NCBI GenBank assembly: GCA_965215195.1
Contig: CBDCDC010000002.1
Location: 480,001 to 544,000, forward strand
DNA: 64,000 nt
DNA from: Candidatus Latescibacterota bacterium
GTDB lineage: Bacteria; Latescibacterota; UBA2968; UBA8231
Direction of reading: 5' to 3'
The notes beneath the pieces were generated by a model, which was not told the DNA's origin, ran no database searches, and saw only the letters and a program-made list of their open reading frames with translations. Below, piece by piece: positions 1 through 64,000 of the stretch. How positions within the stretch are numbered: position 1 is the first letter of the stretch; every line of letters begins with the position of its first letter. The translations under genes were made by a program, and so were the position numbers.

Positions 1-2
1 GG

Positions 3-971
3 GCCGGCGACCGCCTAGAGCTAATGCCGGTGGTGGAGACGACTTGGGCGCTGTGGCAGCGGATGTACCCCAGCACCACCGTGGTACAAGCCACCACGGG
101 CTGGGAGCATTATAACTCGCGACCAGCGTACAACGAACAGCAATACACCTTCTATCCTTACGGCGACTACCGCACCAGCAACGAGTACCTGATTTTCCTA
201 CCCACGACCAACGGCGGCGGCTTTGATCAGCGCTTTGAGACCAAGGATCTAGTGTTGGGGTTGTGCCGCGGCGACCAGACCAAGGCGTACCCCTTCGCGC
301 TGATGCCCGACCGGGCGGTGATCAACGATTTCGTCGGCAGCGATCCCGTAGTCGTCCTCTTCGACGCTGGGTCGCGCACGGCCTTGGCCTATTTCAGCCA
401 GCTCGACGACACACCATTGAGCTTTTACGGAGTAGCGTCTGAGGGGCTGTTGCCGGTGGAATTTGTGGATGCGGAGACGGGTTCGCGCTGGAACATGCTC
501 GGAGAAGCCGTCGCCGGGCCGCTCGCCGGGCGGCGGTTGGCGCAAGTCCCGGCCTACAACGCCATGTGGTTCGCCTGGACCGCCTACTGGCCCGATACTG
601 CGGTCTGGCAGCCGGGCGAGGGGATCCTCAGCGCGGAGGACATCGCCGAGCTCACGGCCGTCGAGGAGGTACTTGACGCGACGCCGACGAGTTTTGCATT
701 GAACCAGAACTTCCCCAATCCCTTCAACGCGCAGACCCTGATCCAGTACGAGCTTCCCGCTGATGGGCAGGTGCGGCTCGGCGTGTTCAACGCCGCAGGG
801 CAGCGGGTGCGCTCGCTGGTGGCGGGCTATCAGACGCACGGGTTGTATCTCCAAAGCTGGGACGGGCGCAACGACGCCGGGGCGCAGGTAGCGAGCGGGG
901 CGTATCTGTACAGGTTGGAGATGCCCGCGGCAGGGTTTAGCCAGACGCGAAGGATGACGTTGGTGCGTTGA
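3..971 (+). CDS. DUF3179-domain protein with C-terminal FlgD-Ig / T9SS type-A-like sorting domain (5'-truncated)
   Basis: Frame is open from position 3, so the true start is upstream of the window. DUF3179-like motifs: TTW..W, D.ETGS.W...G.A..GPL.G..L, WFAW. The tail after TAVEE reads QNFPNPFN...WDG.N..G..VASG.YLY. Confidence 0.8.
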   Translation, partial: AGDRLELMPVVETTWALWQRMYPSTTVVQATTGWEHYNSRPAYNEQQYTFYPYGDYRTSNEYLIFLPTTNGGGFDQRFETKDLVLGLCRGDQTKAYPFALMPDRAVINDFVGSDPVVVLFDAGSRTALAYFSQLDDTPLSFYGVASEGLLPVEFVDAETGSRWNMLGEAVAGPLAGRRLAQVPAYNAMWFAWTAYWPDTAVWQPGEGILSAEDIAELTAVEEVLDATPTSFALNQNFPNPFNAQTLIQYELPADGQVRLGVFNAAGQRVRSLVAGYQTHGLYLQSWDGRNDAGAQVASGAYLYRLEMPAAGFSQTRRMTLVR

Positions 972-1018
972 TTTTTTGAAAATTACACGGGCGGCGGCCC
1001 CCCACCTACGCCCCTGCT

Positions 1019-1741
1019 CTAGGCCGCTGGCAGCACGGGTCGTTCCACGTATTCGACGTAGAGGCGCTCCAAGTCGGCTTCTTGGAATTCGTCGCGGGTG
1101 AGCGTCTTGACGAGGTGCCCCTCGACCATGATGCCCAGCCGGTCGGCGATCACGCGCGCACGGAACACGTCGTGGGTGGTCATCCATATCGCCTTGCCCT
1201 CGTGACGCAACTCATCCAACAGCTCCAAAAACTCGGCCCCGGACTTGGGATCGAGCCCGGACGTCGGCTCGTCAAGTAGCACGATGCGGGCGTCCTTGGC
1301 GATGGCAATGGCAATGCCCAGCTTCTGCCGCATCCCCTTGGAAAACGTCTTGACCCGGCGGTCAAACGCCTCCGGTTGCAAGCCCACGCGCGCCATGATT
1401 GGGTCGTAGTGGGCGGCGTCTTGGGACGGCTGGCCGCTCAAGCGGGTAAAGAAATCCAAGTTCTGCCGCGCGCTGAAGTTGCCGTAGAGCATGACGTTTT
1501 CCGAGACATAGGCCACGTGCTTTTTGGCCTCTAAGGGCTGCTCGGTGATGTCGATGCCGCACAGCTTGACCGTGCCTTTGGTGGGTTCGGTGAAGCCCAA
1601 CGCGACCATCAAGGTGGTGGTCTTGCCCGCGCCGTTGGCCCCGAGCATGGTGAAGACCTCGCCTTCTTGGATGGTCAGGTTGAGGTCGGTGACGGCTTTG
1701 ACGTCGCCGTAGTGCTTGGACAGTCCGATGATTTCCAACAT
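1019..1741 (-). CDS. ABC transporter ATP-binding protein (ABC-2/CcmA type)
   Basis: Walker A GANGAGKTT, signature FSKGMRQK, Walker B LLDEPTSGLDP. Start MLEIIGL at 1741 follows an AAAGGA RBS. Confidence 0.92.
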   Translation of the reverse strand: MLEIIGLSKHYGDVKAVTDLNLTIQEGEVFTMLGANGAGKTTTLMVALGFTEPTKGTVKLCGIDITEQPLEAKKHVAYVSENVMLYGNFSARQNLDFFTRLSGQPSQDAAHYDPIMARVGLQPEAFDRRVKTFSKGMRQKLGIAIAIAKDARIVLLDEPTSGLDPKSGAEFLELLDELRHEGKAIWMTTHDVFRARVIADRLGIMVEGHLVKTLTRDEFQEADLERLYVEYVERPVLPAA

Positions 1742-1817
1742 GATGCGATCCTTTCGCTTGAGTGATTCGTGGTCAGTGGTCAGTCCCCCCCCGCTCTGCG
1801 GGAAGGATTGGGGCTGG

Positions 1818-3215
1818 TCACTGGGCACTGGTTTTGTACAACTCGCTTTGGAGCGCACGCCCCAGTAGCCGCCGCAGCTCTTCGGCTGCGAGGACGTAGG
1901 CCAAACGCTCGGTGAAATAGCTCTGCTCGGCCACGTTGACCGCCACCCGCTGGCGGCGCAGGTCGTCGAAGTTGAGGTTGCCCATGGCGTTTTCAAACAG
2001 CTCTTCGGCCGTGTCCAAGCGCTGGCGGGCAACATCGGCGCGCCGACGCAGAATCTGGGTGTTTTCCCGCCGGCTTTGCAAGGCGTAGAACGCTTCGACC
2101 ACGTCCAGTTCAATTAAGTGGCGGGTCTCGTCGCGGTCTTGGCGCAGCTCGGTAAGCCGCGCCCGCTCCTCGGCCGACTGCGCCAAGCGCCGCCCGCCTT
2201 GGAACAAAGGCAGCGACACGTTGGCCATCACCCGCCAGCCTTCGCCCCTGTCCAGCGCCGGGTCCAAGCCCCGGCTGGCCAGTGCGCGGCGCCCGGACCC
2301 CACCACCTTCCACGTCTGGCCGTTGCCGCTCCAATGCAAGCCGAGATCGGTGTCTTGGAAATCCTTGGTCAGGTGCAGGCCGACGTGGGGCAGCCATTGC
2401 CAGAACACGCTGCGCGCCTGCTGCTGCTGTTGGCCGATTTGCCAGACCAGTTCGGCCAGATGCGGTCGGTTGGCGTGGGCTTCCTCGATGAGGGCGGGCA
2501 GGTCCGCTTCGCTGGGGTTGAGGAGCGGCAGGTGCTCGTAGGGCGGACCAACGATCTCAATGGCGCGCAGCGAGCGCTTGCCCACCAGGCCGATCGCGGT
2601 GAAAAGCTGTAGATGCAGGGCGCGCAGGGTGCGCTGGAGGTGGTTGATGCGCGCCTGCTCCTCCAACACTTCTAACTCGGCCTCGTGTAGCTCCACCGGC
2701 CGCGCCAAGCCGGCGTCAAGGCGCGTTTGCACCCGCTCCATTTTGGCGCGGAAGTACGCGAGCAACTCATCGCGGCTGGCGATTTCGTCGCGGGTCAGCA
2801 GCAGGCGGTAATACGCTTGCCGCACCTCGCTATCGACGGCGATGATGGTCTCGCGGTAACGCGCCTTGGCCGCTTGCTCTTGGTGCTGGGCGGCAAAGCG
2901 CGAGGCCGTGGGGGCCCCGTAGCGCACGAGCTCTTGCTGGGCTTCTAAGAATAGCTCGCGTTGATCGGCTTCCGGCGCATTCGCGGCGGCCAATTCGCGG
3001 CGCTCGTACTCGGCGTTCAGGCCGAGGGTCGGCAGCTGTTCGGCGTAGTCGAGGCGGGTGCGCGCCCGCGTCTGGTTCCAGCGGGCGTGCGCCGCCTCCA
3101 GCACCGGGCTATGCTGGCCGGCGGCGCGCTGACACGTCGTGAGGTTCCACTCCTCGGCCGGGGCCATGCTCGCCCAGCAGCAGAGGGCGGCTAACGTCGA
3201 TCGATAAGTAGTCAT
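1818..3215 (-). CDS. TolC-family outer membrane efflux protein
   Basis: Signal peptide, two helical repeats, LP.L.L and SLPLFQGG motifs. Its ATG overlaps the upstream TGA (3212-3215). Confidence 0.85.
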   Translation of the reverse strand: MTTYRSTLAALCCWASMAPAEEWNLTTCQRAAGQHSPVLEAAHARWNQTRARTRLDYAEQLPTLGLNAEYERRELAAANAPEADQRELFLEAQQELVRYGAPTASRFAAQHQEQAAKARYRETIIAVDSEVRQAYYRLLLTRDEIASRDELLAYFRAKMERVQTRLDAGLARPVELHEAELEVLEEQARINHLQRTLRALHLQLFTAIGLVGKRSLRAIEIVGPPYEHLPLLNPSEADLPALIEEAHANRPHLAELVWQIGQQQQQARSVFWQWLPHVGLHLTKDFQDTDLGLHWSGNGQTWKVVGSGRRALASRGLDPALDRGEGWRVMANVSLPLFQGGRRLAQSAEERARLTELRQDRDETRHLIELDVVEAFYALQSRRENTQILRRRADVARQRLDTAEELFENAMGNLNFDDLRRQRVAVNVAEQSYFTERLAYVLAAEELRRLLGRALQSELYKTSAQ

Positions 3216-4723
3216 CGCTTGCTCCATTGCACGGTGAAGACGGCCACGCCCAGCACGATGGTCACCAGCAAGAGCACCAACCCGGTGATGCCCCAAAACG
3301 ACCCATCGCTCTTGATGTTGATGTTGACGGTGCGCTCAACCGACTCGACCCACTGCCCCTTGTGCTGGGTGCTGGCACTGGTCTTGACTTCGTAGCGGCC
3401 GATTTCCGCGCTGTGGACCGGCCGCACGGTCAGCGTGGCCTCTATTTCCTCACGCGGGGCGATCTGGGCGATTTCCGGCGGCTCAAACGCGACCTCCCAG
3501 CCCGGCGGCGACAGGGCTTGCAGGCGGATGTCGAGCAAGGCCACTGTGCCGAGGTTGCGCACCTGCCAAACGGACTGGGATTCGCCTTCGCCATTGACCG
3601 ACAGGTCGAGGTTGAGGGTGGTCAGTTCCAGTTCGGCGCGGCCGGTGGGCACCAGTTGCAGTTGCTCGTAGCCAATGCCGAGGGCCTGCCAGCGCGCCGG
3701 ATCGGCCGCGGCCAACGCCTCGGCGTCCACGGTCTTAGGCTCGTAGGCCAGCACCGAGAACAAGATCGGCTGATCGACGGCAAAGCGCTCGGCCTGTTCG
3801 GGGACGAACACGTTGAGGATCAGCGATTCGCTGGAGTGGTCGCGGGAAAAGCGCAGCCGCGACAGGTTGCGATCCCCGCTCTCAAACGCCCAGCGGAAGT
3901 CGTCGGGCAGGCCGTGCGCCATCAGTTGGAAGATCTTTTCGTCTTCGGCCAGCCGCTCCAAGTGCAACTCGTAGGCCACCGCATTGCCCAAAGCGCCTTC
4001 TTGGGAAAACTGGGTGGCGTACACGCGCACCACGTCGCGGGCGGACGCCTTTTCGAGGTGAATGACGTGGTCGTCGGTGCGGTTGAGGTATTGCAGTTGC
4101 ACGGTGAGGTCTTCGACCTCGGGACGCTGCAAGCCGACCTCGACTTCGACGGCCTCGCCGAGCGCCAGCACCGGGATGTGGACTTGGTAGGGCTGGCCGA
4201 CCATGACGTGATCGGCGAGGATGGTGACGAAGATGTTGTTGACCTGCAACAGGGAGGCCGCGTCTTGGTCGAGGCCGTTGATGGCGTAGCGCCGGCGCGC
4301 CTGATCGACCATTTGCGCCAAGTGGAGGTCAGAGTCGTTGCGCAGGGTGAGCCGCACGCGAACCTTGTCGCCTTCGACGCCGTACTTTTGGCCGTTGACG
4401 ACCGTCAGGTGGGTGGCGTCGCTGAGGGAGTGGAGGAAGGCGCGCTGGAGGTTTAAGTCGGCGCGTTGTCGCTCTTGGCGGGTGCGCTCAAACCGCTCGC
4501 GGGCAAGGCGCAACTCTTGGCCGGTGACCACGCCGCGCTCCTTGAGGCCGATCATCTGATCGTGTTCGATTGCGACTTCGGCTTCGCGCGCTTTGGCCTG
4601 TTCCAGCGTCAAGTGGGCCTCTTCGAGGTCGAGCAAGATGCGCTGCTGTTCCTTGGTCAAGGTTTCGGCATGGGCCACGAGGGCGCACAGCAGCAGGCCG
4701 AAAACATAGAAGAGCGAGGACAT
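3212..4723 (-). CDS. Exported coiled-coil + Ig-like (NEW3/COG1470-like) protein with C-terminal TM anchor
   Basis: Signal peptide and an N-terminal coiled coil (ERGVVTGQELRLARERFE). NEW3-like motif V.N.G...L.DI.L....P.GW.V.F.P..I..I.P.E...G.Y. Hydrophobic C-terminal helix followed by SKR. Confidence 0.7.
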   Translation of the reverse strand: MSSLFYVFGLLLCALVAHAETLTKEQQRILLDLEEAHLTLEQAKAREAEVAIEHDQMIGLKERGVVTGQELRLARERFERTRQERQRADLNLQRAFLHSLSDATHLTVVNGQKYGVEGDKVRVRLTLRNDSDLHLAQMVDQARRRYAINGLDQDAASLLQVNNIFVTILADHVMVGQPYQVHIPVLALGEAVEVEVGLQRPEVEDLTVQLQYLNRTDDHVIHLEKASARDVVRVYATQFSQEGALGNAVAYELHLERLAEDEKIFQLMAHGLPDDFRWAFESGDRNLSRLRFSRDHSSESLILNVFVPEQAERFAVDQPILFSVLAYEPKTVDAEALAAADPARWQALGIGYEQLQLVPTGRAELELTTLNLDLSVNGEGESQSVWQVRNLGTVALLDIRLQALSPPGWEVAFEPPEIAQIAPREEIEATLTVRPVHSAEIGRYEVKTSASTQHKGQWVESVERTVNINIKSDGSFWGITGLVLLLVTIVLGVAVFTVQWSKR

Positions 4724-4803
4724 GGCGAACTCCTTTCTAGAGGATGCTGGCGCACAGCGAGGAACGGTAGGCCAGCACAGGTTGTGGCTTCTGCTTAGTT
4801 AAT

Positions 4804-4820
4804 AGCAAGCATCGTGCCAA
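4804..4820 (-). promoter_or_regulatory. Sigma-54 (-24/-12) promoter of the 4723 gene-tolC-ATPase unit
   Basis: Minus strand reads TTGGCACGATGCTTGCT: GG-N10-GC, matching the TGGCAC-N5-TTGCW consensus. Confidence 0.85.
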
Positions 4821-4964
4821 ATAGTAGCCAGCGAGCGACGATCGCGCCGATTTATTTGCTTTTACGATTCATAAATTACTGTTAAATAATGTCTTATAAA
4901 GAGTAAAATAAAGTTCTCGCCGATCGCTCAGACCCTTTGCGATGCCTTCTTAACGCGCTAAAAG

Positions 4965-5024
4965 TGCGCGGATATATCGCACAAGTGCGTCGAATCATCG
5001 CTTTTGATGCGTCTAAACATCGCA
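4965..5024. promoter_or_regulatory. Three tandem imperfect-palindromic boxes (putative bEBP upstream activating sequences)
   Basis: TGCG-N7-ATCGC(A/T) at 4965-4981, 4986-5002 and 5008-5024 (21-22 bp period); conserved in the second copy at 9563-9621. Confidence 0.75.
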
Positions 5025-5267
5025 GGGGCGCACCTGTTGATTGCGGCGTAGGGCTTCTTCCGTTGAACGTTTCCGTTGCCTGCTGAGGCCGGAAGGAGGG
5101 GTGAAGAATCGCAGATAAGTCGGCGGTTGGTGCGGGTTGACGGACAGCGGGAGTTTTGGCACGGAAGCGGGCAGCTCGCTTTTAAGGCGTTTGGGTCAAG
5201 CGGCCATGGCCTTAATAACCGCTTAGCTCTGCATTGAGGCGCGCCGCCGCCACCCATTCGGCGACCT

Positions 5268-6719
5268 TTAGACAATGCTGGTCCGCAACCACGCCCGGTA
5301 GGCCAGCATGTAGGTGAGCGTGGCGAAGAAGAATAGACCGATGACATCGACGACCGCGTGCCGCAGCAAGGTCGTCGCCGACAGGTTCTCGGTGAAAATC
5401 GGCAGGGTGTCGGGGTCGATTTTCTGCCGCGACAGCCCTTGGGCGACGAGGGGGATGTGCATGCTTTTGGGATCGTCGCGGTCGCGGGTGAGCATGGTCT
5501 GCTCAAACTGCTGGACAAAGGTGCGCGCCTGCTCGACAAAGCTTTTGTGGCGCGCCAGTCCGGTGCCGGCGAGCGCCTCCATGCCGTACTGAAAGCAGCC
5601 CATTGGCGACAGACGCACGATGTGGCGGGCGTTTTCGACCTCGCCGAGGCTGTGAGCCAAAAAGCGGTTTTCGCGGTCTTGGTGAAACTGGCGCACGGCG
5701 CGTTGGGCGTCGGCCAACTGGCGCACTTTTTCGGGGTTTCTCAGATCGCGGTTCCGCAAACTGTTCTTAAGGTGAATGAGTCTTTGGCGCGCCGGCGTGT
5801 TTTTCTTTGCGAAGCCATGCCCCAGCACCAGTTCCTCCTCGAATTCGCTGACCAACACGCGGGCGGCCAGTGCGCCGCCGGTGGCCGGCCAGAGCAGCAC
5901 CCCGCAAGTCCACAGCAACAGCACGCCCACTAAGCTGGAGCGCGTGGTGCTGCTCCGTATTGACACCCACAGCCCCAAGCCGACAAAGCAGGCCAGATAC
6001 AGCAGCGACAGGCCGACCATGCCGACCAAGCGCCCGGCCTCGACCAGACCCAAGTTCATCTGCGAGAGTGCGAGGACGATGAGCAAGTTGACGACAATGG
6101 CGAGGCTGAGCACGAGGGCGAGAGCCAGCATCGCGCCGAGGAACTTGCCCAGCAGCAGGGTGTGGCGCGGCAGGCTCTGCGCCATGACCAGCTTGAGGGT
6201 GCCGCGCTCTTTTTCGCCGATGAAGGCGTCAAAGGTGAACAACAAGGCCATGAGGCTGAGCAGGCCGCCGATGATAAAGACCCAGTCGATGGCTTGCGTT
6301 TCGAGCAGTTGGCTGGCCTTGGGAGCCCAGATGTCGATGATGTCCCAGTAGATGAGTACAAAGGGATCGTAGAATGTGGTGCCACCGTAGGTACTTTCAA
6401 AGCTCTGGGTCCACAGGCGTTCGGGCAGGGCGTCGTTGGCCCCGGTGGCGCAGAACATGAGGGGGCTGGGTTTTTTATAGAGGTACTTTTGCCCGGAGTG
6501 GAGGATCAGCTTCCACAGGCCGCGTTGGGCGTGGCTGCGGCCAATTTCTTGCTCGGCTTGGACTTGCTGGAGATAGTGGTCGCGCCGGAACTCGTACGAG
6601 CCGCCGACAAAGCCGAGGGCGTTGAGCACCATGAACCCCACCGTCAGCACGAGGGCCAAGCCAAAGCGCAGGCTGAGGAGGTGATCGATCAGTTCGCGTT
6701 TTACAATAGCGGTTAGCAT
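5268..6719 (-). CDS. ABC-2 type (NosY/COG1277-like) permease
   Basis: IVKREL..HL.S.RF N-terminus, GEKERGTLKL..A....R..LLLGK motif, several TM helices with two large periplasmic loops. GAAGGAGG RBS before ATG 6719. Confidence 0.88.
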   Translation of the reverse strand: MLTAIVKRELIDHLLSLRFGLALVLTVGFMVLNALGFVGGSYEFRRDHYLQQVQAEQEIGRSHAQRGLWKLILHSGQKYLYKKPSPLMFCATGANDALPERLWTQSFESTYGGTTFYDPFVLIYWDIIDIWAPKASQLLETQAIDWVFIIGGLLSLMALLFTFDAFIGEKERGTLKLVMAQSLPRHTLLLGKFLGAMLALALVLSLAIVVNLLIVLALSQMNLGLVEAGRLVGMVGLSLLYLACFVGLGLWVSIRSSTTRSSLVGVLLLWTCGVLLWPATGGALAARVLVSEFEEELVLGHGFAKKNTPARQRLIHLKNSLRNRDLRNPEKVRQLADAQRAVRQFHQDRENRFLAHSLGEVENARHIVRLSPMGCFQYGMEALAGTGLARHKSFVEQARTFVQQFEQTMLTRDRDDPKSMHIPLVAQGLSRQKIDPDTLPIFTENLSATTLLRHAVVDVIGLFFFATLTYMLAYRAWLRTSIV

Positions 6720-6745
6720 GGGGATGCCTCCTTCTGTTGGGTCGC

Positions 6746-8311
6746 TCACATAGCGTCGTAGCGGGCGAAGCACCGATTGGCGACGACAAAGAGCACGGCC
6801 GCATACAGCCCTAGGACCGTTAGGGCTGGCAGGGCGTGACTCAAGCTCTCGCTGACCGTCCAGCCGCGCTCGTGAAATCGCGGCAAGTCGCGCAGGTCGG
6901 CGCGCCAGCCGGGATCGTCGTTGAACCACTCGCGGGCGCCAAATGCATCGCGGTCCTCAAGGAAGGTGATGACTTGCCCGCGATAGGCGCGCACTTGGTC
7001 GATAAAGTCTTCGTATTCGCGTTGGCTGGTGCCGGCGAAGATACTGGCGGCTTGGGCGTATGCGCCGGCCGGCAGGAGGCGTTGGAGTTGGGCGTTGAGT
7101 CGTTGGATGCGGCGGGGGAAGCCTTCGAGCAGGGGGGCCTTCTCGTTCCAAGCGCGCTGGGCGTACTGCAAGCGCAACCGCTCGCCGGTGCGGACGATGT
7201 CTTGGAACTTCGCCAGCGCGGGCGAATCGGCGACATTCGATAGGTAGAGTTGGGGCGTCTGCCCGTCTCTTATAGAGTAGCTTCCTCCATAAGCGGATAA
7301 CGTTCCGCGTTCCCGCGTCGCGGGGAGCCGTTTGACCATATTTGTGGGAAAGTACTGGGTCTGGCCGTGCGCCCGTGCGAGATCCGTGACCTCCTGCTCG
7401 AACTCTTTCCACACTTGCGCGGCTTGGTGGTGGGCTTGGGCATGCTTTTCGCCCATGTTGGCCTGCTCGTTGAGCAAAGCTGAAATGCTGTTGGGCAGCC
7501 CAATCGCCAGCAGTGCCCACGCGAATAGCGCGTAAATCAAGCTGGTCGCCGAGCGGTGCGTGGCGCACGAGATCGCCAGCCCAATCAGGTAGAATACCAG
7601 CAGGTACAGCAGCGACAGCGCGAACAGCCAGCCCACCCGCACCCACTCGCCGATCCCGACTTCGATGTTCTCGGTGCCCAACAGCAAGATCGTCAGCAGG
7701 ATAAAGCCCAAGGCCGTTGGAATGGCCAGCGTGGTCAGGCCGGCGAGGACTTTGCCGGCGAGGACTTGGGCGCGGCTGACGTTGGTGGTCAGCATCAGCC
7801 GCAGGGTGCCGTCCTCCTTCTCGCCGGAGACGGTCTCGCTGGCGATGAGAATGGCCAGCAAGCCGAGCACGAGTTGGAAGATGTACACCATGTCGAAGAA
7901 GGCAAAGAGGGCGAGGTAGGGATTGCTCGACTGAAAGGGCGAGACCTCCTCGGCTTGGTAGGGCACCTCGAAGAGGAGCACTTTGACGGCTTGTCCCAAC
8001 TGTCGTTCGGCTCCTTGGGCGAACACTTGTAGGGGGCGCGGCAGTCGTAGGGCCCGTGGAGCGGCCTTGGGTATGGTCTCGTTGGGTGTGCTTAACTTGT
8101 CGCTACCCAGGGCCGAATAATAGGTGATTTCGTGCAGTTTGCTGTCCTCAACGGCTCGCTGTATGAGGTAGCTGGCCTTTTTGTGGACATAGGCCTGAGT
8201 AGAGAGTACGCCGTTGGCGATGATGAGCACCACCGCGAGGGCGGTGCAAGCGGCGAAGCGCTGGCTGAGCAGATGGCTGAGCATCTCTTTTTTGAACACA
8301 ATGCCGATCAT
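6746..8311 (-). CDS. ABC-2 type permease (paralog)
   Basis: VFKKEM..HL.S.RF and SGEKEDGTLRL..T..VSR..VLAGK motifs; same topology as its neighbour. Confidence 0.88.
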   Translation of the reverse strand: MIGIVFKKEMLSHLLSQRFAACTALAVVLIIANGVLSTQAYVHKKASYLIQRAVEDSKLHEITYYSALGSDKLSTPNETIPKAAPRALRLPRPLQVFAQGAERQLGQAVKVLLFEVPYQAEEVSPFQSSNPYLALFAFFDMVYIFQLVLGLLAILIASETVSGEKEDGTLRLMLTTNVSRAQVLAGKVLAGLTTLAIPTALGFILLTILLLGTENIEVGIGEWVRVGWLFALSLLYLLVFYLIGLAISCATHRSATSLIYALFAWALLAIGLPNSISALLNEQANMGEKHAQAHHQAAQVWKEFEQEVTDLARAHGQTQYFPTNMVKRLPATRERGTLSAYGGSYSIRDGQTPQLYLSNVADSPALAKFQDIVRTGERLRLQYAQRAWNEKAPLLEGFPRRIQRLNAQLQRLLPAGAYAQAASIFAGTSQREYEDFIDQVRAYRGQVITFLEDRDAFGAREWFNDDPGWRADLRDLPRFHERGWTVSESLSHALPALTVLGLYAAVLFVVANRCFARYDAM

Positions 8312-8329
8312 GGTGCGGCTCCTAGATTG

Positions 8330-8364
8330 GAAGCGGCCTCCGAGCCTAGCGTGGAGGCCGCTTC
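8330..8364. other. Perfect 12-bp inverted repeat (intergenic hairpin)
   Basis: GAAGCGGCCTCC (8330-8341) / GGAGGCCGCTTC (8353-8364). No U-tract follows on the minus strand. Confidence 0.7.
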
Positions 8365-8413
8365 GCTCGCTTATGGAATAGTGTGGGTTGTTGCTTGCGG
8401 CACGGTGAGGAGA

Positions 8414-9232
8414 TTACATGAAGTTGAACAGAAGAAATTGATGCGGCACACCATGGCTGAAATAGACCTCTACATGGCGCCACATAGCCTTCTCGGGATC
8501 CCAAAGTAGCCGAAAAAAGGTAGGAGTGCGCCCTGGTGTCTCAAACGTGGTGAACTCTTCGGGCTCTTCAACGATGAACATGATGTCGGCAAAGACCAGA
8601 GGTGTGCCGCCTTGCAAGCGCTTTTCGACTTCTTCCCGTAGTTTGATGAACTCAAAGAACACGTTGCCCTTGGGAAGCATGCCATGAGTCTCAAGGTAGG
8701 ACTTATAGCTAGCGTATTCCTCCTGCATCTCAAACACCTTGAACGCGCTGTCGAAAAAAGACACGTTTGCAAAGAAATAGTCGCGTTTCGCCATATTGAG
8801 CATGACCTTGTGAAAGCTTTTGAAGAAAGCAGAGGGCGTGTCGGTATCACCTTCTAGGACTCCCTGACTCTTGGTCTCCTTTTTCACCTGCTCTATCAGG
8901 TCGGAGTTATTAGCACCCTCTCGCATGTAAAATGCAACGGCGAGACTATCGCTACCCGAAACCGAAAAGGCGACCAAGAGATCGTAGAGCCAATCGCGTA
9001 GACCGGCTTCTTGCTCCAGATCAATGGCAGTACCCAAGTCAACGGGGATGGACTCTATGGCATTCCGCAATTCATCGCCGGCCTCGACCTTCATCATCTC
9101 TTGACCGTGGATATAGTCGTAGAAGACTTGGAGGCTGTCGGATGAAAAGCCGCCGTACTGGGGCTTAGGCTCGGCAGCACTGGAGATGCCGTACCAGATG
9201 GTGATCAGGGCGAAAATGGCTAAGGATTGCAT
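8414..9232 (-). CDS. Hypothetical secreted protein
   Basis: 272 aa, AAGGAG RBS, signal peptide MQSLAIFALITIWYGISSA; no motif recognised. Confidence 0.75.
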   Translation of the reverse strand: MQSLAIFALITIWYGISSAAEPKPQYGGFSSDSLQVFYDYIHGQEMMKVEAGDELRNAIESIPVDLGTAIDLEQEAGLRDWLYDLLVAFSVSGSDSLAVAFYMREGANNSDLIEQVKKETKSQGVLEGDTDTPSAFFKSFHKVMLNMAKRDYFFANVSFFDSAFKVFEMQEEYASYKSYLETHGMLPKGNVFFEFIKLREEVEKRLQGGTPLVFADIMFIVEEPEEFTTFETPGRTPTFFRLLWDPEKAMWRHVEVYFSHGVPHQFLLFNFM

Positions 9233-9401
9233 GGTGTTCTCCTTGTTTTTGATAGGTTATTGTAGGCGGTGAGTGGTCGGCTGGGTTGCCCTTGGGTAGC
9301 GGCGAGTAACCTCCGAGGTGAAGCCCCAAGCCAGTTTAGACGATGTGCTTCATAAGCGTTCCCTCCTTTCTGTTGTGGGTTGTTGCTTTTGTGGGCATTA
9401 T

Positions 9402-9418
9402 CGCAATTATCGTGCCAA
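9402..9418 (-). promoter_or_regulatory. Sigma-54 promoter of the 9232 gene-permease unit
   Basis: Minus strand reads TTGGCACGATAATTGCG (GG-N10-GC). Confidence 0.85.
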
Positions 9419-9562
9419 TGAATGGCCAGCGGGCGATAATCGCGCCGCTTCCTTTGATTTTATACATCCTAACTACCTGTTATACAATACGTTATAAAAA
9501 GAAAATTAATTTTCTCGCCCGCCTCTCAGGCTTTTTGCGACGCTCGCTTGACGCCCCAAAAA

Positions 9563-9621
9563 TGCGCGGATATATCGCATAAGTGCGTCAAATCATCGCG
9601 CTAATGCGACTAATCATCGCA
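9563..9621. promoter_or_regulatory. Three tandem enhancer-like boxes (second copy)
   Basis: TGCG-N7-ATCGC(A/G) at 9563-9579, 9584-9600 and 9605-9621. The first box is identical to 4965-4981. Confidence 0.75.
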
Positions 9622-9870
9622 CAGATTGGTTGGTGCGGAATGAGCGGAGAGTAGTTACTATGCTGACATCTTAGGTATGGGATGCTTCGCCGCGCTCCGC
9701 ATGACATCGGATAGCACAGTGCCAGCACCTGTCCTGCTGAGCGGAGCGCGGAGTCGCTTCACCCGTAGCATCAGTCAGTAAGAAGGGAAGTTGCTGTTGA
9801 GAGCTATGCTCGGCCTTGCGGTCGCCAGCGACAGCACCGCTCAGGTCGAGTAGGGTACGCGGAGCCGTTT

Positions 9871-11016
9871 TCAGCGCACCCCTTCCTCCCAAGACGGCAA
9901 GCTCAAACCGTCCTGATCCCAGACAATTTCGCCGGCCCGCAGGGTCATGCGGCCCTCTATCTTTTGGCTGCCTTGCAGGGTGCTGCGGGTGGCATCGACA
10001 AAGCCAAAGCGGCCTTGGTGGATGGCCAGCACGGCTACATCGGCTTCAGCACCTACGCTCAGGTGGCCCAGCTCGGGCCGGCGGATGACTTCGGCCGGGC
10101 GCTGGGTTGAGCGGTAGATGACCTCTTGCAGCGGCATCCCCAAGGCCAGCATTTTCGACATGGTGATATTCATGGTGGCATTGGGCAGCAGGCGGCTGCG
10201 GCGGTGCAGATCGGTGCTGATGGTATCGGGTGGGAAGCCTTGGGCCATGGCCGGCACGGCAAGGTGGAAGCGGAAGGAGGCATTGCCGTGGCCCAAGTCG
10301 AAAATCACGCCGCGCTCGCGGGCCTGCCAGACGAAGTCGAAAATGCGGCCGTCGTCGCCGAGCATGGGCGTGCGCATGGAATAGCAGTGGGTGTGGATGT
10401 CGCCGGGGCTGTAGCGGGCGAGCAGCTCGGGGTAGGTACGGGTGGGTTTGGGCGAGAAATCGACCATGACAATGGTGCCGGCCCGCCGCGCCGCCGCCAT
10501 GGCCCCGCCGGTCGATTCCCAGCCCGGCCCGCCAAAATGGGCCGATTTGACCCCGACGATGTGCTCGGGGTAGCGCTCGACTGTTGCAGCGCAGGGAATG
10601 GGGTCCATATCGGTGGTGTCCTGCTCGGGGGGGCCGGTCATGCCAGCACCGACGATGTTGACAAAGGCGAGGACGCGGGTCGTGGACTGGTCTATGATGG
10701 TCTCTTTGAAATCGGCAAAATCCTTGTACCCAGCGCCGCCGGTATCGACGCAGGTGGTGACCCCGTGCGGCAGGTTGTGGGGGTCGGGGAAGAGCCAAGC
10801 GTCAAAGCCGCCGTACACGTGCAGGTGGATGTCGATGAGGCCGGGGGTGACGTAGAGGCCGGCGACATTGGCTTGTCGTTGTGCGGTGCCGGGCAACTGC
10901 GGCCCTACGGCGGCAATTTTGCCGTCTTTGACGGCGAGGTCGGCCGGGCCGTCAAGGTTGTTTTTGGGGTCAATGAGGTGGCCGTTTTTGAGTAGGACAT
11001 CGTAGTGTGGGGACAT
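9871..11016 (-). CDS. Amidohydrolase / dihydroorotase-like (deacetylase family) metallohydrolase
   Basis: PGLIDIHLH, GVTT.VD.G, TISTDLH and G.L.VG..AD motifs. Confidence 0.88.
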   Translation of the reverse strand: MSPHYDVLLKNGHLIDPKNNLDGPADLAVKDGKIAAVGPQLPGTAQRQANVAGLYVTPGLIDIHLHVYGGFDAWLFPDPHNLPHGVTTCVDTGGAGYKDFADFKETIIDQSTTRVLAFVNIVGAGMTGPPEQDTTDMDPIPCAATVERYPEHIVGVKSAHFGGPGWESTGGAMAAARRAGTIVMVDFSPKPTRTYPELLARYSPGDIHTHCYSMRTPMLGDDGRIFDFVWQARERGVIFDLGHGNASFRFHLAVPAMAQGFPPDTISTDLHRRSRLLPNATMNITMSKMLALGMPLQEVIYRSTQRPAEVIRRPELGHLSVGAEADVAVLAIHQGRFGFVDATRSTLQGSQKIEGRMTLRAGEIVWDQDGLSLPSWEEGVR

Positions 11017-11026
11017 GGTGCTCCTG

Positions 11027-11770
11027 TCAGTCGCCGGGGAAGTGCCCTTGGTACTCCAGCCCTAGTAGCTCCCGAGACCGGGCCACATTGCAGTACGTAT
11101 CCGCGTCTGGGTGACTGGCCGTGTGCATAATGTCGAACTCGATAGTCGCGGATGTGAGTGCCAAGTGGCAGGCCTCGGCCAGATCGCGTCGGCAGACCCA
11201 GCTAACGCCGCCGCGGGCGGGGTGGCCGTCTCGACTGATGCCGAGTCTGCTGTCGCCGATGCTACAGGGCCGGAAAACAATGATCCGCAGCCCATAGGCG
11301 TCGTGGAACTGGCGGCACATTTCCTCCTGCAGGCGCTTTGAGATGCCGTACAGGCTTCCTTCCTTGCTGCGCACCTCCGACGACAGGAAAACGCCGTCTG
11401 GGTGCTGCACGACGCAGGAACCCATGTGTACCACTCGTTTGAGCTTGTGGCGACGGGCCGACTCCAAGACATTCCACATTCCCTTGAGGTTGATGAGAAA
11501 GGGGTTCACATCAACTTCGGGCGGGTTCTCGTAGCCGAAGTAAGCGGCTAGATGGACGACGCCGTCCATGCCTTCCAAGGCCCTGTGGACGGCGTGGAAG
11601 TCGGCGATATCCCCGTAGAGTTTTTCTCCCTCCCAGTCGCCGTCGAAGCGGCGGTAGGTCGCATAGGCTTCGGGGCTGTAATCGAAGGCGCGCACTTGGT
11701 GGCGACCGGCGAAGTTTTCCAGCACGGCCCGGCCGACCCACCCGGCGGCACCCATAATGGCCACTTTCAC
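11027..11770 (-). CDS. NAD-dependent epimerase/dehydrogenase (uronate dehydrogenase-like SDR)
   Basis: GAAGWVG Rossmann motif, VHLAA, YxxxK (YGISK). GTG start after GGAGGAG. Confidence 0.85.
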   Translation of the reverse strand: MKVAIMGAAGWVGRAVLENFAGRHQVRAFDYSPEAYATYRRFDGDWEGEKLYGDIADFHAVHRALEGMDGVVHLAAYFGYENPPEVDVNPFLINLKGMWNVLESARRHKLKRVVHMGSCVVQHPDGVFLSSEVRSKEGSLYGISKRLQEEMCRQFHDAYGLRIIVFRPCSIGDSRLGISRDGHPARGGVSWVCRRDLAEACHLALTSATIEFDIMHTASHPDADTYCNVARSRELLGLEYQGHFPGD

Positions 11771-11813
11771 GAGCACTCCTCCTGAGACCGGCGGCCGGTG
11801 AGCGGCGCCGCAG

Positions 11814-12794
11814 TCATTCGCTGTACACCGCCTCGAGCAGGCCTCTCATGTAGCCGATGGCGTAGAGACGCTCCATTGAGTGCATATCGACGAAGTCTTT
11901 GTAGGTTAGTTGCGGGAAATGGTCGGGGCGGGCGACCCCCTCGTACCCAGTGTCGCGATAGGCCCTGACACAGGCCGCCATGTCGTGCTTGCCGTCGTCG
12001 TGGAAGGCCTCGTCGAACTTCTCCGGTGTGCCCCTGATGTCGCGGAAATGGACGAAGTGGATCTTTTGCTGCTCGCCGAAATGGCGAATGACGCCGGGCA
12101 GGTCGTCGGTCATGAGGCCGAAGTTGCCCTGACAGAGGCCGATGCCGTTTGCCGGGCTGGGAACGAGATCGACCATCTTCTGGTAATTCTCAACGCTGCT
12201 GATGATGCGGGCGATGCCTTGGATCGGCGACAGGGGCGGGTCGTCGGGATGCATGGCGAGCTTGACGTTCGCCTCTTCGGCGACCGGGACAACGCGCTCG
12301 AGGAAGTATTGCAGGTTGTCCCACTGGTCCGCCTCGGTGACTTCGCCATGCTCGCCTGCGGGGTGGGCTTTGTTGAATTCCTCGAGGTCGAAGCCGGTCA
12401 CCTTGGCACCGCCTCGCGTCGGGATTGCGGACGACGTGCGAATCACGGAGAGAATCGGCATCCACGCAGGGCACCACACTGGGATGCCGACCGCCCCCAT
12501 GTTGCGGATGAACTCGCAGACGACGGCGATCTCTTCGTCGCGCCCCGGCTGGGCCAGCTTGATCTTTTCCATGGGGGGACGGCTTTCAATGACCGCTAGC
12601 TGATAGCCGTTTTGCTCGTACTGGGTCTTGAAACGAGCTAGGGACTGGCGGCTGAACGGCTGCGCTGGGTGGTCGATCGGTTTATCCGCTAGCGGCGCGA
12701 GGCCAAAGGTGCCGACGGCATGCTCGACGCCGCACTGGGCCCCAAAGGTCGATACGGCGCTGGCGTCTGGTCCGAGTGCCAAAGCGATTTTCAT
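11814..12794 (-). CDS. uxuA: Mannonate dehydratase (UxuA family)
   Basis: W.NL.YFL..V.PVAEE..V.LAMHPDDPP, IHFVHFRD and RPDH motifs. Confidence 0.85.
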   Translation of the reverse strand: MKIALALGPDASAVSTFGAQCGVEHAVGTFGLAPLADKPIDHPAQPFSRQSLARFKTQYEQNGYQLAVIESRPPMEKIKLAQPGRDEEIAVVCEFIRNMGAVGIPVWCPAWMPILSVIRTSSAIPTRGGAKVTGFDLEEFNKAHPAGEHGEVTEADQWDNLQYFLERVVPVAEEANVKLAMHPDDPPLSPIQGIARIISSVENYQKMVDLVPSPANGIGLCQGNFGLMTDDLPGVIRHFGEQQKIHFVHFRDIRGTPEKFDEAFHDDGKHDMAACVRAYRDTGYEGVARPDHFPQLTYKDFVDMHSMERLYAIGYMRGLLEAVYSE

Positions 12795-12884
12795 GCCTCA
12801 TCCTCTCTTTCTATTTTGTGAATAACGGCGACACTGTCTCCGTCAAGCCACGCCTTTTAGGGCGCTGTGGACGGCAGCAGGGTT

Positions 12885-15431
12885 TCAGGAAGTTTCGTAG
12901 GGTCCAAGAAATCGGTTCCCATCGAAATGGATGATATGCGTTGGTGTTTCCGCAACCCATACCTCAGTTTCCCAAGAGATCTCAGTTATATACTTTCCCA
13001 TTGTCGTGCGATCCGGAAAGGCCGTAACATATACTAAACCGGGTATAGCCTTGGCAAATAACGTAGAAAGTTCACGGTGTCTTTTGCTATTTACAGGCCC
13101 ATGGGTTGTCACAGCCTCAATTAAAAAAAGCCAATTTTTCTCCTGATAATAGAGCACTACGTCCGGCATTTTGCCATGTTCATCTACCTCAACTCCCAGT
13201 TCCAACAACCTGCTTTGTTGCAAGTAGCCGATTTTGCTTCCCGTATCGCCCACGTAAATCACTTTGCTTCCTGGGGCATATCGAGGAGCGAATTCGACGA
13301 TAATATCTTTAATCAGCTTGCTGTGTGTACCAGGAGTGAGAGCAATTTCGTAGTCCTTTTCAACCTCTACGGGGATCATCTGCATTCTTCGCTGCATCGC
13401 ATAAAGTTGAGCTAGGGTTTCTCGTTCTTCTAAATATGAAGAAAGAGTTTGGTTCCACTGGTCTGTTCCATAGGTGAGAATGACTGCAAAAATTTCCGCA
13501 CTGATCTGATAACATGCTTTGGGACTATTTACGGGACGACTTGGTTCGTCTGGGTTATACAGTGCGATGCCCGCTTCGACAAATTGGTGCATGGTTTGAC
13601 GGCGGAAAGTTTCACGAGTATTGGGCGCGTACTCTTTGCCGTAGAAAGCCCGACAAAATTCCATGATAGGGGTGATACCCATCAGTGGTTGTTCCAGTTC
13701 TTGCCAGCTTCCATCTGGTTTGAGGTTCAAAATGGCAAGCAGTGTCAGTGCGGAACGTTCGTTTTGCTGGCCTCTGGGAAGGCCGAAGTTCCGCAAGAGA
13801 TTTAGTGCATCATCTATTTTCTGCTGCGCTTGGATTGGATCAATCATGGATTTCTTTCCCATTCTACTGACTTCTTGGTTGACCAGATGATCGATATCTT
13901 TTTGTAACGGAATCTTATCTTTGGCCAGAGAACCAAATTTGGCTAAGGTCTCTAGGCTTGGATAATGAATTGCCCTGAGATCTGCAGAATTGACTTGTGT
14001 GTGGCCATTAAATTGGCGGAAGTATTTATCGACTAGGGTGCAATTTAAATAGACGGCCAGCCCCAAGGCTATCTCTTTAGATAATCCCTGCTTTTGTCGA
14101 TGGAATACGTTTAGGTGATTTTCAAAGCCGACTTTACGGGCAGGTAGGGATGAATCGTAGATTGCTGCTACAATGCGCCTTCGTTCTTCTTTGGCAGTAA
14201 AGCGTTTGGTCACCACATAGTGGCCATTATTAGACCAAAGCCACTTTTCAGAATCAGATGTAATAGTAATAGCATTGGGCTTCTTCCCATCCTTGGGCCA
14301 TGTCAGTCCATCGGCATCAAAATGGGCAGGATAAAGCAAGGGTGCCGTACCTGGCTCGGGTTTCTGGCGCAAATGTTCTTTCAGTCTAAAATCTACTAGG
14401 GGACCAGTGGATATTTCGATGCCTAAATCTTCTAGCGCATAATTAAATACTGAAATCCGATCTACTACATGCTGTTCAAAATCAGTAGTGGCTATATGGA
14501 TAAATTTCTCTGGATCGTCGGGTTTGACAACGCTGGTATAGGGGGCCGTCCTCTGGGTCATATCCTCTACGATCATTTCTCCGCACTCCTTGGAGAATTC
14601 TACACTATGACTTGAGGTGATTCTGACAGTTCCTAAGGCAGCTCCTTTTACCGCATGGAAGATTATATTTTCCTGCAGTACCTCATCGTCCTTAAATGCA
14701 CGAGCACGAGATTCAAATACATGAAAACGCTTGATCGTCATCTGTTCGAGTAAAAATCTGCGAAAAGATTTGAAGTACGGACCATTACAGAACGAACGAG
14801 GTACGATGGCTACAAGCTCACCCCTTGGTCTTAGCATCTCGATAGCGATTGTTAGAAATCCTGCATATAAATTTGAGATTTCTACACCCACGTCTTGCAG
14901 CCATTTTCTATGTGGAGAATTGGAACGGATTTTTTTATAGGGAGGGTTCATGATTACATGCGTGAAGGATTCCTTAGCTGGAGGACACTGAAATAGGTCA
15001 TTTGCCAGTTGTTTCGCTCCTTCTTCGATAAAATCTCCAATTTCAATTCTCTCTTGAAGGTCGATTCCGTTGTCTTGGCACAGCCGGCGACAGTGGGTAA
15101 GCGTAGATTGTAGATACTCAATCATCGTCGGCTCTAATTCGTAAGCCTTGATATAAATCTTCTGGAGGTGAGTAGTACGAGAGCAAAATTCCTCAACAAA
15201 AGCGGCTGTTAAGGAACCAACTCCGGCACCGGCATCCAAAAGGCGGATCTGACCGTACTCGACAGCGTCAAAAAATGAGGCCATAAACCGAGCAATGGGG
15301 GCAGAAGTCAGAAACTGCCCCATTTCCCAACGTTTCTTGGGAACTAATTTCCGGGATATATCCAAGCGATAGCTTTCTGCTAGTTCGGTTGCAGATGCAG
15401 TCTCGCTTTGACTTAAGTTGATACTATTCAT
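12885..15431 (-). CDS. Fused N6-adenine methyltransferase + BsuBI/PstI-family restriction endonuclease
   Basis: MTase motif I LLDAGAGVG and motif IV NPPY, then YAPNTRETFRRQT.HQF and HGKMPDVV...LIEAVT.HGP of the BsuBI/PstI endonucleases, all in one 848-aa ORF. Visibly AT-richer than its flanks. Confidence 0.88.
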   Translation of the reverse strand: MNSINLSQSETASATELAESYRLDISRKLVPKKRWEMGQFLTSAPIARFMASFFDAVEYGQIRLLDAGAGVGSLTAAFVEEFCSRTTHLQKIYIKAYELEPTMIEYLQSTLTHCRRLCQDNGIDLQERIEIGDFIEEGAKQLANDLFQCPPAKESFTHVIMNPPYKKIRSNSPHRKWLQDVGVEISNLYAGFLTIAIEMLRPRGELVAIVPRSFCNGPYFKSFRRFLLEQMTIKRFHVFESRARAFKDDEVLQENIIFHAVKGAALGTVRITSSHSVEFSKECGEMIVEDMTQRTAPYTSVVKPDDPEKFIHIATTDFEQHVVDRISVFNYALEDLGIEISTGPLVDFRLKEHLRQKPEPGTAPLLYPAHFDADGLTWPKDGKKPNAITITSDSEKWLWSNNGHYVVTKRFTAKEERRRIVAAIYDSSLPARKVGFENHLNVFHRQKQGLSKEIALGLAVYLNCTLVDKYFRQFNGHTQVNSADLRAIHYPSLETLAKFGSLAKDKIPLQKDIDHLVNQEVSRMGKKSMIDPIQAQQKIDDALNLLRNFGLPRGQQNERSALTLLAILNLKPDGSWQELEQPLMGITPIMEFCRAFYGKEYAPNTRETFRRQTMHQFVEAGIALYNPDEPSRPVNSPKACYQISAEIFAVILTYGTDQWNQTLSSYLEERETLAQLYAMQRRMQMIPVEVEKDYEIALTPGTHSKLIKDIIVEFAPRYAPGSKVIYVGDTGSKIGYLQQSRLLELGVEVDEHGKMPDVVLYYQEKNWLFLIEAVTTHGPVNSKRHRELSTLFAKAIPGLVYVTAFPDRTTMGKYITEISWETEVWVAETPTHIIHFDGNRFLGPYETS

Positions 15432-15685
15432 AAATGTTTAAAGAATTGGTGCGAGAGGGAATGCCCTTAAATTTAGGGCGTCCTATTGAGCTGATTCTCG
15501 TTTTTGCTGAGCAAGATACGGTCGCGTCAAAATTAGGCGATTGGGGAAGGCGGGTCAACGATCTTCATAAGCACTCTTCCGCTATACAGTCCTCTTTCAA
15601 GGCGGCTTGCCCTTTACATCCCTAGGGTCATAGATTGACCAGAGCATTTAGCGTCCCCATAACGACACTCAGGAGCTTGTCATCC

Positions 15686-16726
15686 ATGACTGACCCGATC
15701 AAAATCGCCGTGCTGGGCATGGCCCACGACCACTTGTGGGGCAACCTCAGAGAACTAGCCGCTCAGGAAGGAGCCCTTCTCGTGGGCGGTGCCGACCCCA
15801 ACCCCGCGCTGCAAGACCGCTTCCGCGAGCGCACGGGCTGCGACGAGGTGTACGGCGAGTACGAAGCCCTGCTCGACGCGCAAACCGCGGACGCGGCCTT
15901 CGTCTTTTCGGCCACCGCGCATCACGCTCCCATCGTCGAGCTGTGCGCGGCCCGGGGCCTGCACGCGATGGTCGAAAAGCCCATGGCCGCCACCCTCGAA
16001 CAAGCCGACCGCATGCTGACTGCAGCCCAGCGCCACCAGATCGGTCTGATGGTCAACTGGCCCACGGCTTGGTCGCGGCCCTTGCACACGGCTCACCGCC
16101 TCGTCGGGGAAGGGACCATCGGGCGGCTGTGGCAGCTCACTTGGCGCGGCGGCCACTGCGGCCCGGACGAATTGGGCTGCTCGGACGAATTCTGCGGCTT
16201 CCTCTTCGATCCCCAGCTCAACGGAGCCGGAGCCTTCAACGACTACAGCGGGTACGGGGCCAGCCTGTGCGTCCACTTTTTGGGCCGGCCGCACAGCGTT
16301 GTAGCCATGGCCGGCCGCCTGCTCAAGACCCACCTGCCGGTTGACGACAACGGCATTGTGCTGCTGCGCTACCCCCACGCCCTGTGCCGCTTGGAAATGA
16401 CTTGGACCGAAGCCGTGCCGCACGTGCCGCCCCACGACGTGGTGCTCTACGGCACCGAGGGGACTATAGTAGTGGGGAATCAGGTGACGGTGTACACCCG
16501 CCAGAACCGAGAGGGAACAGAGGCGGAGCTCGACGAATTGCCCGCCCCCCAGCGCAATGCGGCCGCTCACTTCCTCCACTGCATCCGCTCGGGCCAGTCG
16601 CCCCAAGGCACGACCCATGCCACCCAATCGCGCCACGCCCAAGAGATTATGGAAGCCGGCCTGCAGGCGGCCACCTCGGGCGTGGAGGTGAGCCTGCCCA
16701 TTGAAGGCCATTTGTTCCGCGCATGA
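15686..16726 (+). CDS. Gfo/Idh/MocA family oxidoreductase
   Basis: IAVLG N-terminus, VEKPMA motif, YGTEGT. AGGAG RBS before ATG 15686. Confidence 0.9.
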   Translation: MTDPIKIAVLGMAHDHLWGNLRELAAQEGALLVGGADPNPALQDRFRERTGCDEVYGEYEALLDAQTADAAFVFSATAHHAPIVELCAARGLHAMVEKPMAATLEQADRMLTAAQRHQIGLMVNWPTAWSRPLHTAHRLVGEGTIGRLWQLTWRGGHCGPDELGCSDEFCGFLFDPQLNGAGAFNDYSGYGASLCVHFLGRPHSVVAMAGRLLKTHLPVDDNGIVLLRYPHALCRLEMTWTEAVPHVPPHDVVLYGTEGTIVVGNQVTVYTRQNREGTEAELDELPAPQRNAAAHFLHCIRSGQSPQGTTHATQSRHAQEIMEAGLQAATSGVEVSLPIEGHLFRA

Positions 16727-16798
16727 AAGGTGCGTCGCTGGCCACCAACGGCACCTTCAACAGCGCGGAAGGTATTCGCTAACTCGACAGGAGACCTC

Positions 16799-17485
16799 AT
16801 GTCCACTTCCCACTGGCGCAATGTTTTGCACCACCACGACGAACCCGACGAGGCCATGCAGCGCATCGACGCCCGGGTCACGCCGCTGGAGGACCTACCC
16901 GAGGCGGTGCGCCACATCCGCGCCCTGATCGCGCGCTTCGACTCCCTGACTCACTATCGGGCCTTTGACAACCTCAACCTGCTGGTCCGCGCCATTGGCG
17001 ACGGCACTTATCCGGGCCGACCGGCCGTGGATGTGCTGGCCCGGGCGTGGGAACTAGACGACCAGCGCCGGAGCCGGGCCAAGACCTATGTGCAAATTTT
17101 GCAAGCCTGGTCCGCAGGCAAGCCTGTGGAAGAAGCGCAGCAGGTGGCTGGCGATGCGGAACGGTGCGCCGAGTTGTACGGCATTTTAGGTCCGTTTGCA
17201 GAGCACAAGGCTTGGTTGGCTGCCTCCTTAGCCCATACTCTCAGGGCCTTTGCCTACGAGGCCCAAGACTTGCTCGACGAAGCGGCCGAAGCGGATTTTG
17301 TGCGCGGGGTCTATCGCGCCGCGCTCGATCGCGTCCCCTCGTCCGACGACTTGCAAAACCGCTTGGCCGAACTGGCCGCTGGCAAGAGCCGAGAGCATTT
17401 CATCCGCGAGATCTTCGACTCGGCCGAAAGCCGCCAGCGCCAACAGTGGCAGGTGCTGGACAAGCTGCACGCCGAGGGAGAATGA
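16799..17485 (+). CDS. Hypothetical protein with C-terminal DUF4214-like helical domain
   Basis: AGGAG RBS. C-terminal FV..VY...L.R.P...........L..G.SR......IF.S.E pattern. Confidence 0.6.
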   Translation: MSTSHWRNVLHHHDEPDEAMQRIDARVTPLEDLPEAVRHIRALIARFDSLTHYRAFDNLNLLVRAIGDGTYPGRPAVDVLARAWELDDQRRSRAKTYVQILQAWSAGKPVEEAQQVAGDAERCAELYGILGPFAEHKAWLAASLAHTLRAFAYEAQDLLDEAAEADFVRGVYRAALDRVPSSDDLQNRLAELAAGKSREHFIREIFDSAESRQRQQWQVLDKLHAEGE

Positions 17486-17600
17486 GCGGTGCTAGGCGCG
17501 GATGATCGCCAAAAGGACGTTTTGCAACGTGGATAAATCCCCCAAAAAGTGCTCGAAGCTAGTGCTTTTGTTTGTCTAAACTATTCCAAGGAGGTTTGTC

Positions 17601-17801
17601 ATGCGTTTAATGCGCTTGTTGTTCAGTGTGGTCTCTATGCTGCTGTTGGCAAGTTCTGTTTACGGCCAAGCGATGAACAGGATTATCTTTGGATCAGACC
17701 GCGACGGTACGCCTGAGATCTATGTGATGGATGCGGATGGGACCAATCTAGTCCGACTCACTACGGACGCTTGGGTGCAGATTAAATCCAAAGCGCATTG
17801 A
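17601..17801 (+). CDS. Small secreted protein with a single TolB/PD40-like repeat
   Basis: AAGGAGG RBS and signal peptide, then IIFGSDRDGTPEIYVMDADGTNLVRLT, then a W-x-x-I-K tail. Confidence 0.65.
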   Translation: MRLMRLLFSVVSMLLLASSVYGQAMNRIIFGSDRDGTPEIYVMDADGTNLVRLTTDAWVQIKSKAH

Positions 17802-17891
17802 CGAGAGAGAATACCCATTTGCTGCCGCCGCGCGAGGGCCTGAAGCAGCGTGGTGTAGCCCTAACCTAAGATCGCAAATTAGGAGGGACTC

Positions 17892-18722
17892 GTGATCATC
17901 GACACTCATCTGCACGTGTGGAGCGACGACGCGGAGCGCTATCCCTTTGCCGCGGGCCGGACTCAGGTGGGCGGTGGATCCGTGGAATTACTCAACCAGA
18001 CCATGGACGAGGTTGGGGTCGATAAAGCGGTCATTGTGCAGCCGATTCACTATTTGTTCGACAACCGCTACGTGGCCGACTGCCTGCGCCGCTTTCCGGG
18101 CCGCTTTGCCGCCATTGGCTTGGTCGATCCCAAGACCCCGGACGCGCCCGACCGGCTAGAAGATCTGGTGCGCGAGGATGGTTTTGGCGGCTTGCGCATT
18201 CACTCGTCGCGGCTCAACCACCCTTCGGAATGGGCCGCCCCGGACCAAGATCCGCTGTGGCGGCGGTCGGAGGAGTTGGGCACTTGTTTTATCGTCCACG
18301 GCCCGGCCGCCAATCTGCCCCACCTAGAGCCCATCATCGGTCGCTTTCCCCAAGTGCCGGTAGTGCTGGACCACATCGGCGGGGCGCCGACTGATGAGGA
18401 ATCGCCCTTTCCGCTGTTGAGGCACGTGCTCAACTTGGCGCGCTTTCCGAGGGTGTACGTGAAATTCACCCCGCAGGCGCACAAGTCCAAGTTGCCCTTT
18501 CCGCACGCGGATACGTTCCCCACCTTCCGCCGCATGTACGACGCCTTTGGGCCGCAACGGCTGATGTGGGGAACCAATTTCCCCGGCGCGATGAAAGGGG
18601 TGGGGTACGGGCCGGCCTTGGAGATGTTCCGCGACCACGTCGATTTTCTCACCGACGACGACAAGGCGTGGCTCTTCCACCGCACGGCTTTGCAGGTGTG
18701 GAGCTTCAAGGGGGCAGAGTAG
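17892..18722 (+). CDS. Amidohydrolase_2 family protein (sugar-lactonase-like)
   Basis: IIDTHLHVW, VVLDHIG and FGPQRLMWGTNFP motifs. Confidence 0.88.
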   Translation: MIIDTHLHVWSDDAERYPFAAGRTQVGGGSVELLNQTMDEVGVDKAVIVQPIHYLFDNRYVADCLRRFPGRFAAIGLVDPKTPDAPDRLEDLVREDGFGGLRIHSSRLNHPSEWAAPDQDPLWRRSEELGTCFIVHGPAANLPHLEPIIGRFPQVPVVLDHIGGAPTDEESPFPLLRHVLNLARFPRVYVKFTPQAHKSKLPFPHADTFPTFRRMYDAFGPQRLMWGTNFPGAMKGVGYGPALEMFRDHVDFLTDDDKAWLFHRTALQVWSFKGAE

Positions 18723-18741
18723 GCACTAGCTGAAATGCCTT

Positions 18742-19047
18742 TTATCTCGCCTCCAGACGGGGTTGCACTTCTCGCTCCAAGCGATCAGATAGTTCGTCTG
18801 CGGCTACGTCTAGCGCATAGTCCATTTGCAGACCCATCCAGAATTGGGGCGACATGCTGAAGTAGCGCGCCAGTCGCAGCGCGGTATCAGCCGTAATGCC
18901 TCGTTTTCCCAAGACGATTTCGTTGATGCGTCGAGGCGGTACGCCGATGGCGAGCGCGAGGCGGTTTTGGCTGAGCTTCATCGGCTTGAGGAATTCTTCC
19001 AACAAGACTTCTCCTGGGTGAACAGGAGCTAATTTCTGAGTACGCAT
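18742..19047 (-). CDS. higA: HigA family antitoxin
   Basis: PVHPGEVLLEEFL...RINEIV.GKR.IT.DTALRL..YF......W..LQ..Y. Confidence 0.95.
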   Translation of the reverse strand: MRTQKLAPVHPGEVLLEEFLKPMKLSQNRLALAIGVPPRRINEIVLGKRGITADTALRLARYFSMSPQFWMGLQMDYALDVAADELSDRLEREVQPRLEAR

Positions 19048-19057
19048 AGGTCTTTTC

Positions 19058-19339
19058 CTAGTGATAATCTACGATCTCAACGTCGTAGGCATCGCCATTT
19101 CGCCACGTGAAACAAATGCGCCACTGGTCATTGATTCGAATACTGTACTGGCCTGCCCGATCGCCACGGAGTTTTTCGAGGCGATTAGCCGGTGGCGCTC
19201 GGAGATCAGCTAGTGTAGTTGACCGATTGAGCATGCGGAGTTTGCGAACGGCGGTTTGTTGAATATCGCCGGGTAGCTTGCGGGATCGAATGCGTTGGAA
19301 TATCCGTTCGGTTTCTCGATCTCTAAAGGACCGTATCAT
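19058..19339 (-). CDS. higB: HigB (RelE/ParE family) toxin
   Basis: MIRSF....T..IF...DLR.PP.NRLEKL.GDR.GQYSIRINDQWRICF.W....A.DVEIVDYH. Confidence 0.95.
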   Translation of the reverse strand: MIRSFRDRETERIFQRIRSRKLPGDIQQTAVRKLRMLNRSTTLADLRAPPANRLEKLRGDRAGQYSIRINDQWRICFTWRNGDAYDVEIVDYH

Positions 19340-19346
19340 GTGTATA

Positions 19347-19375
19347 AGTATATAACGCTTAGCGTTAAACGACAA
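19347..19375 (-). promoter_or_regulatory. higBA sigma-70 promoter with palindromic operator in the spacer
   Basis: TTGTCG-N17-TATACT ending 7 nt before the ATG. The spacer holds the perfect inverted repeat TAACGCT-T-AGCGTTA (19353-19367). Confidence 0.7.
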
Positions 19376-19526
19376 CTATTTTACGGCACAAAGCCGGTTC
19401 GGTATCAGGGCACAGAGGCGGCCATTGCGCGTCGGTTCAATCGGTTGGATATTGAGCGAGTGATTGACCTGTTTTGCCGGCTAGAGTATTATTAAATCGT
19501 CGCTGTGGTAATACCTAAGAGGAGCA

Positions 19527-19766
19527 ATGAATACTATCTCGCTGAAGGTGCCCGATCCGCTTGCGGCCGAACTCGCTGAGATGGCGCAGCGGAGGGGCGT
19601 GAGCAAGTCGGCGCTGATTCGCGAGGCGCTGGAGGCGTACCTGCAAACGGACGGAGCTGAACCAGCCGGTTCGGCCCTGTCGCAGGTAGCCGATCTCAGG
19701 GGCATACTTTCCGGGCCTGAAGACCTGTCTGCGAACAAGGACTATCTGCGGAAATTCGGCCGTTGA
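19527..19766 (+). CDS. vapB: CopG/RHH antitoxin
   Basis: TISLKVP..L...L...A...GVSKS.LIREAL..YL; overlaps the PIN gene. Confidence 0.85.
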   Translation: MNTISLKVPDPLAAELAEMAQRRGVSKSALIREALEAYLQTDGAEPAGSALSQVADLRGILSGPEDLSANKDYLRKFGR

Positions 19767-20182
19767 TAAAGAAAGTCATTCTCGACACAGGGCCGCTGGT
19801 CGCGCTGCTGAATCGCCGCGACCAGCATCATCGCTGGGCCAAGGACCAGTGGGCGCACATAGCTCCGCCCCTGTTCACCTGCGAAGCGGTCTTGGCGGAA
19901 GCCTGCTTCCTCGTCCAACCATTCGCCGGAGGGCAGGCGGCCGTGCTCGAGTTGGTCCGGCGCGGCGTTGTTGACCTATCGTTTTGTCTGGTCGAAGAAA
20001 CAGTGGCTATTTCGCGGTTGCTAAAAAAATACCGAGACGTTCCCATGTCCCTAGCGGACGGCTGTATCGTCCGGATGTCCGAACGCCATGCTAAAGGGGT
20101 CGTCTTCACTTTGGACCGCGATTTTGCGATTTACCGAAAGAACGGGCGTCAACTTATTCCAACGTTGGCACCGGCCCCATGA
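19763..20182 (+). CDS. vapC: PIN-domain toxin
   Basis: ILDTGPLVA, TCEAVLAE, MSLADG and FTLDRDF motifs. Confidence 0.9.
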   Translation: MIKKVILDTGPLVALLNRRDQHHRWAKDQWAHIAPPLFTCEAVLAEACFLVQPFAGGQAAVLELVRRGVVDLSFCLVEETVAISRLLKKYRDVPMSLADGCIVRMSERHAKGVVFTLDRDFAIYRKNGRQLIPTLAPAP

Positions 20183-20269
20183 GCACCTTCTTCCGGGATG
20201 CGCCAAGAAAGGTTGGCGTAGCGAATTCAAATCGACGTTAACAACGCGTTTCTAAGAGGAGGGAACCGT

Positions 20270-21574
20270 ATGAGAATGCGGATGTGCGGGCTGGCGGCGG
20301 CCCTGCTGCTGGCGGTGCAAATGGGCCGCGCCGAAGATAAAAAGATCACCATCTGGTGGGCGCAATGGGATCCGGCCGCGGCCCTACAAGAGCTGGGGCA
20401 CGAGTTCGCCCAAGAGACCGGGATTGCCGTTGAGGTGTACCAGATTCCCTGGCCGGCCTATCAGGACCAAGTCTTTCTCAATTTCGGCAACAAGCAGACC
20501 GACTTCGACATCGTCGTGGGCGACAGCCAATGGATCGGCCGCGGCGCGACCAAGGGGCTGTATCTGGAGCTGACCGATTGGCTGCCCGAGGCCGTTGACG
20601 TGGGCGCTATTCATCCGCGGGCCGCGCGCTATTTGTGCGAATACCCGCCGGGCAGCGGCCGCTTTTTCGCCGCGCCCTGTCAGACGGATGCCATTGGCTT
20701 TGTCTATCGCCGCGACTGGTTTACCGACCCGGCCGAGCAGGAGGCGTTTGCCGCTCGCTACGGCCGGCCGCTCGCTGTGCCCGACACGTGGGAGGAATTC
20801 CGCGACGTGGCCGAATTTTTCCACCGCCCGCAGCAAAAGCGCTATGGCTGTTCCCTGCTGACGGGCCGGGGCTACGACTCCATCGTCATGGGCTTTCAGC
20901 CCTTTCTGTGGGCTTGGGGCGGTGCTTGGGGCGACCCGCAGACCTACAAGGTGCAGGGCCACCTCAACGCAGCCGGGGCCGTGGCCGGGCTGGAGTTTTT
21001 CAAGTCCCTGCTGCAATTTGCGCCCGCAGGCGGCACGAACGCCGATTACTTCTTCAATCTAGAGGCCTTTTCCAACGGCTCCACGACCATGGTCTTGGAC
21101 TACTTCCCGTTCTATCCGGGAATCGTCGCCAGCATGGGCGACCAGGTCGGCTTCTTCAAGGTGCCGCGCCACGGCGACCAGCGCGTCATCTCGCTGGGTG
21201 GGCAGGGCTTTAGCATTTCGACCAAGACCGCGCCGCAAAAGCAGGAATGGGCCAAGCAGTTTATCGCTTGGTTTTCCCAGACCGCCATTCAGAAGAAGTG
21301 GATATCCTATCCTGGCTCGTTCACGGCCAATACCAAGCTGCTGGCGAGCGCGGAATTTGCCGCGGCCGCGCCGTATAACGCCGCGTTTGCCGCGTCGCTG
21401 GATCACTTGCAGGACTTTTGGAACGTGCCGGTGTACAACGAGCTGTTGGCCGCGGCCGTGCGCCACTTGGGCGCGGCCCTCGACGGGACGAGCGCGAGTG
21501 CAGACGCCCTCAACGCGCTGGCCGCTGAGCACGAGATGATTCTGATGGAAGCGGGCTTGCTAGAAATGGAATAG
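20270..21574 (+). CDS. CUT1 sugar/polyol ABC transporter substrate-binding protein
   Basis: Signal peptide; WAQWDPA, YRRDWF and P.TWEEF.D.AEFF motifs; first gene of the ABC operon. Confidence 0.9.
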   Translation: MRMRMCGLAAALLLAVQMGRAEDKKITIWWAQWDPAAALQELGHEFAQETGIAVEVYQIPWPAYQDQVFLNFGNKQTDFDIVVGDSQWIGRGATKGLYLELTDWLPEAVDVGAIHPRAARYLCEYPPGSGRFFAAPCQTDAIGFVYRRDWFTDPAEQEAFAARYGRPLAVPDTWEEFRDVAEFFHRPQQKRYGCSLLTGRGYDSIVMGFQPFLWAWGGAWGDPQTYKVQGHLNAAGAVAGLEFFKSLLQFAPAGGTNADYFFNLEAFSNGSTTMVLDYFPFYPGIVASMGDQVGFFKVPRHGDQRVISLGGQGFSISTKTAPQKQEWAKQFIAWFSQTAIQKKWISYPGSFTANTKLLASAEFAAAAPYNAAFAASLDHLQDFWNVPVYNELLAAAVRHLGAALDGTSASADALNALAAEHEMILMEAGLLEME

Positions 21575-21581
21575 GGGCAGC

Positions 21582-22478
21582 GTGCGGGGTAGAACGGGCC
21601 GGTGCTGCGACTGGACGCAATATGCGTTTGTGGGGCCGGCCCTCATTTTGCTCATTGGCGTGAATGTCTTCCCACTGCTGTACAGCATCGCCCTCAGCTT
21701 CACCAATGTGGACTTGGTCGGCGGGACGTGGAAATTCGTGGGGGGATTTAACTATGCCGTGGCCTTCAAGTTTGCCCAATACGGGGCTGCGCTGCGGACG
21801 ACCGCGCTCTTTGTGGGCGCGGCCGTAGCCGTGGAACTGGTCTTGGGCTTTGCCTTGGCACTGGCGCTCAAAGATCGCTTCAGGGGCCGGGCGTTTGCCC
21901 TGACCGCGCTTTTGCTGCCGATGATGTTGCCGCCGGCCGTGATCGCGCTCTTTTGGAAGCTGGTGCTCAACGGGCACTACGGCATTCTCAACCAATGCCT
22001 CGGTGCGCTGGGGTTGGGCCAACCCCAGTGGATTACAGACCCGGACCTCAAGCTCCTGTCGATTTTGCTGGTCGACGTGTGGATGTGGACGCCGTTTATG
22101 ATGCTGATTGCGCTGGCCGCGCTCAACGCCATCCCCGGCTACCTGTACGAGGCCGCGGCCATTGATCGAGCCTCGCGGTGGAAGGTCTTCCGCCGGATTA
22201 CCCTGCCTTTGTGTGCGCCGCTGTTGGGGCTGGCCGTGCTGCTGCGGGCCACGGACGCGCTCAAGCAGTTCGATTTGGTCATGGCCATCACCGGCCCCAA
22301 CGACCCGGCCACGCAAACGGTGAGTGCGCTGCTCTATCAGGTGGTGTTCCGCGACGGCAAGGTGGGGCTGGGCGCGGCGTATTCGTACGTGGTGCTGGTG
22401 CTGGTGATCGCGCTGGCTAGTGTGTTTGTGCGCTACGTGAGCGCGGTGCAGCGGCGCGAGGAAGCCGGGGGGCGATGA
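21582..22478 (+). CDS. Sugar ABC transporter permease (MalF-like)
   Basis: DVW.WTPF, EAA loop YEAAAIDRAS.W..F..ITLP. Confidence 0.92.
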   Translation: MRGRTGRCCDWTQYAFVGPALILLIGVNVFPLLYSIALSFTNVDLVGGTWKFVGGFNYAVAFKFAQYGAALRTTALFVGAAVAVELVLGFALALALKDRFRGRAFALTALLLPMMLPPAVIALFWKLVLNGHYGILNQCLGALGLGQPQWITDPDLKLLSILLVDVWMWTPFMMLIALAALNAIPGYLYEAAAIDRASRWKVFRRITLPLCAPLLGLAVLLRATDALKQFDLVMAITGPNDPATQTVSALLYQVVFRDGKVGLGAAYSYVVLVLVIALASVFVRYVSAVQRREEAGGR

Positions 22479-23338
22479 AGGTGCTGCGCATCGCCTTGGT
22501 CGGGGGCTACTTCTGCGCGGCCATGCTGCCGCTTTTGTGGCTCTTGCTGACCTCGTTTAAGACGCGGGACGACAGCATTGCCGTGCATCCCAAGTTCGCG
22601 CCCACTTGGGCCGGTGAGGTCGCGGCCGACGGGGTCTACTTCCGCGCCAATCTCGATGGCTACCGCCAACTGGCCGCAGTGTACGCCGGCCGGGATCGCG
22701 CCTTTTTCCACTACTTGGGCAACAGCTTGGTCATTGGCCTGCTCAGCACCTTGTGCTCGGTGCTGATCGGCACCTGCGCGGCCTATGGCTTTAGCCGCTT
22801 TGCCATCCCCGGGGGGCGCGACTGGCTGTTCTTCATCCTCTCGACGCGCTTTTTGCCGCCCCTCGCCGTGGTGGTGCCGGTGTTGATGATGTATCGCGAA
22901 TTCGATCTCCAGAACAGCCACTTGGGTTTGGTGCTGCTGTACACGGCGTTCAACATGTCGCTGGCCGTGTGGCTGATGAAGGGCTTTATCGACGAAATCC
23001 CCACGGCGTACGAAGAGGCCGCGCTGGTGGCTGGCTATACCCGCTTCCAAGCCTTCCGCTTGGTCGTGCTGCCGCGGGCCGTGCCCGGGATGGCGGTAAC
23101 GGCGGTGTTCTGCCTGATCTCGGCGTGGAACGAGTACGGGTTTGCCATGACGCTCAACAATCAACAGGCCGTTACGGTGCCGGTGTATTTCGCTGGTTTG
23201 CAGGGCAATGTGTCGGGCTTGCCGTGGGCGCAGATCAGCGCGGGGATGCTCGTTTTTGTCGCGCCGATCATCGCGTTCACGGTGTTGGTGCGCAAGCATT
23301 TGCTGCGCGGCGTTACTTTTGGGACCATCAAGCGATGA
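22475..23338 (+). CDS. Sugar ABC transporter permease (MalG-like)
   Basis: EEAALVAG EAA loop, AWNEY motif; ATGA overlap with the upstream gene. Confidence 0.92.
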   Translation: MKVLRIALVGGYFCAAMLPLLWLLLTSFKTRDDSIAVHPKFAPTWAGEVAADGVYFRANLDGYRQLAAVYAGRDRAFFHYLGNSLVIGLLSTLCSVLIGTCAAYGFSRFAIPGGRDWLFFILSTRFLPPLAVVVPVLMMYREFDLQNSHLGLVLLYTAFNMSLAVWLMKGFIDEIPTAYEEAALVAGYTRFQAFRLVVLPRAVPGMAVTAVFCLISAWNEYGFAMTLNNQQAVTVPVYFAGLQGNVSGLPWAQISAGMLVFVAPIIAFTVLVRKHLLRGVTFGTIKR

Positions 23339-23499
23339 TCCGGTGGTTGGATCGCTGTGCGCTTGTGGGCATGGTCGCCGGGGTGGGGTTGATGTTGCAG
23401 CCGTTTTGGGGCCAAGGGCTGCGCTATGGATTCTTTGCCACCGCGCTGTGTACCATCCTGCACATTGTCACTTCGCATTGGCAGTTCGAAAAGCCATGA
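23335..23499 (+). CDS. 54-aa two-TM membrane protein within the ABC operon
   Basis: MIRWLDRCALVGMVAGVGLMLQPFW...HIVTSHW; ATGA overlaps at both ends (23335-23338 and 23496-23499). Confidence 0.75.
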   Translation: MIRWLDRCALVGMVAGVGLMLQPFWGQGLRYGFFATALCTILHIVTSHWQFEKP

Positions 23500-24656
23500 G
23501 CTTTCTCGTCTGTGAGGGCTTGACCAAGACCTATGCCGACGGCACTTGCGCCGTCCGCGGCATTGATTTGCGCTGCGACGCGGGCGAGTTCGCCGTGCTG
23601 TTGGGGCCTTCTGGGTGCGGCAAGACGACGACGCTGCGGATGGTCGCCGGCCTCGAAAAGCCGACGGCCGGGCAGATTGTGCTGGCCGGCGCGGACATCA
23701 CCAGTTGCTCGCCGGCCGAGCGGGACGTGGGGTTCGCGTTTCAGTTTTACGCGCTCTATCCGCACCTGAAGGTCGAGGACAATATCGGCTTTCCGCTGGA
23801 GAGCATGGGGTTGAGTCGTCGGGAACGCCGGCAGCGGGTGACCGACATTGTCGAGCGGTTGGGGCTGGGGGCGTTGGTCGGGCGCTATCCTCGGCAGCTA
23901 GCGGGGGGCGATCAGCAGCGGGTGGCCTTGGCGCGAGCTATGGTGCGGCGGCCCCAGCTCTACCTGATGGACGAGCCTTTGGGTACGCTTGACGCGGACT
24001 TGCGGCGGGAGATGCGAGAGATGATCCGCGCCCAACAGCTCGACACTCGGATCGCTACCTTGTATGTGACCCACGATCAAGAGGAGGCCATGACCTTGGC
24101 CGATCAAGTGGTGGTCATGGACGAGGGCCGGATTCGCCAGAGCGGGGCCGCGGCCTTGGTGTACGACCAGCCGGCCGATTTGTTTGTGGCGCGCTTTATC
24201 GGCAGTCCCAGCATGAACTTCATCAGCGGGGAAGTCCGCGAGGGCTGCTTTTCCGCGCCCGGGTTGGTCTGGCCGCTGGCCGAGCGGGTGCGCCCGGGAC
24301 CGGCGACGCTGGGGGTGCGGCCGGAGTTCGTGCGGCCGGCCGCCACAGCCCGGCTGCGGGCCGAGGTGGTGCGCGACGAATACCAAGGCGCGTGCCGCCA
24401 CATCCACTTGCAGGCCGAGTGCGGTCGGCTGGTCATGCGGGTGGCCGCTCGGGAGCGGTTGACCGTGGGTGCGGCCTTGGGCTTGGACTTTGCCCGGGTG
24501 CTGTTGTTCGACCCGACGAGCGGCAAGCGGATCTCAGACCCAACCGCCGCAAAACCCGTCGCCGACGAGGTGCCCTTCTGCGCGTTTGAGGGACTGCCCG
24601 CGCCGGTCAATGCCGCCGCGCCCGCTTCTCGGCCCATGGCCAGGCGCAGCCGATAG
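23496..24656 (+). CDS. Sugar ABC transporter ATP-binding protein 1
   Basis: GPSGCGKTT, degenerate signature LAGGDQQR, MDEPL, YVTHDQEEAM. Confidence 0.9.
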   Translation: MSFLVCEGLTKTYADGTCAVRGIDLRCDAGEFAVLLGPSGCGKTTTLRMVAGLEKPTAGQIVLAGADITSCSPAERDVGFAFQFYALYPHLKVEDNIGFPLESMGLSRRERRQRVTDIVERLGLGALVGRYPRQLAGGDQQRVALARAMVRRPQLYLMDEPLGTLDADLRREMREMIRAQQLDTRIATLYVTHDQEEAMTLADQVVVMDEGRIRQSGAAALVYDQPADLFVARFIGSPSMNFISGEVREGCFSAPGLVWPLAERVRPGPATLGVRPEFVRPAATARLRAEVVRDEYQGACRHIHLQAECGRLVMRVAARERLTVGAALGLDFARVLLFDPTSGKRISDPTAAKPVADEVPFCAFEGLPAPVNAAAPASRPMARRSR

Positions 24657-24781
24657 CTTGCGCTTGGCCCGATTCTTTTTCAGCATACGCTTTCTCATCG
24701 GAGTCAAATCCCACGCCGCCGCGTTAGTAAGCGACTTCTTGCGCACGGTCGATATTTCCAACGAAGCGAACGCATGCTAAG

Positions 24782-25810
24782 ATGTCTTGGTTGCAGCTAA
24801 AAGGGGTGGCGCGGCGCTTTGGCAAGGCCGAGGTCCTGTGTGGCATCGACCTGTCGCTGGGGGCCGACGAGATGCTGGTGGTGCTGGGGCCGACCGGCGC
24901 GGGCAAGACCACGCTGCTGCGGATCGTCGCCGGGTTGGATGCGCCCGACGCCGGCCGGGTCGAGATGGGCGGCGAGGAGGTGACGCAGTGGCCGCCAGCC
25001 GACCGCGACATTGCGTTTGTCTTTCAGCACTTCGCCCTGTATCCCGACTGGAGTGTGCGGCGCAACTTGGAATTTCCGCTCAAGGCGCCGCGCTGGCGGA
25101 TGGCGAGCGAGAAGCGCGACCGGCGCGTCGGCTGGGCGGCCGAGTTGCTGAGGATTCAGGGGCTGCTCGACCGGCCGGCCGCTCGCCTGTCGGGCGGGGA
25201 GATGCAGCGGGTGGCCATTGGGCAGGCGATTGTGCGGCGGCCGCGGCTGTTTCTGTTTGACGAGCCCCTGACCAATTTGGACGCCAAGCTGCGGGAGGCC
25301 CTCCGCGTGGAGCTGGCCCTGCTGCGGCAGGAGTTGGGCATTCCGGCGATCTACGTGACTCACGACCAGGCCGAGGCCCTGTCCATGGGCGATTCCATGG
25401 CCGTGCTGGCCGAGGGGCGGATTTTGCAGCAGGGCCGCCCGGAGGCCATTTATCGCCGGCCGGTCTCGCCCGTAGTGGCGCGCCAACTGGGGCAACCCGC
25501 GATCAACATCCTCAGGGTGCAGCGGCGCGGGGATGCGTGGGTGAGCGAGACGGGGGAGCGGGTGATGGCGGCAAGGGAAGGGGCTGGCGAGATGTTCTTG
25601 GGGGTGCGGCCGGAGGATGTGGCCGTGCGTGGCGGGGAGGTGCCCGGAAGGGTGCGGTTGGTGGAGGATGCTGGAGCGGTGTTGGTGTTGGTGGTAGAGT
25701 GGGCCGCGGCGTCCATTCACATCATCGCGTCTAAGGAGCGGCGGTTTGCCCCGGGAGAGACCGTGTATCCGCAGATCGACGCGGAGCGGGCGCTGCTGTG
25801 GCCGCGCTAA
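24782..25810 (+). CDS. Sugar ABC transporter ATP-binding protein 2
   Basis: GPTGAGKTT, LSGGEMQR, FDEPL, YVTHDQ. Confidence 0.92.
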   Translation: MSWLQLKGVARRFGKAEVLCGIDLSLGADEMLVVLGPTGAGKTTLLRIVAGLDAPDAGRVEMGGEEVTQWPPADRDIAFVFQHFALYPDWSVRRNLEFPLKAPRWRMASEKRDRRVGWAAELLRIQGLLDRPAARLSGGEMQRVAIGQAIVRRPRLFLFDEPLTNLDAKLREALRVELALLRQELGIPAIYVTHDQAEALSMGDSMAVLAEGRILQQGRPEAIYRRPVSPVVARQLGQPAINILRVQRRGDAWVSETGERVMAAREGAGEMFLGVRPEDVAVRGGEVPGRVRLVEDAGAVLVLVVEWAAASIHIIASKERRFAPGETVYPQIDAERALLWPR

Positions 25811-25825
25811 CAGGAGGGTATATAC

Positions 25826-27724
25826 TTGCGAAATTTGTCGATGTGGAGCGCACTGGGCATTGCGGCGATTGTAGCTTGTGGACAGCAGGAGCCGACCGCC
25901 AAAGAGGAGGCATTGCCGCTGGCTCAGGTGGGCGCAGAGTTGATTACAGATCGGGATATACACTACCTGATCGACCATGTGGCCGAGTGGGCCAAGAGCG
26001 AGCAAGAGGGCGGCGCTAAGGTCCGCGAGTACTTGCGGTCGCTGATCGATCGGGCCCTCATTCTCCGCGAAGCGCGCGCCGGCAAATTGGACCGGAGTCC
26101 GGCGTTTGTCAGGGAGGTGGCGACGGCCCTGCGGCGGCGGCTGATACGAGAGATTGAGCAGCGCGCTGTCGAGGACCAGGTCTCCATTGCCGAGGAGGAA
26201 ATGCAGCGCGTCTTTGCCGATCAGCACTGGGAGCGCTGGATCAAAATAGCCCATATCGTCGTACCCACCCAAGCGCGCGCCGAAGAGGCCATGGCGGCCC
26301 TGCGAAGCGGTACTCCCTTTGAGGAAGTAGCCCGCGAATTTTCGACCCATTCGCGCACGGCCTCGCTCGGGGGCGTGAAACCCCAGTACTACAGCCGCTT
26401 CCACGCCGTTCCACTGGTGCGCGATGTACTCTTTAGTCTCAAAGTAGGGGAAATATCAGAGCCCATAGCCGTCCCTCAGGGCTATGAAATTTTCAAGGTC
26501 TTGGACGAATTGCAGGGGTCTTACGAGCAAACGAGGGAATTTCTCTTTAAGACGCTGGCCCAGGAGCGGTTGGACGCCCGCAGAAAGGCGTATGCGGATT
26601 CGCTGGCCGCGCAGTTCCAATTGACTCCAGAGCCGCACGGCCTAGGCCTGCTGATGGAAATTTTGCGCAGCGGTCGGGAGGATCCGGCGACCGGCAAAAA
26701 GACGTTCCAGATTCCGGAAGGGGCCGCCGAGACGCCCCTCTTCAGGTACGAGGGCGGCCAGATCGGGCTCGGGGAAGCCATATTGCAATCCCCGGTCATT
26801 CGCCAGGGCCGAGACGTATCCGACAGTGCGAGAGTGGCCCATTTTCTGCAACGCGACGTAGTAGTGCCCCAGCTCATGTGGATGGAGGCGGATAAATTGG
26901 AGCTCGACCGCGAACTCGAAGAATGGGTCAAGCGCAAGGAAGAAGAAGTACTGATTGTGACCATGCGCCAAATAGCCACTACTACCGACGAGGAGATAAG
27001 CGAACAAGAGGTACTCGATTATTACGAAAAGACCAAGGATCAGTACCGGACCGCCTCGGAGGTGAGCGTGGTGGAGATCCAGCTCGCTAGCGAGGCCGAG
27101 GCCGAGGCCCTGCTCGCCGAGATTCGCGCCCTCTTCGGCCGGGCTTCCCCTTTGATCGACCTGCTCGATAGGATGAAACAAAAGCAGCAGGCCGGGCGGG
27201 ATATGACTGAGGAAGTGCAGGCGCTGCGGGCGCTGGACGAATGGCTCGGCCAGCGGTTGGACGAACCGGGCGGGATGGAGGCGATCTTGGAGGAAATAGC
27301 CACGGCTGCGAGCGCCAAAGAATTGGCCGAAGAGTACATCATGCGCCAACAGGCCGCTAGCCGCAGCCTGCGTCCGGGCGCTAGTGAAACAGAGGGGCAC
27401 TACCATCTCTACTGGTACGAAACGGCGCGCTTTGGGGCTTTGGTCGCAGCGGCCTTTGAGGGTCCGATCGGTTCGCTGATCGGTCCCATGCAGGTGGGGC
27501 CTTCCCACTCGATCGCCAAAATTCTCAGTCGCAGAGAATCAAAAGCGCGTCCCTTTGCAGAACGCGAACGGAAGATAAGAGCCGATATCCGCAAGGAGCG
27601 AGAGCGAGAATTGTTCGGGCGCTGGTTGCGGGATCTGCGCACCTCGTACGCAGATGAGGTGCGCTATTTCGACGAGAACATCGAAAAGTTGGGTCGGGAA
27701 TGGGTCGCGGAAGGACGCGGCTAA
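25826..27724 (+). CDS. Parvulin-type peptidyl-prolyl isomerase lipoprotein (PrsA/SurA-like, two PpiC domains)
   Basis: TTG start after AGGAGG; lipobox IVAC; HIVV....AEE....L.SG..FEEVAREFS...GG; L.VGEISEPI....GY. Confidence 0.8.
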   Translation: MRNLSMWSALGIAAIVACGQQEPTAKEEALPLAQVGAELITDRDIHYLIDHVAEWAKSEQEGGAKVREYLRSLIDRALILREARAGKLDRSPAFVREVATALRRRLIREIEQRAVEDQVSIAEEEMQRVFADQHWERWIKIAHIVVPTQARAEEAMAALRSGTPFEEVAREFSTHSRTASLGGVKPQYYSRFHAVPLVRDVLFSLKVGEISEPIAVPQGYEIFKVLDELQGSYEQTREFLFKTLAQERLDARRKAYADSLAAQFQLTPEPHGLGLLMEILRSGREDPATGKKTFQIPEGAAETPLFRYEGGQIGLGEAILQSPVIRQGRDVSDSARVAHFLQRDVVVPQLMWMEADKLELDRELEEWVKRKEEEVLIVTMRQIATTTDEEISEQEVLDYYEKTKDQYRTASEVSVVEIQLASEAEAEALLAEIRALFGRASPLIDLLDRMKQKQQAGRDMTEEVQALRALDEWLGQRLDEPGGMEAILEEIATAASAKELAEEYIMRQQAASRSLRPGASETEGHYHLYWYETARFGALVAAAFEGPIGSLIGPMQVGPSHSIAKILSRRESKARPFAERERKIRADIRKERERELFGRWLRDLRTSYADEVRYFDENIEKLGREWVAEGRG

Positions 27725-27748
27725 CTCGACGGCCTTTAAGCGTCAAAA

Positions 27749-28849
27749 ATGGATCGAACCGGGATTGGCGGTAAGCTGCTGTTGGCCGTTGCCAGCTTGG
27801 CCATTAGTACGCTCGTCCTAGAAGTCTCTTTTTGGCTCTTCGCTCGGTCCGAGCGAATCTATCCCTTGGTCTATTACGCGACGAGTGATCCGCGCATTGA
27901 CCTGTGGTGCTACGACGAGCACTTTGCGGGTACGCCCGACTGGGATCTGCGACGGGCACACCCGTATGGGAAGTTGACCTATCTGGGCAATGCCAACCAC
28001 GATTCCACCCTCGCCGATCTATCGCCGCTCAAAGTGCCCAATGCCATTGAGATGCGCCGCAACGAAGAACAACTGCGCGAGCGGCCAATGGCTGAGTTCG
28101 ACGCCCAGAGAGCCAAAATCGTCTTGGTGATTGGCGATTCCTTTGGCTTTGGTCAGGGGGTGCGGGTGGCCGAGCGCTTTTCGAATGTCTTGGAGAGCCG
28201 ATTGAAGCGGGAGCGCCCAGCCGAGCGCTATCAGATGTTCAATGCCTGTGTGCCGGGCATGAATATCAAGCGCATCGCCAAGACCATGGAACGCTACGTC
28301 GAGTACTTTGCTCGCGTTGAGCGCGTCGTGTATGCGTTTACCCTAAACGATCCATTTAGGAGCGGGCGTCTGCTGGAGCTGGAAAGGGAACTGGCCGATT
28401 TTATGCACTCGCGGCCTAAGGCCGAGGCCGCCCGATTTATGGCGGGGAGGAACAGCTACGCGCTGCGTTGGTTTGCCGTGCGCTTGCAGAGGAAGCAGGT
28501 CGCCTCGGACACCATTGAGTGGTACCGACAACTCTACAAAAATAACATGGGTTGGACCCTGACCCAGCAGTTGCTGGGCAGGATGCAGAAATCCTGCGCC
28601 GATAAGGGCATTAAATTCTCTGTGGTCGTCTTTCCCGTATTCTACCAACTCGCAGCCTATCCCCTAACAGAGGTACACGAAACGCTCGGGACATTGGCTC
28701 AGCACGAGGGAATACACTGCGTGGATCTCCTCGCTCAATTTGCCGGCAAGGACGCACGGAATTACTGGGTCCACCCGACGGATTTTCATCCCAATAGCCG
28801 AGCGCACCGAGAAGCCGGGGCTTTCCTATACGACGCCATTCCTTGGTAA
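27749..28849 (+). CDS. SGNH/GDSL hydrolase with N-terminal membrane anchor
   Basis: Block I IGDSFGFGQGV, block II N..VPG, block V DFHPN. Confidence 0.85.
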   Translation: MDRTGIGGKLLLAVASLAISTLVLEVSFWLFARSERIYPLVYYATSDPRIDLWCYDEHFAGTPDWDLRRAHPYGKLTYLGNANHDSTLADLSPLKVPNAIEMRRNEEQLRERPMAEFDAQRAKIVLVIGDSFGFGQGVRVAERFSNVLESRLKRERPAERYQMFNACVPGMNIKRIAKTMERYVEYFARVERVVYAFTLNDPFRSGRLLELERELADFMHSRPKAEAARFMAGRNSYALRWFAVRLQRKQVASDTIEWYRQLYKNNMGWTLTQQLLGRMQKSCADKGIKFSVVVFPVFYQLAAYPLTEVHETLGTLAQHEGIHCVDLLAQFAGKDARNYWVHPTDFHPNSRAHREAGAFLYDAIPW

Positions 28850-29042
28850 AACAGGCCGCTCAGGCGGGAGAATCGGCAAAAAAACCTTGCTTTTAATCCA
28901 TATAGTTTTGTATCCTACTCCCATATTTCACCCCGCGTCTTGTGCCAGAAAGGAGGTATTCCCTTTTCGCCGCAGTAAATCAGTTTAGGGCCTGGGCCGA
29001 GCCCAGACGTGTCGCATTGACCTCAACCTCGGAGTTTAAACC

Positions 29043-29957
29043 ATGAAGAAATTTGCTCTTATTGCTGGAGCTATCTTAATCTCCACTACTTGTTGGGCCC
29101 ATCTACCCGAAGGGTTGGTGAGGCCGGCGGTGCAATTCCCCACCGGACAGACTCCCATCATCGACAGTGACCTCTCCGATTGGGACGTGATTACGGATCC
29201 CTATTTGATCACCCACGAGGATTTGACCGAGACGGTGACCGGATTGGGCACTCAGCGCGATGCCGCGGATTTGGCCCTGCGGGCCTTCGTCGGTTGGAGC
29301 CCGGAGACCAACAAAATCTACATCATGGAAGACCGCTGGGATGACGCCGTCTGGGTGGGCGATCACAGTTGGGAAAACGCCAAAGGCAGTGGCTGCTCGG
29401 CCAATGCCCGCGATTTCTTGGAGATCCAGATCGACGGCGATCACAGCGGCGGTCAGTTCAACTCTTGGAGAGACGAATCCCTGACCCAAGAAGAAAAAGA
29501 CATTCTGCACGGCCAGCAGGCCCAGGGCTACGGTCTGCGCCCGAACGGACGCTACGCGTGGCACAAGACCTACGAGCACGCCTTGCCCCCGTTTGGCGAC
29601 GCGGCCTTTACCTGCACCAGCGGCCCAGGGGAGCCCGGCAACTTCTATGCCGAGTACATGTACACTCCGTGGAACGATCTGCGCTGGACCGACGTACCCA
29701 ACAGCGTCCAGCACATCCTCAAAGAAGGCGAGATCTTCGGTTTCAACTTCACGGTCCTAGATTCGGACGATGGGGGCGGCTACGATGGCTACTGGACCTT
29801 GAGCGGCGACACCAATAGCTGTCACCACGCCGATTTCCTCAGCGACTTTTATCTGAGCCCGGTTGATCCCGACATCGACTGGGCCTCGCAGGTCCGGGGG
29901 GGCACGGCCGTAGAAGAAAAGGGATGGGGCCATATAAAGGCCACCTTTGCCGAGTAA
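29043..29957 (+). CDS. Secreted CBM9/DOMON-like protein with TAVEE..WG-x-IK tail
   Basis: Signal peptide; P.ID.DLSDW, GW......IY....W.DD, D.LEI.ID.D and GF.F.V.D.D motifs of CBM9-like folds. Confidence 0.65.
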   Translation: MKKFALIAGAILISTTCWAHLPEGLVRPAVQFPTGQTPIIDSDLSDWDVITDPYLITHEDLTETVTGLGTQRDAADLALRAFVGWSPETNKIYIMEDRWDDAVWVGDHSWENAKGSGCSANARDFLEIQIDGDHSGGQFNSWRDESLTQEEKDILHGQQAQGYGLRPNGRYAWHKTYEHALPPFGDAAFTCTSGPGEPGNFYAEYMYTPWNDLRWTDVPNSVQHILKEGEIFGFNFTVLDSDDGGGYDGYWTLSGDTNSCHHADFLSDFYLSPVDPDIDWASQVRGGTAVEEKGWGHIKATFAE

Positions 29958-29996
29958 TTGCACTGTGCAGTAAAGGTTTGGCTGCACATGATCGCC

Positions 29997-30039
29997 ATGC
30001 CGCCATGCCGAGAGTTCCCTCTGGCATGGCGGCATTTTT
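29997..30039 (+). terminator. Strong stem-loop with U-tract after the CBM9-like gene
   Basis: ATGCCGCCATGCC (29997-30009) / GGCATGGCGGCAT (30023-30035), followed by TTTT. Confidence 0.7.
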
Positions 30040-30065
30040 GTACGCGAAAGGGGCAGGAGGTGCAG

Positions 30066-31811
30066 ATGCGGAGAGATCGTTCAAGCGCGCAGATCTACTG
30101 GCCTCTGCTAGTGCCGCTCTGGTTGGCCTTGGCGGCGACCGCGCAGGCGGCAGATACCCGAGTGATAGGCGGCAGGGCCGGCGGGGAGCGCTGGGAGGAG
30201 CGCGCTGCGGCCGCGCCGATTATTGATTTTACCAGCCGGCCCGGATGGATCTTGCCCAGCTTTATCGATACTACCACCAACATCGCCTTGGGGACTTTGG
30301 CGCGCGGTGGGAGGGTGGTCTCGCCCAATGCCCAAGCCGTCTTGCGGGTCGACAAGGAGACGCTGGCAGCCGGCTTGGAGAGCATGGTAGATGGAGATCA
30401 TCAGACGGCTTTTGAGGTCAAGAACATAACGGCTTCGGGCATTCTCGTGATCTTCGACCTCGGCGCCCGGTTCGGGGTGAATCGCATACGCTTTTTCCCG
30501 CGCACCTCTTTTCCCAATGATTTCATGCGGGGGTATGCGCTCTTCATCAACGACGGTATTTTCGGGGCTGAAATCGTAGCCGAGTCCATCGACGGGCTGC
30601 CGACCAAAAATCTCTTCGCCCAGATAGATCAGCAGACCGGCAATAGCCAGGATACTGTAAACGTGCAGTTTCCCCTGCGCTATGTGCGCTATCTCCTCTT
30701 GCAAGCCACGGACCGATCCAATTGGGAAATTGACGAGATTGAAGTCTTTGGTCGGGGTTTTGTCCCCGAGGCCGACTATTTGTCCCAAGTTTTCGACTTT
30801 GATCGACCCACGCTCTGGGGCCAACTGCACTGGGCCGCCGAGGCCGTGGGGCACCCGGAAAAATCCCGATTTTTCATCCGTACGCGCAGCGGCAGCAGTC
30901 CATCGCCCACAGAGGAGCCGGACGCTTGGAGCTCTTGGTCCGCTCCCTACCTGAGCGGAGATACCCCGATTCTTTCGCCAGCGCCGCGGCAGTACTTCCA
31001 GTTCCGCCTCGATTTTGCAAGCGACGGTCTGGTAGATGGAACCGCAGTGGATTCGCTGGCTTTTGAATTTTCCGCTCCAGTAGCGGAATCCATCGTCGGG
31101 GAAATATGGCCCCAAGATGTCCCGGTGGGGGTGGATACGACCTTTACTTATGTCGTCCAAGTGGTCAATGGTCGAGGTTTCGACCGCTTGGAAATCGACA
31201 GCTCGGTTCCGGTGCGCACGGTTCGGTCGCTGCACCTTGACGACGAAGAAGTGGAGAATTTCGTCGCCGAGCCGCACGCGAGCGGCCTTGCAGTGACCTT
31301 TCCGCGCCAGAGTGGCAGCCGCGACCTGCGGGTGGTTTTCGACGCGGCGATTTTGCGCTACGAGACGGTTTTTAGCGGGCGCCTGCGCGACAGCGAGTCG
31401 GACGACTTGCCCCAGGAGATTGAAGAAGGAAACGCCGCTGGATCGCTGCTCGGCGACGATCTGAGCGTGAGAGTGCCGCTGGATCGGGCCCCGGTCGTCC
31501 ATCGGGTGATCGTGGCACCCAACCCTTTTACGCCCAATGGAGACGGGATCAACGATCAGACGACCATCAGCTACGATCTACTGCATTTGATAAACGACGT
31601 TCCGGTTTCTTTGCAGGTCTATGACCTAGCCGGAAAACAAGTAGCGGAATTGCCGGTGGAGAGCAACCAGAGTGGGCGTCATCTGGTGCATTGGAACGGC
31701 CAGAATGCCCAAGGTCGCTATCTGCCGCCGGGACTGTACGTCTTGCAGGTGAAAGTGGCAACGGACAGCGGCGCGGTGAGCCGCAGCAGTTTTGTCGCAA
31801 TCGTCTATTAG
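30066..31811 (+). CDS. Secreted discoidin-like + FlgD-Ig/type-B-CTD-like protein (paralog 1)
   Basis: GGAGG RBS and signal peptide; FDLG....V.RIR..., EIEVFG.GF, WS.WS.PY, PNPFTPNGDG.ND, WNG......LPPGLY. Confidence 0.8.
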   Translation: MRRDRSSAQIYWPLLVPLWLALAATAQAADTRVIGGRAGGERWEERAAAAPIIDFTSRPGWILPSFIDTTTNIALGTLARGGRVVSPNAQAVLRVDKETLAAGLESMVDGDHQTAFEVKNITASGILVIFDLGARFGVNRIRFFPRTSFPNDFMRGYALFINDGIFGAEIVAESIDGLPTKNLFAQIDQQTGNSQDTVNVQFPLRYVRYLLLQATDRSNWEIDEIEVFGRGFVPEADYLSQVFDFDRPTLWGQLHWAAEAVGHPEKSRFFIRTRSGSSPSPTEEPDAWSSWSAPYLSGDTPILSPAPRQYFQFRLDFASDGLVDGTAVDSLAFEFSAPVAESIVGEIWPQDVPVGVDTTFTYVVQVVNGRGFDRLEIDSSVPVRTVRSLHLDDEEVENFVAEPHASGLAVTFPRQSGSRDLRVVFDAAILRYETVFSGRLRDSESDDLPQEIEEGNAAGSLLGDDLSVRVPLDRAPVVHRVIVAPNPFTPNGDGINDQTTISYDLLHLINDVPVSLQVYDLAGKQVAELPVESNQSGRHLVHWNGQNAQGRYLPPGLYVLQVKVATDSGAVSRSSFVAIVY

Positions 31812-31829
31812 CACCACACGGGGGGCCAT

Positions 31830-34556
31830 ATGACCAGATGGAGTGCGCGTCCGAGCCGGCAGCTTCTCCTCGCAGCAGCAGGTATCGCACTGTTGCTGAG
31901 TCTTGCAGCAGTACCCGACCGAGCCGTAGCCCAAGGACTTGATTATGGCCACAGATTGGGCCTGCAGCGCGGCGGCGAGGTCTCGTACGAACCAGTGGGC
32001 TCGGGCGTACTTTTCGACGCCTTGGACCCGGCCGTGCGGCGCTGGTACGTGCCGCAGGAACTTTTCCTTCTCTATCGCTGGAAGCAATGGGAGTACACCA
32101 ATTATGCCCGGGATCACTACCAGCGCTATCTGAATCCCGATATAGAGGGGGATTATTTTTACGACCTGTATGGGTCTTTCATCTCCAAAGGCTGGCTCAT
32201 CTACGATTGGCGCCAGCAGCAGCCGCAGCAGTTTGGCAGCGCCATTTTCAAAGATCCGCGGTTTGGGTCGTGGTTCAATCGGCTGGTCATCTCCTCGGAC
32301 CGCAGCGGCCAGTACCACATGGCCCTGACCATTGGCGAACAGCTCCGCACCACCTTGACGCCCATGACTTTTTCTAAGCCGGCTTTCGACGGGGTGCAGA
32401 TGGATCTCCAGTCCGACAAGTACGCGGCCACGATATTGATGTCGCGCATTAGCTCGCCGGGCAGAGCGGGCACCATTACGGTGGAAGCGACCAATAGCAC
32501 CAACCTCTTCGGCTTTAGGGGAACGACCCAGATCGGCGATTTTGTCAAGGTGGGCGGCACTTATGTCAACGCCCATCATTCCCAGACCTTGATCGAGAGC
32601 CTCGAGGGCGACCCGGTAAGCGGCTCCCTGACCGTGGGGCAGAACCTCGAACCCATAAGCCAGCTCTTCGTCCGTTTGAGCGATGATTCACCCGCGGATC
32701 GCGAAGGCGGGGCCGCGCTGTTTTCCCACGATATCATCATCGAGGCCGAGACCGAGGTTGTGGTTGTAACAGACGATGGCGAAGAGCGGATCGAAATTCG
32801 CAAAGAGACGGTGCGCGGCAGCGAGATCGGCTTCAGTGCCCTCATCAACGGAGGGTTTCGGCGGCGGGGCTTTCTCGCGGCCGATGGCAGCGAGCAGATC
32901 GTGCTGACCTATGATTTCACCAGCGAGAACCGCTCGTACAACGGCCCGGACCTCTCCACCATTCGCCGGGTCACCCTCGAATTGGCCGTAGCCAACGACT
33001 ACCACATTGAGATGGGGTCCGATCGCCAGACCAATCTGCCCGAGCGCCAGCCGGTCTTTCTGACTCAGGCGCGGGCCGCGGGCAATGTAAAAGACGGCTC
33101 CAACCTGAGATTGGTGCGCTTTGACTACGGTTTGCCCACGGGCAACGACATCTTCGGCGGCACCATCGAAGTAAACGATCTGCTGGGCTTTGACCTCTAC
33201 GCCGAGTTCGATCGCAGCCGGCGCTTCCGCAAGTACCCCAATCGCAAATTCACCGAACACCTCATGGACTCCAACGAGGCCAGTGCTTGGATGATCAATC
33301 TGGCGCGGCGGACCTATCCCTTGTTCTTCTTTGGCGAAGTTTATAGCATGGATTACGACTACGGCACTACCGGCTTGCTCACGGAAGCCAACGGGGACAT
33401 TGACTACACCAACGAACGCCGGTTTTTCTACGAATTCGTCGAGGACAACGACGATCAGGATCGCACGCCCGACTGGCAGCGCGTCAACCAAGCGGGGCCG
33501 GACCGGGAAATTTTTCCGGGCTGGGACGAGAACAACGATTTCATCTCGGATTTCAACCAGAACGACACCGACTTCCGCCCGAATTACATTCCCGATTACG
33601 AAGAACCTTTCCTGCGCTACAGCGTGGATCGCCCCGAGTTCCTCTTTGGGGTAGATATGAACAACAATTTCTGGATCGACCGCTTTGAAAACGACGAAGA
33701 GCCCGACTTCCCCTACGACCGCGACCACCGCGGAGGCAATGTCTATGCCGGCGCTCACATCGTGCCCGGGATGCGGGTGACGGTTGGCCGCAAGCAGGAG
33801 CGCACGCTTTCTACCGACCGGGAGGAAAACAGCAGCTACGGGATGTTCACTTGGGATCGGGATATAGCTGGGTGGGGCCGGCTGCGGGTCTTCGACATGT
33901 TCAAGCAGGTTGAGGACACTATCCCGGACGATATCGTTCAGTGGGTGCAGCCGGCGGGTACTGAGGCGAATCTACAGCGGGTTCCAGACCTATTAGCCGC
34001 TCCCAACACTTGGATAAATTCCGCCTATATCGGTTTTGACTACACCGGGAGCGCCAAGCTGAAACTGGTCCACAAAGTGAAATACGATGTCTGGCATCAG
34101 CGGGAGGAACAGTCGGACTTTCGCGACAAGTACCAATTTTTTGGCCTTATTAACAAAGCCGAGTACCGGCAACAGTGGGGACGCTTTCAGCTCGCGCCCA
34201 AGATCAAAAACGAATTGCGGCTCGAAGCGCCCTTGTTGAGCAATGAGCCGGTGCGAAGAGAGGACACCTTGATCCTGTTCCTCATTGGCCAGACCCCTAT
34301 ACTGACCGGCTCAGAAGTACAAGTGGGAGTCGAGTACACCCTATTCAACCAATTCGAAGAAGACGCGACAGCCTTGGGTCTGCAGGAAGATTTTCAGGAG
34401 TTGGTGCTGGCGGTCCAATACTCCAATACCGGCGCTTATTTGGGATACGCTTTGACCACCCAGTTGGGCATGCGAATCAACCGCATAGACGAAAAGGGGC
34501 AAAATCCCTCGACGGGCATAGCGCAGTTCATTACGGTACTCGCGGGACTCGATTAA
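31830..34556 (+). CDS. 908-aa exported protein, putative outer-membrane beta-barrel with acidic Ca-binding-like loops
   Basis: Signal peptide; D/N-rich loops (EDNDDQDRTPD, DENNDFISD, DMNNNFWID); alternating amphipathic strands toward the C-terminus. Confidence 0.6.
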   Translation: MTRWSARPSRQLLLAAAGIALLLSLAAVPDRAVAQGLDYGHRLGLQRGGEVSYEPVGSGVLFDALDPAVRRWYVPQELFLLYRWKQWEYTNYARDHYQRYLNPDIEGDYFYDLYGSFISKGWLIYDWRQQQPQQFGSAIFKDPRFGSWFNRLVISSDRSGQYHMALTIGEQLRTTLTPMTFSKPAFDGVQMDLQSDKYAATILMSRISSPGRAGTITVEATNSTNLFGFRGTTQIGDFVKVGGTYVNAHHSQTLIESLEGDPVSGSLTVGQNLEPISQLFVRLSDDSPADREGGAALFSHDIIIEAETEVVVVTDDGEERIEIRKETVRGSEIGFSALINGGFRRRGFLAADGSEQIVLTYDFTSENRSYNGPDLSTIRRVTLELAVANDYHIEMGSDRQTNLPERQPVFLTQARAAGNVKDGSNLRLVRFDYGLPTGNDIFGGTIEVNDLLGFDLYAEFDRSRRFRKYPNRKFTEHLMDSNEASAWMINLARRTYPLFFFGEVYSMDYDYGTTGLLTEANGDIDYTNERRFFYEFVEDNDDQDRTPDWQRVNQAGPDREIFPGWDENNDFISDFNQNDTDFRPNYIPDYEEPFLRYSVDRPEFLFGVDMNNNFWIDRFENDEEPDFPYDRDHRGGNVYAGAHIVPGMRVTVGRKQERTLSTDREENSSYGMFTWDRDIAGWGRLRVFDMFKQVEDTIPDDIVQWVQPAGTEANLQRVPDLLAAPNTWINSAYIGFDYTGSAKLKLVHKVKYDVWHQREEQSDFRDKYQFFGLINKAEYRQQWGRFQLAPKIKNELRLEAPLLSNEPVRREDTLILFLIGQTPILTGSEVQVGVEYTLFNQFEEDATALGLQEDFQELVLAVQYSNTGAYLGYALTTQLGMRINRIDEKGQNPSTGIAQFITVLAGLD

Positions 34557-34582
34557 CGCACGCCAGTGCGGGAGGTAGCGGC

Positions 34583-36487
34583 ATGAAAAGAACGAGGCCG
34601 ATTTCACTGCTTGTAGCCGCTTTGGTGCTGGCGGGTCAATCCGCTGCCTTGGAGATTTTCCGCATCGGCGGTGAAAATTTCCCACCGCCGCCAGAGGCGT
34701 CGGATCCGGCGGTCGCTTTCACCTTAGTGCCGTGGAGTGATTTTCTGGAAAAGGACGGTTTTGACGACGAGGCATTTGCTGCCGGCACCCTGCGGCCTCT
34801 CTTCCTGACCCCAGAGGACAATATCGCCCTGACCAGTCTGAATCGCGGCGGCGGCCCCTTTTCGCGCGGCTGCGGGGGCTATCAATTTCTCCTCGACGGT
34901 TGCCATGCTACGCGGCTGGTCGATGGGGATCTCAATACCTTTTACCTAAAGCAGCCCTACGGCTTTGTATTCCAGTCCGGGGACCGCTCTAGCTGGCTCA
35001 TCTTCGATTTGGGCGGGGCCTTCTCGGTAAACCGGGTCCGGCTCATCAGCACGCCGGGCACCTCCCTTTATCCAGACAAGCTCCAAGTCACTACTAGCAT
35101 GATTCCCCAGATTGTGGAGCGGGGACAATACGGCGGCGTGGATCCCGGCAGGACGGTCTTTTCCGTGGTCGAAAATACCCAAGACACCATAGAAGCGGTC
35201 TTTCCCACTATGCGGGCCACCGAGGTGGGCTTGCAGATTACCGTGACGACCAGCAGAAACATGGAAATATCCGAGGTGGAGATCTACGGGGAGGGCTTTG
35301 TCAACCGGGCCTCCTACGTCAGCAAGTTTTTCGACTTGGAGGAACCGGCCATTTTGGGCCAGATGCGCTGGCAGGGGCGGAAAGATCCGCAGGTCCGCAT
35401 CGACATCCATTCGCGCTCCGGCAAGACGCTGGATCCCAATGTGTACTGGCGCAATACCGGACGGGGAGACGAGCTTTCCCGCTTTGACGAAAACGGGAAG
35501 CTGCTCGACGCAAAGGGCTATGCCGGCTTAAAGACCGGCGAAGCGGCGGGAATCACCTACGACACCGAAAACTGGAGCTTCTGGTCGCCCCCCTATGAGT
35601 TCGCCGACAGCCTCGGCACTCCCGTCATCTCCCCAAGCCCCAATAACGTCTTCCAATTCCGCGTCGATTTTCAGCCCGATGCCCTGCAGGGCGGGGAGGT
35701 GGATTTTGTCGAGTTTTCGGTCACCAAGCCTCCCTTGGCCCAGAATGTAGTGGGAGAGGTCTATCCCCCGGAAGTGCCCCTCGGAGAGGTTTCGCAATTC
35801 GCGTACGTTATTTCCCCCACCATGACGCCGGACCACTCTGGTTTCGACCAGATTGAAATAGCTGCCCCGTTTGGCTTTGCCGGTGTCGATTCGGTGCGGG
35901 CCACTGGTCTAGTAGATTGGTCTGTACAGGTCGCGAGCCCGGATTCGACCCTCTTTTCCGTGCAACTTTTGCCGCGCCGCGAAGCCGGCGATCTAGGCGG
36001 GCCGGTTGAGGTGTACTTTCGCGCACCGGTGTTGCGCTACGGCACCCCATTCGACGGCTGGGTGCGGGATAGCGAACGCCCCTTGGAATTGGCGCAGCGG
36101 ATCAACCCGGGCAATGCCGCGCCCGAATTGGTGAGCGAAACCCTGTCGGTGCGCACGTCCCTGAGCGCGCGTCTGCTGGCGGACCTGCTGGTTGAGCCGA
36201 GGGTCTTTAGCCCCAATGGGGATGGAGTGAACGACAGCGCCAGATTTTCTTTGAATCTGCTACAGGTGACGGAAAACGTGCCCTTGAAACTGGAAATTTT
36301 CGACCTGTCCGGGCGGCTGTTGCGCCGGCAAGAAGGGCTGCACGAAAGCGGCCGGTTCAGCTTTTCTTGGGACGGTAGAGACGATCAGCAAGAACGGGTA
36401 GGGCCCGGCCTCTATATGTACCGCATCGCGGTGGAGGCCAAAAACGGGGACGATCAGCAAACTGGAACCATAGCAGTGGTGTACTAA
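34583..36487 (+). CDS. Secreted discoidin-like + FlgD-Ig/type-B-CTD-like protein (paralog 2)
   Basis: Same motif series: FDLGG, EVEIYGEGF, WSFWSPPY, FSPNGDGVND, WDGRD...PGLY. Confidence 0.8.
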   Translation: MKRTRPISLLVAALVLAGQSAALEIFRIGGENFPPPPEASDPAVAFTLVPWSDFLEKDGFDDEAFAAGTLRPLFLTPEDNIALTSLNRGGGPFSRGCGGYQFLLDGCHATRLVDGDLNTFYLKQPYGFVFQSGDRSSWLIFDLGGAFSVNRVRLISTPGTSLYPDKLQVTTSMIPQIVERGQYGGVDPGRTVFSVVENTQDTIEAVFPTMRATEVGLQITVTTSRNMEISEVEIYGEGFVNRASYVSKFFDLEEPAILGQMRWQGRKDPQVRIDIHSRSGKTLDPNVYWRNTGRGDELSRFDENGKLLDAKGYAGLKTGEAAGITYDTENWSFWSPPYEFADSLGTPVISPSPNNVFQFRVDFQPDALQGGEVDFVEFSVTKPPLAQNVVGEVYPPEVPLGEVSQFAYVISPTMTPDHSGFDQIEIAAPFGFAGVDSVRATGLVDWSVQVASPDSTLFSVQLLPRREAGDLGGPVEVYFRAPVLRYGTPFDGWVRDSERPLELAQRINPGNAAPELVSETLSVRTSLSARLLADLLVEPRVFSPNGDGVNDSARFSLNLLQVTENVPLKLEIFDLSGRLLRRQEGLHESGRFSFSWDGRDDQQERVGPGLYMYRIAVEAKNGDDQQTGTIAVVY

Positions 36488-36509
36488 GTCGCAAGGGGGT
36501 AGAGCACTT

Positions 36510-39023
36510 ATGAACAGCATGCGAGCCATCCTCTATACTTTGTTGCTCTCCGCTATGGCGTGGGCCCAGGGATATCGCCTCGAGCCGAACCAGTTGATCA
36601 TCAGCGAGAGCAACTGGGCGGAGTGGAATTTTCCCGCAGGCAGTGTGGATTTTAGCGCCGAAGGGGTCCGGCCCCATTTTGTGCAGCGGCAGATCAATGC
36701 CTCGCTGAACGCGGGTGCCTTCAGCCGCGAGGACGTGCCCGGGGGCATCCGACGGGCAGGGACCAACTTGGCGGGGGCAGCCCAGCTCATGGACGGTCTG
36801 GAGGAGACCTACTGGGAGCCGGCTCTGGATGCACCCCTGCGCGACTGGTGGGTTGAGGTGGATCTGGGTCGGGTGGTGTGGGCCGAGAAAGTGGTGGTGA
36901 AGTTTGTTGCCGAAGGGGCAGGGGATCCGTTTTTGCAGTTCAAGGTGCTCACCTCCAATGGGGATGAGGCCTTTCAGGGCAGTGAGAGTCTCGACTACCG
37001 GGTGGCTGGTCGCAGCGAGGGGTTGAACAAGACACAGCGGGTTTTCGAGTATGCTCTGCGTCCTTCCAAGTCGGCGGATCCGGGTTTGAGTGGGGATTTG
37101 ATCCAGTATGTGCAGATTGTGGCCACGGCCAGCGATGGTCGCCGGGGGGCGGAGGTGAGCGCGTCGCGTTGGCAGGATCTGCCGGCCGAGGAGCAAGGGG
37201 ATGTGCTGTATTTTCGTCGGGAGTCGACCGGGGTGGAGCGCGAGGTGTCTCAGGCCGAGTACGAGGCCATTCGCGAGGCTCGTTTTAAGGGCCCAATCCG
37301 CTATTATCGGGCGGAGCGTCCGCGGTTGGCCGAAGTGGAAGTATGGACGGTGGGGGAGAATATTGGGCTGGGCTGGAAGGAGCGCGGGGGGTCGCTCGAA
37401 GCCTTTGGGGGCGTGGGCGGGCAATCCAATATAGTCGACGGCGATTACACCACCGCTTGGAACGCAGAAGTGTCGTTTTCCGGAGCGGCCGGAGCGCAAG
37501 TCAAGAACCGGGACCGCAACCTACTGTTCGACTTGGGCACTTGGTACTGGGTTGACCGCACCTTTATTGTCTATGGCAATTCCATCTTTCCCAATTACGT
37601 GCTCAGTCTTTCGGATGGCAGTCTGGCGCCCGATGGCAGTCGGGTCTTTACCTCGGTGGTTGCGCGCGGCAGAGACGATGTCACGCTTGGCAGCGAGGCC
37701 CAAGCACCCGCAGGGTCGCTGCCGACGGACACGGCCATGCAGGCCAATTCCTTCCCCCCCATAAAGGGGCGCTACTTCAAGTTCGACTATCGCCTGATCA
37801 ACGTCGGGCGGGTAGCGTGGGGAGCCGATATAAGGCAACTGCTTCTCTACGGCTTTGGTTTTCTTCCGCAGGTCACCCTGCAAACGCCGGTGATCGAGTT
37901 GGGAGACAACCCCCGCATCCTTTCCACTATCTCTTGGGAGGCCGAAACCCCGCCCGGCACTCAGTTGCAGATCCGCACCCGGACTGGAAACAAGCTCTTT
38001 CTGGAGAAGCATTTCTTCAACAAACAGGGTGTTGAAGTCCCCGAGGCCGACTATCGCAAGATGCTGTCCTTTCTGCGGGGGGATTCGACGGTCGCCTTTG
38101 TGCCCGACGAGGCGGATTGGAGCCCGTGGAGCCAATTTTACGAGCAACCCGGAGCGGCCATCACCTCCCCTAGTCCGCGGCGCTATATAATGATTGAGGC
38201 CGGCCTGCTCTCGGACGATCCCCACCAATCTGCGATGTTGCACAACCTGAACATTGGTCTGAGAGATCCATTGGCGCACCAAATTCTGGGCGCAGTAACG
38301 CCCCGCCGGGCCCAACAGAGCGGTCGATCTGAAGAGTTCACGCTGTTGCTGACGATCCCGCCCAACGAGGAGGGCTCGTCGGGTCTGGGGTTCGATCAGG
38401 TGCTTTTTGAAGTGCCCCCCAGCGCCGAAGTGGAACTGGTGGATGTGCGGGTGGGCGAGGCGGTGTATCGGGCGGACGAGTTGGAGGTAAAGGCCAAGTC
38501 TGATTCGCTGTGGGTGCGCCTGCCCGGGGTGGTGCAGGCGGCTGAGTCTCAGGTGGTGCTGCGTTTTTCGAGTGCGTTTTATCTGGCGAGCAATGCGTTT
38601 CTGGTCTCGGTGGGACTGGGGGAGGTGTGGCAGCGGGTGGACCCGACCGCGGACGGCGAGGGCCTGACCGTGCTGACGCCGGTAGCTGGTGGACTGGTAG
38701 GCGAGGTGGAGGTAGTGGCGAATCCGTTCACCCCGAATGGGGACGACATCAACGATGCGGTGAAATTCGTCTTTCCCATATTCAAGATGCCGGGGCAGAC
38801 CTCGCTGATATTGGAGGTCTATGCGCTCAATGGGTCGCTAGTGCATCGTCGAGCGCAGTCCGTAGCGTACGCGGCCGGGGTTCAGGAGGTGAGTTGGGAT
38901 GGCCGGGACCAGGATGGAGTGCTGTTGCCGCCTGGCTTGTATATCTGCCGGGTGGGTCCAGAGGTGGATGCAGAGAGTAGCGGTGAATCCACGGTGGCCA
39001 CTGTCGTGGCCAGTGTGTACTGA
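36510..39023 (+). CDS. Secreted protein with two discoidin-like domains + FlgD-Ig/type-B-CTD-like domain (paralog 3)
   Basis: MDG..TYW...VDLG and VDGD.TT.W...FDLG; WSPWSQFY; NPFTPNGDDIND; WDGRD..G..LPPGLY. Confidence 0.8.
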   Translation: MNSMRAILYTLLLSAMAWAQGYRLEPNQLIISESNWAEWNFPAGSVDFSAEGVRPHFVQRQINASLNAGAFSREDVPGGIRRAGTNLAGAAQLMDGLEETYWEPALDAPLRDWWVEVDLGRVVWAEKVVVKFVAEGAGDPFLQFKVLTSNGDEAFQGSESLDYRVAGRSEGLNKTQRVFEYALRPSKSADPGLSGDLIQYVQIVATASDGRRGAEVSASRWQDLPAEEQGDVLYFRRESTGVEREVSQAEYEAIREARFKGPIRYYRAERPRLAEVEVWTVGENIGLGWKERGGSLEAFGGVGGQSNIVDGDYTTAWNAEVSFSGAAGAQVKNRDRNLLFDLGTWYWVDRTFIVYGNSIFPNYVLSLSDGSLAPDGSRVFTSVVARGRDDVTLGSEAQAPAGSLPTDTAMQANSFPPIKGRYFKFDYRLINVGRVAWGADIRQLLLYGFGFLPQVTLQTPVIELGDNPRILSTISWEAETPPGTQLQIRTRTGNKLFLEKHFFNKQGVEVPEADYRKMLSFLRGDSTVAFVPDEADWSPWSQFYEQPGAAITSPSPRRYIMIEAGLLSDDPHQSAMLHNLNIGLRDPLAHQILGAVTPRRAQQSGRSEEFTLLLTIPPNEEGSSGLGFDQVLFEVPPSAEVELVDVRVGEAVYRADELEVKAKSDSLWVRLPGVVQAAESQVVLRFSSAFYLASNAFLVSVGLGEVWQRVDPTADGEGLTVLTPVAGGLVGEVEVVANPFTPNGDDINDAVKFVFPIFKMPGQTSLILEVYALNGSLVHRRAQSVAYAAGVQEVSWDGRDQDGVLLPPGLYICRVGPEVDAESSGESTVATVVASVY

Positions 39024-39149
39024 AAGTCTAGACGCAAATTCCTCCCGGCGTGGCCGCCGCGCCGGCCCCATCGTCCCGCTGATCCCATTCCACCATTGCC
39101 TTCCCAACCGCCGGGAAAGTAGCCGGTAGCTGCTTGGGACAAGGGGCGA

Positions 39150-41150
39150 ATGCGGTTGCAAAAGAAAATCCCCGCAGAGTATCTGCAATACCTAGCGAAA
39201 GAGACCCACTTGGCAGCAGATCAGCAAAGTGCCACCGGCATTCCCATGCGGGGCCTATTGATCGGGGCGGTGCTCGCCTTTCTGATCAATTTCCTCGACG
39301 TGTATTGCACCCTCATGATACGCGGGTCGTACCTGACCCTGAATTTCAGTACGCCGGCGGCCCTTTTCTTTTTCTTCATCTTGGTGCTGGCCAGCGGCCT
39401 AATAGCCCTCATCCGCCGGCCCTTGGCGCTAAACCAGACCGAGCTGATCACTATCTACATCATGATGATCGTGAGCTGCTGCGTCCCCAGCATGGGGTTG
39501 ACGCCGGTCTTGCTGCCCCAACTGGTGGGTCCCATCTACTACGCCACCCCGGAAAACGACTGGGCCGAGATCTACAACCAGTTCATACCCAACTGGCTCA
39601 TTCCGCAAGGGGAAGACGTGGCGCGCTATTTCTACGAAGGGCTGCCCGAGGGGGTCCCCATCCCTTGGGCACCTTGGATTGTGCCCCTGACCTACTGGTA
39701 CGGTTTCTTCCTCTCGCTCTGTCTGGTCATGACGTTCACTATGATCATTCTGCGCAAGCAGTGGGTGGACCGCGAAAAACTGGTCTATCCCTTGGTCCAA
39801 GTGCCCATGGAGATGATCCAGCAGGAGAGCAAGGGAATTATTGGCAAGTCCTTTTTTACCAACAAAGCAATGTGGGTCGCCTTTGCCTTTTCGTTCACTC
39901 TGATCAGCATCAACGGGTTGCATTCCTATTACCCGTACTTCCCGCTAATTGAGCGGGACTTCAGGCTACCCGTTTTCCGCGACACCGTCATGCTCTGGTT
40001 CTTCTTCAGTCCGTCTTGGCTCGGCTTCTTCTACTTTGTCGGTCTCGACATTTCCGCTTCCATCTGGGTTTTCCACACCCTCACCCTGATCCAGAAGGGG
40101 ATCTTCAACGTCGTCGGCATCCAGAGCACCGAGCGGATAGACCACTATGCCCGCGATACGTACACCTCCCATCAGGGCATGGGGGCCATGATCGTCTTTG
40201 TGCTGATCATGTTATGGGGATCGCGCGAACACCTAGGCCATGTATTCCGCAAGGCGCTGGGCCGCGCCCCCGCAGTAGAAGACTGCGGCGAGGTGGTGTC
40301 CTATCGGCAGGCGGTGTTGGGTTGGTTGGGTTCGCTGTTCCTGTTTGGCCTTGGCCTGTGGATGAGCGGCCTCCCGCCGTTGGCCACCCTGATGTTCATC
40401 TTCAGCGCCATGGTGATTTTTCTCAGCCTGAGCCGCGTTGTGACCGAAGGCGGCGTCCCGGCCATGAGGCCGCCGGTGATGAGTTCGACCTTTGTCATTT
40501 CCGGGGGCGGCACCCAAGTCTTGGGGGCTTCCGGGCTGGTGGCACTGGGCTTCTCCTATGGCTGGCACTCGGAAATCCGCTCTTTTGTGATGGCGTCGGT
40601 GGCCAACGGGCTAAAAATGAGCGAAGTCATCAGGGGCTCCAAGCGCCGTCTGTTCTGGGCCGTGCTCATCGCCATTGTGGTCAGCTTGATAGGCTCTACG
40701 TACATGGTTCTGTACCTCGCCTATAAATACGGCGGCATCAACCTCAATCCGCTCTTTTTCGGCTGGAAGGGGGGCATTGGCCCCACGGATATGGCCCCGC
40801 GCATTGCCGCAGAACCCACGGGACCCCGTCTCGACGCTTGGTTGTTCATGGGCATTGGCGGGGCGGTGATGGCGGGATTGATGTGGGTGCGCCACCAAGT
40901 CCTCTGGTGGCCCCTTAGTCCGCTCGGTTATTTGATCAGCGCCAATTGGAAGACCAGTCACATTTACGCCAGCGTATTCCTCGCTTGGTTTCTCAAGTTG
41001 GTCATTCTGAGGTATGGCGGGCCCAAACTGTACCGCAGCTTGCGCCCGTTTTTCCTCGGGCTCATCCTCGGGGAAATTGTGGCGGCCGGCGTCTGGCTGG
41101 TCATTGATTATCTCACCGGACACATGGACAGTTTCCTCACCCAAGTATAG
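39150..41150 (+). CDS. DUF6785/DUF6784-like polytopic membrane protein (putative transporter)
   Basis: Many TM helices; YYATPEN.W, IPW..W..P, LRKQW...EKL.YPL, WWPL.PLGY and LRYGG..LY....PFFLGL.LGE motifs. Confidence 0.75.
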   Translation: MRLQKKIPAEYLQYLAKETHLAADQQSATGIPMRGLLIGAVLAFLINFLDVYCTLMIRGSYLTLNFSTPAALFFFFILVLASGLIALIRRPLALNQTELITIYIMMIVSCCVPSMGLTPVLLPQLVGPIYYATPENDWAEIYNQFIPNWLIPQGEDVARYFYEGLPEGVPIPWAPWIVPLTYWYGFFLSLCLVMTFTMIILRKQWVDREKLVYPLVQVPMEMIQQESKGIIGKSFFTNKAMWVAFAFSFTLISINGLHSYYPYFPLIERDFRLPVFRDTVMLWFFFSPSWLGFFYFVGLDISASIWVFHTLTLIQKGIFNVVGIQSTERIDHYARDTYTSHQGMGAMIVFVLIMLWGSREHLGHVFRKALGRAPAVEDCGEVVSYRQAVLGWLGSLFLFGLGLWMSGLPPLATLMFIFSAMVIFLSLSRVVTEGGVPAMRPPVMSSTFVISGGGTQVLGASGLVALGFSYGWHSEIRSFVMASVANGLKMSEVIRGSKRRLFWAVLIAIVVSLIGSTYMVLYLAYKYGGINLNPLFFGWKGGIGPTDMAPRIAAEPTGPRLDAWLFMGIGGAVMAGLMWVRHQVLWWPLSPLGYLISANWKTSHIYASVFLAWFLKLVILRYGGPKLYRSLRPFFLGLILGEIVAAGVWLVIDYLTGHMDSFLTQV

Positions 41151-41216
41151 TTGCTCAACGTGGCCGAGCTAGCGCCTGCTTCCCCCAATGGGGCGTCTGG
41201 GCCTTCTCCGTTTGGG

Positions 41217-43727
41217 ATGGCGACGGCGCTCAGTTGCCTTTTCCTGTCCGGGGCCGCGAGCCTGTGCTACGAAGTTTGCTGGATCAGAAAGGCCGGCCTG
41301 TTCTTTGGCAGCACGACCTTCGCTTTGGCGACGGTGCTCGCGGTGTTTTTCCTCGGATTGGCCCTCGGCAGTGCCCTAGCCGGTCGCCTGTCGGCGTCGT
41401 TGCAGCACCCGCTGCGGATCTATGGGATCGTCGAGCTGGCCATTGCGGCGTTGGGCCTAGCGAGCAACCCCCTGCTCGATGTGGCCGACGACGGCTACGG
41501 AATGCTCTATCGCTGGGCCGACGGCTCGACGCCTTGGATCGCGCTGGTGCGCTTGGTCTTAGTGGCAGCCGCGATCCTCGTGCCCACGATTCTGATGGGG
41601 ACGACGGTTCCCTTGCTCGCCAAGGCGACCATCCGCCGCCATCGCCGCCTCGGATTTGCCGCCGGCGGTCTCTACGGCATCAACGCGCTGGGAGCGGCCA
41701 CCGGGGCGGCCCTCGCCGGCTTTGGGACCCTGCCGGTTCTGGGGCTCGCCGCGACCATCCACCTCGGGGCGGCCCTCAATGGTTTGTGTGGCGTTGCCGT
41801 GCTGCTGGCCTGCTGGCAAACGAGCTCGGCTCCGCTGGCCGAGCCGCCCGAGACCGACGCGGGCAGGACGCTGCGCATACCCGTGCTGCTGCCGTTGTTC
41901 TTTCTGACCGGGTTCGTGGGCGTGGCCATCGAGATTCTGTGGGCGCGCTACTTGCCCCTGATGATTACCAGTTCGGTGCATGCGTACACCCTGCCGCTCG
42001 TCGTGGTTCTGCTCGGCATCGGCATTGGCAGCCTCGTCATCGCGCCGCTGTGCGACCGCAGCCGGCATTTAGTCGTGGTCTTCGGCATGCTCCAGGCGTT
42101 CACCGGGCTGAGTGTCCTAGTTGCGATGAAGCTGCCCCGGGACCTCTGGACGGCACTCGCGGAGGCCGCTCCAGACTTGATCAGCGCCAACCACTTCGCG
42201 GGCCTGCACGGCGTCGTATTGCTGCCGGGCGCGCTGGCTTCGGGCGCTTCGTTTCCCCTCGTGGTCCGGCTGGTGTCGCGGAACGTGGCCGACGCGAGTT
42301 GGACGATCGGTCGGCTGACGGCCATCAATACCGCCGGTGCTATTGCGAGCGCGGTGCTCATGGCCTGGGGGCTTTCTTGGTTGGGGCTCGACCTCGCGCT
42401 GCGGACGGTCACCGGCTTGGCCATCGTCGGGGCCTGCGTGGTCTTTGCCGCCGGGGCCGGCCGCCAGATGGGGTGGGGCGTTGCTGTATTGCTGATTGCC
42501 TTGAGTGCAATTGGGTGGGGACTCGCCGCGACCTTGCTCAAGACGCGGCTTCCCCACGATTATCTGGCCTCCGAGGGAACCCTGCTCGAAGTGGTGGAGG
42601 GCCAAGGTGCCAGCCTGGCCGTGGTGCAACTCGAAGACAAGGTGCTGCTCGGGATCGACCGCTTGTGGCAGGGTTCAAACAAGAAGAACCAGCAGACCTT
42701 TGCCGGCCATCTGCCCATGTTGCTGCGCGGCGATGGCAACGGGACGGAGGTGCTCGTAGTGGGTATGGGTACTGGCCAAGCCGCCGGGCGATTTCTGTTG
42801 TGGGATGTCCAGCGGCTCGATTGCTTGGATGTGGAAGTGGCTGTTTTCGATCTCGCCCGCCGCTACTTTGGCGCGACTTGGCTAGACGACCCTCGGGTGC
42901 GCGCCCTAGCGGAAGACGGGCGGGATTACATCCGCCACAGCCAAGCCCGCTACGATGTGATCGGCATTGAAGTGGGCCAACTCTTTCGCCCGGGAGTCGT
43001 TTCCTTTTACACCAAAGACTTTTACCAGCGCCTCAGACAGCGGCTAAAGCCCGGCGGCCTAGTGACGCAATTCGTGCCGCTGCGGATGCTTTCCACGCCG
43101 CAGGTGCTCGACATCATCGCCACCTTCATCCGCGTCTTTCCGCAGAGCCAGCTCTGGTTCAATGGGCCGGAGTTTGTCTTGATCGGCCGCCGGGCCGCTG
43201 CTTTTGCGCTCGACATCCCATCCCTCGAAGAGCGGCTGAGGAGGCCCGAAATTCGCCGCGATCTGCAGTACCGGCACCCGCTGGACGCGAATACGGGGTG
43301 GCTCAACGAGTCCGACAGCGTGTTGGGGAGCTTCTTAGCGTCGGCTGAGGATTTGAGCACTCTAAGTCGCGGGGGGCGGATTCTCACCGATGACGTGCCT
43401 AGGTTTGACTACGAACTCAACCCGCGTCAAGATATCGAGGTGCGCACCGTGGGTGCTTTACTTGCGATCGAAAAACCCTTGCACAAGGCGGCCACTGCCG
43501 CGCTCGACAAGAGGCGCATGACCCGCATCGAACAAAGGCGCAAACAAAATCTGTACGCCTTGGCCAACTTGATCGTCGAGCGCGGCAACAAAGCCTTACA
43601 AGCCGGGCAACTGGAGCGGGCCGAGCGGACTGCGCGGGAAGTGCTGGCCGAGGTGCCGGGGCATACGAGGGCACTTTGGCTGCTCAAAAGGATTGAGGTA
43701 GAGGGAATCGACGAGAATGAGTATTGA
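41217..43727 (+). CDS. Fused MFS-like membrane / spermidine synthase-like protein with C-terminal TPR-like helices
   Basis: FLSG..SL.YEV.W.R......FGST, P.TILMG.T.P, VLVVG.GTG and EDGRDYI......YDVI motifs. Start uncertain (41151 or 41217). Confidence 0.85.
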   Translation: MATALSCLFLSGAASLCYEVCWIRKAGLFFGSTTFALATVLAVFFLGLALGSALAGRLSASLQHPLRIYGIVELAIAALGLASNPLLDVADDGYGMLYRWADGSTPWIALVRLVLVAAAILVPTILMGTTVPLLAKATIRRHRRLGFAAGGLYGINALGAATGAALAGFGTLPVLGLAATIHLGAALNGLCGVAVLLACWQTSSAPLAEPPETDAGRTLRIPVLLPLFFLTGFVGVAIEILWARYLPLMITSSVHAYTLPLVVVLLGIGIGSLVIAPLCDRSRHLVVVFGMLQAFTGLSVLVAMKLPRDLWTALAEAAPDLISANHFAGLHGVVLLPGALASGASFPLVVRLVSRNVADASWTIGRLTAINTAGAIASAVLMAWGLSWLGLDLALRTVTGLAIVGACVVFAAGAGRQMGWGVAVLLIALSAIGWGLAATLLKTRLPHDYLASEGTLLEVVEGQGASLAVVQLEDKVLLGIDRLWQGSNKKNQQTFAGHLPMLLRGDGNGTEVLVVGMGTGQAAGRFLLWDVQRLDCLDVEVAVFDLARRYFGATWLDDPRVRALAEDGRDYIRHSQARYDVIGIEVGQLFRPGVVSFYTKDFYQRLRQRLKPGGLVTQFVPLRMLSTPQVLDIIATFIRVFPQSQLWFNGPEFVLIGRRAAAFALDIPSLEERLRRPEIRRDLQYRHPLDANTGWLNESDSVLGSFLASAEDLSTLSRGGRILTDDVPRFDYELNPRQDIEVRTVGALLAIEKPLHKAATAALDKRRMTRIEQRRKQNLYALANLIVERGNKALQAGQLERAERTAREVLAEVPGHTRALWLLKRIEVEGIDENEY

Positions 43728-43739
43728 GGACAGGCCCTT

Positions 43740-45617
43740 TCAGTGCGCCGCGTACACGACGCCGGTTTTCTCGACCTTTCCCCGGTCGGTATTGGCCGAG
43801 ACCCGATACAGGTAAATCCCCGGCCGCACCAAACCGCCGGCCTCGTCCCGACCATCCCACGCCCGCTCGTACTCGCCGATCCCATCCGCGCCCGCATACA
43901 CCTGCCGCACCCGGCGAGCTGACAAGTCCCACACTTCCACCGCTACCTGCGCACGGCCCGTAATCTCCAAGATGTGGTAGTAGATACCTATCCCGTCATT
44001 GCGGCCATCGCCATTGGGCGTGAAAATGGTTGGCTCAACTCGCACCTGCAACAGCTTCTGCTCCTGCGCGGCGGTGACCACCGACACCCGGTTGCCCTCG
44101 TATTTCGCCGTAGCGTCCCCGGCATTGACCCCCTGCGGCACCTCCAAAGGCTGGTCGCTGTCCGACACCTGCGCCGCAAAGATAGCTCCGTAGCGCAGCA
44201 CCTGTGCTGCGAAATCGACCTCGACCAGTGCCCCCGAATCCTGCTCCTCAAGGCGCGGAAAACTGACCGCTAGCCGATGCGGCTCCGCGGCTTCCACCGC
44301 AAAGGCCACGGGCGCATCGCCGATGCGCACGGCCTCCACCGCGCTGATGATGGAGGAAGTCTCAATTTCCAGCCGGTCAAAGCCGACATCTCCTCGGTGA
44401 ATCGTCGGCCGCAACGCATAGGTGAAGGACGATTGCTGCCCCACTTTTGCTTCGACCGGCCAGATTTCGCCCACCAAGTTCGTCGCCACCGGCTCAGAGA
44501 CGCGCAACTCCACGAAACCCACCCGGCCGCCGTTGTTTTCTTGCGGCAGAAAATCGACCTTGAACTGGAAGTAGCGTCTGGGGCTTGCCGACACCACCGG
44601 CGTACCGCTGCTGTCGGCAAAATCATAGGGCGCCGACCAGAAGGTCCAGTGGTTGAGGTCGTGGGTGATGCCGGCCCTTTCGTTGCGTTTGAGGCCGTTG
44701 TAGGCGGCGCGACTCACCTCGGTTTTGCTGCCGCGGCCGGTGAAGCGCCAGAATGCGTCCGCATCGTCGTCTAAGCCGCTGCGGGTCTGGATGAGGACTT
44801 GGGCGCCGGGCTCCTGAACGCCGGACCAGCGCAGGTCTCCCCAGGCCATGGGCCGCTCGAAATCGATGACATCGGAAATATAGGTGGCCTGTTTGACGAA
44901 CCCCTTGGCGTAAACTTCTATTTCGTTCACTTCCCAGGCCGTGTTGTGCTCGGCCAAGGCCACCTGGACAAACTCTACTGGCTCGTGCGATGGAATGGGA
45001 ATGTCGAGGATTTGCTCCCGGTTGTCTCTCACCTCGACGATCCAAGGCGATTTCGGAGGAACGATGCCGTAGTTGACTATGGGTAGCGGGCCGAGGTGGA
45101 CGCGGAGGATTCCCACGGTTCGGCCCGGGTCGGTAAACCCGGATATGACCCGAATCCGGTCGATGTTGTAGAGGCCGCCTAGGAAGATATTGGCCGTGCC
45201 CGCCCGACTGAAATCATCGGTGCAGGCCCCGGATCTGATACTGTGTTCGGCGCACAGGTACTTTTCCGCCAGCCAGAAAGTACCCGGGTCCCCATCCCAC
45301 ACCTCTACATTCACATCGGCTCTTAAATACTCTCCCCCTTTTTCTTCGATTCCGGGTGCTATGTTGAAGTCTGGATTGCGTTTGAGGGGCTGGATACCAG
45401 TACTATCCACGGCCAAGTCAATGGTTTCTCCATGAGGTTCGGCATCGAAATCCAGCCAACTCAACTGTCTGAAGTCCACCCCGGTACGGCCTTCTTCAGG
45501 AGGTTTGGGCCGATTTTCACCCCCGAACCGGTAAATGGTCAGACCCGAGACCGGGCCGGCCCAAAGGCCGATCGCCGAAAAAACCCAGACTAGAGAAAGG
45601 AATCGCGCTGCTTTCAT
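43740..45617 (-). CDS. Secreted discoidin-like + FlgD-Ig/type-B-CTD-like protein (paralog 4)
   Basis: EIEVYAKGF, IQTRSG, WTFWSAPY, IFTPNGDGRND and WDGRD..G..V.PGIY motifs; closest in layout to 34583-36487. Confidence 0.8.
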   Translation of the reverse strand: MKAARFLSLVWVFSAIGLWAGPVSGLTIYRFGGENRPKPPEEGRTGVDFRQLSWLDFDAEPHGETIDLAVDSTGIQPLKRNPDFNIAPGIEEKGGEYLRADVNVEVWDGDPGTFWLAEKYLCAEHSIRSGACTDDFSRAGTANIFLGGLYNIDRIRVISGFTDPGRTVGILRVHLGPLPIVNYGIVPPKSPWIVEVRDNREQILDIPIPSHEPVEFVQVALAEHNTAWEVNEIEVYAKGFVKQATYISDVIDFERPMAWGDLRWSGVQEPGAQVLIQTRSGLDDDADAFWRFTGRGSKTEVSRAAYNGLKRNERAGITHDLNHWTFWSAPYDFADSSGTPVVSASPRRYFQFKVDFLPQENNGGRVGFVELRVSEPVATNLVGEIWPVEAKVGQQSSFTYALRPTIHRGDVGFDRLEIETSSIISAVEAVRIGDAPVAFAVEAAEPHRLAVSFPRLEEQDSGALVEVDFAAQVLRYGAIFAAQVSDSDQPLEVPQGVNAGDATAKYEGNRVSVVTAAQEQKLLQVRVEPTIFTPNGDGRNDGIGIYYHILEITGRAQVAVEVWDLSARRVRQVYAGADGIGEYERAWDGRDEAGGLVRPGIYLYRVSANTDRGKVEKTGVVYAAH

Positions 45618-45788
45618 CGACGTTCACCCCACAAATTAAGACCTACCCGCTAGCCCTCCTTCCGACGCGGAAAGAGGGCCGGGAGGATAGGTCCGGCACA
45701 GAACCGGAAACGACTGCCGGCGGGTGTCGGGTAGTACGGTCGAAAGATAGCGTTGACTCGGCAATTCTCGCTAAGGCCCGGCGTGGGC

Positions 45789-46127
45789 TCAGAAGAACGA
45801 CCCTTGCTTGAGAAACTCCACCGGTGCTTCTTCGCCCCAGCCGCGCGTGTAGTAGTCCTGCATGGTCAAGGCCAGCAGGATGCACAGCCAGAAGAAGCCG
45901 GCGACCGCAAATAGCCCGACCAGCTTGGGGCTGTATTTGACGTGCATGAAGAACAAGATGACCAGCGATGCCTTTACTAAAGCGATGATTAAGGCGACGG
46001 GGGTATTCAAAAAGCCCATGTTGACGAAGGCGGCCGCGACGGTGAGGATGGTGCCGATCATCAGGGCGAAGAAGATCAGAAAGTAGATCTTGAGCGGGAC
46101 GACGTGATGTTCGTGGTGTTCAGACAT
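45789..46127 (-). CDS. ctaF: Cytochrome c oxidase subunit IV
   Basis: Y..IF..L...T.LTV and IA.VKA.LV.LFFMH.KY motifs; TAATG coupling to ctaE. Confidence 0.9.
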   Translation of the reverse strand: MSEHHEHHVVPLKIYFLIFFALMIGTILTVAAAFVNMGFLNTPVALIIALVKASLVILFFMHVKYSPKLVGLFAVAGFFWLCILLALTMQDYYTRGWGEEAPVEFLKQGSFF

Positions 46128-46795
46128 TAGTGGCGTCCGATCAGATAGAGCAGGGGGAAGAGGAAAATCCACACGATATCCACGAAATGCCAGTAGAGGC
46201 CGCTGATTTCAATCGGCGTAAAGTACTGAGCCGAAATCTCGTTGCGCCGGACCTTGACGATCATCCACAGCATGATGCCAACGCCGATGACCATGTGCAG
46301 GGCGTGCATCCCAGTCATCACGAAGTAAAACGAGAAGAAAATTTTGGCGTTGCCGAGCGAGACTTCCGGAGAGGCCGGGTCGTTCCACTGAAACATGCTG
46401 CCCGGGATGAGGTTATCGTGCCACTTGGAGCTGTACTCGATGTACTTGACGCCTAAAAAGGCGCAGCCGAGAATGATCGTAGCGACGAGCCATCCCGTAA
46501 TTGCGTTGCGACCAGCATTGGTCTGGGCGGCGCGGACGGCCAGCGCCATGGTCAGGCTGCTGGCGATCAGCACGATGGTGTTGAAGGTGCCCCAGCCAAT
46601 GCTGAGAAGGTAAGAGCCAGCGGTGAAGGCTTCGATATACTTGTAGCGATACACAGTATAGGCACCGAATAGCCCCCCGAAGAACAGGATTTCTTGGATG
46701 ATGAACGCCCACATGCCGAGACTGGCGGCTTCGTATTGCTGCTCAGCCGTCTCGAACTGGTGTAGGTGGTGGGCGCTATGTGCGTGCTCAGACAA
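46127..46795 (-). CDS. ctaE: Cytochrome c oxidase subunit III
   Basis: E..FF.GLF, MTG.HALH and [11 protein letters not shown] motifs. Confidence 0.95.
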
Positions 46796-48455
46796 CTCGA
46801 TCCTCCTTAGCGCGTTCAGGTACTGCCTCGGTGCTCGGCAGTGCTGGTTCCTCCTCGCCGTAGGGATAGGCTTCCCAGGTAACTATCGGGATGGCTTCAA
46901 AGTTGTGGGCTATGGGCGGCGAGGGTATGTCCCATTCGAGACCCTTGGCTTGGAACGGATTAGCCGGGGCCTTTTCCCCCTTGAACAGGGACCAGAGGAG
47001 ATAGACAATGGTCAGGGAGAAGCCCAGCCCGAGGACAGTGGCACCGGCCGTGGACATGATGTTGAGGGCTTGCCATTCCTCGGGATAGGCGTGATAGCGC
47101 CGCGGCATTCCCAAGTAACCCAAGATAAATTGGGGAAAGAAGGTCAAGTTGAACCCGGCAAAGACGAACATGACGCCGAGCTTGGCCGCCCCTTCCGAGT
47201 ACATGCGTCCGGTCATTTTGGGCCACCAAAAATGCAGGCCACAGAGGAACCCCATGACCATGCCGCCCACCATGACATAGTGAAAGTGGGCGACCACGAA
47301 GTAGGTGTCGTGGAGATGGACGTCTAGGCCCAAGGTGGAGAGGAACAGGCCGGTCAGGCCGCCGATAGTGAAAAGGCCGATAAAGCCCATCACGTAGAGC
47401 ATGGGCGAGTCTAGCTTAACCGAGGCTTTGTGGAGGGTGAAGGACCAGTTGAAAATTTTGATGGCCGTGGGTACGGCGATGAAGAAGGTGATGAAGGAAA
47501 AGACCATGCTGGCATAGGTGGATTGGCCCGATACGAACAAATGGTGGCCCCAGACGAGAAAGCCGAGGACGGCGATGGCCAGCGAAGAAAAAGCCACAAA
47601 GGAATAGCCGAAGACGCGCTTGCGCGAGAAGCAAGCTACGACTTCGCTGATGACGGCAAAGCCCGGCAGGATCATGATATATACGGCTGGATGCGAGTAA
47701 AACCAGAACATGTGCTGAAAGAGCACCGGGTCGCCGCCGTAATTGGGGTCAAAGATGCCGATCTTGAAGACGCGCTCAAAGCAGACCAGCAACAAGGTGA
47801 TGGCCACCACCGGGGTGCCTAGGACCTGAATCAGGCTGGTCGCGTAGTGCCCCCATATAAAAAGCGGCAAGCGGAACCACGTCATGCCCGGGGCCCGCAT
47901 CTTGTGGATGGTGACCATGAAGTTGACCCCGGTGAGGATCGAAGAGAAGCCGTTGACAAAAACGCCGACTAAGGCCAAGGAAACGAACGAAGTGGAATAC
48001 GTGCTGCTGTAAGGCGTGTAAAAAGTCCAACCCGTATCAATGCCCCCCATGATGATGGCCAGCACGGCGAAGGCCCCGCCGGCTGTGTAGAGATAGTAGC
48101 TGAGGAGATTCAGGCGGGGGAAGGCCACGTCCCGCGCGCCGATCTGCAGGGGAATGAGAAAGTTGCCCAGTACCGCTGGGATGGAAGGGATGAGGAAGAA
48201 GAAGATCATCACCACGCCGTGCATGGTGAAGAGCTTGTTGTAGGTCTCGGCTTCGACCAAATCGCCTTTGGGCGTCATCAACTCAAAGCGAATGAGGCTG
48301 GCAAATATGCTGCCGACCAAGAAGAAGATCGCCAGCGTTATCAAGTAGAGGATACCGATGCGCTTGTGGTCTAGGGTCAGGAGCCAAGATTTGATCCCGT
48401 ACGTTTCGTTGAGGTAGTTTCTCGGCTCGCCGTTGGCGCTGATTGCATGGCTCAT
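46788..48455 (-). CDS. ctaD: Cytochrome c oxidase subunit I (A2-type)
   Basis: [20 protein letters not shown] (YS motif), VWGHH and VAHFHY. Confidence 0.97.
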
Positions 48456-48480
48456 GGCTTGAATGACCTCGTTGAGATGT

Positions 48481-49416
48481 TCACTCTGCGGACTCACTCA
48501 GGGATTTGATATAGGACGCGATTTGCAACAGCGACTGCTCGCTGATCTGCCCCTCGAAGACGGGCATAATCGGCTCGTACCCGGCGACTATTTTGGCCGT
48601 GGGCTGGAGTATGGACTCGCGGATATAGTCGCTATCGACGACGATCTCCTGCCCGTTGCTGAGCGTTACCGACTTGTCGTACAACCCGACCAGCGAAGGG
48701 CCGCGCCCCGTGGCCGTGGATTTGTGGCAGGTCTCGCAGCCGAGTTGCTGGAACTGGCGTTCGCCCGCCTCAACCATGGATTCGCCGCTGGATGCTCCCG
48801 CCAGCCAGTCGTGGTAATCCGCCGGCTCTAACACGATCACCTTGCCGATCATACCCGAGTGCTGGGTGCCGCAATACTCGGCGCAAAACAAGTGGAACTC
48901 GCCCGTCTGCGTGGCCTCGAACCACAGGGTCGTGTAGCGCCCGGGCAGCACGTCGTTTTTGACCCGGAAGGCCGGGATGAAAAAGTCGTGGATTACGTCC
49001 TCTGAAGTCATGGTCAGGCGGACGGGCTGGCCCTTGGGCACGTGTAGGGTATTGATTTCTCGCTTGCCCGATTCGTGCTGGATTTTCCACATCCACTGCT
49101 TGCCGACCGCGTAGATCTCCAAGGGGTCGGACGGAGACCGCTGGAGCCGGAAGAAGACATCGGCGCCGAGCAAAAAGACGAAAAGCGCGAGAAAGAGCGG
49201 AACGATGGTCCAAGACAGTTCGAGGACGAGATTGCCGTGAGTCTGCTCGGGCTGTTCGTCTTCCGAGCGGCGGCGGTACTTGATGGCGAAGATGATTACC
49301 ATGCCGAAGACGAGCAGGCAGAAGACCACAGTCAAGACGAGCAGAAATGCGTACAGGGCATCTACTTGCCAGGCGATGGTGGAGGCTTGGGCGGGAAAAA
49401 GTGGAAAGTCGGACAT
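48481..49416 (-). CDS. ctaC: Cytochrome c oxidase subunit II with fused cytochrome c (caa3)
   Basis: DVIH and [12 protein letters not shown] CuA motif; C-terminal CETCH heme motif. Confidence 0.95.
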
Positions 49417-49434
49417 GCGGTTCAAGGCTCCGAA

Positions 49435-50256
49435 CTAGTTGAGCTGAGGTTTGCTGTGCTCCCGCTTGAGCATAGCAATGATAAAGGCAGCGAGAGCTAG
49501 CACCGTAACTAGCCCACCGATGCGCAGGGAATTGCGGATGTAGAGACCGTATTTGCCGGTTAGTGGGTCGTAGCTATAGCAAAGCAAGAGTAGCTGATCG
49601 ACCGGATTGCCAATGGTCCCGTCGGCTGCTTCGACGAGGCCCCAGCGCAAGTCGCGCGGGGGGTAGTCAATGCCGTAGAGATAGCGCGCCAGTTTGCCTT
49701 CCGGCGTCAGCACCATCAAGCCGCTGGCGTGGATGTACTGGTCGGTGTCTTCGTCGTATGCGTAGCGAAAGCCGACGGCGGCGGCGAGTTGCTCAATCTG
49801 GTCTTGCTCGCCGGTGAGGAAATGCCAGCCGGTAGAACCATTGCGACCGCGGTAGTTTTTGCTGTACTCGGCTTTTTTGGCCGCGGCCAATTCCGGCGTT
49901 TCCCCGGGATCGACGCTAATGGTCAAGACGTCGAAATCCGTTCCAATGCCAAAACTCAGCACGTTCATTGCCCGCAAGAGGCTGTTCAGCACTTGGGTGC
50001 AGAGCATGGGGCACTCGTAGTACACCAAGGTCAGCACAATGGGCTTTTTGCCGAAGTATTGGCGCAGCAAGGTGCGCTCGCCGCTGGAGTTGGTGAATTC
50101 GAGATCCAAGGGGATCTGTTCGCCCAGTTTCTGGTCGATGCCGATGCGCTCTTGTAGCTGCTGGGTATAGCTTTGCGCCCCGGTCTGGCCGGCTAGCAGC
50201 AGGGCCAATGCCAATAAGATCGCGCTGCGCGAGAATGTAGTTGTAGCCCTGCTCAT
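49435..50256 (-). CDS. SCO1/SenC family protein
   Basis: YYECPMLC CxxxC motif, WHFLTG, conserved His (YIHA). Confidence 0.92.
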   Translation of the reverse strand: MSRATTTFSRSAILLALALLLAGQTGAQSYTQQLQERIGIDQKLGEQIPLDLEFTNSSGERTLLRQYFGKKPIVLTLVYYECPMLCTQVLNSLLRAMNVLSFGIGTDFDVLTISVDPGETPELAAAKKAEYSKNYRGRNGSTGWHFLTGEQDQIEQLAAAVGFRYAYDEDTDQYIHASGLMVLTPEGKLARYLYGIDYPPRDLRWGLVEAADGTIGNPVDQLLLLCYSYDPLTGKYGLYIRNSLRIGGLVTVLALAAFIIAMLKREHSKPQLN

Positions 50257-50645
50257 GGTGCCTTTGGCGCGATGAGCGGCATTTTGCCCTCGCTCACCAG
50301 ATCAATCGCTCGCTCAATGGGAATGTGTACTACCTGCACTTGTTGGTCGATCCAGCCATAGGAGCCGAGGAGGGCGGCTTCGCTTTGGGCCAACTCGGAC
50401 TTTTGCTTGGGTGGATCCACCTGTAGCCGCGGCGCGTCGCTGGCAATGCGGTCGGCCACCAGCGGCGGGACCGGATCGTCGAAGAGCGGCTGGTAGTAAG
50501 CGAAAACCCTGAATAAGACGATCATGGCGACAAAGGAAGCGATGACTAGCGCGGCGATAAAAAGGCCGGTCTGGGCCAGTGGCGTTACCCGCGCATCCGT
50601 CGTCTCGTAGCCGGAGTTGTCTCGATGGTGAGTTTGTTCAGCCAT
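50253..50645 (-). CDS. actG: Alternative complex III subunit G-like
   Basis: GYE..D, one TM helix, PRLQ, L..YGW.D.....HIPIERA; lies after actF. Confidence 0.7.
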   Translation of the reverse strand: MAEQTHHRDNSGYETTDARVTPLAQTGLFIAALVIASFVAMIVLFRVFAYYQPLFDDPVPPLVADRIASDAPRLQVDPPKQKSELAQSEAALLGSYGWIDQQVQVVHIPIERAIDLVSEGKMPLIAPKAP

Positions 50646-51873
50646 GGTTGCTTTCGCCGCGGTAGAGGTCTGCAAAGCGGGGGTCGTTTTGCGCGATCAA
50701 GGCGCGCTTTTTGAGTTGTGCGAAGAAAAGTGCAATGACGATGCCGCCGATGCCGATTGGAATGGCTAGGTCAAGCCAGTGTAGGGCAATCCCGGTGCTG
50801 TGGAAGCTCGGACCCTGCTGGGCGTGGACCTTGGTGAAGGCCGGTGCCGTGATCCAGTACAAATCGACCAAGCGCATGAAAACCAAGCTAGCGGCAATGG
50901 TGCCGAGCAGTTTGGTTTTGGACTTCATGGTGCTGGATATGAGAAAGAGAAAGGGGACGGCAAAGTGGAATGCCAGCAGCCCGTAGCCGACGTATTGCCA
51001 GCCGCCCTCCAAGCGGGTCATGTACCAGGTGATCTCCTCGGGCAAATTGGCCGACCAGATGATGAGCAACTGGGAAAACGAGGTATAGGCCCAGAGCATG
51101 ACGCACGCTAGCATAAAGGTACCCAAGTCGCGCAGGTGCTGCTCGGTAATTACGCCTTGTAGGGGTTCCCGTCGCGAGAGGGGGACGGCAACGAGAAACG
51201 CGAATCCCCAAGCCATCAGCCCCATGCCTATGATGTAGATGATGCCGAAGATCGTCGAGAACCAATGCGGCTCGAGCGACATCAGCCAATCAACCGCGGC
51301 CAGCGTTGCGGTGAGAAAGAAAATGACGATGCCCGGACCGCTCAGAAGCTGCATGCGATGGGTCGGATGCGTCGCTGTCGTCTGATCCTGCTGCCACGAC
51401 CAGCGGTTGAGCAGGAAGGCGAACAGACCCCAAATGGCAAAGTAGAGCACGGTGCGCAAGATAAAGAACGTCTCGTGGAGATAGGGGGCCTTGTGCTCGA
51501 GGATGGCGTCGCCTTGCACTGCGCTCTGGCGCGTCCACTCGTAGAGGTGGTGCAGGCCGAAGAAGAGGATCGGCAGCGACAGCACAAACAGCAGCGGCAA
51601 GGTGCGGGTGGCGGCTTCGAGCAACCGCCGGATCGAAAATCCCCAAGTGCCACCGCCGACGTGGTGGATCATGAGGATGCCCATGCTGCCCAAGGGCAGG
51701 CCAATCCAGAAGGTAAAGGCCAGCAAATACGAGCGGAAGAACTGGTCCTCGTCCGTGAAGTAGCCGACCGCAGCAGCGGCCAAACCGACCAAGCCGACCA
51801 CCAGTGCGCGGCGCTGGAGGTTGTCCAAGTAGGGATGTAGGGCGTCCGACTGTTGGGTAATCGACTCGTTCAT
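50638..51873 (-). CDS. actF: Alternative complex III subunit F
   Basis: DWLMSL.PHWFST and WAY..FSQ.LIIW.AN.PEE..WY motifs. Confidence 0.92.
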   Translation of the reverse strand: MNESITQQSDALHPYLDNLQRRALVVGLVGLAAAAVGYFTDEDQFFRSYLLAFTFWIGLPLGSMGILMIHHVGGGTWGFSIRRLLEAATRTLPLLFVLSLPILFFGLHHLYEWTRQSAVQGDAILEHKAPYLHETFFILRTVLYFAIWGLFAFLLNRWSWQQDQTTATHPTHRMQLLSGPGIVIFFLTATLAAVDWLMSLEPHWFSTIFGIIYIIGMGLMAWGFAFLVAVPLSRREPLQGVITEQHLRDLGTFMLACVMLWAYTSFSQLLIIWSANLPEEITWYMTRLEGGWQYVGYGLLAFHFAVPFLFLISSTMKSKTKLLGTIAASLVFMRLVDLYWITAPAFTKVHAQQGPSFHSTGIALHWLDLAIPIGIGGIVIALFFAQLKKRALIAQNDPRFADLYRGESNHG

Positions 51874-52460
51874 TGAAGTTGCCTTTGGTCCTCGGCCGGC
51901 AGTTGGTCGAATTCGAGGTTCTGGCTTAGCTGCAATACCTTGATATAGGCGACGATGGCCCAGCGGTCGGCCACGGGAATGCGGGCAGCGTAGCTATACA
52001 TGACGCCAAAGCCATTGGTAATGACATCGTAAAAGTGGCCGACGGGCACCTCGCGCAGCCGCTGCTGGTGAAAGGTGGGCGGCTGTTTAAGCCCTCGCTG
52101 GACGATCATGCCGTTGCCCGCGCCGGTCTTGTCGTGGCAGGGAGCGCAGAAAATGTCGTAGCGCTCGCGGCCGCGCTCTAGTAGCTGGCGGTCAACTTTC
52201 ACCGGCAAGGTCGCCGCAAGTTGGCCCTGTACTTTGCCTTGGTAGAAGTGCTCGTCGAGCATCAGTTGGCCCCGCGCCACAGTGCCGTCAACCTGCGGGC
52301 GAAAGGACATGCCGTCGGCAAAGAACGCCGAGGCCTCTAGCGGCTCGTATTTTTCTTGATCGTACATGGCCTGCCGCAGCTCGCAACCGGCACTGCCAAT
52401 CAGCACCGCGCTCAGCAGCGCCGCGATGGTCCGTTTACTTTTCAACTTCGACAACCTCAT
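51870..52460 (-). CDS. actE: Alternative complex III monoheme cytochrome c lipoprotein
   Basis: Lipobox SAGC, GTVARG, CAPCH, DRWAIVAYI. Confidence 0.92.
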   Translation of the reverse strand: MRLSKLKSKRTIAALLSAVLIGSAGCELRQAMYDQEKYEPLEASAFFADGMSFRPQVDGTVARGQLMLDEHFYQGKVQGQLAATLPVKVDRQLLERGRERYDIFCAPCHDKTGAGNGMIVQRGLKQPPTFHQQRLREVPVGHFYDVITNGFGVMYSYAARIPVADRWAIVAYIKVLQLSQNLEFDQLPAEDQRQLQ

Positions 52461-52980
52461 GCGGATTCAGGCCGCGCAGAAAGTCCTCGGTTTTTTGGCG
52501 GTCGAACTGGGGATCTTCGGCCTCGATGCTGAGAAAGAAGCGATCTTGGCTGGCGCGGGCGAAATTGGGTGCGTTGAAGACCGGGTGATAGGGCTGGGGC
52601 AGGCCGTTGGCGATGAACATGCCAAAGGCCGAACTGAGCGCGGCAAAGAGGATGGTCAGCTCAAAGGTCACCGGGATGAACATCGGCCCGCTGTGCAAGG
52701 GCTTGCCGGCGATATTGAGCGGATAGTCGATGGCCGAGACCCAATAGCACAGGGAGTAGCCCGTGATGGCGCCGAGCAGGCCAAAGGCGAAAACCAGCCA
52801 AGGCAACTTGGTGCGGGAAAAACCGATGGCCTCGCCCAGGCCGTGGATGGGCATGGGCGAATAGGCGTCGATCTTGCGATAGCCAGCGGCAAAGGTCGCC
52901 TTGGCCGCGGCCAGCAAGTCGTCGGGGGATTCAAATTCGGCCAGCAGGCCGTATTGGGTTGATTCTTCGCGCTGCAGCAT
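52435..52980 (-). CDS. actD: Alternative complex III subunit D (DUF3341)
   Basis: DAYSP.PIHG, FIPVTFELTIL and LP.PYHPVF motifs. Confidence 0.92.
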   Translation of the reverse strand: MLQREESTQYGLLAEFESPDDLLAAAKATFAAGYRKIDAYSPMPIHGLGEAIGFSRTKLPWLVFAFGLLGAITGYSLCYWVSAIDYPLNIAGKPLHSGPMFIPVTFELTILFAALSSAFGMFIANGLPQPYHPVFNAPNFARASQDRFFLSIEAEDPQFDRQKTEDFLRGLNPHEVVEVEK

Positions 52981-52989
52981 ACGTTCGGC

Positions 52990-54363
52990 TCACTTGTGGG
53001 ATCCAGAGGCCAGCAGACTGCGGATCTCGTGGATGGAAATCATGGGCAGGCCGCGGACGAATAAAAAAAACAGGACGATGAACAGGCCGATGGTCCCCGC
53101 GTAGATGGCGATGTCCCAGATCGTCGGGTGGAACATGTCCCAAGAAGAGGGCATAAAATCCCGGTGTAGGCTGGTGACGACGATGATGAAGCGCTCCAGC
53201 CACATGCCGACGTTGATAAACTGGGAAATGAAAAACAGCCAGAACATGCTCGTGCGGAAGTGCCTAAACCACAGAAGCTGGGGCACGGCTATGTTGCAGA
53301 CGATCAAGGCCCAGTAAAAGGGACCGTACGGGCCCTCCATGCGGTTGGACATCATATAGCGCTCAAAGTCACTGGCACTGTACCAAGCGATGAATTGCTC
53401 CATGAAGTAGCCATATCCCACGATCAGCCCGGAAGCCAACATGACTTTGGCCATGTTGTTTAGATGGCGCTCGGTTATGAAGTCGTCCAAGCCATAGATG
53501 AGGCGCATGGGGATCATCAAGGTCAGCACCATGGCAAAGCCCGCATAGATCGCCCCGGCCACGAAATAGGGGGGGAATATGGTCGTGTGCCATCCGGGTA
53601 TAAGCCCGACGGCAAAGTCGAAACTGACGACGCTGTGGACAGAAAGCACGAGGGGTGTGGAGAGGCCGGCCAGCAAGAGGGACGCCATTTCGTAGCGATC
53701 CCAGTGAATGGCCGAGCCGCGCCAGCCGAGCGCCAGCACGCCGTAGATGACTTGGGCGATGCGGTTTTTGGCGCGGTCGCGCAGGCTGGCTAAGTCCGGG
53801 ACCAAGCCGACAAACCAAAAGACCAGCGACACCGTTAAATACGTCGAGACCGCGAATACGTCCCAGATCAGGGGGCTGCGAAACTGCGGCCAGAGGTCCA
53901 TGGAGTTGGGATAGGGCAACAGCCAGTAGCAGGCCAACCAGGGCCGCCCGGTGTGAAAGAGCGGAAACTGGGCGGCGCAGAGCACGGCAAAGATGGTCAT
54001 GGCCTCGGCCGCGCGGTTGATCGAGGTGCGCCACCGCTGCCGGAAAAGCAGCAAAATCGCCGAGATCAGGGTGCCGGCGTGGCCGATGCCGATCCACCAG
54101 ACAAAATTGATGATGGCCCACCCCCAGCCCACCGGGTTGTTGATGCCCCAGATGCCCACGCCCTCGAAGAGCAGATAGGGAACGCCCACCATGAACCCCT
54201 GCAGCAGCAAGAAGCCCAAAGCAAAGCAGATGAACCACGCCAGCGGGGTGTTCTTGGTGAGGACGATCCCACTGATTTTGTCGGTAATTGAGGTATGCGA
54301 AGTCTGGCTCGGGCCTAGTTCCGACACTGGAGGGCGATAAGGCGTTTTCGCAGTTTCGGACAT
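52990..54363 (-). CDS. actC: Alternative complex III subunit C (NrfD/PsrC family)
   Basis: [23 protein letters not shown] and GMWLERF motifs. Confidence 0.95.
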
Positions 54364-54364
54364 G

Positions 54365-57346
54365 CTAAGCCTCGGCAATGTTGGGGTTGGGATTTTTGAT
54401 ACTTGCCAAATACGTAGTGCGGGGCCGCGTGTTCAACTCGGTGAGGATGCCGTAGTTGAGCGGGGATGCCTTGAGGGCAGTGACGCGGCTGTCGGGGTCG
54501 TTGATGTCCCCGAAGACGATGGCTTCGGTGGGGCAGGCCTGCTCGCAGGCGGTGACGATCTCGCCATCGCCGATGGTGCGATTGGCCTTTTTGGCCTCAA
54601 TGCGCGCTTGATTGATGCGCTGGACGCAGTACGTGCATTTTTCCATTACGCCGCGGGCCCGCGTGGTAACATCCGGGTTGCGCTGCAGTTTTAAGCTCTC
54701 GGTGTCGCGGTCGGCGTATTGGAGGAAGTTGAAGCGCCGGACCTTGTAGGGGCAGTTGTTGGCGCAGTAGCGGGTGCCGACGCAGCGATTGTACACCATG
54801 TCGTTGAGGCCCTCGTCGCTGTGGGTCGTAGCCGCGACCGGACAGACCAACTCGCAAGGGGCGTTTTCGCACTGCATGCAAGGCACGGGCTGATGCACAA
54901 TCTGGGGATTGTCGAGCGAACCCTTGTAGTAGCGATCGACGCGAATCCAAGGCATTTCGCGGCCGTTGAGGACTTCATCTTTGCCCACGATGGGGATGTT
55001 GTTTTCGGCTTGGCAGGCCATCGCACACGCATTGCAGCCGATGCAGGCCCCTAAATCAATGACCATGCCCCAAGCGTACCCCGCGTACTGGTGATCCGTG
55101 CGGTTGTGTAGCGTCAAGTCATCGGGTGGGTCGTGGGCACCTTCGTGGGCAAAGTGCGGATGCGCTTGATAGTAGTCCAGCGAGGCTTGGCGCACGAAGT
55201 TGCGGCCCTGCATGCTGTGATGATCTTGGGTGCAGGCGAGGCGATAGCGGTCGTAGGAACCGCTGATCTGTAGGCCGCCGCCGCTCCACAAGGCCGCCGC
55301 AGGGCGCAGAGCATAGGCATTGAATCCCGCGTCGCGCCCGACCTGGCCACTGCGCTGCTGTCCGTAGCCCAAGTGCAGGGTGACGACGCCGTCGGCTTGG
55401 CCGTGCACGATCCAAACCGCTGCCTTGATCGCGCGCCCGTCAAAGCGCAGCTCGGCGAGGAATTCTCTCTCGAGCCGCAGGCGCTCGGCCGTGGCCGGGC
55501 TGACGAGAGCGGCGTTGTCCCAGGTTAGCTTCGTGATGGGCTTGGGGGTCTCTTGGAGCCAAGCATTATTGGCAAAGCGGCCGTCCCACACCGTGGGATC
55601 GGGCCGAAAGTGGATTTCGAGCTCTTCTTCGGCGGGAAGGTTCCCAGTCGTTGCCGGCAGGTGCAGGGGAACTAGCTGCGCGGATTGGGCTTCGGGGCGC
55701 GTACCCTCGACAAAGCCGTCGTGCAGTGCGCGGCGCCAGGCGATCGCATCCAGCCCTTGGCCCTCCCAGTACTGGCGCACGATTTCGAGATCCGGGACTC
55801 CGGGCTGGCCGGTGAGCACCGCCAAGAGGTCGTGTGCTGACTTGCTCTTGTAGAGCGGGCGAATCAGCGGCTGAACGATCGCGGCGAGGCCGTCGTGGGT
55901 GCGCGTGTCGCTCCAGGCTTCGAGAAAGTGAGATTCCGGAATGTGCCAGTGGCAGAGTTCCGACGTTTCGTTGTCGTACAGGCCAAGGTGGACGCGGTAG
56001 CCGACCTTGGCGAGTGCCGCAGCAAAGTCGAAATCCACGGGTGCGTCGTACACTGGATTGCCGCCGAGGATGAACAGGGACTCGACTTGGCCGGCGTTCA
56101 TGTCGGCGACCAAAGCGGATAGCGACTCGCGCTGGTCAACCGACTCGACTTCGAGGGGTTCGGTGTAGTGTGCGGTTGCGCCTGCATTGCCTAGGGCGTG
56201 GTTGATCGCATGGGCCAAAGCGTGTACGGCGGGGGCTTGCTGGTCGCCAGCGAGCACGAGGCTTTGGCCGCGGTGGGCCTTTAAGTCGTCGACTAGGGCC
56301 GCAATCCAAGCGTCGTGGGCAGAGAATTCGGCGGGAACGCTCGGCCCCTCCCAGCCGATGCCAAGCCCTTGGGCGACCTTTAAGGCCACGGCTTCGATGT
56401 GCGCCGTGCCCACTGCCAAGCGGTGGTCGGCTACGCTGCCCGTGGCCGTTGGACTGCTCTCGACCGCATAGAGCCGATTGCTGGCCTTTGTCCCGTTGCG
56501 GACGCTGCGACCGGCCGCGAAATCACGAGCGTGGCGCACATTGCCAGGACCGCTATAGGTAAAGTCCGCGTCCAGCGCTAGAATGACCTTGGCTTTGGTT
56601 AAGTCGTAAAACGCATGGACCGGCTCGCCAAACGCCATTTGGGCCCCGGCGCGGGCGTTGTCGCGATTGACCGGTTCGTACTGGTGCCACTGGGCTTGGG
56701 GAAATTTGGCCCGCAGGGCCTGCAACTGGTGCCCGAGGGTCGGAGAAGTCACCGTCTGGGTCAGGATGCGCAGGCCGGCACCGCCGTTGGCCTCGTGCGA
56801 GGTCAGCCGCTGCGTCAGATCGGCTAGGAAGATGCTCCAAGTGCTGATGCGACCGGCGTTTTTGACCGTTTGCGAGCGGTCGGGGTCGTAGAGGTCGAGG
56901 ATCGAAGCTTGGACGAGCGCATTCGAGCCGCGGCTACCGGAGGGGTGCGCGGAGTTGCCCTCGATCTTGGTTGGCCGCCCCATGTGGCTCTCGACTAGGA
57001 TGCCCATGCCAATGCCGCCGAGCGAGGCGGCTGAAGCAAAGTACTGAGGCTTACCGGGGATGACGTCTTCGGGGCCCCGGACTTGGGGGACGATTTTTTC
57101 GCTAGGCTGAATCGTACAACCCGAAAGCCCGCCCAGTGCCAGCGATGCACTCATGAGCTTGAGAAAATTTCGCCGACTTACCGGATCCTTCAACTCGGTA
57201 GCTTGCTCGGGGAACTCGCGCTGGACCATGGCGGCGAATTCTTCGGTCTGGGCCAATTGGTCCAAGCTGCGCCAGTACTCTGGGCCTTGTGCGGTTTTGA
57301 GGCGGGAGCGGATGGCCGAGAGATCGATGTTTTTTCTGGTTTCCAT
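54365..57346 (-). CDS. actB: Alternative complex III subunit B (molybdopterin-oxidoreductase-like + Fe-S domain)
   Basis: YWRSL, Tat motif [16 protein letters not shown]; [27 protein letters not shown] and KCTYC. Confidence 0.96.
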
Positions 57347-57348
57347 GT

Positions 57349-58005
57349 TTAGCGGTGGCAGATAGAGCAGTTGGTGAGTTGGCTGGTCTGCACGCCGTAT
57401 TCGGCGACGAGTTGTGCGCCCAAGCTTTCTTGGTCGGGTGGATACTGGTAGTTCATGTTAAAGACTTGGTCGCGCGGGCGGATGTACTGGGCGGGATCGC
57501 GGTGGCAATCGAGGCACCATTCCATATTCAAGGATTCGGCTTTCCACATCAGGGGCATTTGATCGACTTGGCCGTGGCACGACTGGCAGCCAATGCCTTG
57601 GTTGACGTGGATGCTGTGGTTGAAATAGGCGAAGTCGGGCAAGTCGTGGACGCGATTCCACTCGATGGGCACGTTGTCGCGGAAGCTGGCGCGCACGGGT
57701 TCGAGGATGGGTGCTTCGGTCCAGATCTGCGAGTGGCAGGTCATGCAGGTTTCGGTCGGGGGGATGCCGGCAAAAGCACTTTCCTCGACGGTAGTGTGGC
57801 AATAGCGGCAATCAATGCCCATGCCGGTGACGTGGTGTTTGTGGCTGAAGGGAACGGGCTGATCGATGGGCACGTTGACTTGGTTGACGAAGTAAATGCG
57901 ATTGATGTTGAGTACGATACCGAGGATGCTGGCAACTAGGACGAGGCCGACGAGGATGCTGGCCTTAGAAGCCCAGTTGGCACTGCGCGGGAATACTTGA
58001 GCCAT
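57349..58005 (-). CDS. actA: Alternative complex III pentaheme cytochrome c
   Basis: MAQVF N-terminus and five CxxCH motifs (CRYCH, CMTCH, CQSCH, CLDCH, CSICH). Confidence 0.95.
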   Translation of the reverse strand: MAQVFPRSANWASKASILVGLVLVASILGIVLNINRIYFVNQVNVPIDQPVPFSHKHHVTGMGIDCRYCHTTVEESAFAGIPPTETCMTCHSQIWTEAPILEPVRASFRDNVPIEWNRVHDLPDFAYFNHSIHVNQGIGCQSCHGQVDQMPLMWKAESLNMEWCLDCHRDPAQYIRPRDQVFNMNYQYPPDQESLGAQLVAEYGVQTSQLTNCSICHR

Positions 58006-58122
58006 ATTTTTTAGTTTAGCTGAGTTTGTAGAAAGTCGGCCTTAGCTCTTCTGGCCAAAACAGTCTTGTAAATTAGGCCAGTTTAATTTGGTGTCAACAG
58101 ATGCCATAAAAAACCTAGGCAT

Positions 58123-58151
58123 TTGACTTTGGGCCTCTCGCAGTATACTAT
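58123..58151 (+). promoter_or_regulatory. Sigma-70 promoter for tRNA-Arg
   Basis: TTGACT-N17-TACTAT ending about 18 nt upstream of the tRNA. Confidence 0.6.
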
Positions 58152-58169
58152 GAATAGTACCCTCCTATA

Positions 58170-58243
58170 GCCCCCGTAGCTCAGCAGGATAGAGCAACAG
58201 ATTCCTAATCTGTGGGTCGGCGGTTCGAATCCGCCCGGGGGTA
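58170..58243 (+). tRNA. tRNA-Arg (CCT)
   Basis: Cloverleaf: acceptor GCCCCCG/CGGGGGT, anticodon arm ACAGA-TTCCTAA-TCTGT, T-arm GGCGG-TTCGAAT-CCGCC. CCA not encoded. Confidence 0.95.
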
Positions 58244-58348
58244 GTTCATTCCTTCGCTACCGGCTGCCTCCCAACAAGTTACGGTCGTGCGGCACATCCC
58301 TACCTAGCAGCGAATTACCCAACTTAGGTCAATAGGTTTTGCATTGAA

Positions 58349-59812
58349 ATGACGAGGAATGACGAGGCTCTACAGATCGCCGGCCAAGTCGAAGCTATGC
58401 TGGCTGCTTTGGACCGGCTCTCTCCTTTCAGTTGGCTGCTGGAGTCCGCCGAGATTGATCCGTTGCGTTCGTTGCTGCGCTGTGCGCAGGCGGCCTGTGC
58501 CGATAGGCAAGAGGCACCGCGCACTGCGGCCGAATTGGCCGCGCAACACCAGCGTTGTTCCGATGCGATCCTCGCGGCAGCCTTCAGCGGCGATTGGGGC
58601 GGTGGTGTGCCGGATTTACAAGGGCTGTTGCTCAATCGGCTCCTCGATGGCCAACACTCGTTTTTGCGCGCTTGTGAAGAGCAATCCCCGGCAGAGGTTC
58701 CCGCCGCGCTGCGCCAAGTTGTGTGCCGCGACTTGCAAAGTGCCGCGGCCTTGGCCCGTCCTCCTTGGGGGGTATGGCTGCGGCTGATCGGCGGCCACGC
58801 AGAGCCTTTGGCCCCCATGCCCGGGGATGGGGTGGAACCCGCGGCCGTTGGCCAACTGAAAGAGCGTTTTGCCCGCAGCGAGGATTGGGCCGGGTTGGCT
58901 GGGCCGCTCGGATGCTTGATCCACGAGCACGGGCGGGGGGCGCTGCGTCGATTCCCAGCCTTTCGCGTGGTCGTCGGGGAGGCCAAGCCCATCTTGGAAC
59001 CCATCCGCCACTTCGCGGAATTTCCCCTCGGCTGGCTGGAAGGCAATGAAGCGAGAATCCAAGTCCTCGAGGAAAACACGCGCCATTTCCTCGCCGGTTA
59101 TCGAGCGCACAATGCCCTGATCTGGGGACCGCGGGGCGGCGGCAAATCGACGCTGATACGGGCCTTAGTGGGTCAGTTCTTTGATCGCGGCCTGCGCGCC
59201 ATCGAGATCGCCCCGTCTTGTTACCATCTGTTGCCCGCGCTCTTTGCCCTCGTCCGGGGGCGTCGCCAGCGCTTTGTCGGTGTGCTGGACAATGTGTCGC
59301 TGAGCCGGAGCGACAACAGCCTGCACCTGCTCTCGCGGGTGCTTGACGGAGGGCTGGAAGCGTGCCCGGACAACTTGGTCTTCTATGCGACCTCTAACTA
59401 CAAAGACCTAGTCGATCGGGAGGGCGAGCGCCCGCAAGGGCTGGGCCAAATGCAGCTAGACGACGAGCGCACCAACCGAGTCAACCAAGGCATCCAAGCC
59501 GAATTCTACGACCCCCAACAACTGCAACGCCTCGATCAGGAGCGGGCGCTCGACGACCGTTTTGCCCTCAAGGTCTTCCTCGATCTGCCCAACAGGCAGC
59601 AATATCGCGCCATGGTCTTGTCTTATGCGCGCCGGGCTGGGATCGACCTGCCGGAAGAAGATTTATTGGCCGCTTTCGAAGTTTGGCGAATGCGACACAA
59701 CCACGATTTGGTTGGAGGCCGGACGGCGCGGGACTTCATCGACGCGTACTTGCCTCAGTACTTGCGCGGCAAGGAAACGTTAAATCAACCTTCAAGTAGC
59801 TCGATTTCGTAG
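58349..59812 (+). CDS. DUF815 (COG2607) AAA+ ATPase with N-terminal extension
   Basis: L.ENT..FL.G..A.NAL.WG.RG.GKS, LDGGLE..P.N...YATSN and GRTA.DF motifs. Confidence 0.85.
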   Translation: MTRNDEALQIAGQVEAMLAALDRLSPFSWLLESAEIDPLRSLLRCAQAACADRQEAPRTAAELAAQHQRCSDAILAAAFSGDWGGGVPDLQGLLLNRLLDGQHSFLRACEEQSPAEVPAALRQVVCRDLQSAAALARPPWGVWLRLIGGHAEPLAPMPGDGVEPAAVGQLKERFARSEDWAGLAGPLGCLIHEHGRGALRRFPAFRVVVGEAKPILEPIRHFAEFPLGWLEGNEARIQVLEENTRHFLAGYRAHNALIWGPRGGGKSTLIRALVGQFFDRGLRAIEIAPSCYHLLPALFALVRGRRQRFVGVLDNVSLSRSDNSLHLLSRVLDGGLEACPDNLVFYATSNYKDLVDREGERPQGLGQMQLDDERTNRVNQGIQAEFYDPQQLQRLDQERALDDRFALKVFLDLPNRQQYRAMVLSYARRAGIDLPEEDLLAAFEVWRMRHNHDLVGGRTARDFIDAYLPQYLRGKETLNQPSSSSIS

Positions 59813-60162
59813 CCGTCGGGATCGTCGATAAAGGCCATCTTGCGGCCGGTGGGGAAGGTCGTGCGCCAATCGCTAGGCCATATTTCGAGCCCGTTGTTTT
59901 CCAAGGTGTTGCAAAAGCCGATTAAGTCGGGAACCGCAATCGCGAGATGCATGAGATCCTCGGGGACGGCAAGCTGGTAATCGGCGGAATAGGTCAATTC
60001 GAGGGTGTGTTCATTGCCGGGTAGCTCGAGATGAGCGATTTGGTTGCCAGCGGGCGATTTGTCCGAGCGGCTGCGGACTTCAAAGCCGAGGTGGGTGCAA
60101 TACCACTCAATGGAGCGCTCGAGATCGCCGACGCGGATGCGGGTGTGCAGGAAGCGGGCCAT
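59785..60162 (-). CDS. VOC family protein (lactoylglutathione lyase-like)
   Basis: FLHT.IRV.DL.RSI..Y, LELTY, HLAI.V and FI.DPDGY.IEL motifs. Confidence 0.88.
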   Translation of the reverse strand: MARFLHTRIRVGDLERSIEWYCTHLGFEVRSRSDKSPAGNQIAHLELPGNEHTLELTYSADYQLAVPEDLMHLAIAVPDLIGFCNTLENNGLEIWPSDWRTTFPTGRKMAFIDDPDGYEIELLEG

Positions 60163-60282
60163 AGGGACATCCTTTCGCAGGTTATTTATAATAAAAGGAG
60201 GGGCTGCACATGCAGGCAGTCCCTTGCGCGGGTTGGAACGAGGCGCGTAGATTAAATTGGTCAGGGGTAAGAAGCGAAAAAG

Positions 60283-60369
60283 TGGTGCCGAAGAGAGGAC
60301 TCGAACCTCCACGGGGTGGCCCCCACATGGTCCTGAACCATGCGCGTCTACCAATTTCGCCACTTCGGC
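60283..60369 (-). tRNA. tRNA-Leu (CAG)
   Basis: Minus strand GCCGAAG...CATGG-TTCAGGA-CCATG, long variable arm, GTTCGAGTC, ends in CCA. Confidence 0.96.
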
Positions 60370-60439
60370 AATTGAATAGCACAAATTAAATGCAGGGCTT
60401 GCAGCCGTCAAGCCTGTTCCCTTCGTGAAAATAGAGGTT

Positions 60440-60919
60440 ATGGCCAAAACGGAAAGTGGTGCCAAGCGCGAGTTCATCGCCGTGCAAAACCGCAAAGCCC
60501 GGCACGACTACGAGGTGATGGGCCGCTATGAGACCGGCATTGTCTTGCGCGGCACGGAAGTCAAGTCGCTGCGCGCCGGGCGCGCCAACCTCAAGGACAG
60601 CTTCGCTTTAGTTGAACGAGGCGAAATTTTCCTGCACAATGTCCACATTGCCCAGTACGAGCGAGGCAGCAATTTCAACCACGACCCGGAGCGCGTGCGC
60701 AAATTGCTCTTGCACCGCAGTGAAATCCGCCGGCTGACCGGGAGAACGCAACAACAGGGCCTTACTTTGGTGCCGCTGAAGATCTACTTCAAGCGCGGCC
60801 GGGCCAAGGTGGAATTGGCTCTGGTCCGCGGCAAAAAGCAGTTCGACAAGCGCCAGGCTTTGGCTCAACGCCAAGCTGACCGCGACGTCGACCGGGCCCT
60901 CAAGGAGCGGCACCGGTGA
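60440..60919 (+). CDS. smpB: SsrA-binding protein SmpB
   Basis: [25 protein letters not shown] and GKK.FDKR motifs. Confidence 0.97.
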
Positions 60920-61743
60920 GTTTGCCCGCGTCCAGCCAGGCCGCGACGCGCTGTTCTAAGTGCGGCGGTGGAGGCCTGTATTACGACCCCATAGTCGCGG
61001 TGGGTCGCTATGGTACGCTCCGGCTTTGCGAGTGCATCGAGTGCTGCTGTGGGGGGAGGCCCCCCTACCAGTACTGGGACGACGATTCGCGCAACCAGTG
61101 GTGCTCCTGCCGTCCCTATCGCCGCAAAATGACGGAAACCAACCGCCTGTTCCGCCAGGCCGATATTCCCGAGCGCTACAAGTGGAAGTTCGTCGATGAC
61201 TTCCGCATGGCGGCACCAGACGGGACGCACATCGACCTAGCGGGCACGGTCTATCTCCGCATTCACCAAGACCTGATCGAAGCCGCGGAAGAGCCAAAGC
61301 GCGGCTATCTCCTCCACGGAAAGCCCGGCACGGGCAAGACCTTAATGGGGTGCATTGCACTCAATGAACTCATGTTGCGCTGGGCCAAACCGGGCCGCTT
61401 TCTCAGTCTGTCGCGCACGTACTTTCAGAAGTTGCGCGATACCTATTCAGCCGACAGCGAGCGCTATGGTCACACTTGGTCAATTCTCGAAGAGTTGTGC
61501 AATATGCCCTACCTCGTCCTAGACGACTTCGGCATCCAGCGGGGGACCGAGTGGGAAATAGAAATGCTCTACGATCTCGTAGATGCCCGCTACGGCGACC
61601 AGCGGTTCACGGTTGTAACTACCAATCAGCCCCTCGACGAACTAAAGAATCTAGCCGATGGCCGCATCTACTCGCGCCTAGTAGAGATGTGCCAATCCAT
61701 CCCCATGAATGGCCCTGATTATCGGATGCACCTCAATGCGTGA
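60916..61743 (+). CDS. DnaC/IstB-like AAA+ ATPase with Cys-rich N-terminus
   Basis: CxxC..CxC..CCC..CxC; Walker A GKPGTGKT; Walker B LVLDDFG; TTN; RI.SRL.EMC; G.DYR. Confidence 0.82.
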
Positions 61744-62449
61744 GACAAGCTGGAAGCGCAGCGATGGACGTCGCCCCGCTCAGTTGCGGCCGGTGCAGAT
61801 CGCCCCGAGATACCTGAAAACGGCGGCTGGATCGGCCCTGATCGAAATGGGCGATACAAAGGTGCTCTGCACGGTATCGCCCGTCGATGGGGTGCCGCCC
61901 TTTTTGGTGGGGACCGACAAGGGGTGGCTAACCGCGGAGTACAGCATGCTGCCTGGCTCCTCTGCGCGCCGGGTAGCGCGCGAATCCAATAGCCGGGCGC
62001 GGGAAATTCAGCGCCTGATCGGCCGCTCGCTGCGCGCTATAGTGAATTTGGAGCAAATCGGCGAGCGGACGCTATATGTCGATTGCGATGTCATACAGGC
62101 GGATGGCGGAACGCGCACCGCCTCAATAACAGGGGCTTATGTGGCTTTGGTAGAGGCACTGCAGACCCTGCAAGGCGATGTGCTCGTAGAGCAGGTCGCC
62201 GCCGTTAGCGTGGGGGTAGTAGGGGACCAGCTCCTATTGGATCTGTGCTACGAGGAAGATCGTAGTGCCGAAACGGATATGAACGTCGTTATGACCGGCT
62301 CGGGGGGGATCGTCGAAGTCCAAGGCACGGCCGAGGGGCGTCCCTTTACCCGCGCTCAGGCTGTCGAATTGCTCGACTTAGCGGCTGTGGGCATAGAGCA
62401 CCTACTGGCCGTGCAACAGTCTGTTTTAAGCGCACTTACAGAGGCTTAG
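61736..62449 (+). CDS. rph: Ribonuclease PH
   Basis: R.DGR...LR, GWLTAEY.MLP, EIQRLIGRSLR, QADGGTRTASITG and EVQGTAEG motifs. Confidence 0.97.
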   Translation: MRETSWKRSDGRRPAQLRPVQIAPRYLKTAAGSALIEMGDTKVLCTVSPVDGVPPFLVGTDKGWLTAEYSMLPGSSARRVARESNSRAREIQRLIGRSLRAIVNLEQIGERTLYVDCDVIQADGGTRTASITGAYVALVEALQTLQGDVLVEQVAAVSVGVVGDQLLLDLCYEEDRSAETDMNVVMTGSGGIVEVQGTAEGRPFTRAQAVELLDLAAVGIEHLLAVQQSVLSALTEA

Positions 62450-62466
62450 GGGCTTGGAGAAATTGC

Positions 62467-62495
62467 TTGACAGGTTTTGTGGCCCCGGCTAAGTT
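62467..62495 (+). promoter_or_regulatory. Sigma-70 promoter upstream of the sigma factor gene
   Basis: TTGACA-N17-TAAGTT. Confidence 0.55.
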
Positions 62496-62566
62496 ATACA
62501 CATCTTTAGTTTGAAGCACGTGTAGCTTTCCTTTTCCTCCCCACTCTAAACGAAGAGGATGGTTCC

Positions 62567-63430
62567 ATGGCGGGAATGACTAAAGCACCATTTTGGGATA
62601 TGGAAGATTGCCTCGGGAGCTATCTGGCCGAAATTGCCCATTCCAAGCCTCTCTCCCCGGCCGACGAGGTCGATCTAGCGCGGAAGATCAAGCAAGGGGA
62701 TGAGGGTGCCCGCAACAGATTAGTCGAAGCGAATTTGCGCTTTGTGGTCAGTGTGGCCAAGGAATACCAAAATCGCGGCGTTCCCCTCGCCGACTTGGTC
62801 AGTGCTGGGAATATGGGGTTGATCACGGCCGCCGAGCGCTTTGACGAAGCCAAGGGCTTCAAATTCATCTCCTATGCGGTTTGGTGGATCCGCCAAGCCA
62901 TCCTACAGACGATAGCCGAGCAGTCGCGCACAGTCCGCCTGCCGCTGAATAAGATCGGCTTGCTCTACAAGATATCCAAGGCGTCCCGCATCTTGCAGCA
63001 AGAGCGCACCGACGATCCCCACCCGGAAGCTATCGCCGAACAGCTCGATGTCCCGGTTGAAGAGGTCAAGGAGACCTTGATGTGCGGTCGCTCGACGCGG
63101 TCGCTCGACGCGGCCTTTCTCGGCGAAGAAGACCACAGCCTGCTTGACGTGCTGCCAGACGAGCGCCAAGAGTCCCCTGAAAACCAAGTGATGCGCGGCT
63201 GTCTGCGCGGGCAGATCGACTCGGCCCTGAGTCGGCTCATTGGGCGCGAGGCCGAAATTCTCCGCCTCTACTTTGGGTTGAACGGGGAAGAAGAGCCTAT
63301 GACCTTGGACCAGATCGGCATGCGTTTTGGGCTTACGCGCGAGCGAGTCAGGCAAATCAAGGAGAAAGCCCTGCACCGCTTGCGGCACCCCAGCCGCTCC
63401 GATCATCTGCGCTCCTACAGCCGCGCTTGA
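62567..63430 (+). CDS. RpoD/SigA-family sigma-70 factor lacking region 1.1
   Basis: YL.EI, ANLRFVVSVAK.Y, GFKFISYAVWWIRQAI and LTRERVRQIKEKAL motifs; 287 aa. Confidence 0.93.
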   Translation: MAGMTKAPFWDMEDCLGSYLAEIAHSKPLSPADEVDLARKIKQGDEGARNRLVEANLRFVVSVAKEYQNRGVPLADLVSAGNMGLITAAERFDEAKGFKFISYAVWWIRQAILQTIAEQSRTVRLPLNKIGLLYKISKASRILQQERTDDPHPEAIAEQLDVPVEEVKETLMCGRSTRSLDAAFLGEEDHSLLDVLPDERQESPENQVMRGCLRGQIDSALSRLIGREAEILRLYFGLNGEEEPMTLDQIGMRFGLTRERVRQIKEKALHRLRHPSRSDHLRSYSRA

Positions 63431-63481
63431 AGATGCCCCCCAACAGGCTCCCCTGCTCCCCAAAAGTCGCAGGAGTACGCC

Positions 63482-63637
63482 ATGTCAGAAGATGCAGTTG
63501 AGGAGGATCTGCTGAGTTCCATAGACGAAGTCGACGATCAGATCAAAAATTTTCGCCAGCGGGTGCGGGCCGTTCTGGACGCTGCCCAGGCCGAGGGAAC
63601 GCGGCGCAACGAAAAGGAAGGGAGCACGAGGAGGTAA
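63482..63637 (+). CDS. 51-aa hypothetical helical protein
   Basis: AGGAG RBS (63471-63475); MSEDAVEEDLLSSIDEVDDQIKNFRQRVRAVLDAAQAEGTRRNEKEGSTRR; followed by a terminator. Confidence 0.55.
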   Translation: MSEDAVEEDLLSSIDEVDDQIKNFRQRVRAVLDAAQAEGTRRNEKEGSTRR

Positions 63638-63655
63638 GCGGCGCGTGGATTTACC

Positions 63656-63687
63656 AAAGAGGGGATGGCTTGGCTATCCCCTCTTTT
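63656..63687 (+). terminator. Rho-independent terminator
   Basis: AAAGAGGGGATGGC-TTG-GCTATCCCCTCTTT hairpin ending in a T-run. Confidence 0.7.
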
Positions 63688-63717
63688 AATATCTGCAACC
63701 AAATGGAGAGAACCAAA

Positions 63718-64000
63718 ATGGACAAATGGGCAACAGGCATATTTACCTCCATTGACGAGGGCTTGGGGGCCGGGTTGGATTCGGTGAAGGAGCTAGGGGT
63801 TTCCACCGTGCATCTGCATGCGCCGGGCCGCGATTTGCGCACCGCAGAGAAAACCGCGGAAATCAAGGACCAGTTCGCCGCCGCCGGAATCGAAATCAGC
63901 GTGGTTTTCGCCGGTTTTCCCGACGACGATTACACCACGCCGGAAATCGCCCAACAAACGGTCGGGCTCGTGCCTTTAGATCGCCGGGAGCGCCGGCTCG
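63718..64000 (+). CDS. Sugar phosphate isomerase/epimerase (xylose-isomerase-like TIM barrel), 3'-truncated
   Basis: GGAG RBS; MDKWATGIFTSIDEGLG.GL..VKELGV.TV.LHAP...VF.GF..DDY.......TVGLVP; frame open to the window end. Confidence 0.75.
   Translation, partial: MDKWATGIFTSIDEGLGAGLDSVKELGVSTVHLHAPGRDLRTAEKTAEIKDQFAAAGIEISVVFAGFPDDDYTTPEIAQQTVGLVPLDRRERRL

Follow-up and report, generated by a model that had tools for sequence, protein, structure and literature searches.

Which envelope function is served by a run of genes in which CTD-tailed secreted proteins surround a 908-aa exported protein, directly downstream of a sugar ABC operon? The original prediction was of a non-Sus apparatus for surface capture and uptake or adhesion, with the tailed proteins docked on the 908-aa protein. 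We analysed the window (the whole stretch of 64,000 nucleotides) and confirmed both the ABC operon upstream of the run and ten open reading frames, nine on the + strand and one convergent on the - strand:

25826..27724, +, parvulin/SurA-like PPIase, predicted lipoprotein (Rotamase_2, E 1e-17); core family
27749..28849, +, SGNH/GDSL hydrolase with N-terminal membrane anchor (GDSL_2, 33.1 bits, cut-off 32.9); accessory
29043..29957, +, secreted CBM9-like protein, 304 aa, TAVE..WG.IK tail at its end; core family
29997..30035, +, strong RNA hairpin with a short U run after it, in the gap from the CBM9-like gene to paralog 1
30066..31811, +, paralog 1, 581 aa from ATG 30066; signal peptide, FlgD/CHU_C tail
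31830..34556, +, 908-aa predicted outer membrane barrel of about 24 strands (AF2 model, fold searches)
34583..36487, +, paralog 2, 634 aa, architecture as paralog 1
36510..39023, +, paralog 3, 837 aa, long form, discoidin domain over cut-off (F5_F8_type_C, 31.3 bits)
39150..41150, +, DUF6785/DUF6784 polytopic inner membrane protein, candidate transporter (Pfam/NCBIfam)
41151..43727, +, MFS/spermidine-synthase-like fusion; accessory, confined to the closest orthologous loci
43740..45617, -, paralog 4, 625 aa, convergent; position here not conserved

Parts of the locus and their recurrence

The first gene had been called a PPIase lipoprotein, and both its Rotamase domains (Pfam/NCBIfam) and a lipobox-like IVAC with Cys18, read from the sequence, bear this out. 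The hairpin downstream of the CBM9-like gene (-31.4 kcal/mol, z -5.45, 0 of 200 shuffles) is likely a terminator or an mRNA-stabilising stem. It was not among the calls of a consensus terminator scan, and the promoter/terminator scan gave nothing exceeding shuffled levels. Because the longer frame of paralog 1 crosses this hairpin, the most likely start is the ATG at 30066, which is preceded by AGGAGG. Four studies yielded RNA contigs of related strains (mostly 90-95% alike) that extend over the region from the CBM9-like gene to paralog 3, with one 7.5-kb contig covering 29976-37364. The upstream control stretch is RNA-covered too (26-27 of 30 bins), and the RNA-contig signal may therefore include DNA carry-over.

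All four paralogs have C-terminal matches to FlgD_ig and CHU_C (Pfam/NCBIfam), with CHU_C over the cut-off in three. When scored against the type-B model TIGR04131, the four tails gave 22.2 bits, 23.5 bits, no match and 16.6 bits, all below the cut-off of 35. Across the paralog family, the same model matches 87 of 99 tails at E<=0.01 (best E 1.7e-9), and a type-B-like FTPNGDG motif is found. On sequence grounds, the paralog tail is related to the type-B tail, though the TIGR04131 cut-off is missed in this locus. The paralog architecture consists of a signal peptide, a variable discoidin-like region, a shared core with an Ig-like region, and the FlgD/CHU_C tail. The discoidin (F5/8) match is over the cut-off in paralog 3 only, sub-cut-off in paralogs 1 and 2 and lacking in paralog 4; a PDB search with paralog 3 matched FlgD alone. 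The paralogs vary most in this discoidin region (median 19% vs 35% in the tail), as would be expected if different ligands were bound on one scaffold. Taken as a single sequence, the CBM9-like protein gave no Pfam/NCBIfam match and no PDB relative. The CBM9-like assignment holds at the profile level, with CBM9_1 found in 6 of 24 family members (best E 1.3e-7) and the family profile matching T. maritima CBM9-2 (1i82, E 0.0012). The secreted cassette proteins are likely sugar-binding.

Recurrent co-occurrence of the parts, as anticipated, was found both within the genome and across the phylum. This genome of an uncultured Latescibacterota bacterium contains 38 diverged barrel cassettes with 53 barrels, 104 paralogs, 31 CBM9-like and 27 PPIase genes, all four core families being present together in 23 cassettes; in total these occupy about 510 kb, or 8% of the genome. 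Of the paralog-family genes, 106 of 133 lie no more than 10 kb from a barrel gene, in zones that make up 15% of the genome, compared with 5 of 94 other CTD-tailed proteins; the corresponding counts are 34 of 43 for the CBM9-like copies and 30 of 41 for the PPIase copies. Clustering of the core exceeds chance by far. Between-cassette similarity of the barrel follows that of the paralogs (Spearman 0.79), the CBM9-like protein (0.81) and the PPIase (0.40), with 0 of 500 permutations in each case; the cassette parts co-duplicate. Of the 168 phylum genomes, 107 have the barrel, as do all 75 other genomes belonging to the family.

It is very improbable that unrelated envelope genes have been brought together here by chance or by insertion at a hot spot. 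Such an origin would fit the SGNH gene, the MFS fusion and paralog 4, which differ among close relatives: SGNH, with two copies in the genome, is found in 7 of 11 direct orthologous loci, and paralog 4 lies downstream of the MFS gene in 2 of 9. The core, in contrast, is enriched, co-duplicated and conserved in order. Chance clustering is refuted for the core and holds for the accessories only. These three genes, previously listed with the run, and the ABC operon are local accessories; a place for the ABC operon in the unit was not supported, with ABC permeases near cassettes only mildly enriched (7 of 26). Against an expectation of 9%, CRTAC1-like proteins (27 of 66) and TPR proteins (35 of 94) are enriched near cassettes. 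No enrichment was seen for the catabolic families sulfatase (3 of 36), Gfo/Idh/MocA (6 of 79), enolase superfamily (2 of 61) and PhyH (0 of 10), likewise with 9% expected, and the enriched neighbours included no recognised glycoside hydrolase family. The cassette type is apparently undescribed: no open-access literature on it was found, and in a term search the main text of PMC12993501, on sponge Latescibacterota, gave 0 mentions of T9SS, secretion system, TonB, FlgD or outer membrane.

The predicted outer membrane barrel

The 908-aa protein matched no Pfam/NCBIfam family, and PDB sequence and profile searches yielded no relative. Single-sequence AlphaFold was uninformative (pLDDT 30). The AF2 model (pLDDT 90.2, pTM 0.86) contains 23 long strands between residues 118 and 872, with short turns alternating with long loops, and carries an inserted beta-sandwich as well as a conserved Asp-rich loop. 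This model and the fold searches agree with the earlier proposal of an outer membrane barrel, predicted to have about 24 strands; fold and sidedness are those of the model. The best fold matches are MtrB (Foldseek E 1e-8), SlpA (Z 13.9, 410 aligned, rmsd 7.2), LptD and FimD, with the FimD/PapC ushers at Z about 11, 7-8% identity and rmsd about 7. The nearest structures, Deinococcus SlpA and Shewanella MtrB, show 8-11% identity and TM-scores of 0.22-0.25 with the barrel, and SlpA_C gave weak matches in 10 of 48 barrel homologs. Unlike SlpA and MtrB, the cassette is without an SLH domain or a cytochrome partner, and the beta-sandwich and Asp-rich loop further set the barrel apart; the inserted domain matched no fold in a viral fold library. 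For the barrel, the nearest named cluster in the Atlas is DUF6029 (0.89), which is a lead only. A PorP/SprF-like identity, as previously suggested, was not borne out: the mature protein has 874 aa, about 24 strands and no match to PF11751, which is likewise unmatched in the 48 homologs.

Secretion route, motor operon and candidate transporters

The idea of a T9SS-like route was upheld. SprA is encoded in a 1,969-aa frame (TIGR04189 over cut-off) and occurs in 167 of 168 phylum genomes, and the PorV shuttle has two matches over the cut-off in the genome. GldM was not found in this 95% complete genome, control genomes likewise remaining under the cut-off; the genome search for PorP/SprF was blank, with no positive signal from its control, and the barrel is not PorP/SprF-like. 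In the T9SS type-B CTD/PorP-SprF pairs (SprB/SprF, PG1035/PorP; PMC9143113, PMC12618676), CTD-tailed secreted proteins adjoin an outer membrane barrel as they do here, and many cognate sets per genome and the presence of SprA are also shared. In contrast to these pairs, the cassette has two to four cargo genes per barrel, a barrel of the length and strand number given above, tails under the TIGR04131 cut-off, and an ExbB/ExbD operon with no GldM found.

A link of the barrel family to an ExbB/ExbD motor operon had been missed in the earlier reading. Divergent barrel copies share their operon with ExbB, ExbD and a 1,100-aa TPR protein, and three of the four ExbD loci in the genome have a big TPR gene and cassette genes. 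A barrel-TPR-ExbB-ExbD operon occurs in four of five genomes of other families, where a separate small PorV-like barrel lies downstream of the CTD gene; the big TPR was not found in any of the four barrel-less genomes examined. The transducer heads are DUF4159, not TonB_C, and a TonB-type S-x-x-x-H anchor was seen in one of four DUF4159 proteins inspected. The Ton/ExbB-ExbD force transducers likewise pair an ExbB and ExbD motor with a TPR gene and with a partner that is anchored in the membrane and carries a non-TonB head; this head is a vWA domain in the transducers with a co-occurring TPR gene of PMC12204202. They differ in that the head here is DUF4159, with 0 mentions in that paper's main text, and the target a new barrel family. 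As the cassette in the window carries neither a motor gene nor the big TPR or the 260-aa lipoprotein, we infer that it is energised in trans; motor genes are found at 3 loci vs 38 cassettes.

The DUF6785 protein had been assigned the import of the product. Of its 47 copies in the genome, 21 lie within 6 kb of a cassette (9% expected), and 29 of 36 loci in this subfamily have it downstream of the cassette. It is not a required part: the protein is present in 56 of 56 genomes without the barrel and missing from all 13 family f10 genomes that bear the barrel. In two barrel-less genomes, 6 of 16 gene windows have DUF6785 directly after or a few genes from a TonB-receptor cassette, composed of a TonB receptor, a large exported protein and a PorV/PorP-like barrel. 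DUF6785 thus accompanies two kinds of outer membrane uptake unit. An OPT-like identity is an Atlas lead at 0.78-0.80 (below 0.9); PF03169 was matched in 0 of 21 members, no PDB match was obtained by sequence or profile, and no publication was found in the open-access literature.

The system is non-Sus, as predicted: neither Plug nor TonB_dep_Rec matches the barrel, the genome's matches to these families lie elsewhere, and SusD is absent from the locus, its single genome match being at C2:2.05 Mb. Like SusC/SusD loci, the genome has dozens of paralogous cassettes of barrel plus binding proteins, with variable binding domains and inner membrane transporters nearby. Unlike them, it combines a barrel of another family with binding proteins that bear CTD tails instead of lipid anchors and, in contrast to PULs, sampled catabolic enzymes are not enriched nearby. 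TonB-receptor counts are 21 and 25 in barrel-rich genomes vs 36, 22 and 21 in barrel-less ones, and PorV-like matches per genome range from 0 to 3 in family f1 and from 1 to 13 in f2-f4 (best 15 candidates or fewer scored in each). Genome-wide replacement of TonB receptors by barrel cassettes was considered and set aside as half supported, plug totals being alike and the contrast amounting to one lineage split.

Capture and uptake weighed against other functions

We consider it quite possible, if somewhat short of probable, that the cassette is a motor-energised, non-Sus, substrate-specific unit for surface capture and uptake, powered in trans by the ExbB/ExbD operon. The tailed paralogs would be exported by Sec and delivered to the surface by SprA with a PorV-like shuttle, while the parvulin lipoprotein may aid folding of the barrel or paralogs encoded in its own cassette. 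Atop the barrel, the CBM9-like protein would join with two to four paralogs in a variable binding cap, by analogy with SusD and the surface glycan-binding proteins on SusC. The motor, via the 1,100-aa TPR protein, would open the barrel by acting on its conserved periplasmic N-terminus, and DUF6785 or other neighbouring transporters may then move the product across the inner membrane. Of the capture and uptake reading as originally proposed, the recurrence, predicted barrel, T9SS-like route and non-Sus character stand, and the PorP/SprF-like barrel and an obligate DUF6785 do not. More tentatively, Latescibacterota may possess an importer class of their own, a counterpart to SusC/SusD with a new 24-strand barrel family, an SprA-secreted cap, an ExbB/ExbD-giant-TPR motor replacing TonB, dozens of specificities per genome, and DUF6785 as a new inner membrane transporter family.

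The same parts could be read as a display platform, in which the barrel anchors SprA-secreted paralogs as adhesins or a surface coat and transports nothing through its pore. The type-B-like FTPNGDG motif and CHU_C matches, the near-universal SprA, the S-layer porin SlpA as nearest fold, and CRTAC1/TPR neighbours in place of enriched catabolic families are all consistent with this, as is the anchoring of type-B proteins on PorP-like barrels shown in PMC9143113. We regard it as somewhat unlikely, since neither a motor operon nor so large a pore would be needed, a separate small PorV-like barrel is already present in the motor operon, DUF6785 is linked to the cassettes, and the system occurs in records of lake, marine and sediment type besides sponge type (by record titles). 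Unlikely, too, is a motor-driven export or assembly pore, usher-like or Agl-Glt-like, which would translocate the paralogs of its own cassette, or polymerise them, into a surface fibre or a moving adhesion complex. It would account for the ushers among the nearest folds and for one foldase per cassette; the ExbB, two ExbD and giant TPR arrangement presumably resembles the AglRQS/GltD layout, and with GldM not found any T9SS-like export would need another motor. However, the same tail type on 94 other proteins away from barrels points to a general SprA route, and the usher likeness is at the level of generic barrels.

The central protein of the cassette, the barrel, is found in every other genome of the family, yet it lacks both a Pfam family and a solved relative. 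If the cassette is an importer, it would constitute a third energised outer membrane uptake route beside TonB receptors and SusCD, and would explain the uptake of dissolved organic matter by these uncultured bacteria. Should it instead serve for display or export, SprA-based secretion would operate without the Gld motor. On either reading, the parts are defined and suited to expression and structure solution.

Gene content and conserved core of the run

All ten ORFs of the original prediction, which described a ~20-kb envelope system, were recovered at their predicted positions. Family scans recognised one parvulin PPIase and one SGNH hydrolase in the run, FlgD_ig/CHU_C tails on four proteins, a DUF6785+DUF6784 protein and an MFS/spermidine-synthase fusion, and gave no match for the 304-aa and 908-aa proteins. 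The CBM9-like assignment of the 304-aa protein was borne out by profile matches in 6 of 24 family members and by a match to 1i82 (E 0.0012). For paralog 1 the likeliest start is 30066, downstream of a hairpin (29997-30035, z -5.45). The spacing of the genes, with a 194-base gap upstream of the CBM9-like gene, suggests that transcription of the ABC operon may extend over the PPIase and SGNH genes, with the remainder read from a new promoter. Around 39055-43740, the ends of paralogs 3 and 4 are joined in RNA contigs from two runs on related strains, which, the overlap being short, is a weak hint that those strains lack DUF6785 and the MFS fusion.

We compared 36 loci of the window's barrel subfamily (at least 65% identity). 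The order CBM9-like, paralog, barrel (the 908-aa protein), two paralogs, DUF6785 is present in 29, the remaining 7 being truncated by contig ends. The SGNH gene occurs at 7 of 11 direct orthologous loci, and the MFS fusion at 9/9 of those with sufficient flanking sequence; the 65-69% identity group lacks the fusion altogether. Downstream of the fusion, these nine orthologs carry paralog 4 (two), a second copy of paralog 3 (five) or another DUF6785 (two). Since the SGNH gene, the fusion and the genes that follow it vary, the ~20-kb unit reduces to a ~13-kb core with local additions.

Two further window features were noted:
46127-57346 (-), Alternative complex III and aa3-type cytochrome c oxidase genes in one operon, ordinary
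12885-15431 (-), single 848-aa frame, Eco57I-type methylase with BsuBI/PstI endonuclease domain, in a low-GC stretch

Repetition of the cassette within the genome and across the phylum

The label Ca. Latescibacterota is carried by orthologs that share 93-95% identity. Iterative searches of the ORF set called here for the window's genome (G000, in which the window is C2:480001-544000) yielded 53 barrel, 41 PPIase, 43 CBM9-like and 47 DUF6785 copies; SGNH (2) and MFS-fusion (8) genes are scarce. The middle region common to the paralogs is present in 133 ORFs, 106 of which have a barrel gene no more than 10 kb away (such zones make up 15% of the genome), as against 5 of 94 proteins bearing the tail alone. 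Grouping resulted in 38 barrel cassettes spanning 510 kb, 23 with all four core families. Between-cassette similarity of the barrel is congruent with that of the paralogs (0.79, 36 cassettes), the CBM9-like protein (0.81, 28 cassettes) and the PPIase (0.40, 27 cassettes), with 0/500 permutations as high in each case. This shows co-duplication of the cassette parts, as opposed to binding.

The barrel is present in 107 of 168 phylum genomes: in 75/75 other genomes of G000's own family (f1), in 13/13 of family f10 and, with this query, in 0/56 of families f2-f4. Matches to the paralog middle region number 3-41 per genome across 54 genomes of f1, and 0-1 (weak) across 51 of f2-f4. Related genomes are not independent, and these family differences are thus lineage contrasts.

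DUF6785 occurs in 154/168 genomes, including 56/56 barrel-less ones, and is missing from barrel-bearing f10 (0/13). It is therefore a frequent but separate partner of the cassette; it is enriched at cassette flanks (18/44, 8.6% expected). Two barrel-less genomes supplied 16 windows, each picked for a strong DUF6785 match; DUF6785 lies directly beside a cassette of TonB receptor, large exported protein and PorV/PorP-like barrel in three, and a few genes away in three more. Three loci (G081) show a repeated small OMP, TonB receptor (~1,030 aa), 780-aa exported protein and PorV-like barrel adjoining DUF6785. This cassette type belongs to barrel-less families, with one similar example in G000 (C2:4214755-4222277).

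The predicted 908-aa barrel

The AlphaFold2 model of the 908-aa protein (150-row alignment) has a pLDDT of 90.2 and pTM of 0.86. The secondary-structure string of the model gives 23 predicted membrane-length strands over mature residues 118-872, probably 24 with one near 87-97, and long loops alternate with turns of 2-5 residues. The C-terminus of such barrels is periplasmic; on this basis the model puts an inserted beta-sandwich (219-400) and an Asp-rich loop (474-598) outside the cell and residues 1-85 in the periplasm. Conservation across the best-scoring 39 of the 51 full-length paralogs is highest in the Asp-rich loop (62%) and the N-terminus (55%); the inserted domain, at 40%, and the C-terminal strands, at 36%, vary.

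Top Foldseek folds were MtrB, SlpA, LptD, OmpG and FimD (TM 0.16-0.25); VIA-align placed SlpA first (Z 13.9, 410 aligned, rmsd 7.2, 11%), and 10 of 48 homologs matched SlpA_C under the cut-off. The protein belongs to a new large-barrel family (777 representatives at E<=0.001) and not to PorP/SprF. A TonB-receptor assignment was likewise rejected.

Secretion, motor genes and proposed mode of action

A search of G000 for T9SS core genes found SprA (present in 167/168 phylum genomes) and two PorV-like genes; PorP/SprF and GldM were not found, in searches with weak controls. The C-terminal tail TAVE..[ST]WG.[IL]K, a candidate second sorting signal, is carried by 54 G000 ORFs including 29043-29957, of which 36 are CBM9-like and the other 18 mostly unrelated exported proteins.

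An unbiased scan of cassette flanks (8.6% expected) revealed enrichment of CRTAC1-like/TPR proteins (50/103) and of an unnamed 260-aa lipoprotein family (16/20; 17/21 within 6 kb of a cassette), which has no Pfam match and is absent from the window's cassette. The scan led to divergent barrel copies adjoining ExbB, ExbD, a 1,080-aa membrane-anchored TPR protein and DUF4159 proteins.

Example of the lipoprotein family, and motor operons at or near divergent barrel cassettes (ExbB, ExbD, 1,080-aa TPR protein, 260-aa lipoprotein, DUF4159 or small barrel), in G000
C2:778100-778909, 260-aa lipoprotein, unnamed family
C1:164604-179375, motor operon
C2:1886094-1903383, motor operon
C2:1636574-1645062, motor operon

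Three of four ExbD loci in G000 are of this TPR/cassette type, with the nearest barrel ~20 kb away in one case; the fourth accompanies canonical TonB. An operon of paralog, small PorV-like barrel, giant barrel(s), big TPR, ExbB and ExbD recurs in three other genomes (G011, G016, G031). G030 has a version lacking the small barrel, and four windows of G009 showed no such operon. Barrel-rich G141 yields 11 matches to the big TPR, and four barrel-less genomes yield none. The window's cassette lacks ExbB, ExbD, big TPR and DUF4159 motor genes. Away from barrels in G000, tandem arrays of 730-aa CTD-tailed proteins with DUF4159 proteins (C2:2.14-2.17 Mb, 2.36-2.39 Mb, 2.77-2.79 Mb) form a second repeated system.

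The simplest reading joining these facts, to which we give a little under an even chance, is a SusCD-like logic built from other parts. A conserved scaffold would bear variable binding domains, the barrel would be a large, gated outer-membrane pore, one shared motor would energise the barrels, and uptake would be completed by a transporter of the inner membrane, often encoded alongside. The ligand may be a glycan, as CBM9 and discoidin homology suggests. Against a SusCD-like system, sampled catabolic enzymes are not enriched near cassettes and TonB-receptor counts are unchanged. The type-B-like tails and the resemblance of the barrel to SlpA are what would be expected of an anchor or surface coat, which we consider rather unlikely. 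The foldase in the cassette and the motor genes are also consistent with a dedicated export or assembly pore, perhaps akin to the Agl-Glt machinery, a role we regard as more doubtful still.

Two papers (PMC9143113, PMC12618676) define type-B CTD cargo in Bacteroidota, together with PorP/SprF shuttles adjacent to it. In PMC12204202, non-TonB transducers are described beside TolQR-like motors, accompanied by a TPR gene; its main text mentions neither DUF4159 nor Latescibacteria. Literature searches at title and listing level found no paper on this cassette, nor did a term search of PMC12993501. By their defining tests, the window's system is neither a PorP/SprF pair nor SusCD. It is a conserved, heavily multiplied and real envelope system founded on an undescribed barrel family, and we infer that it most likely works like SusCD.
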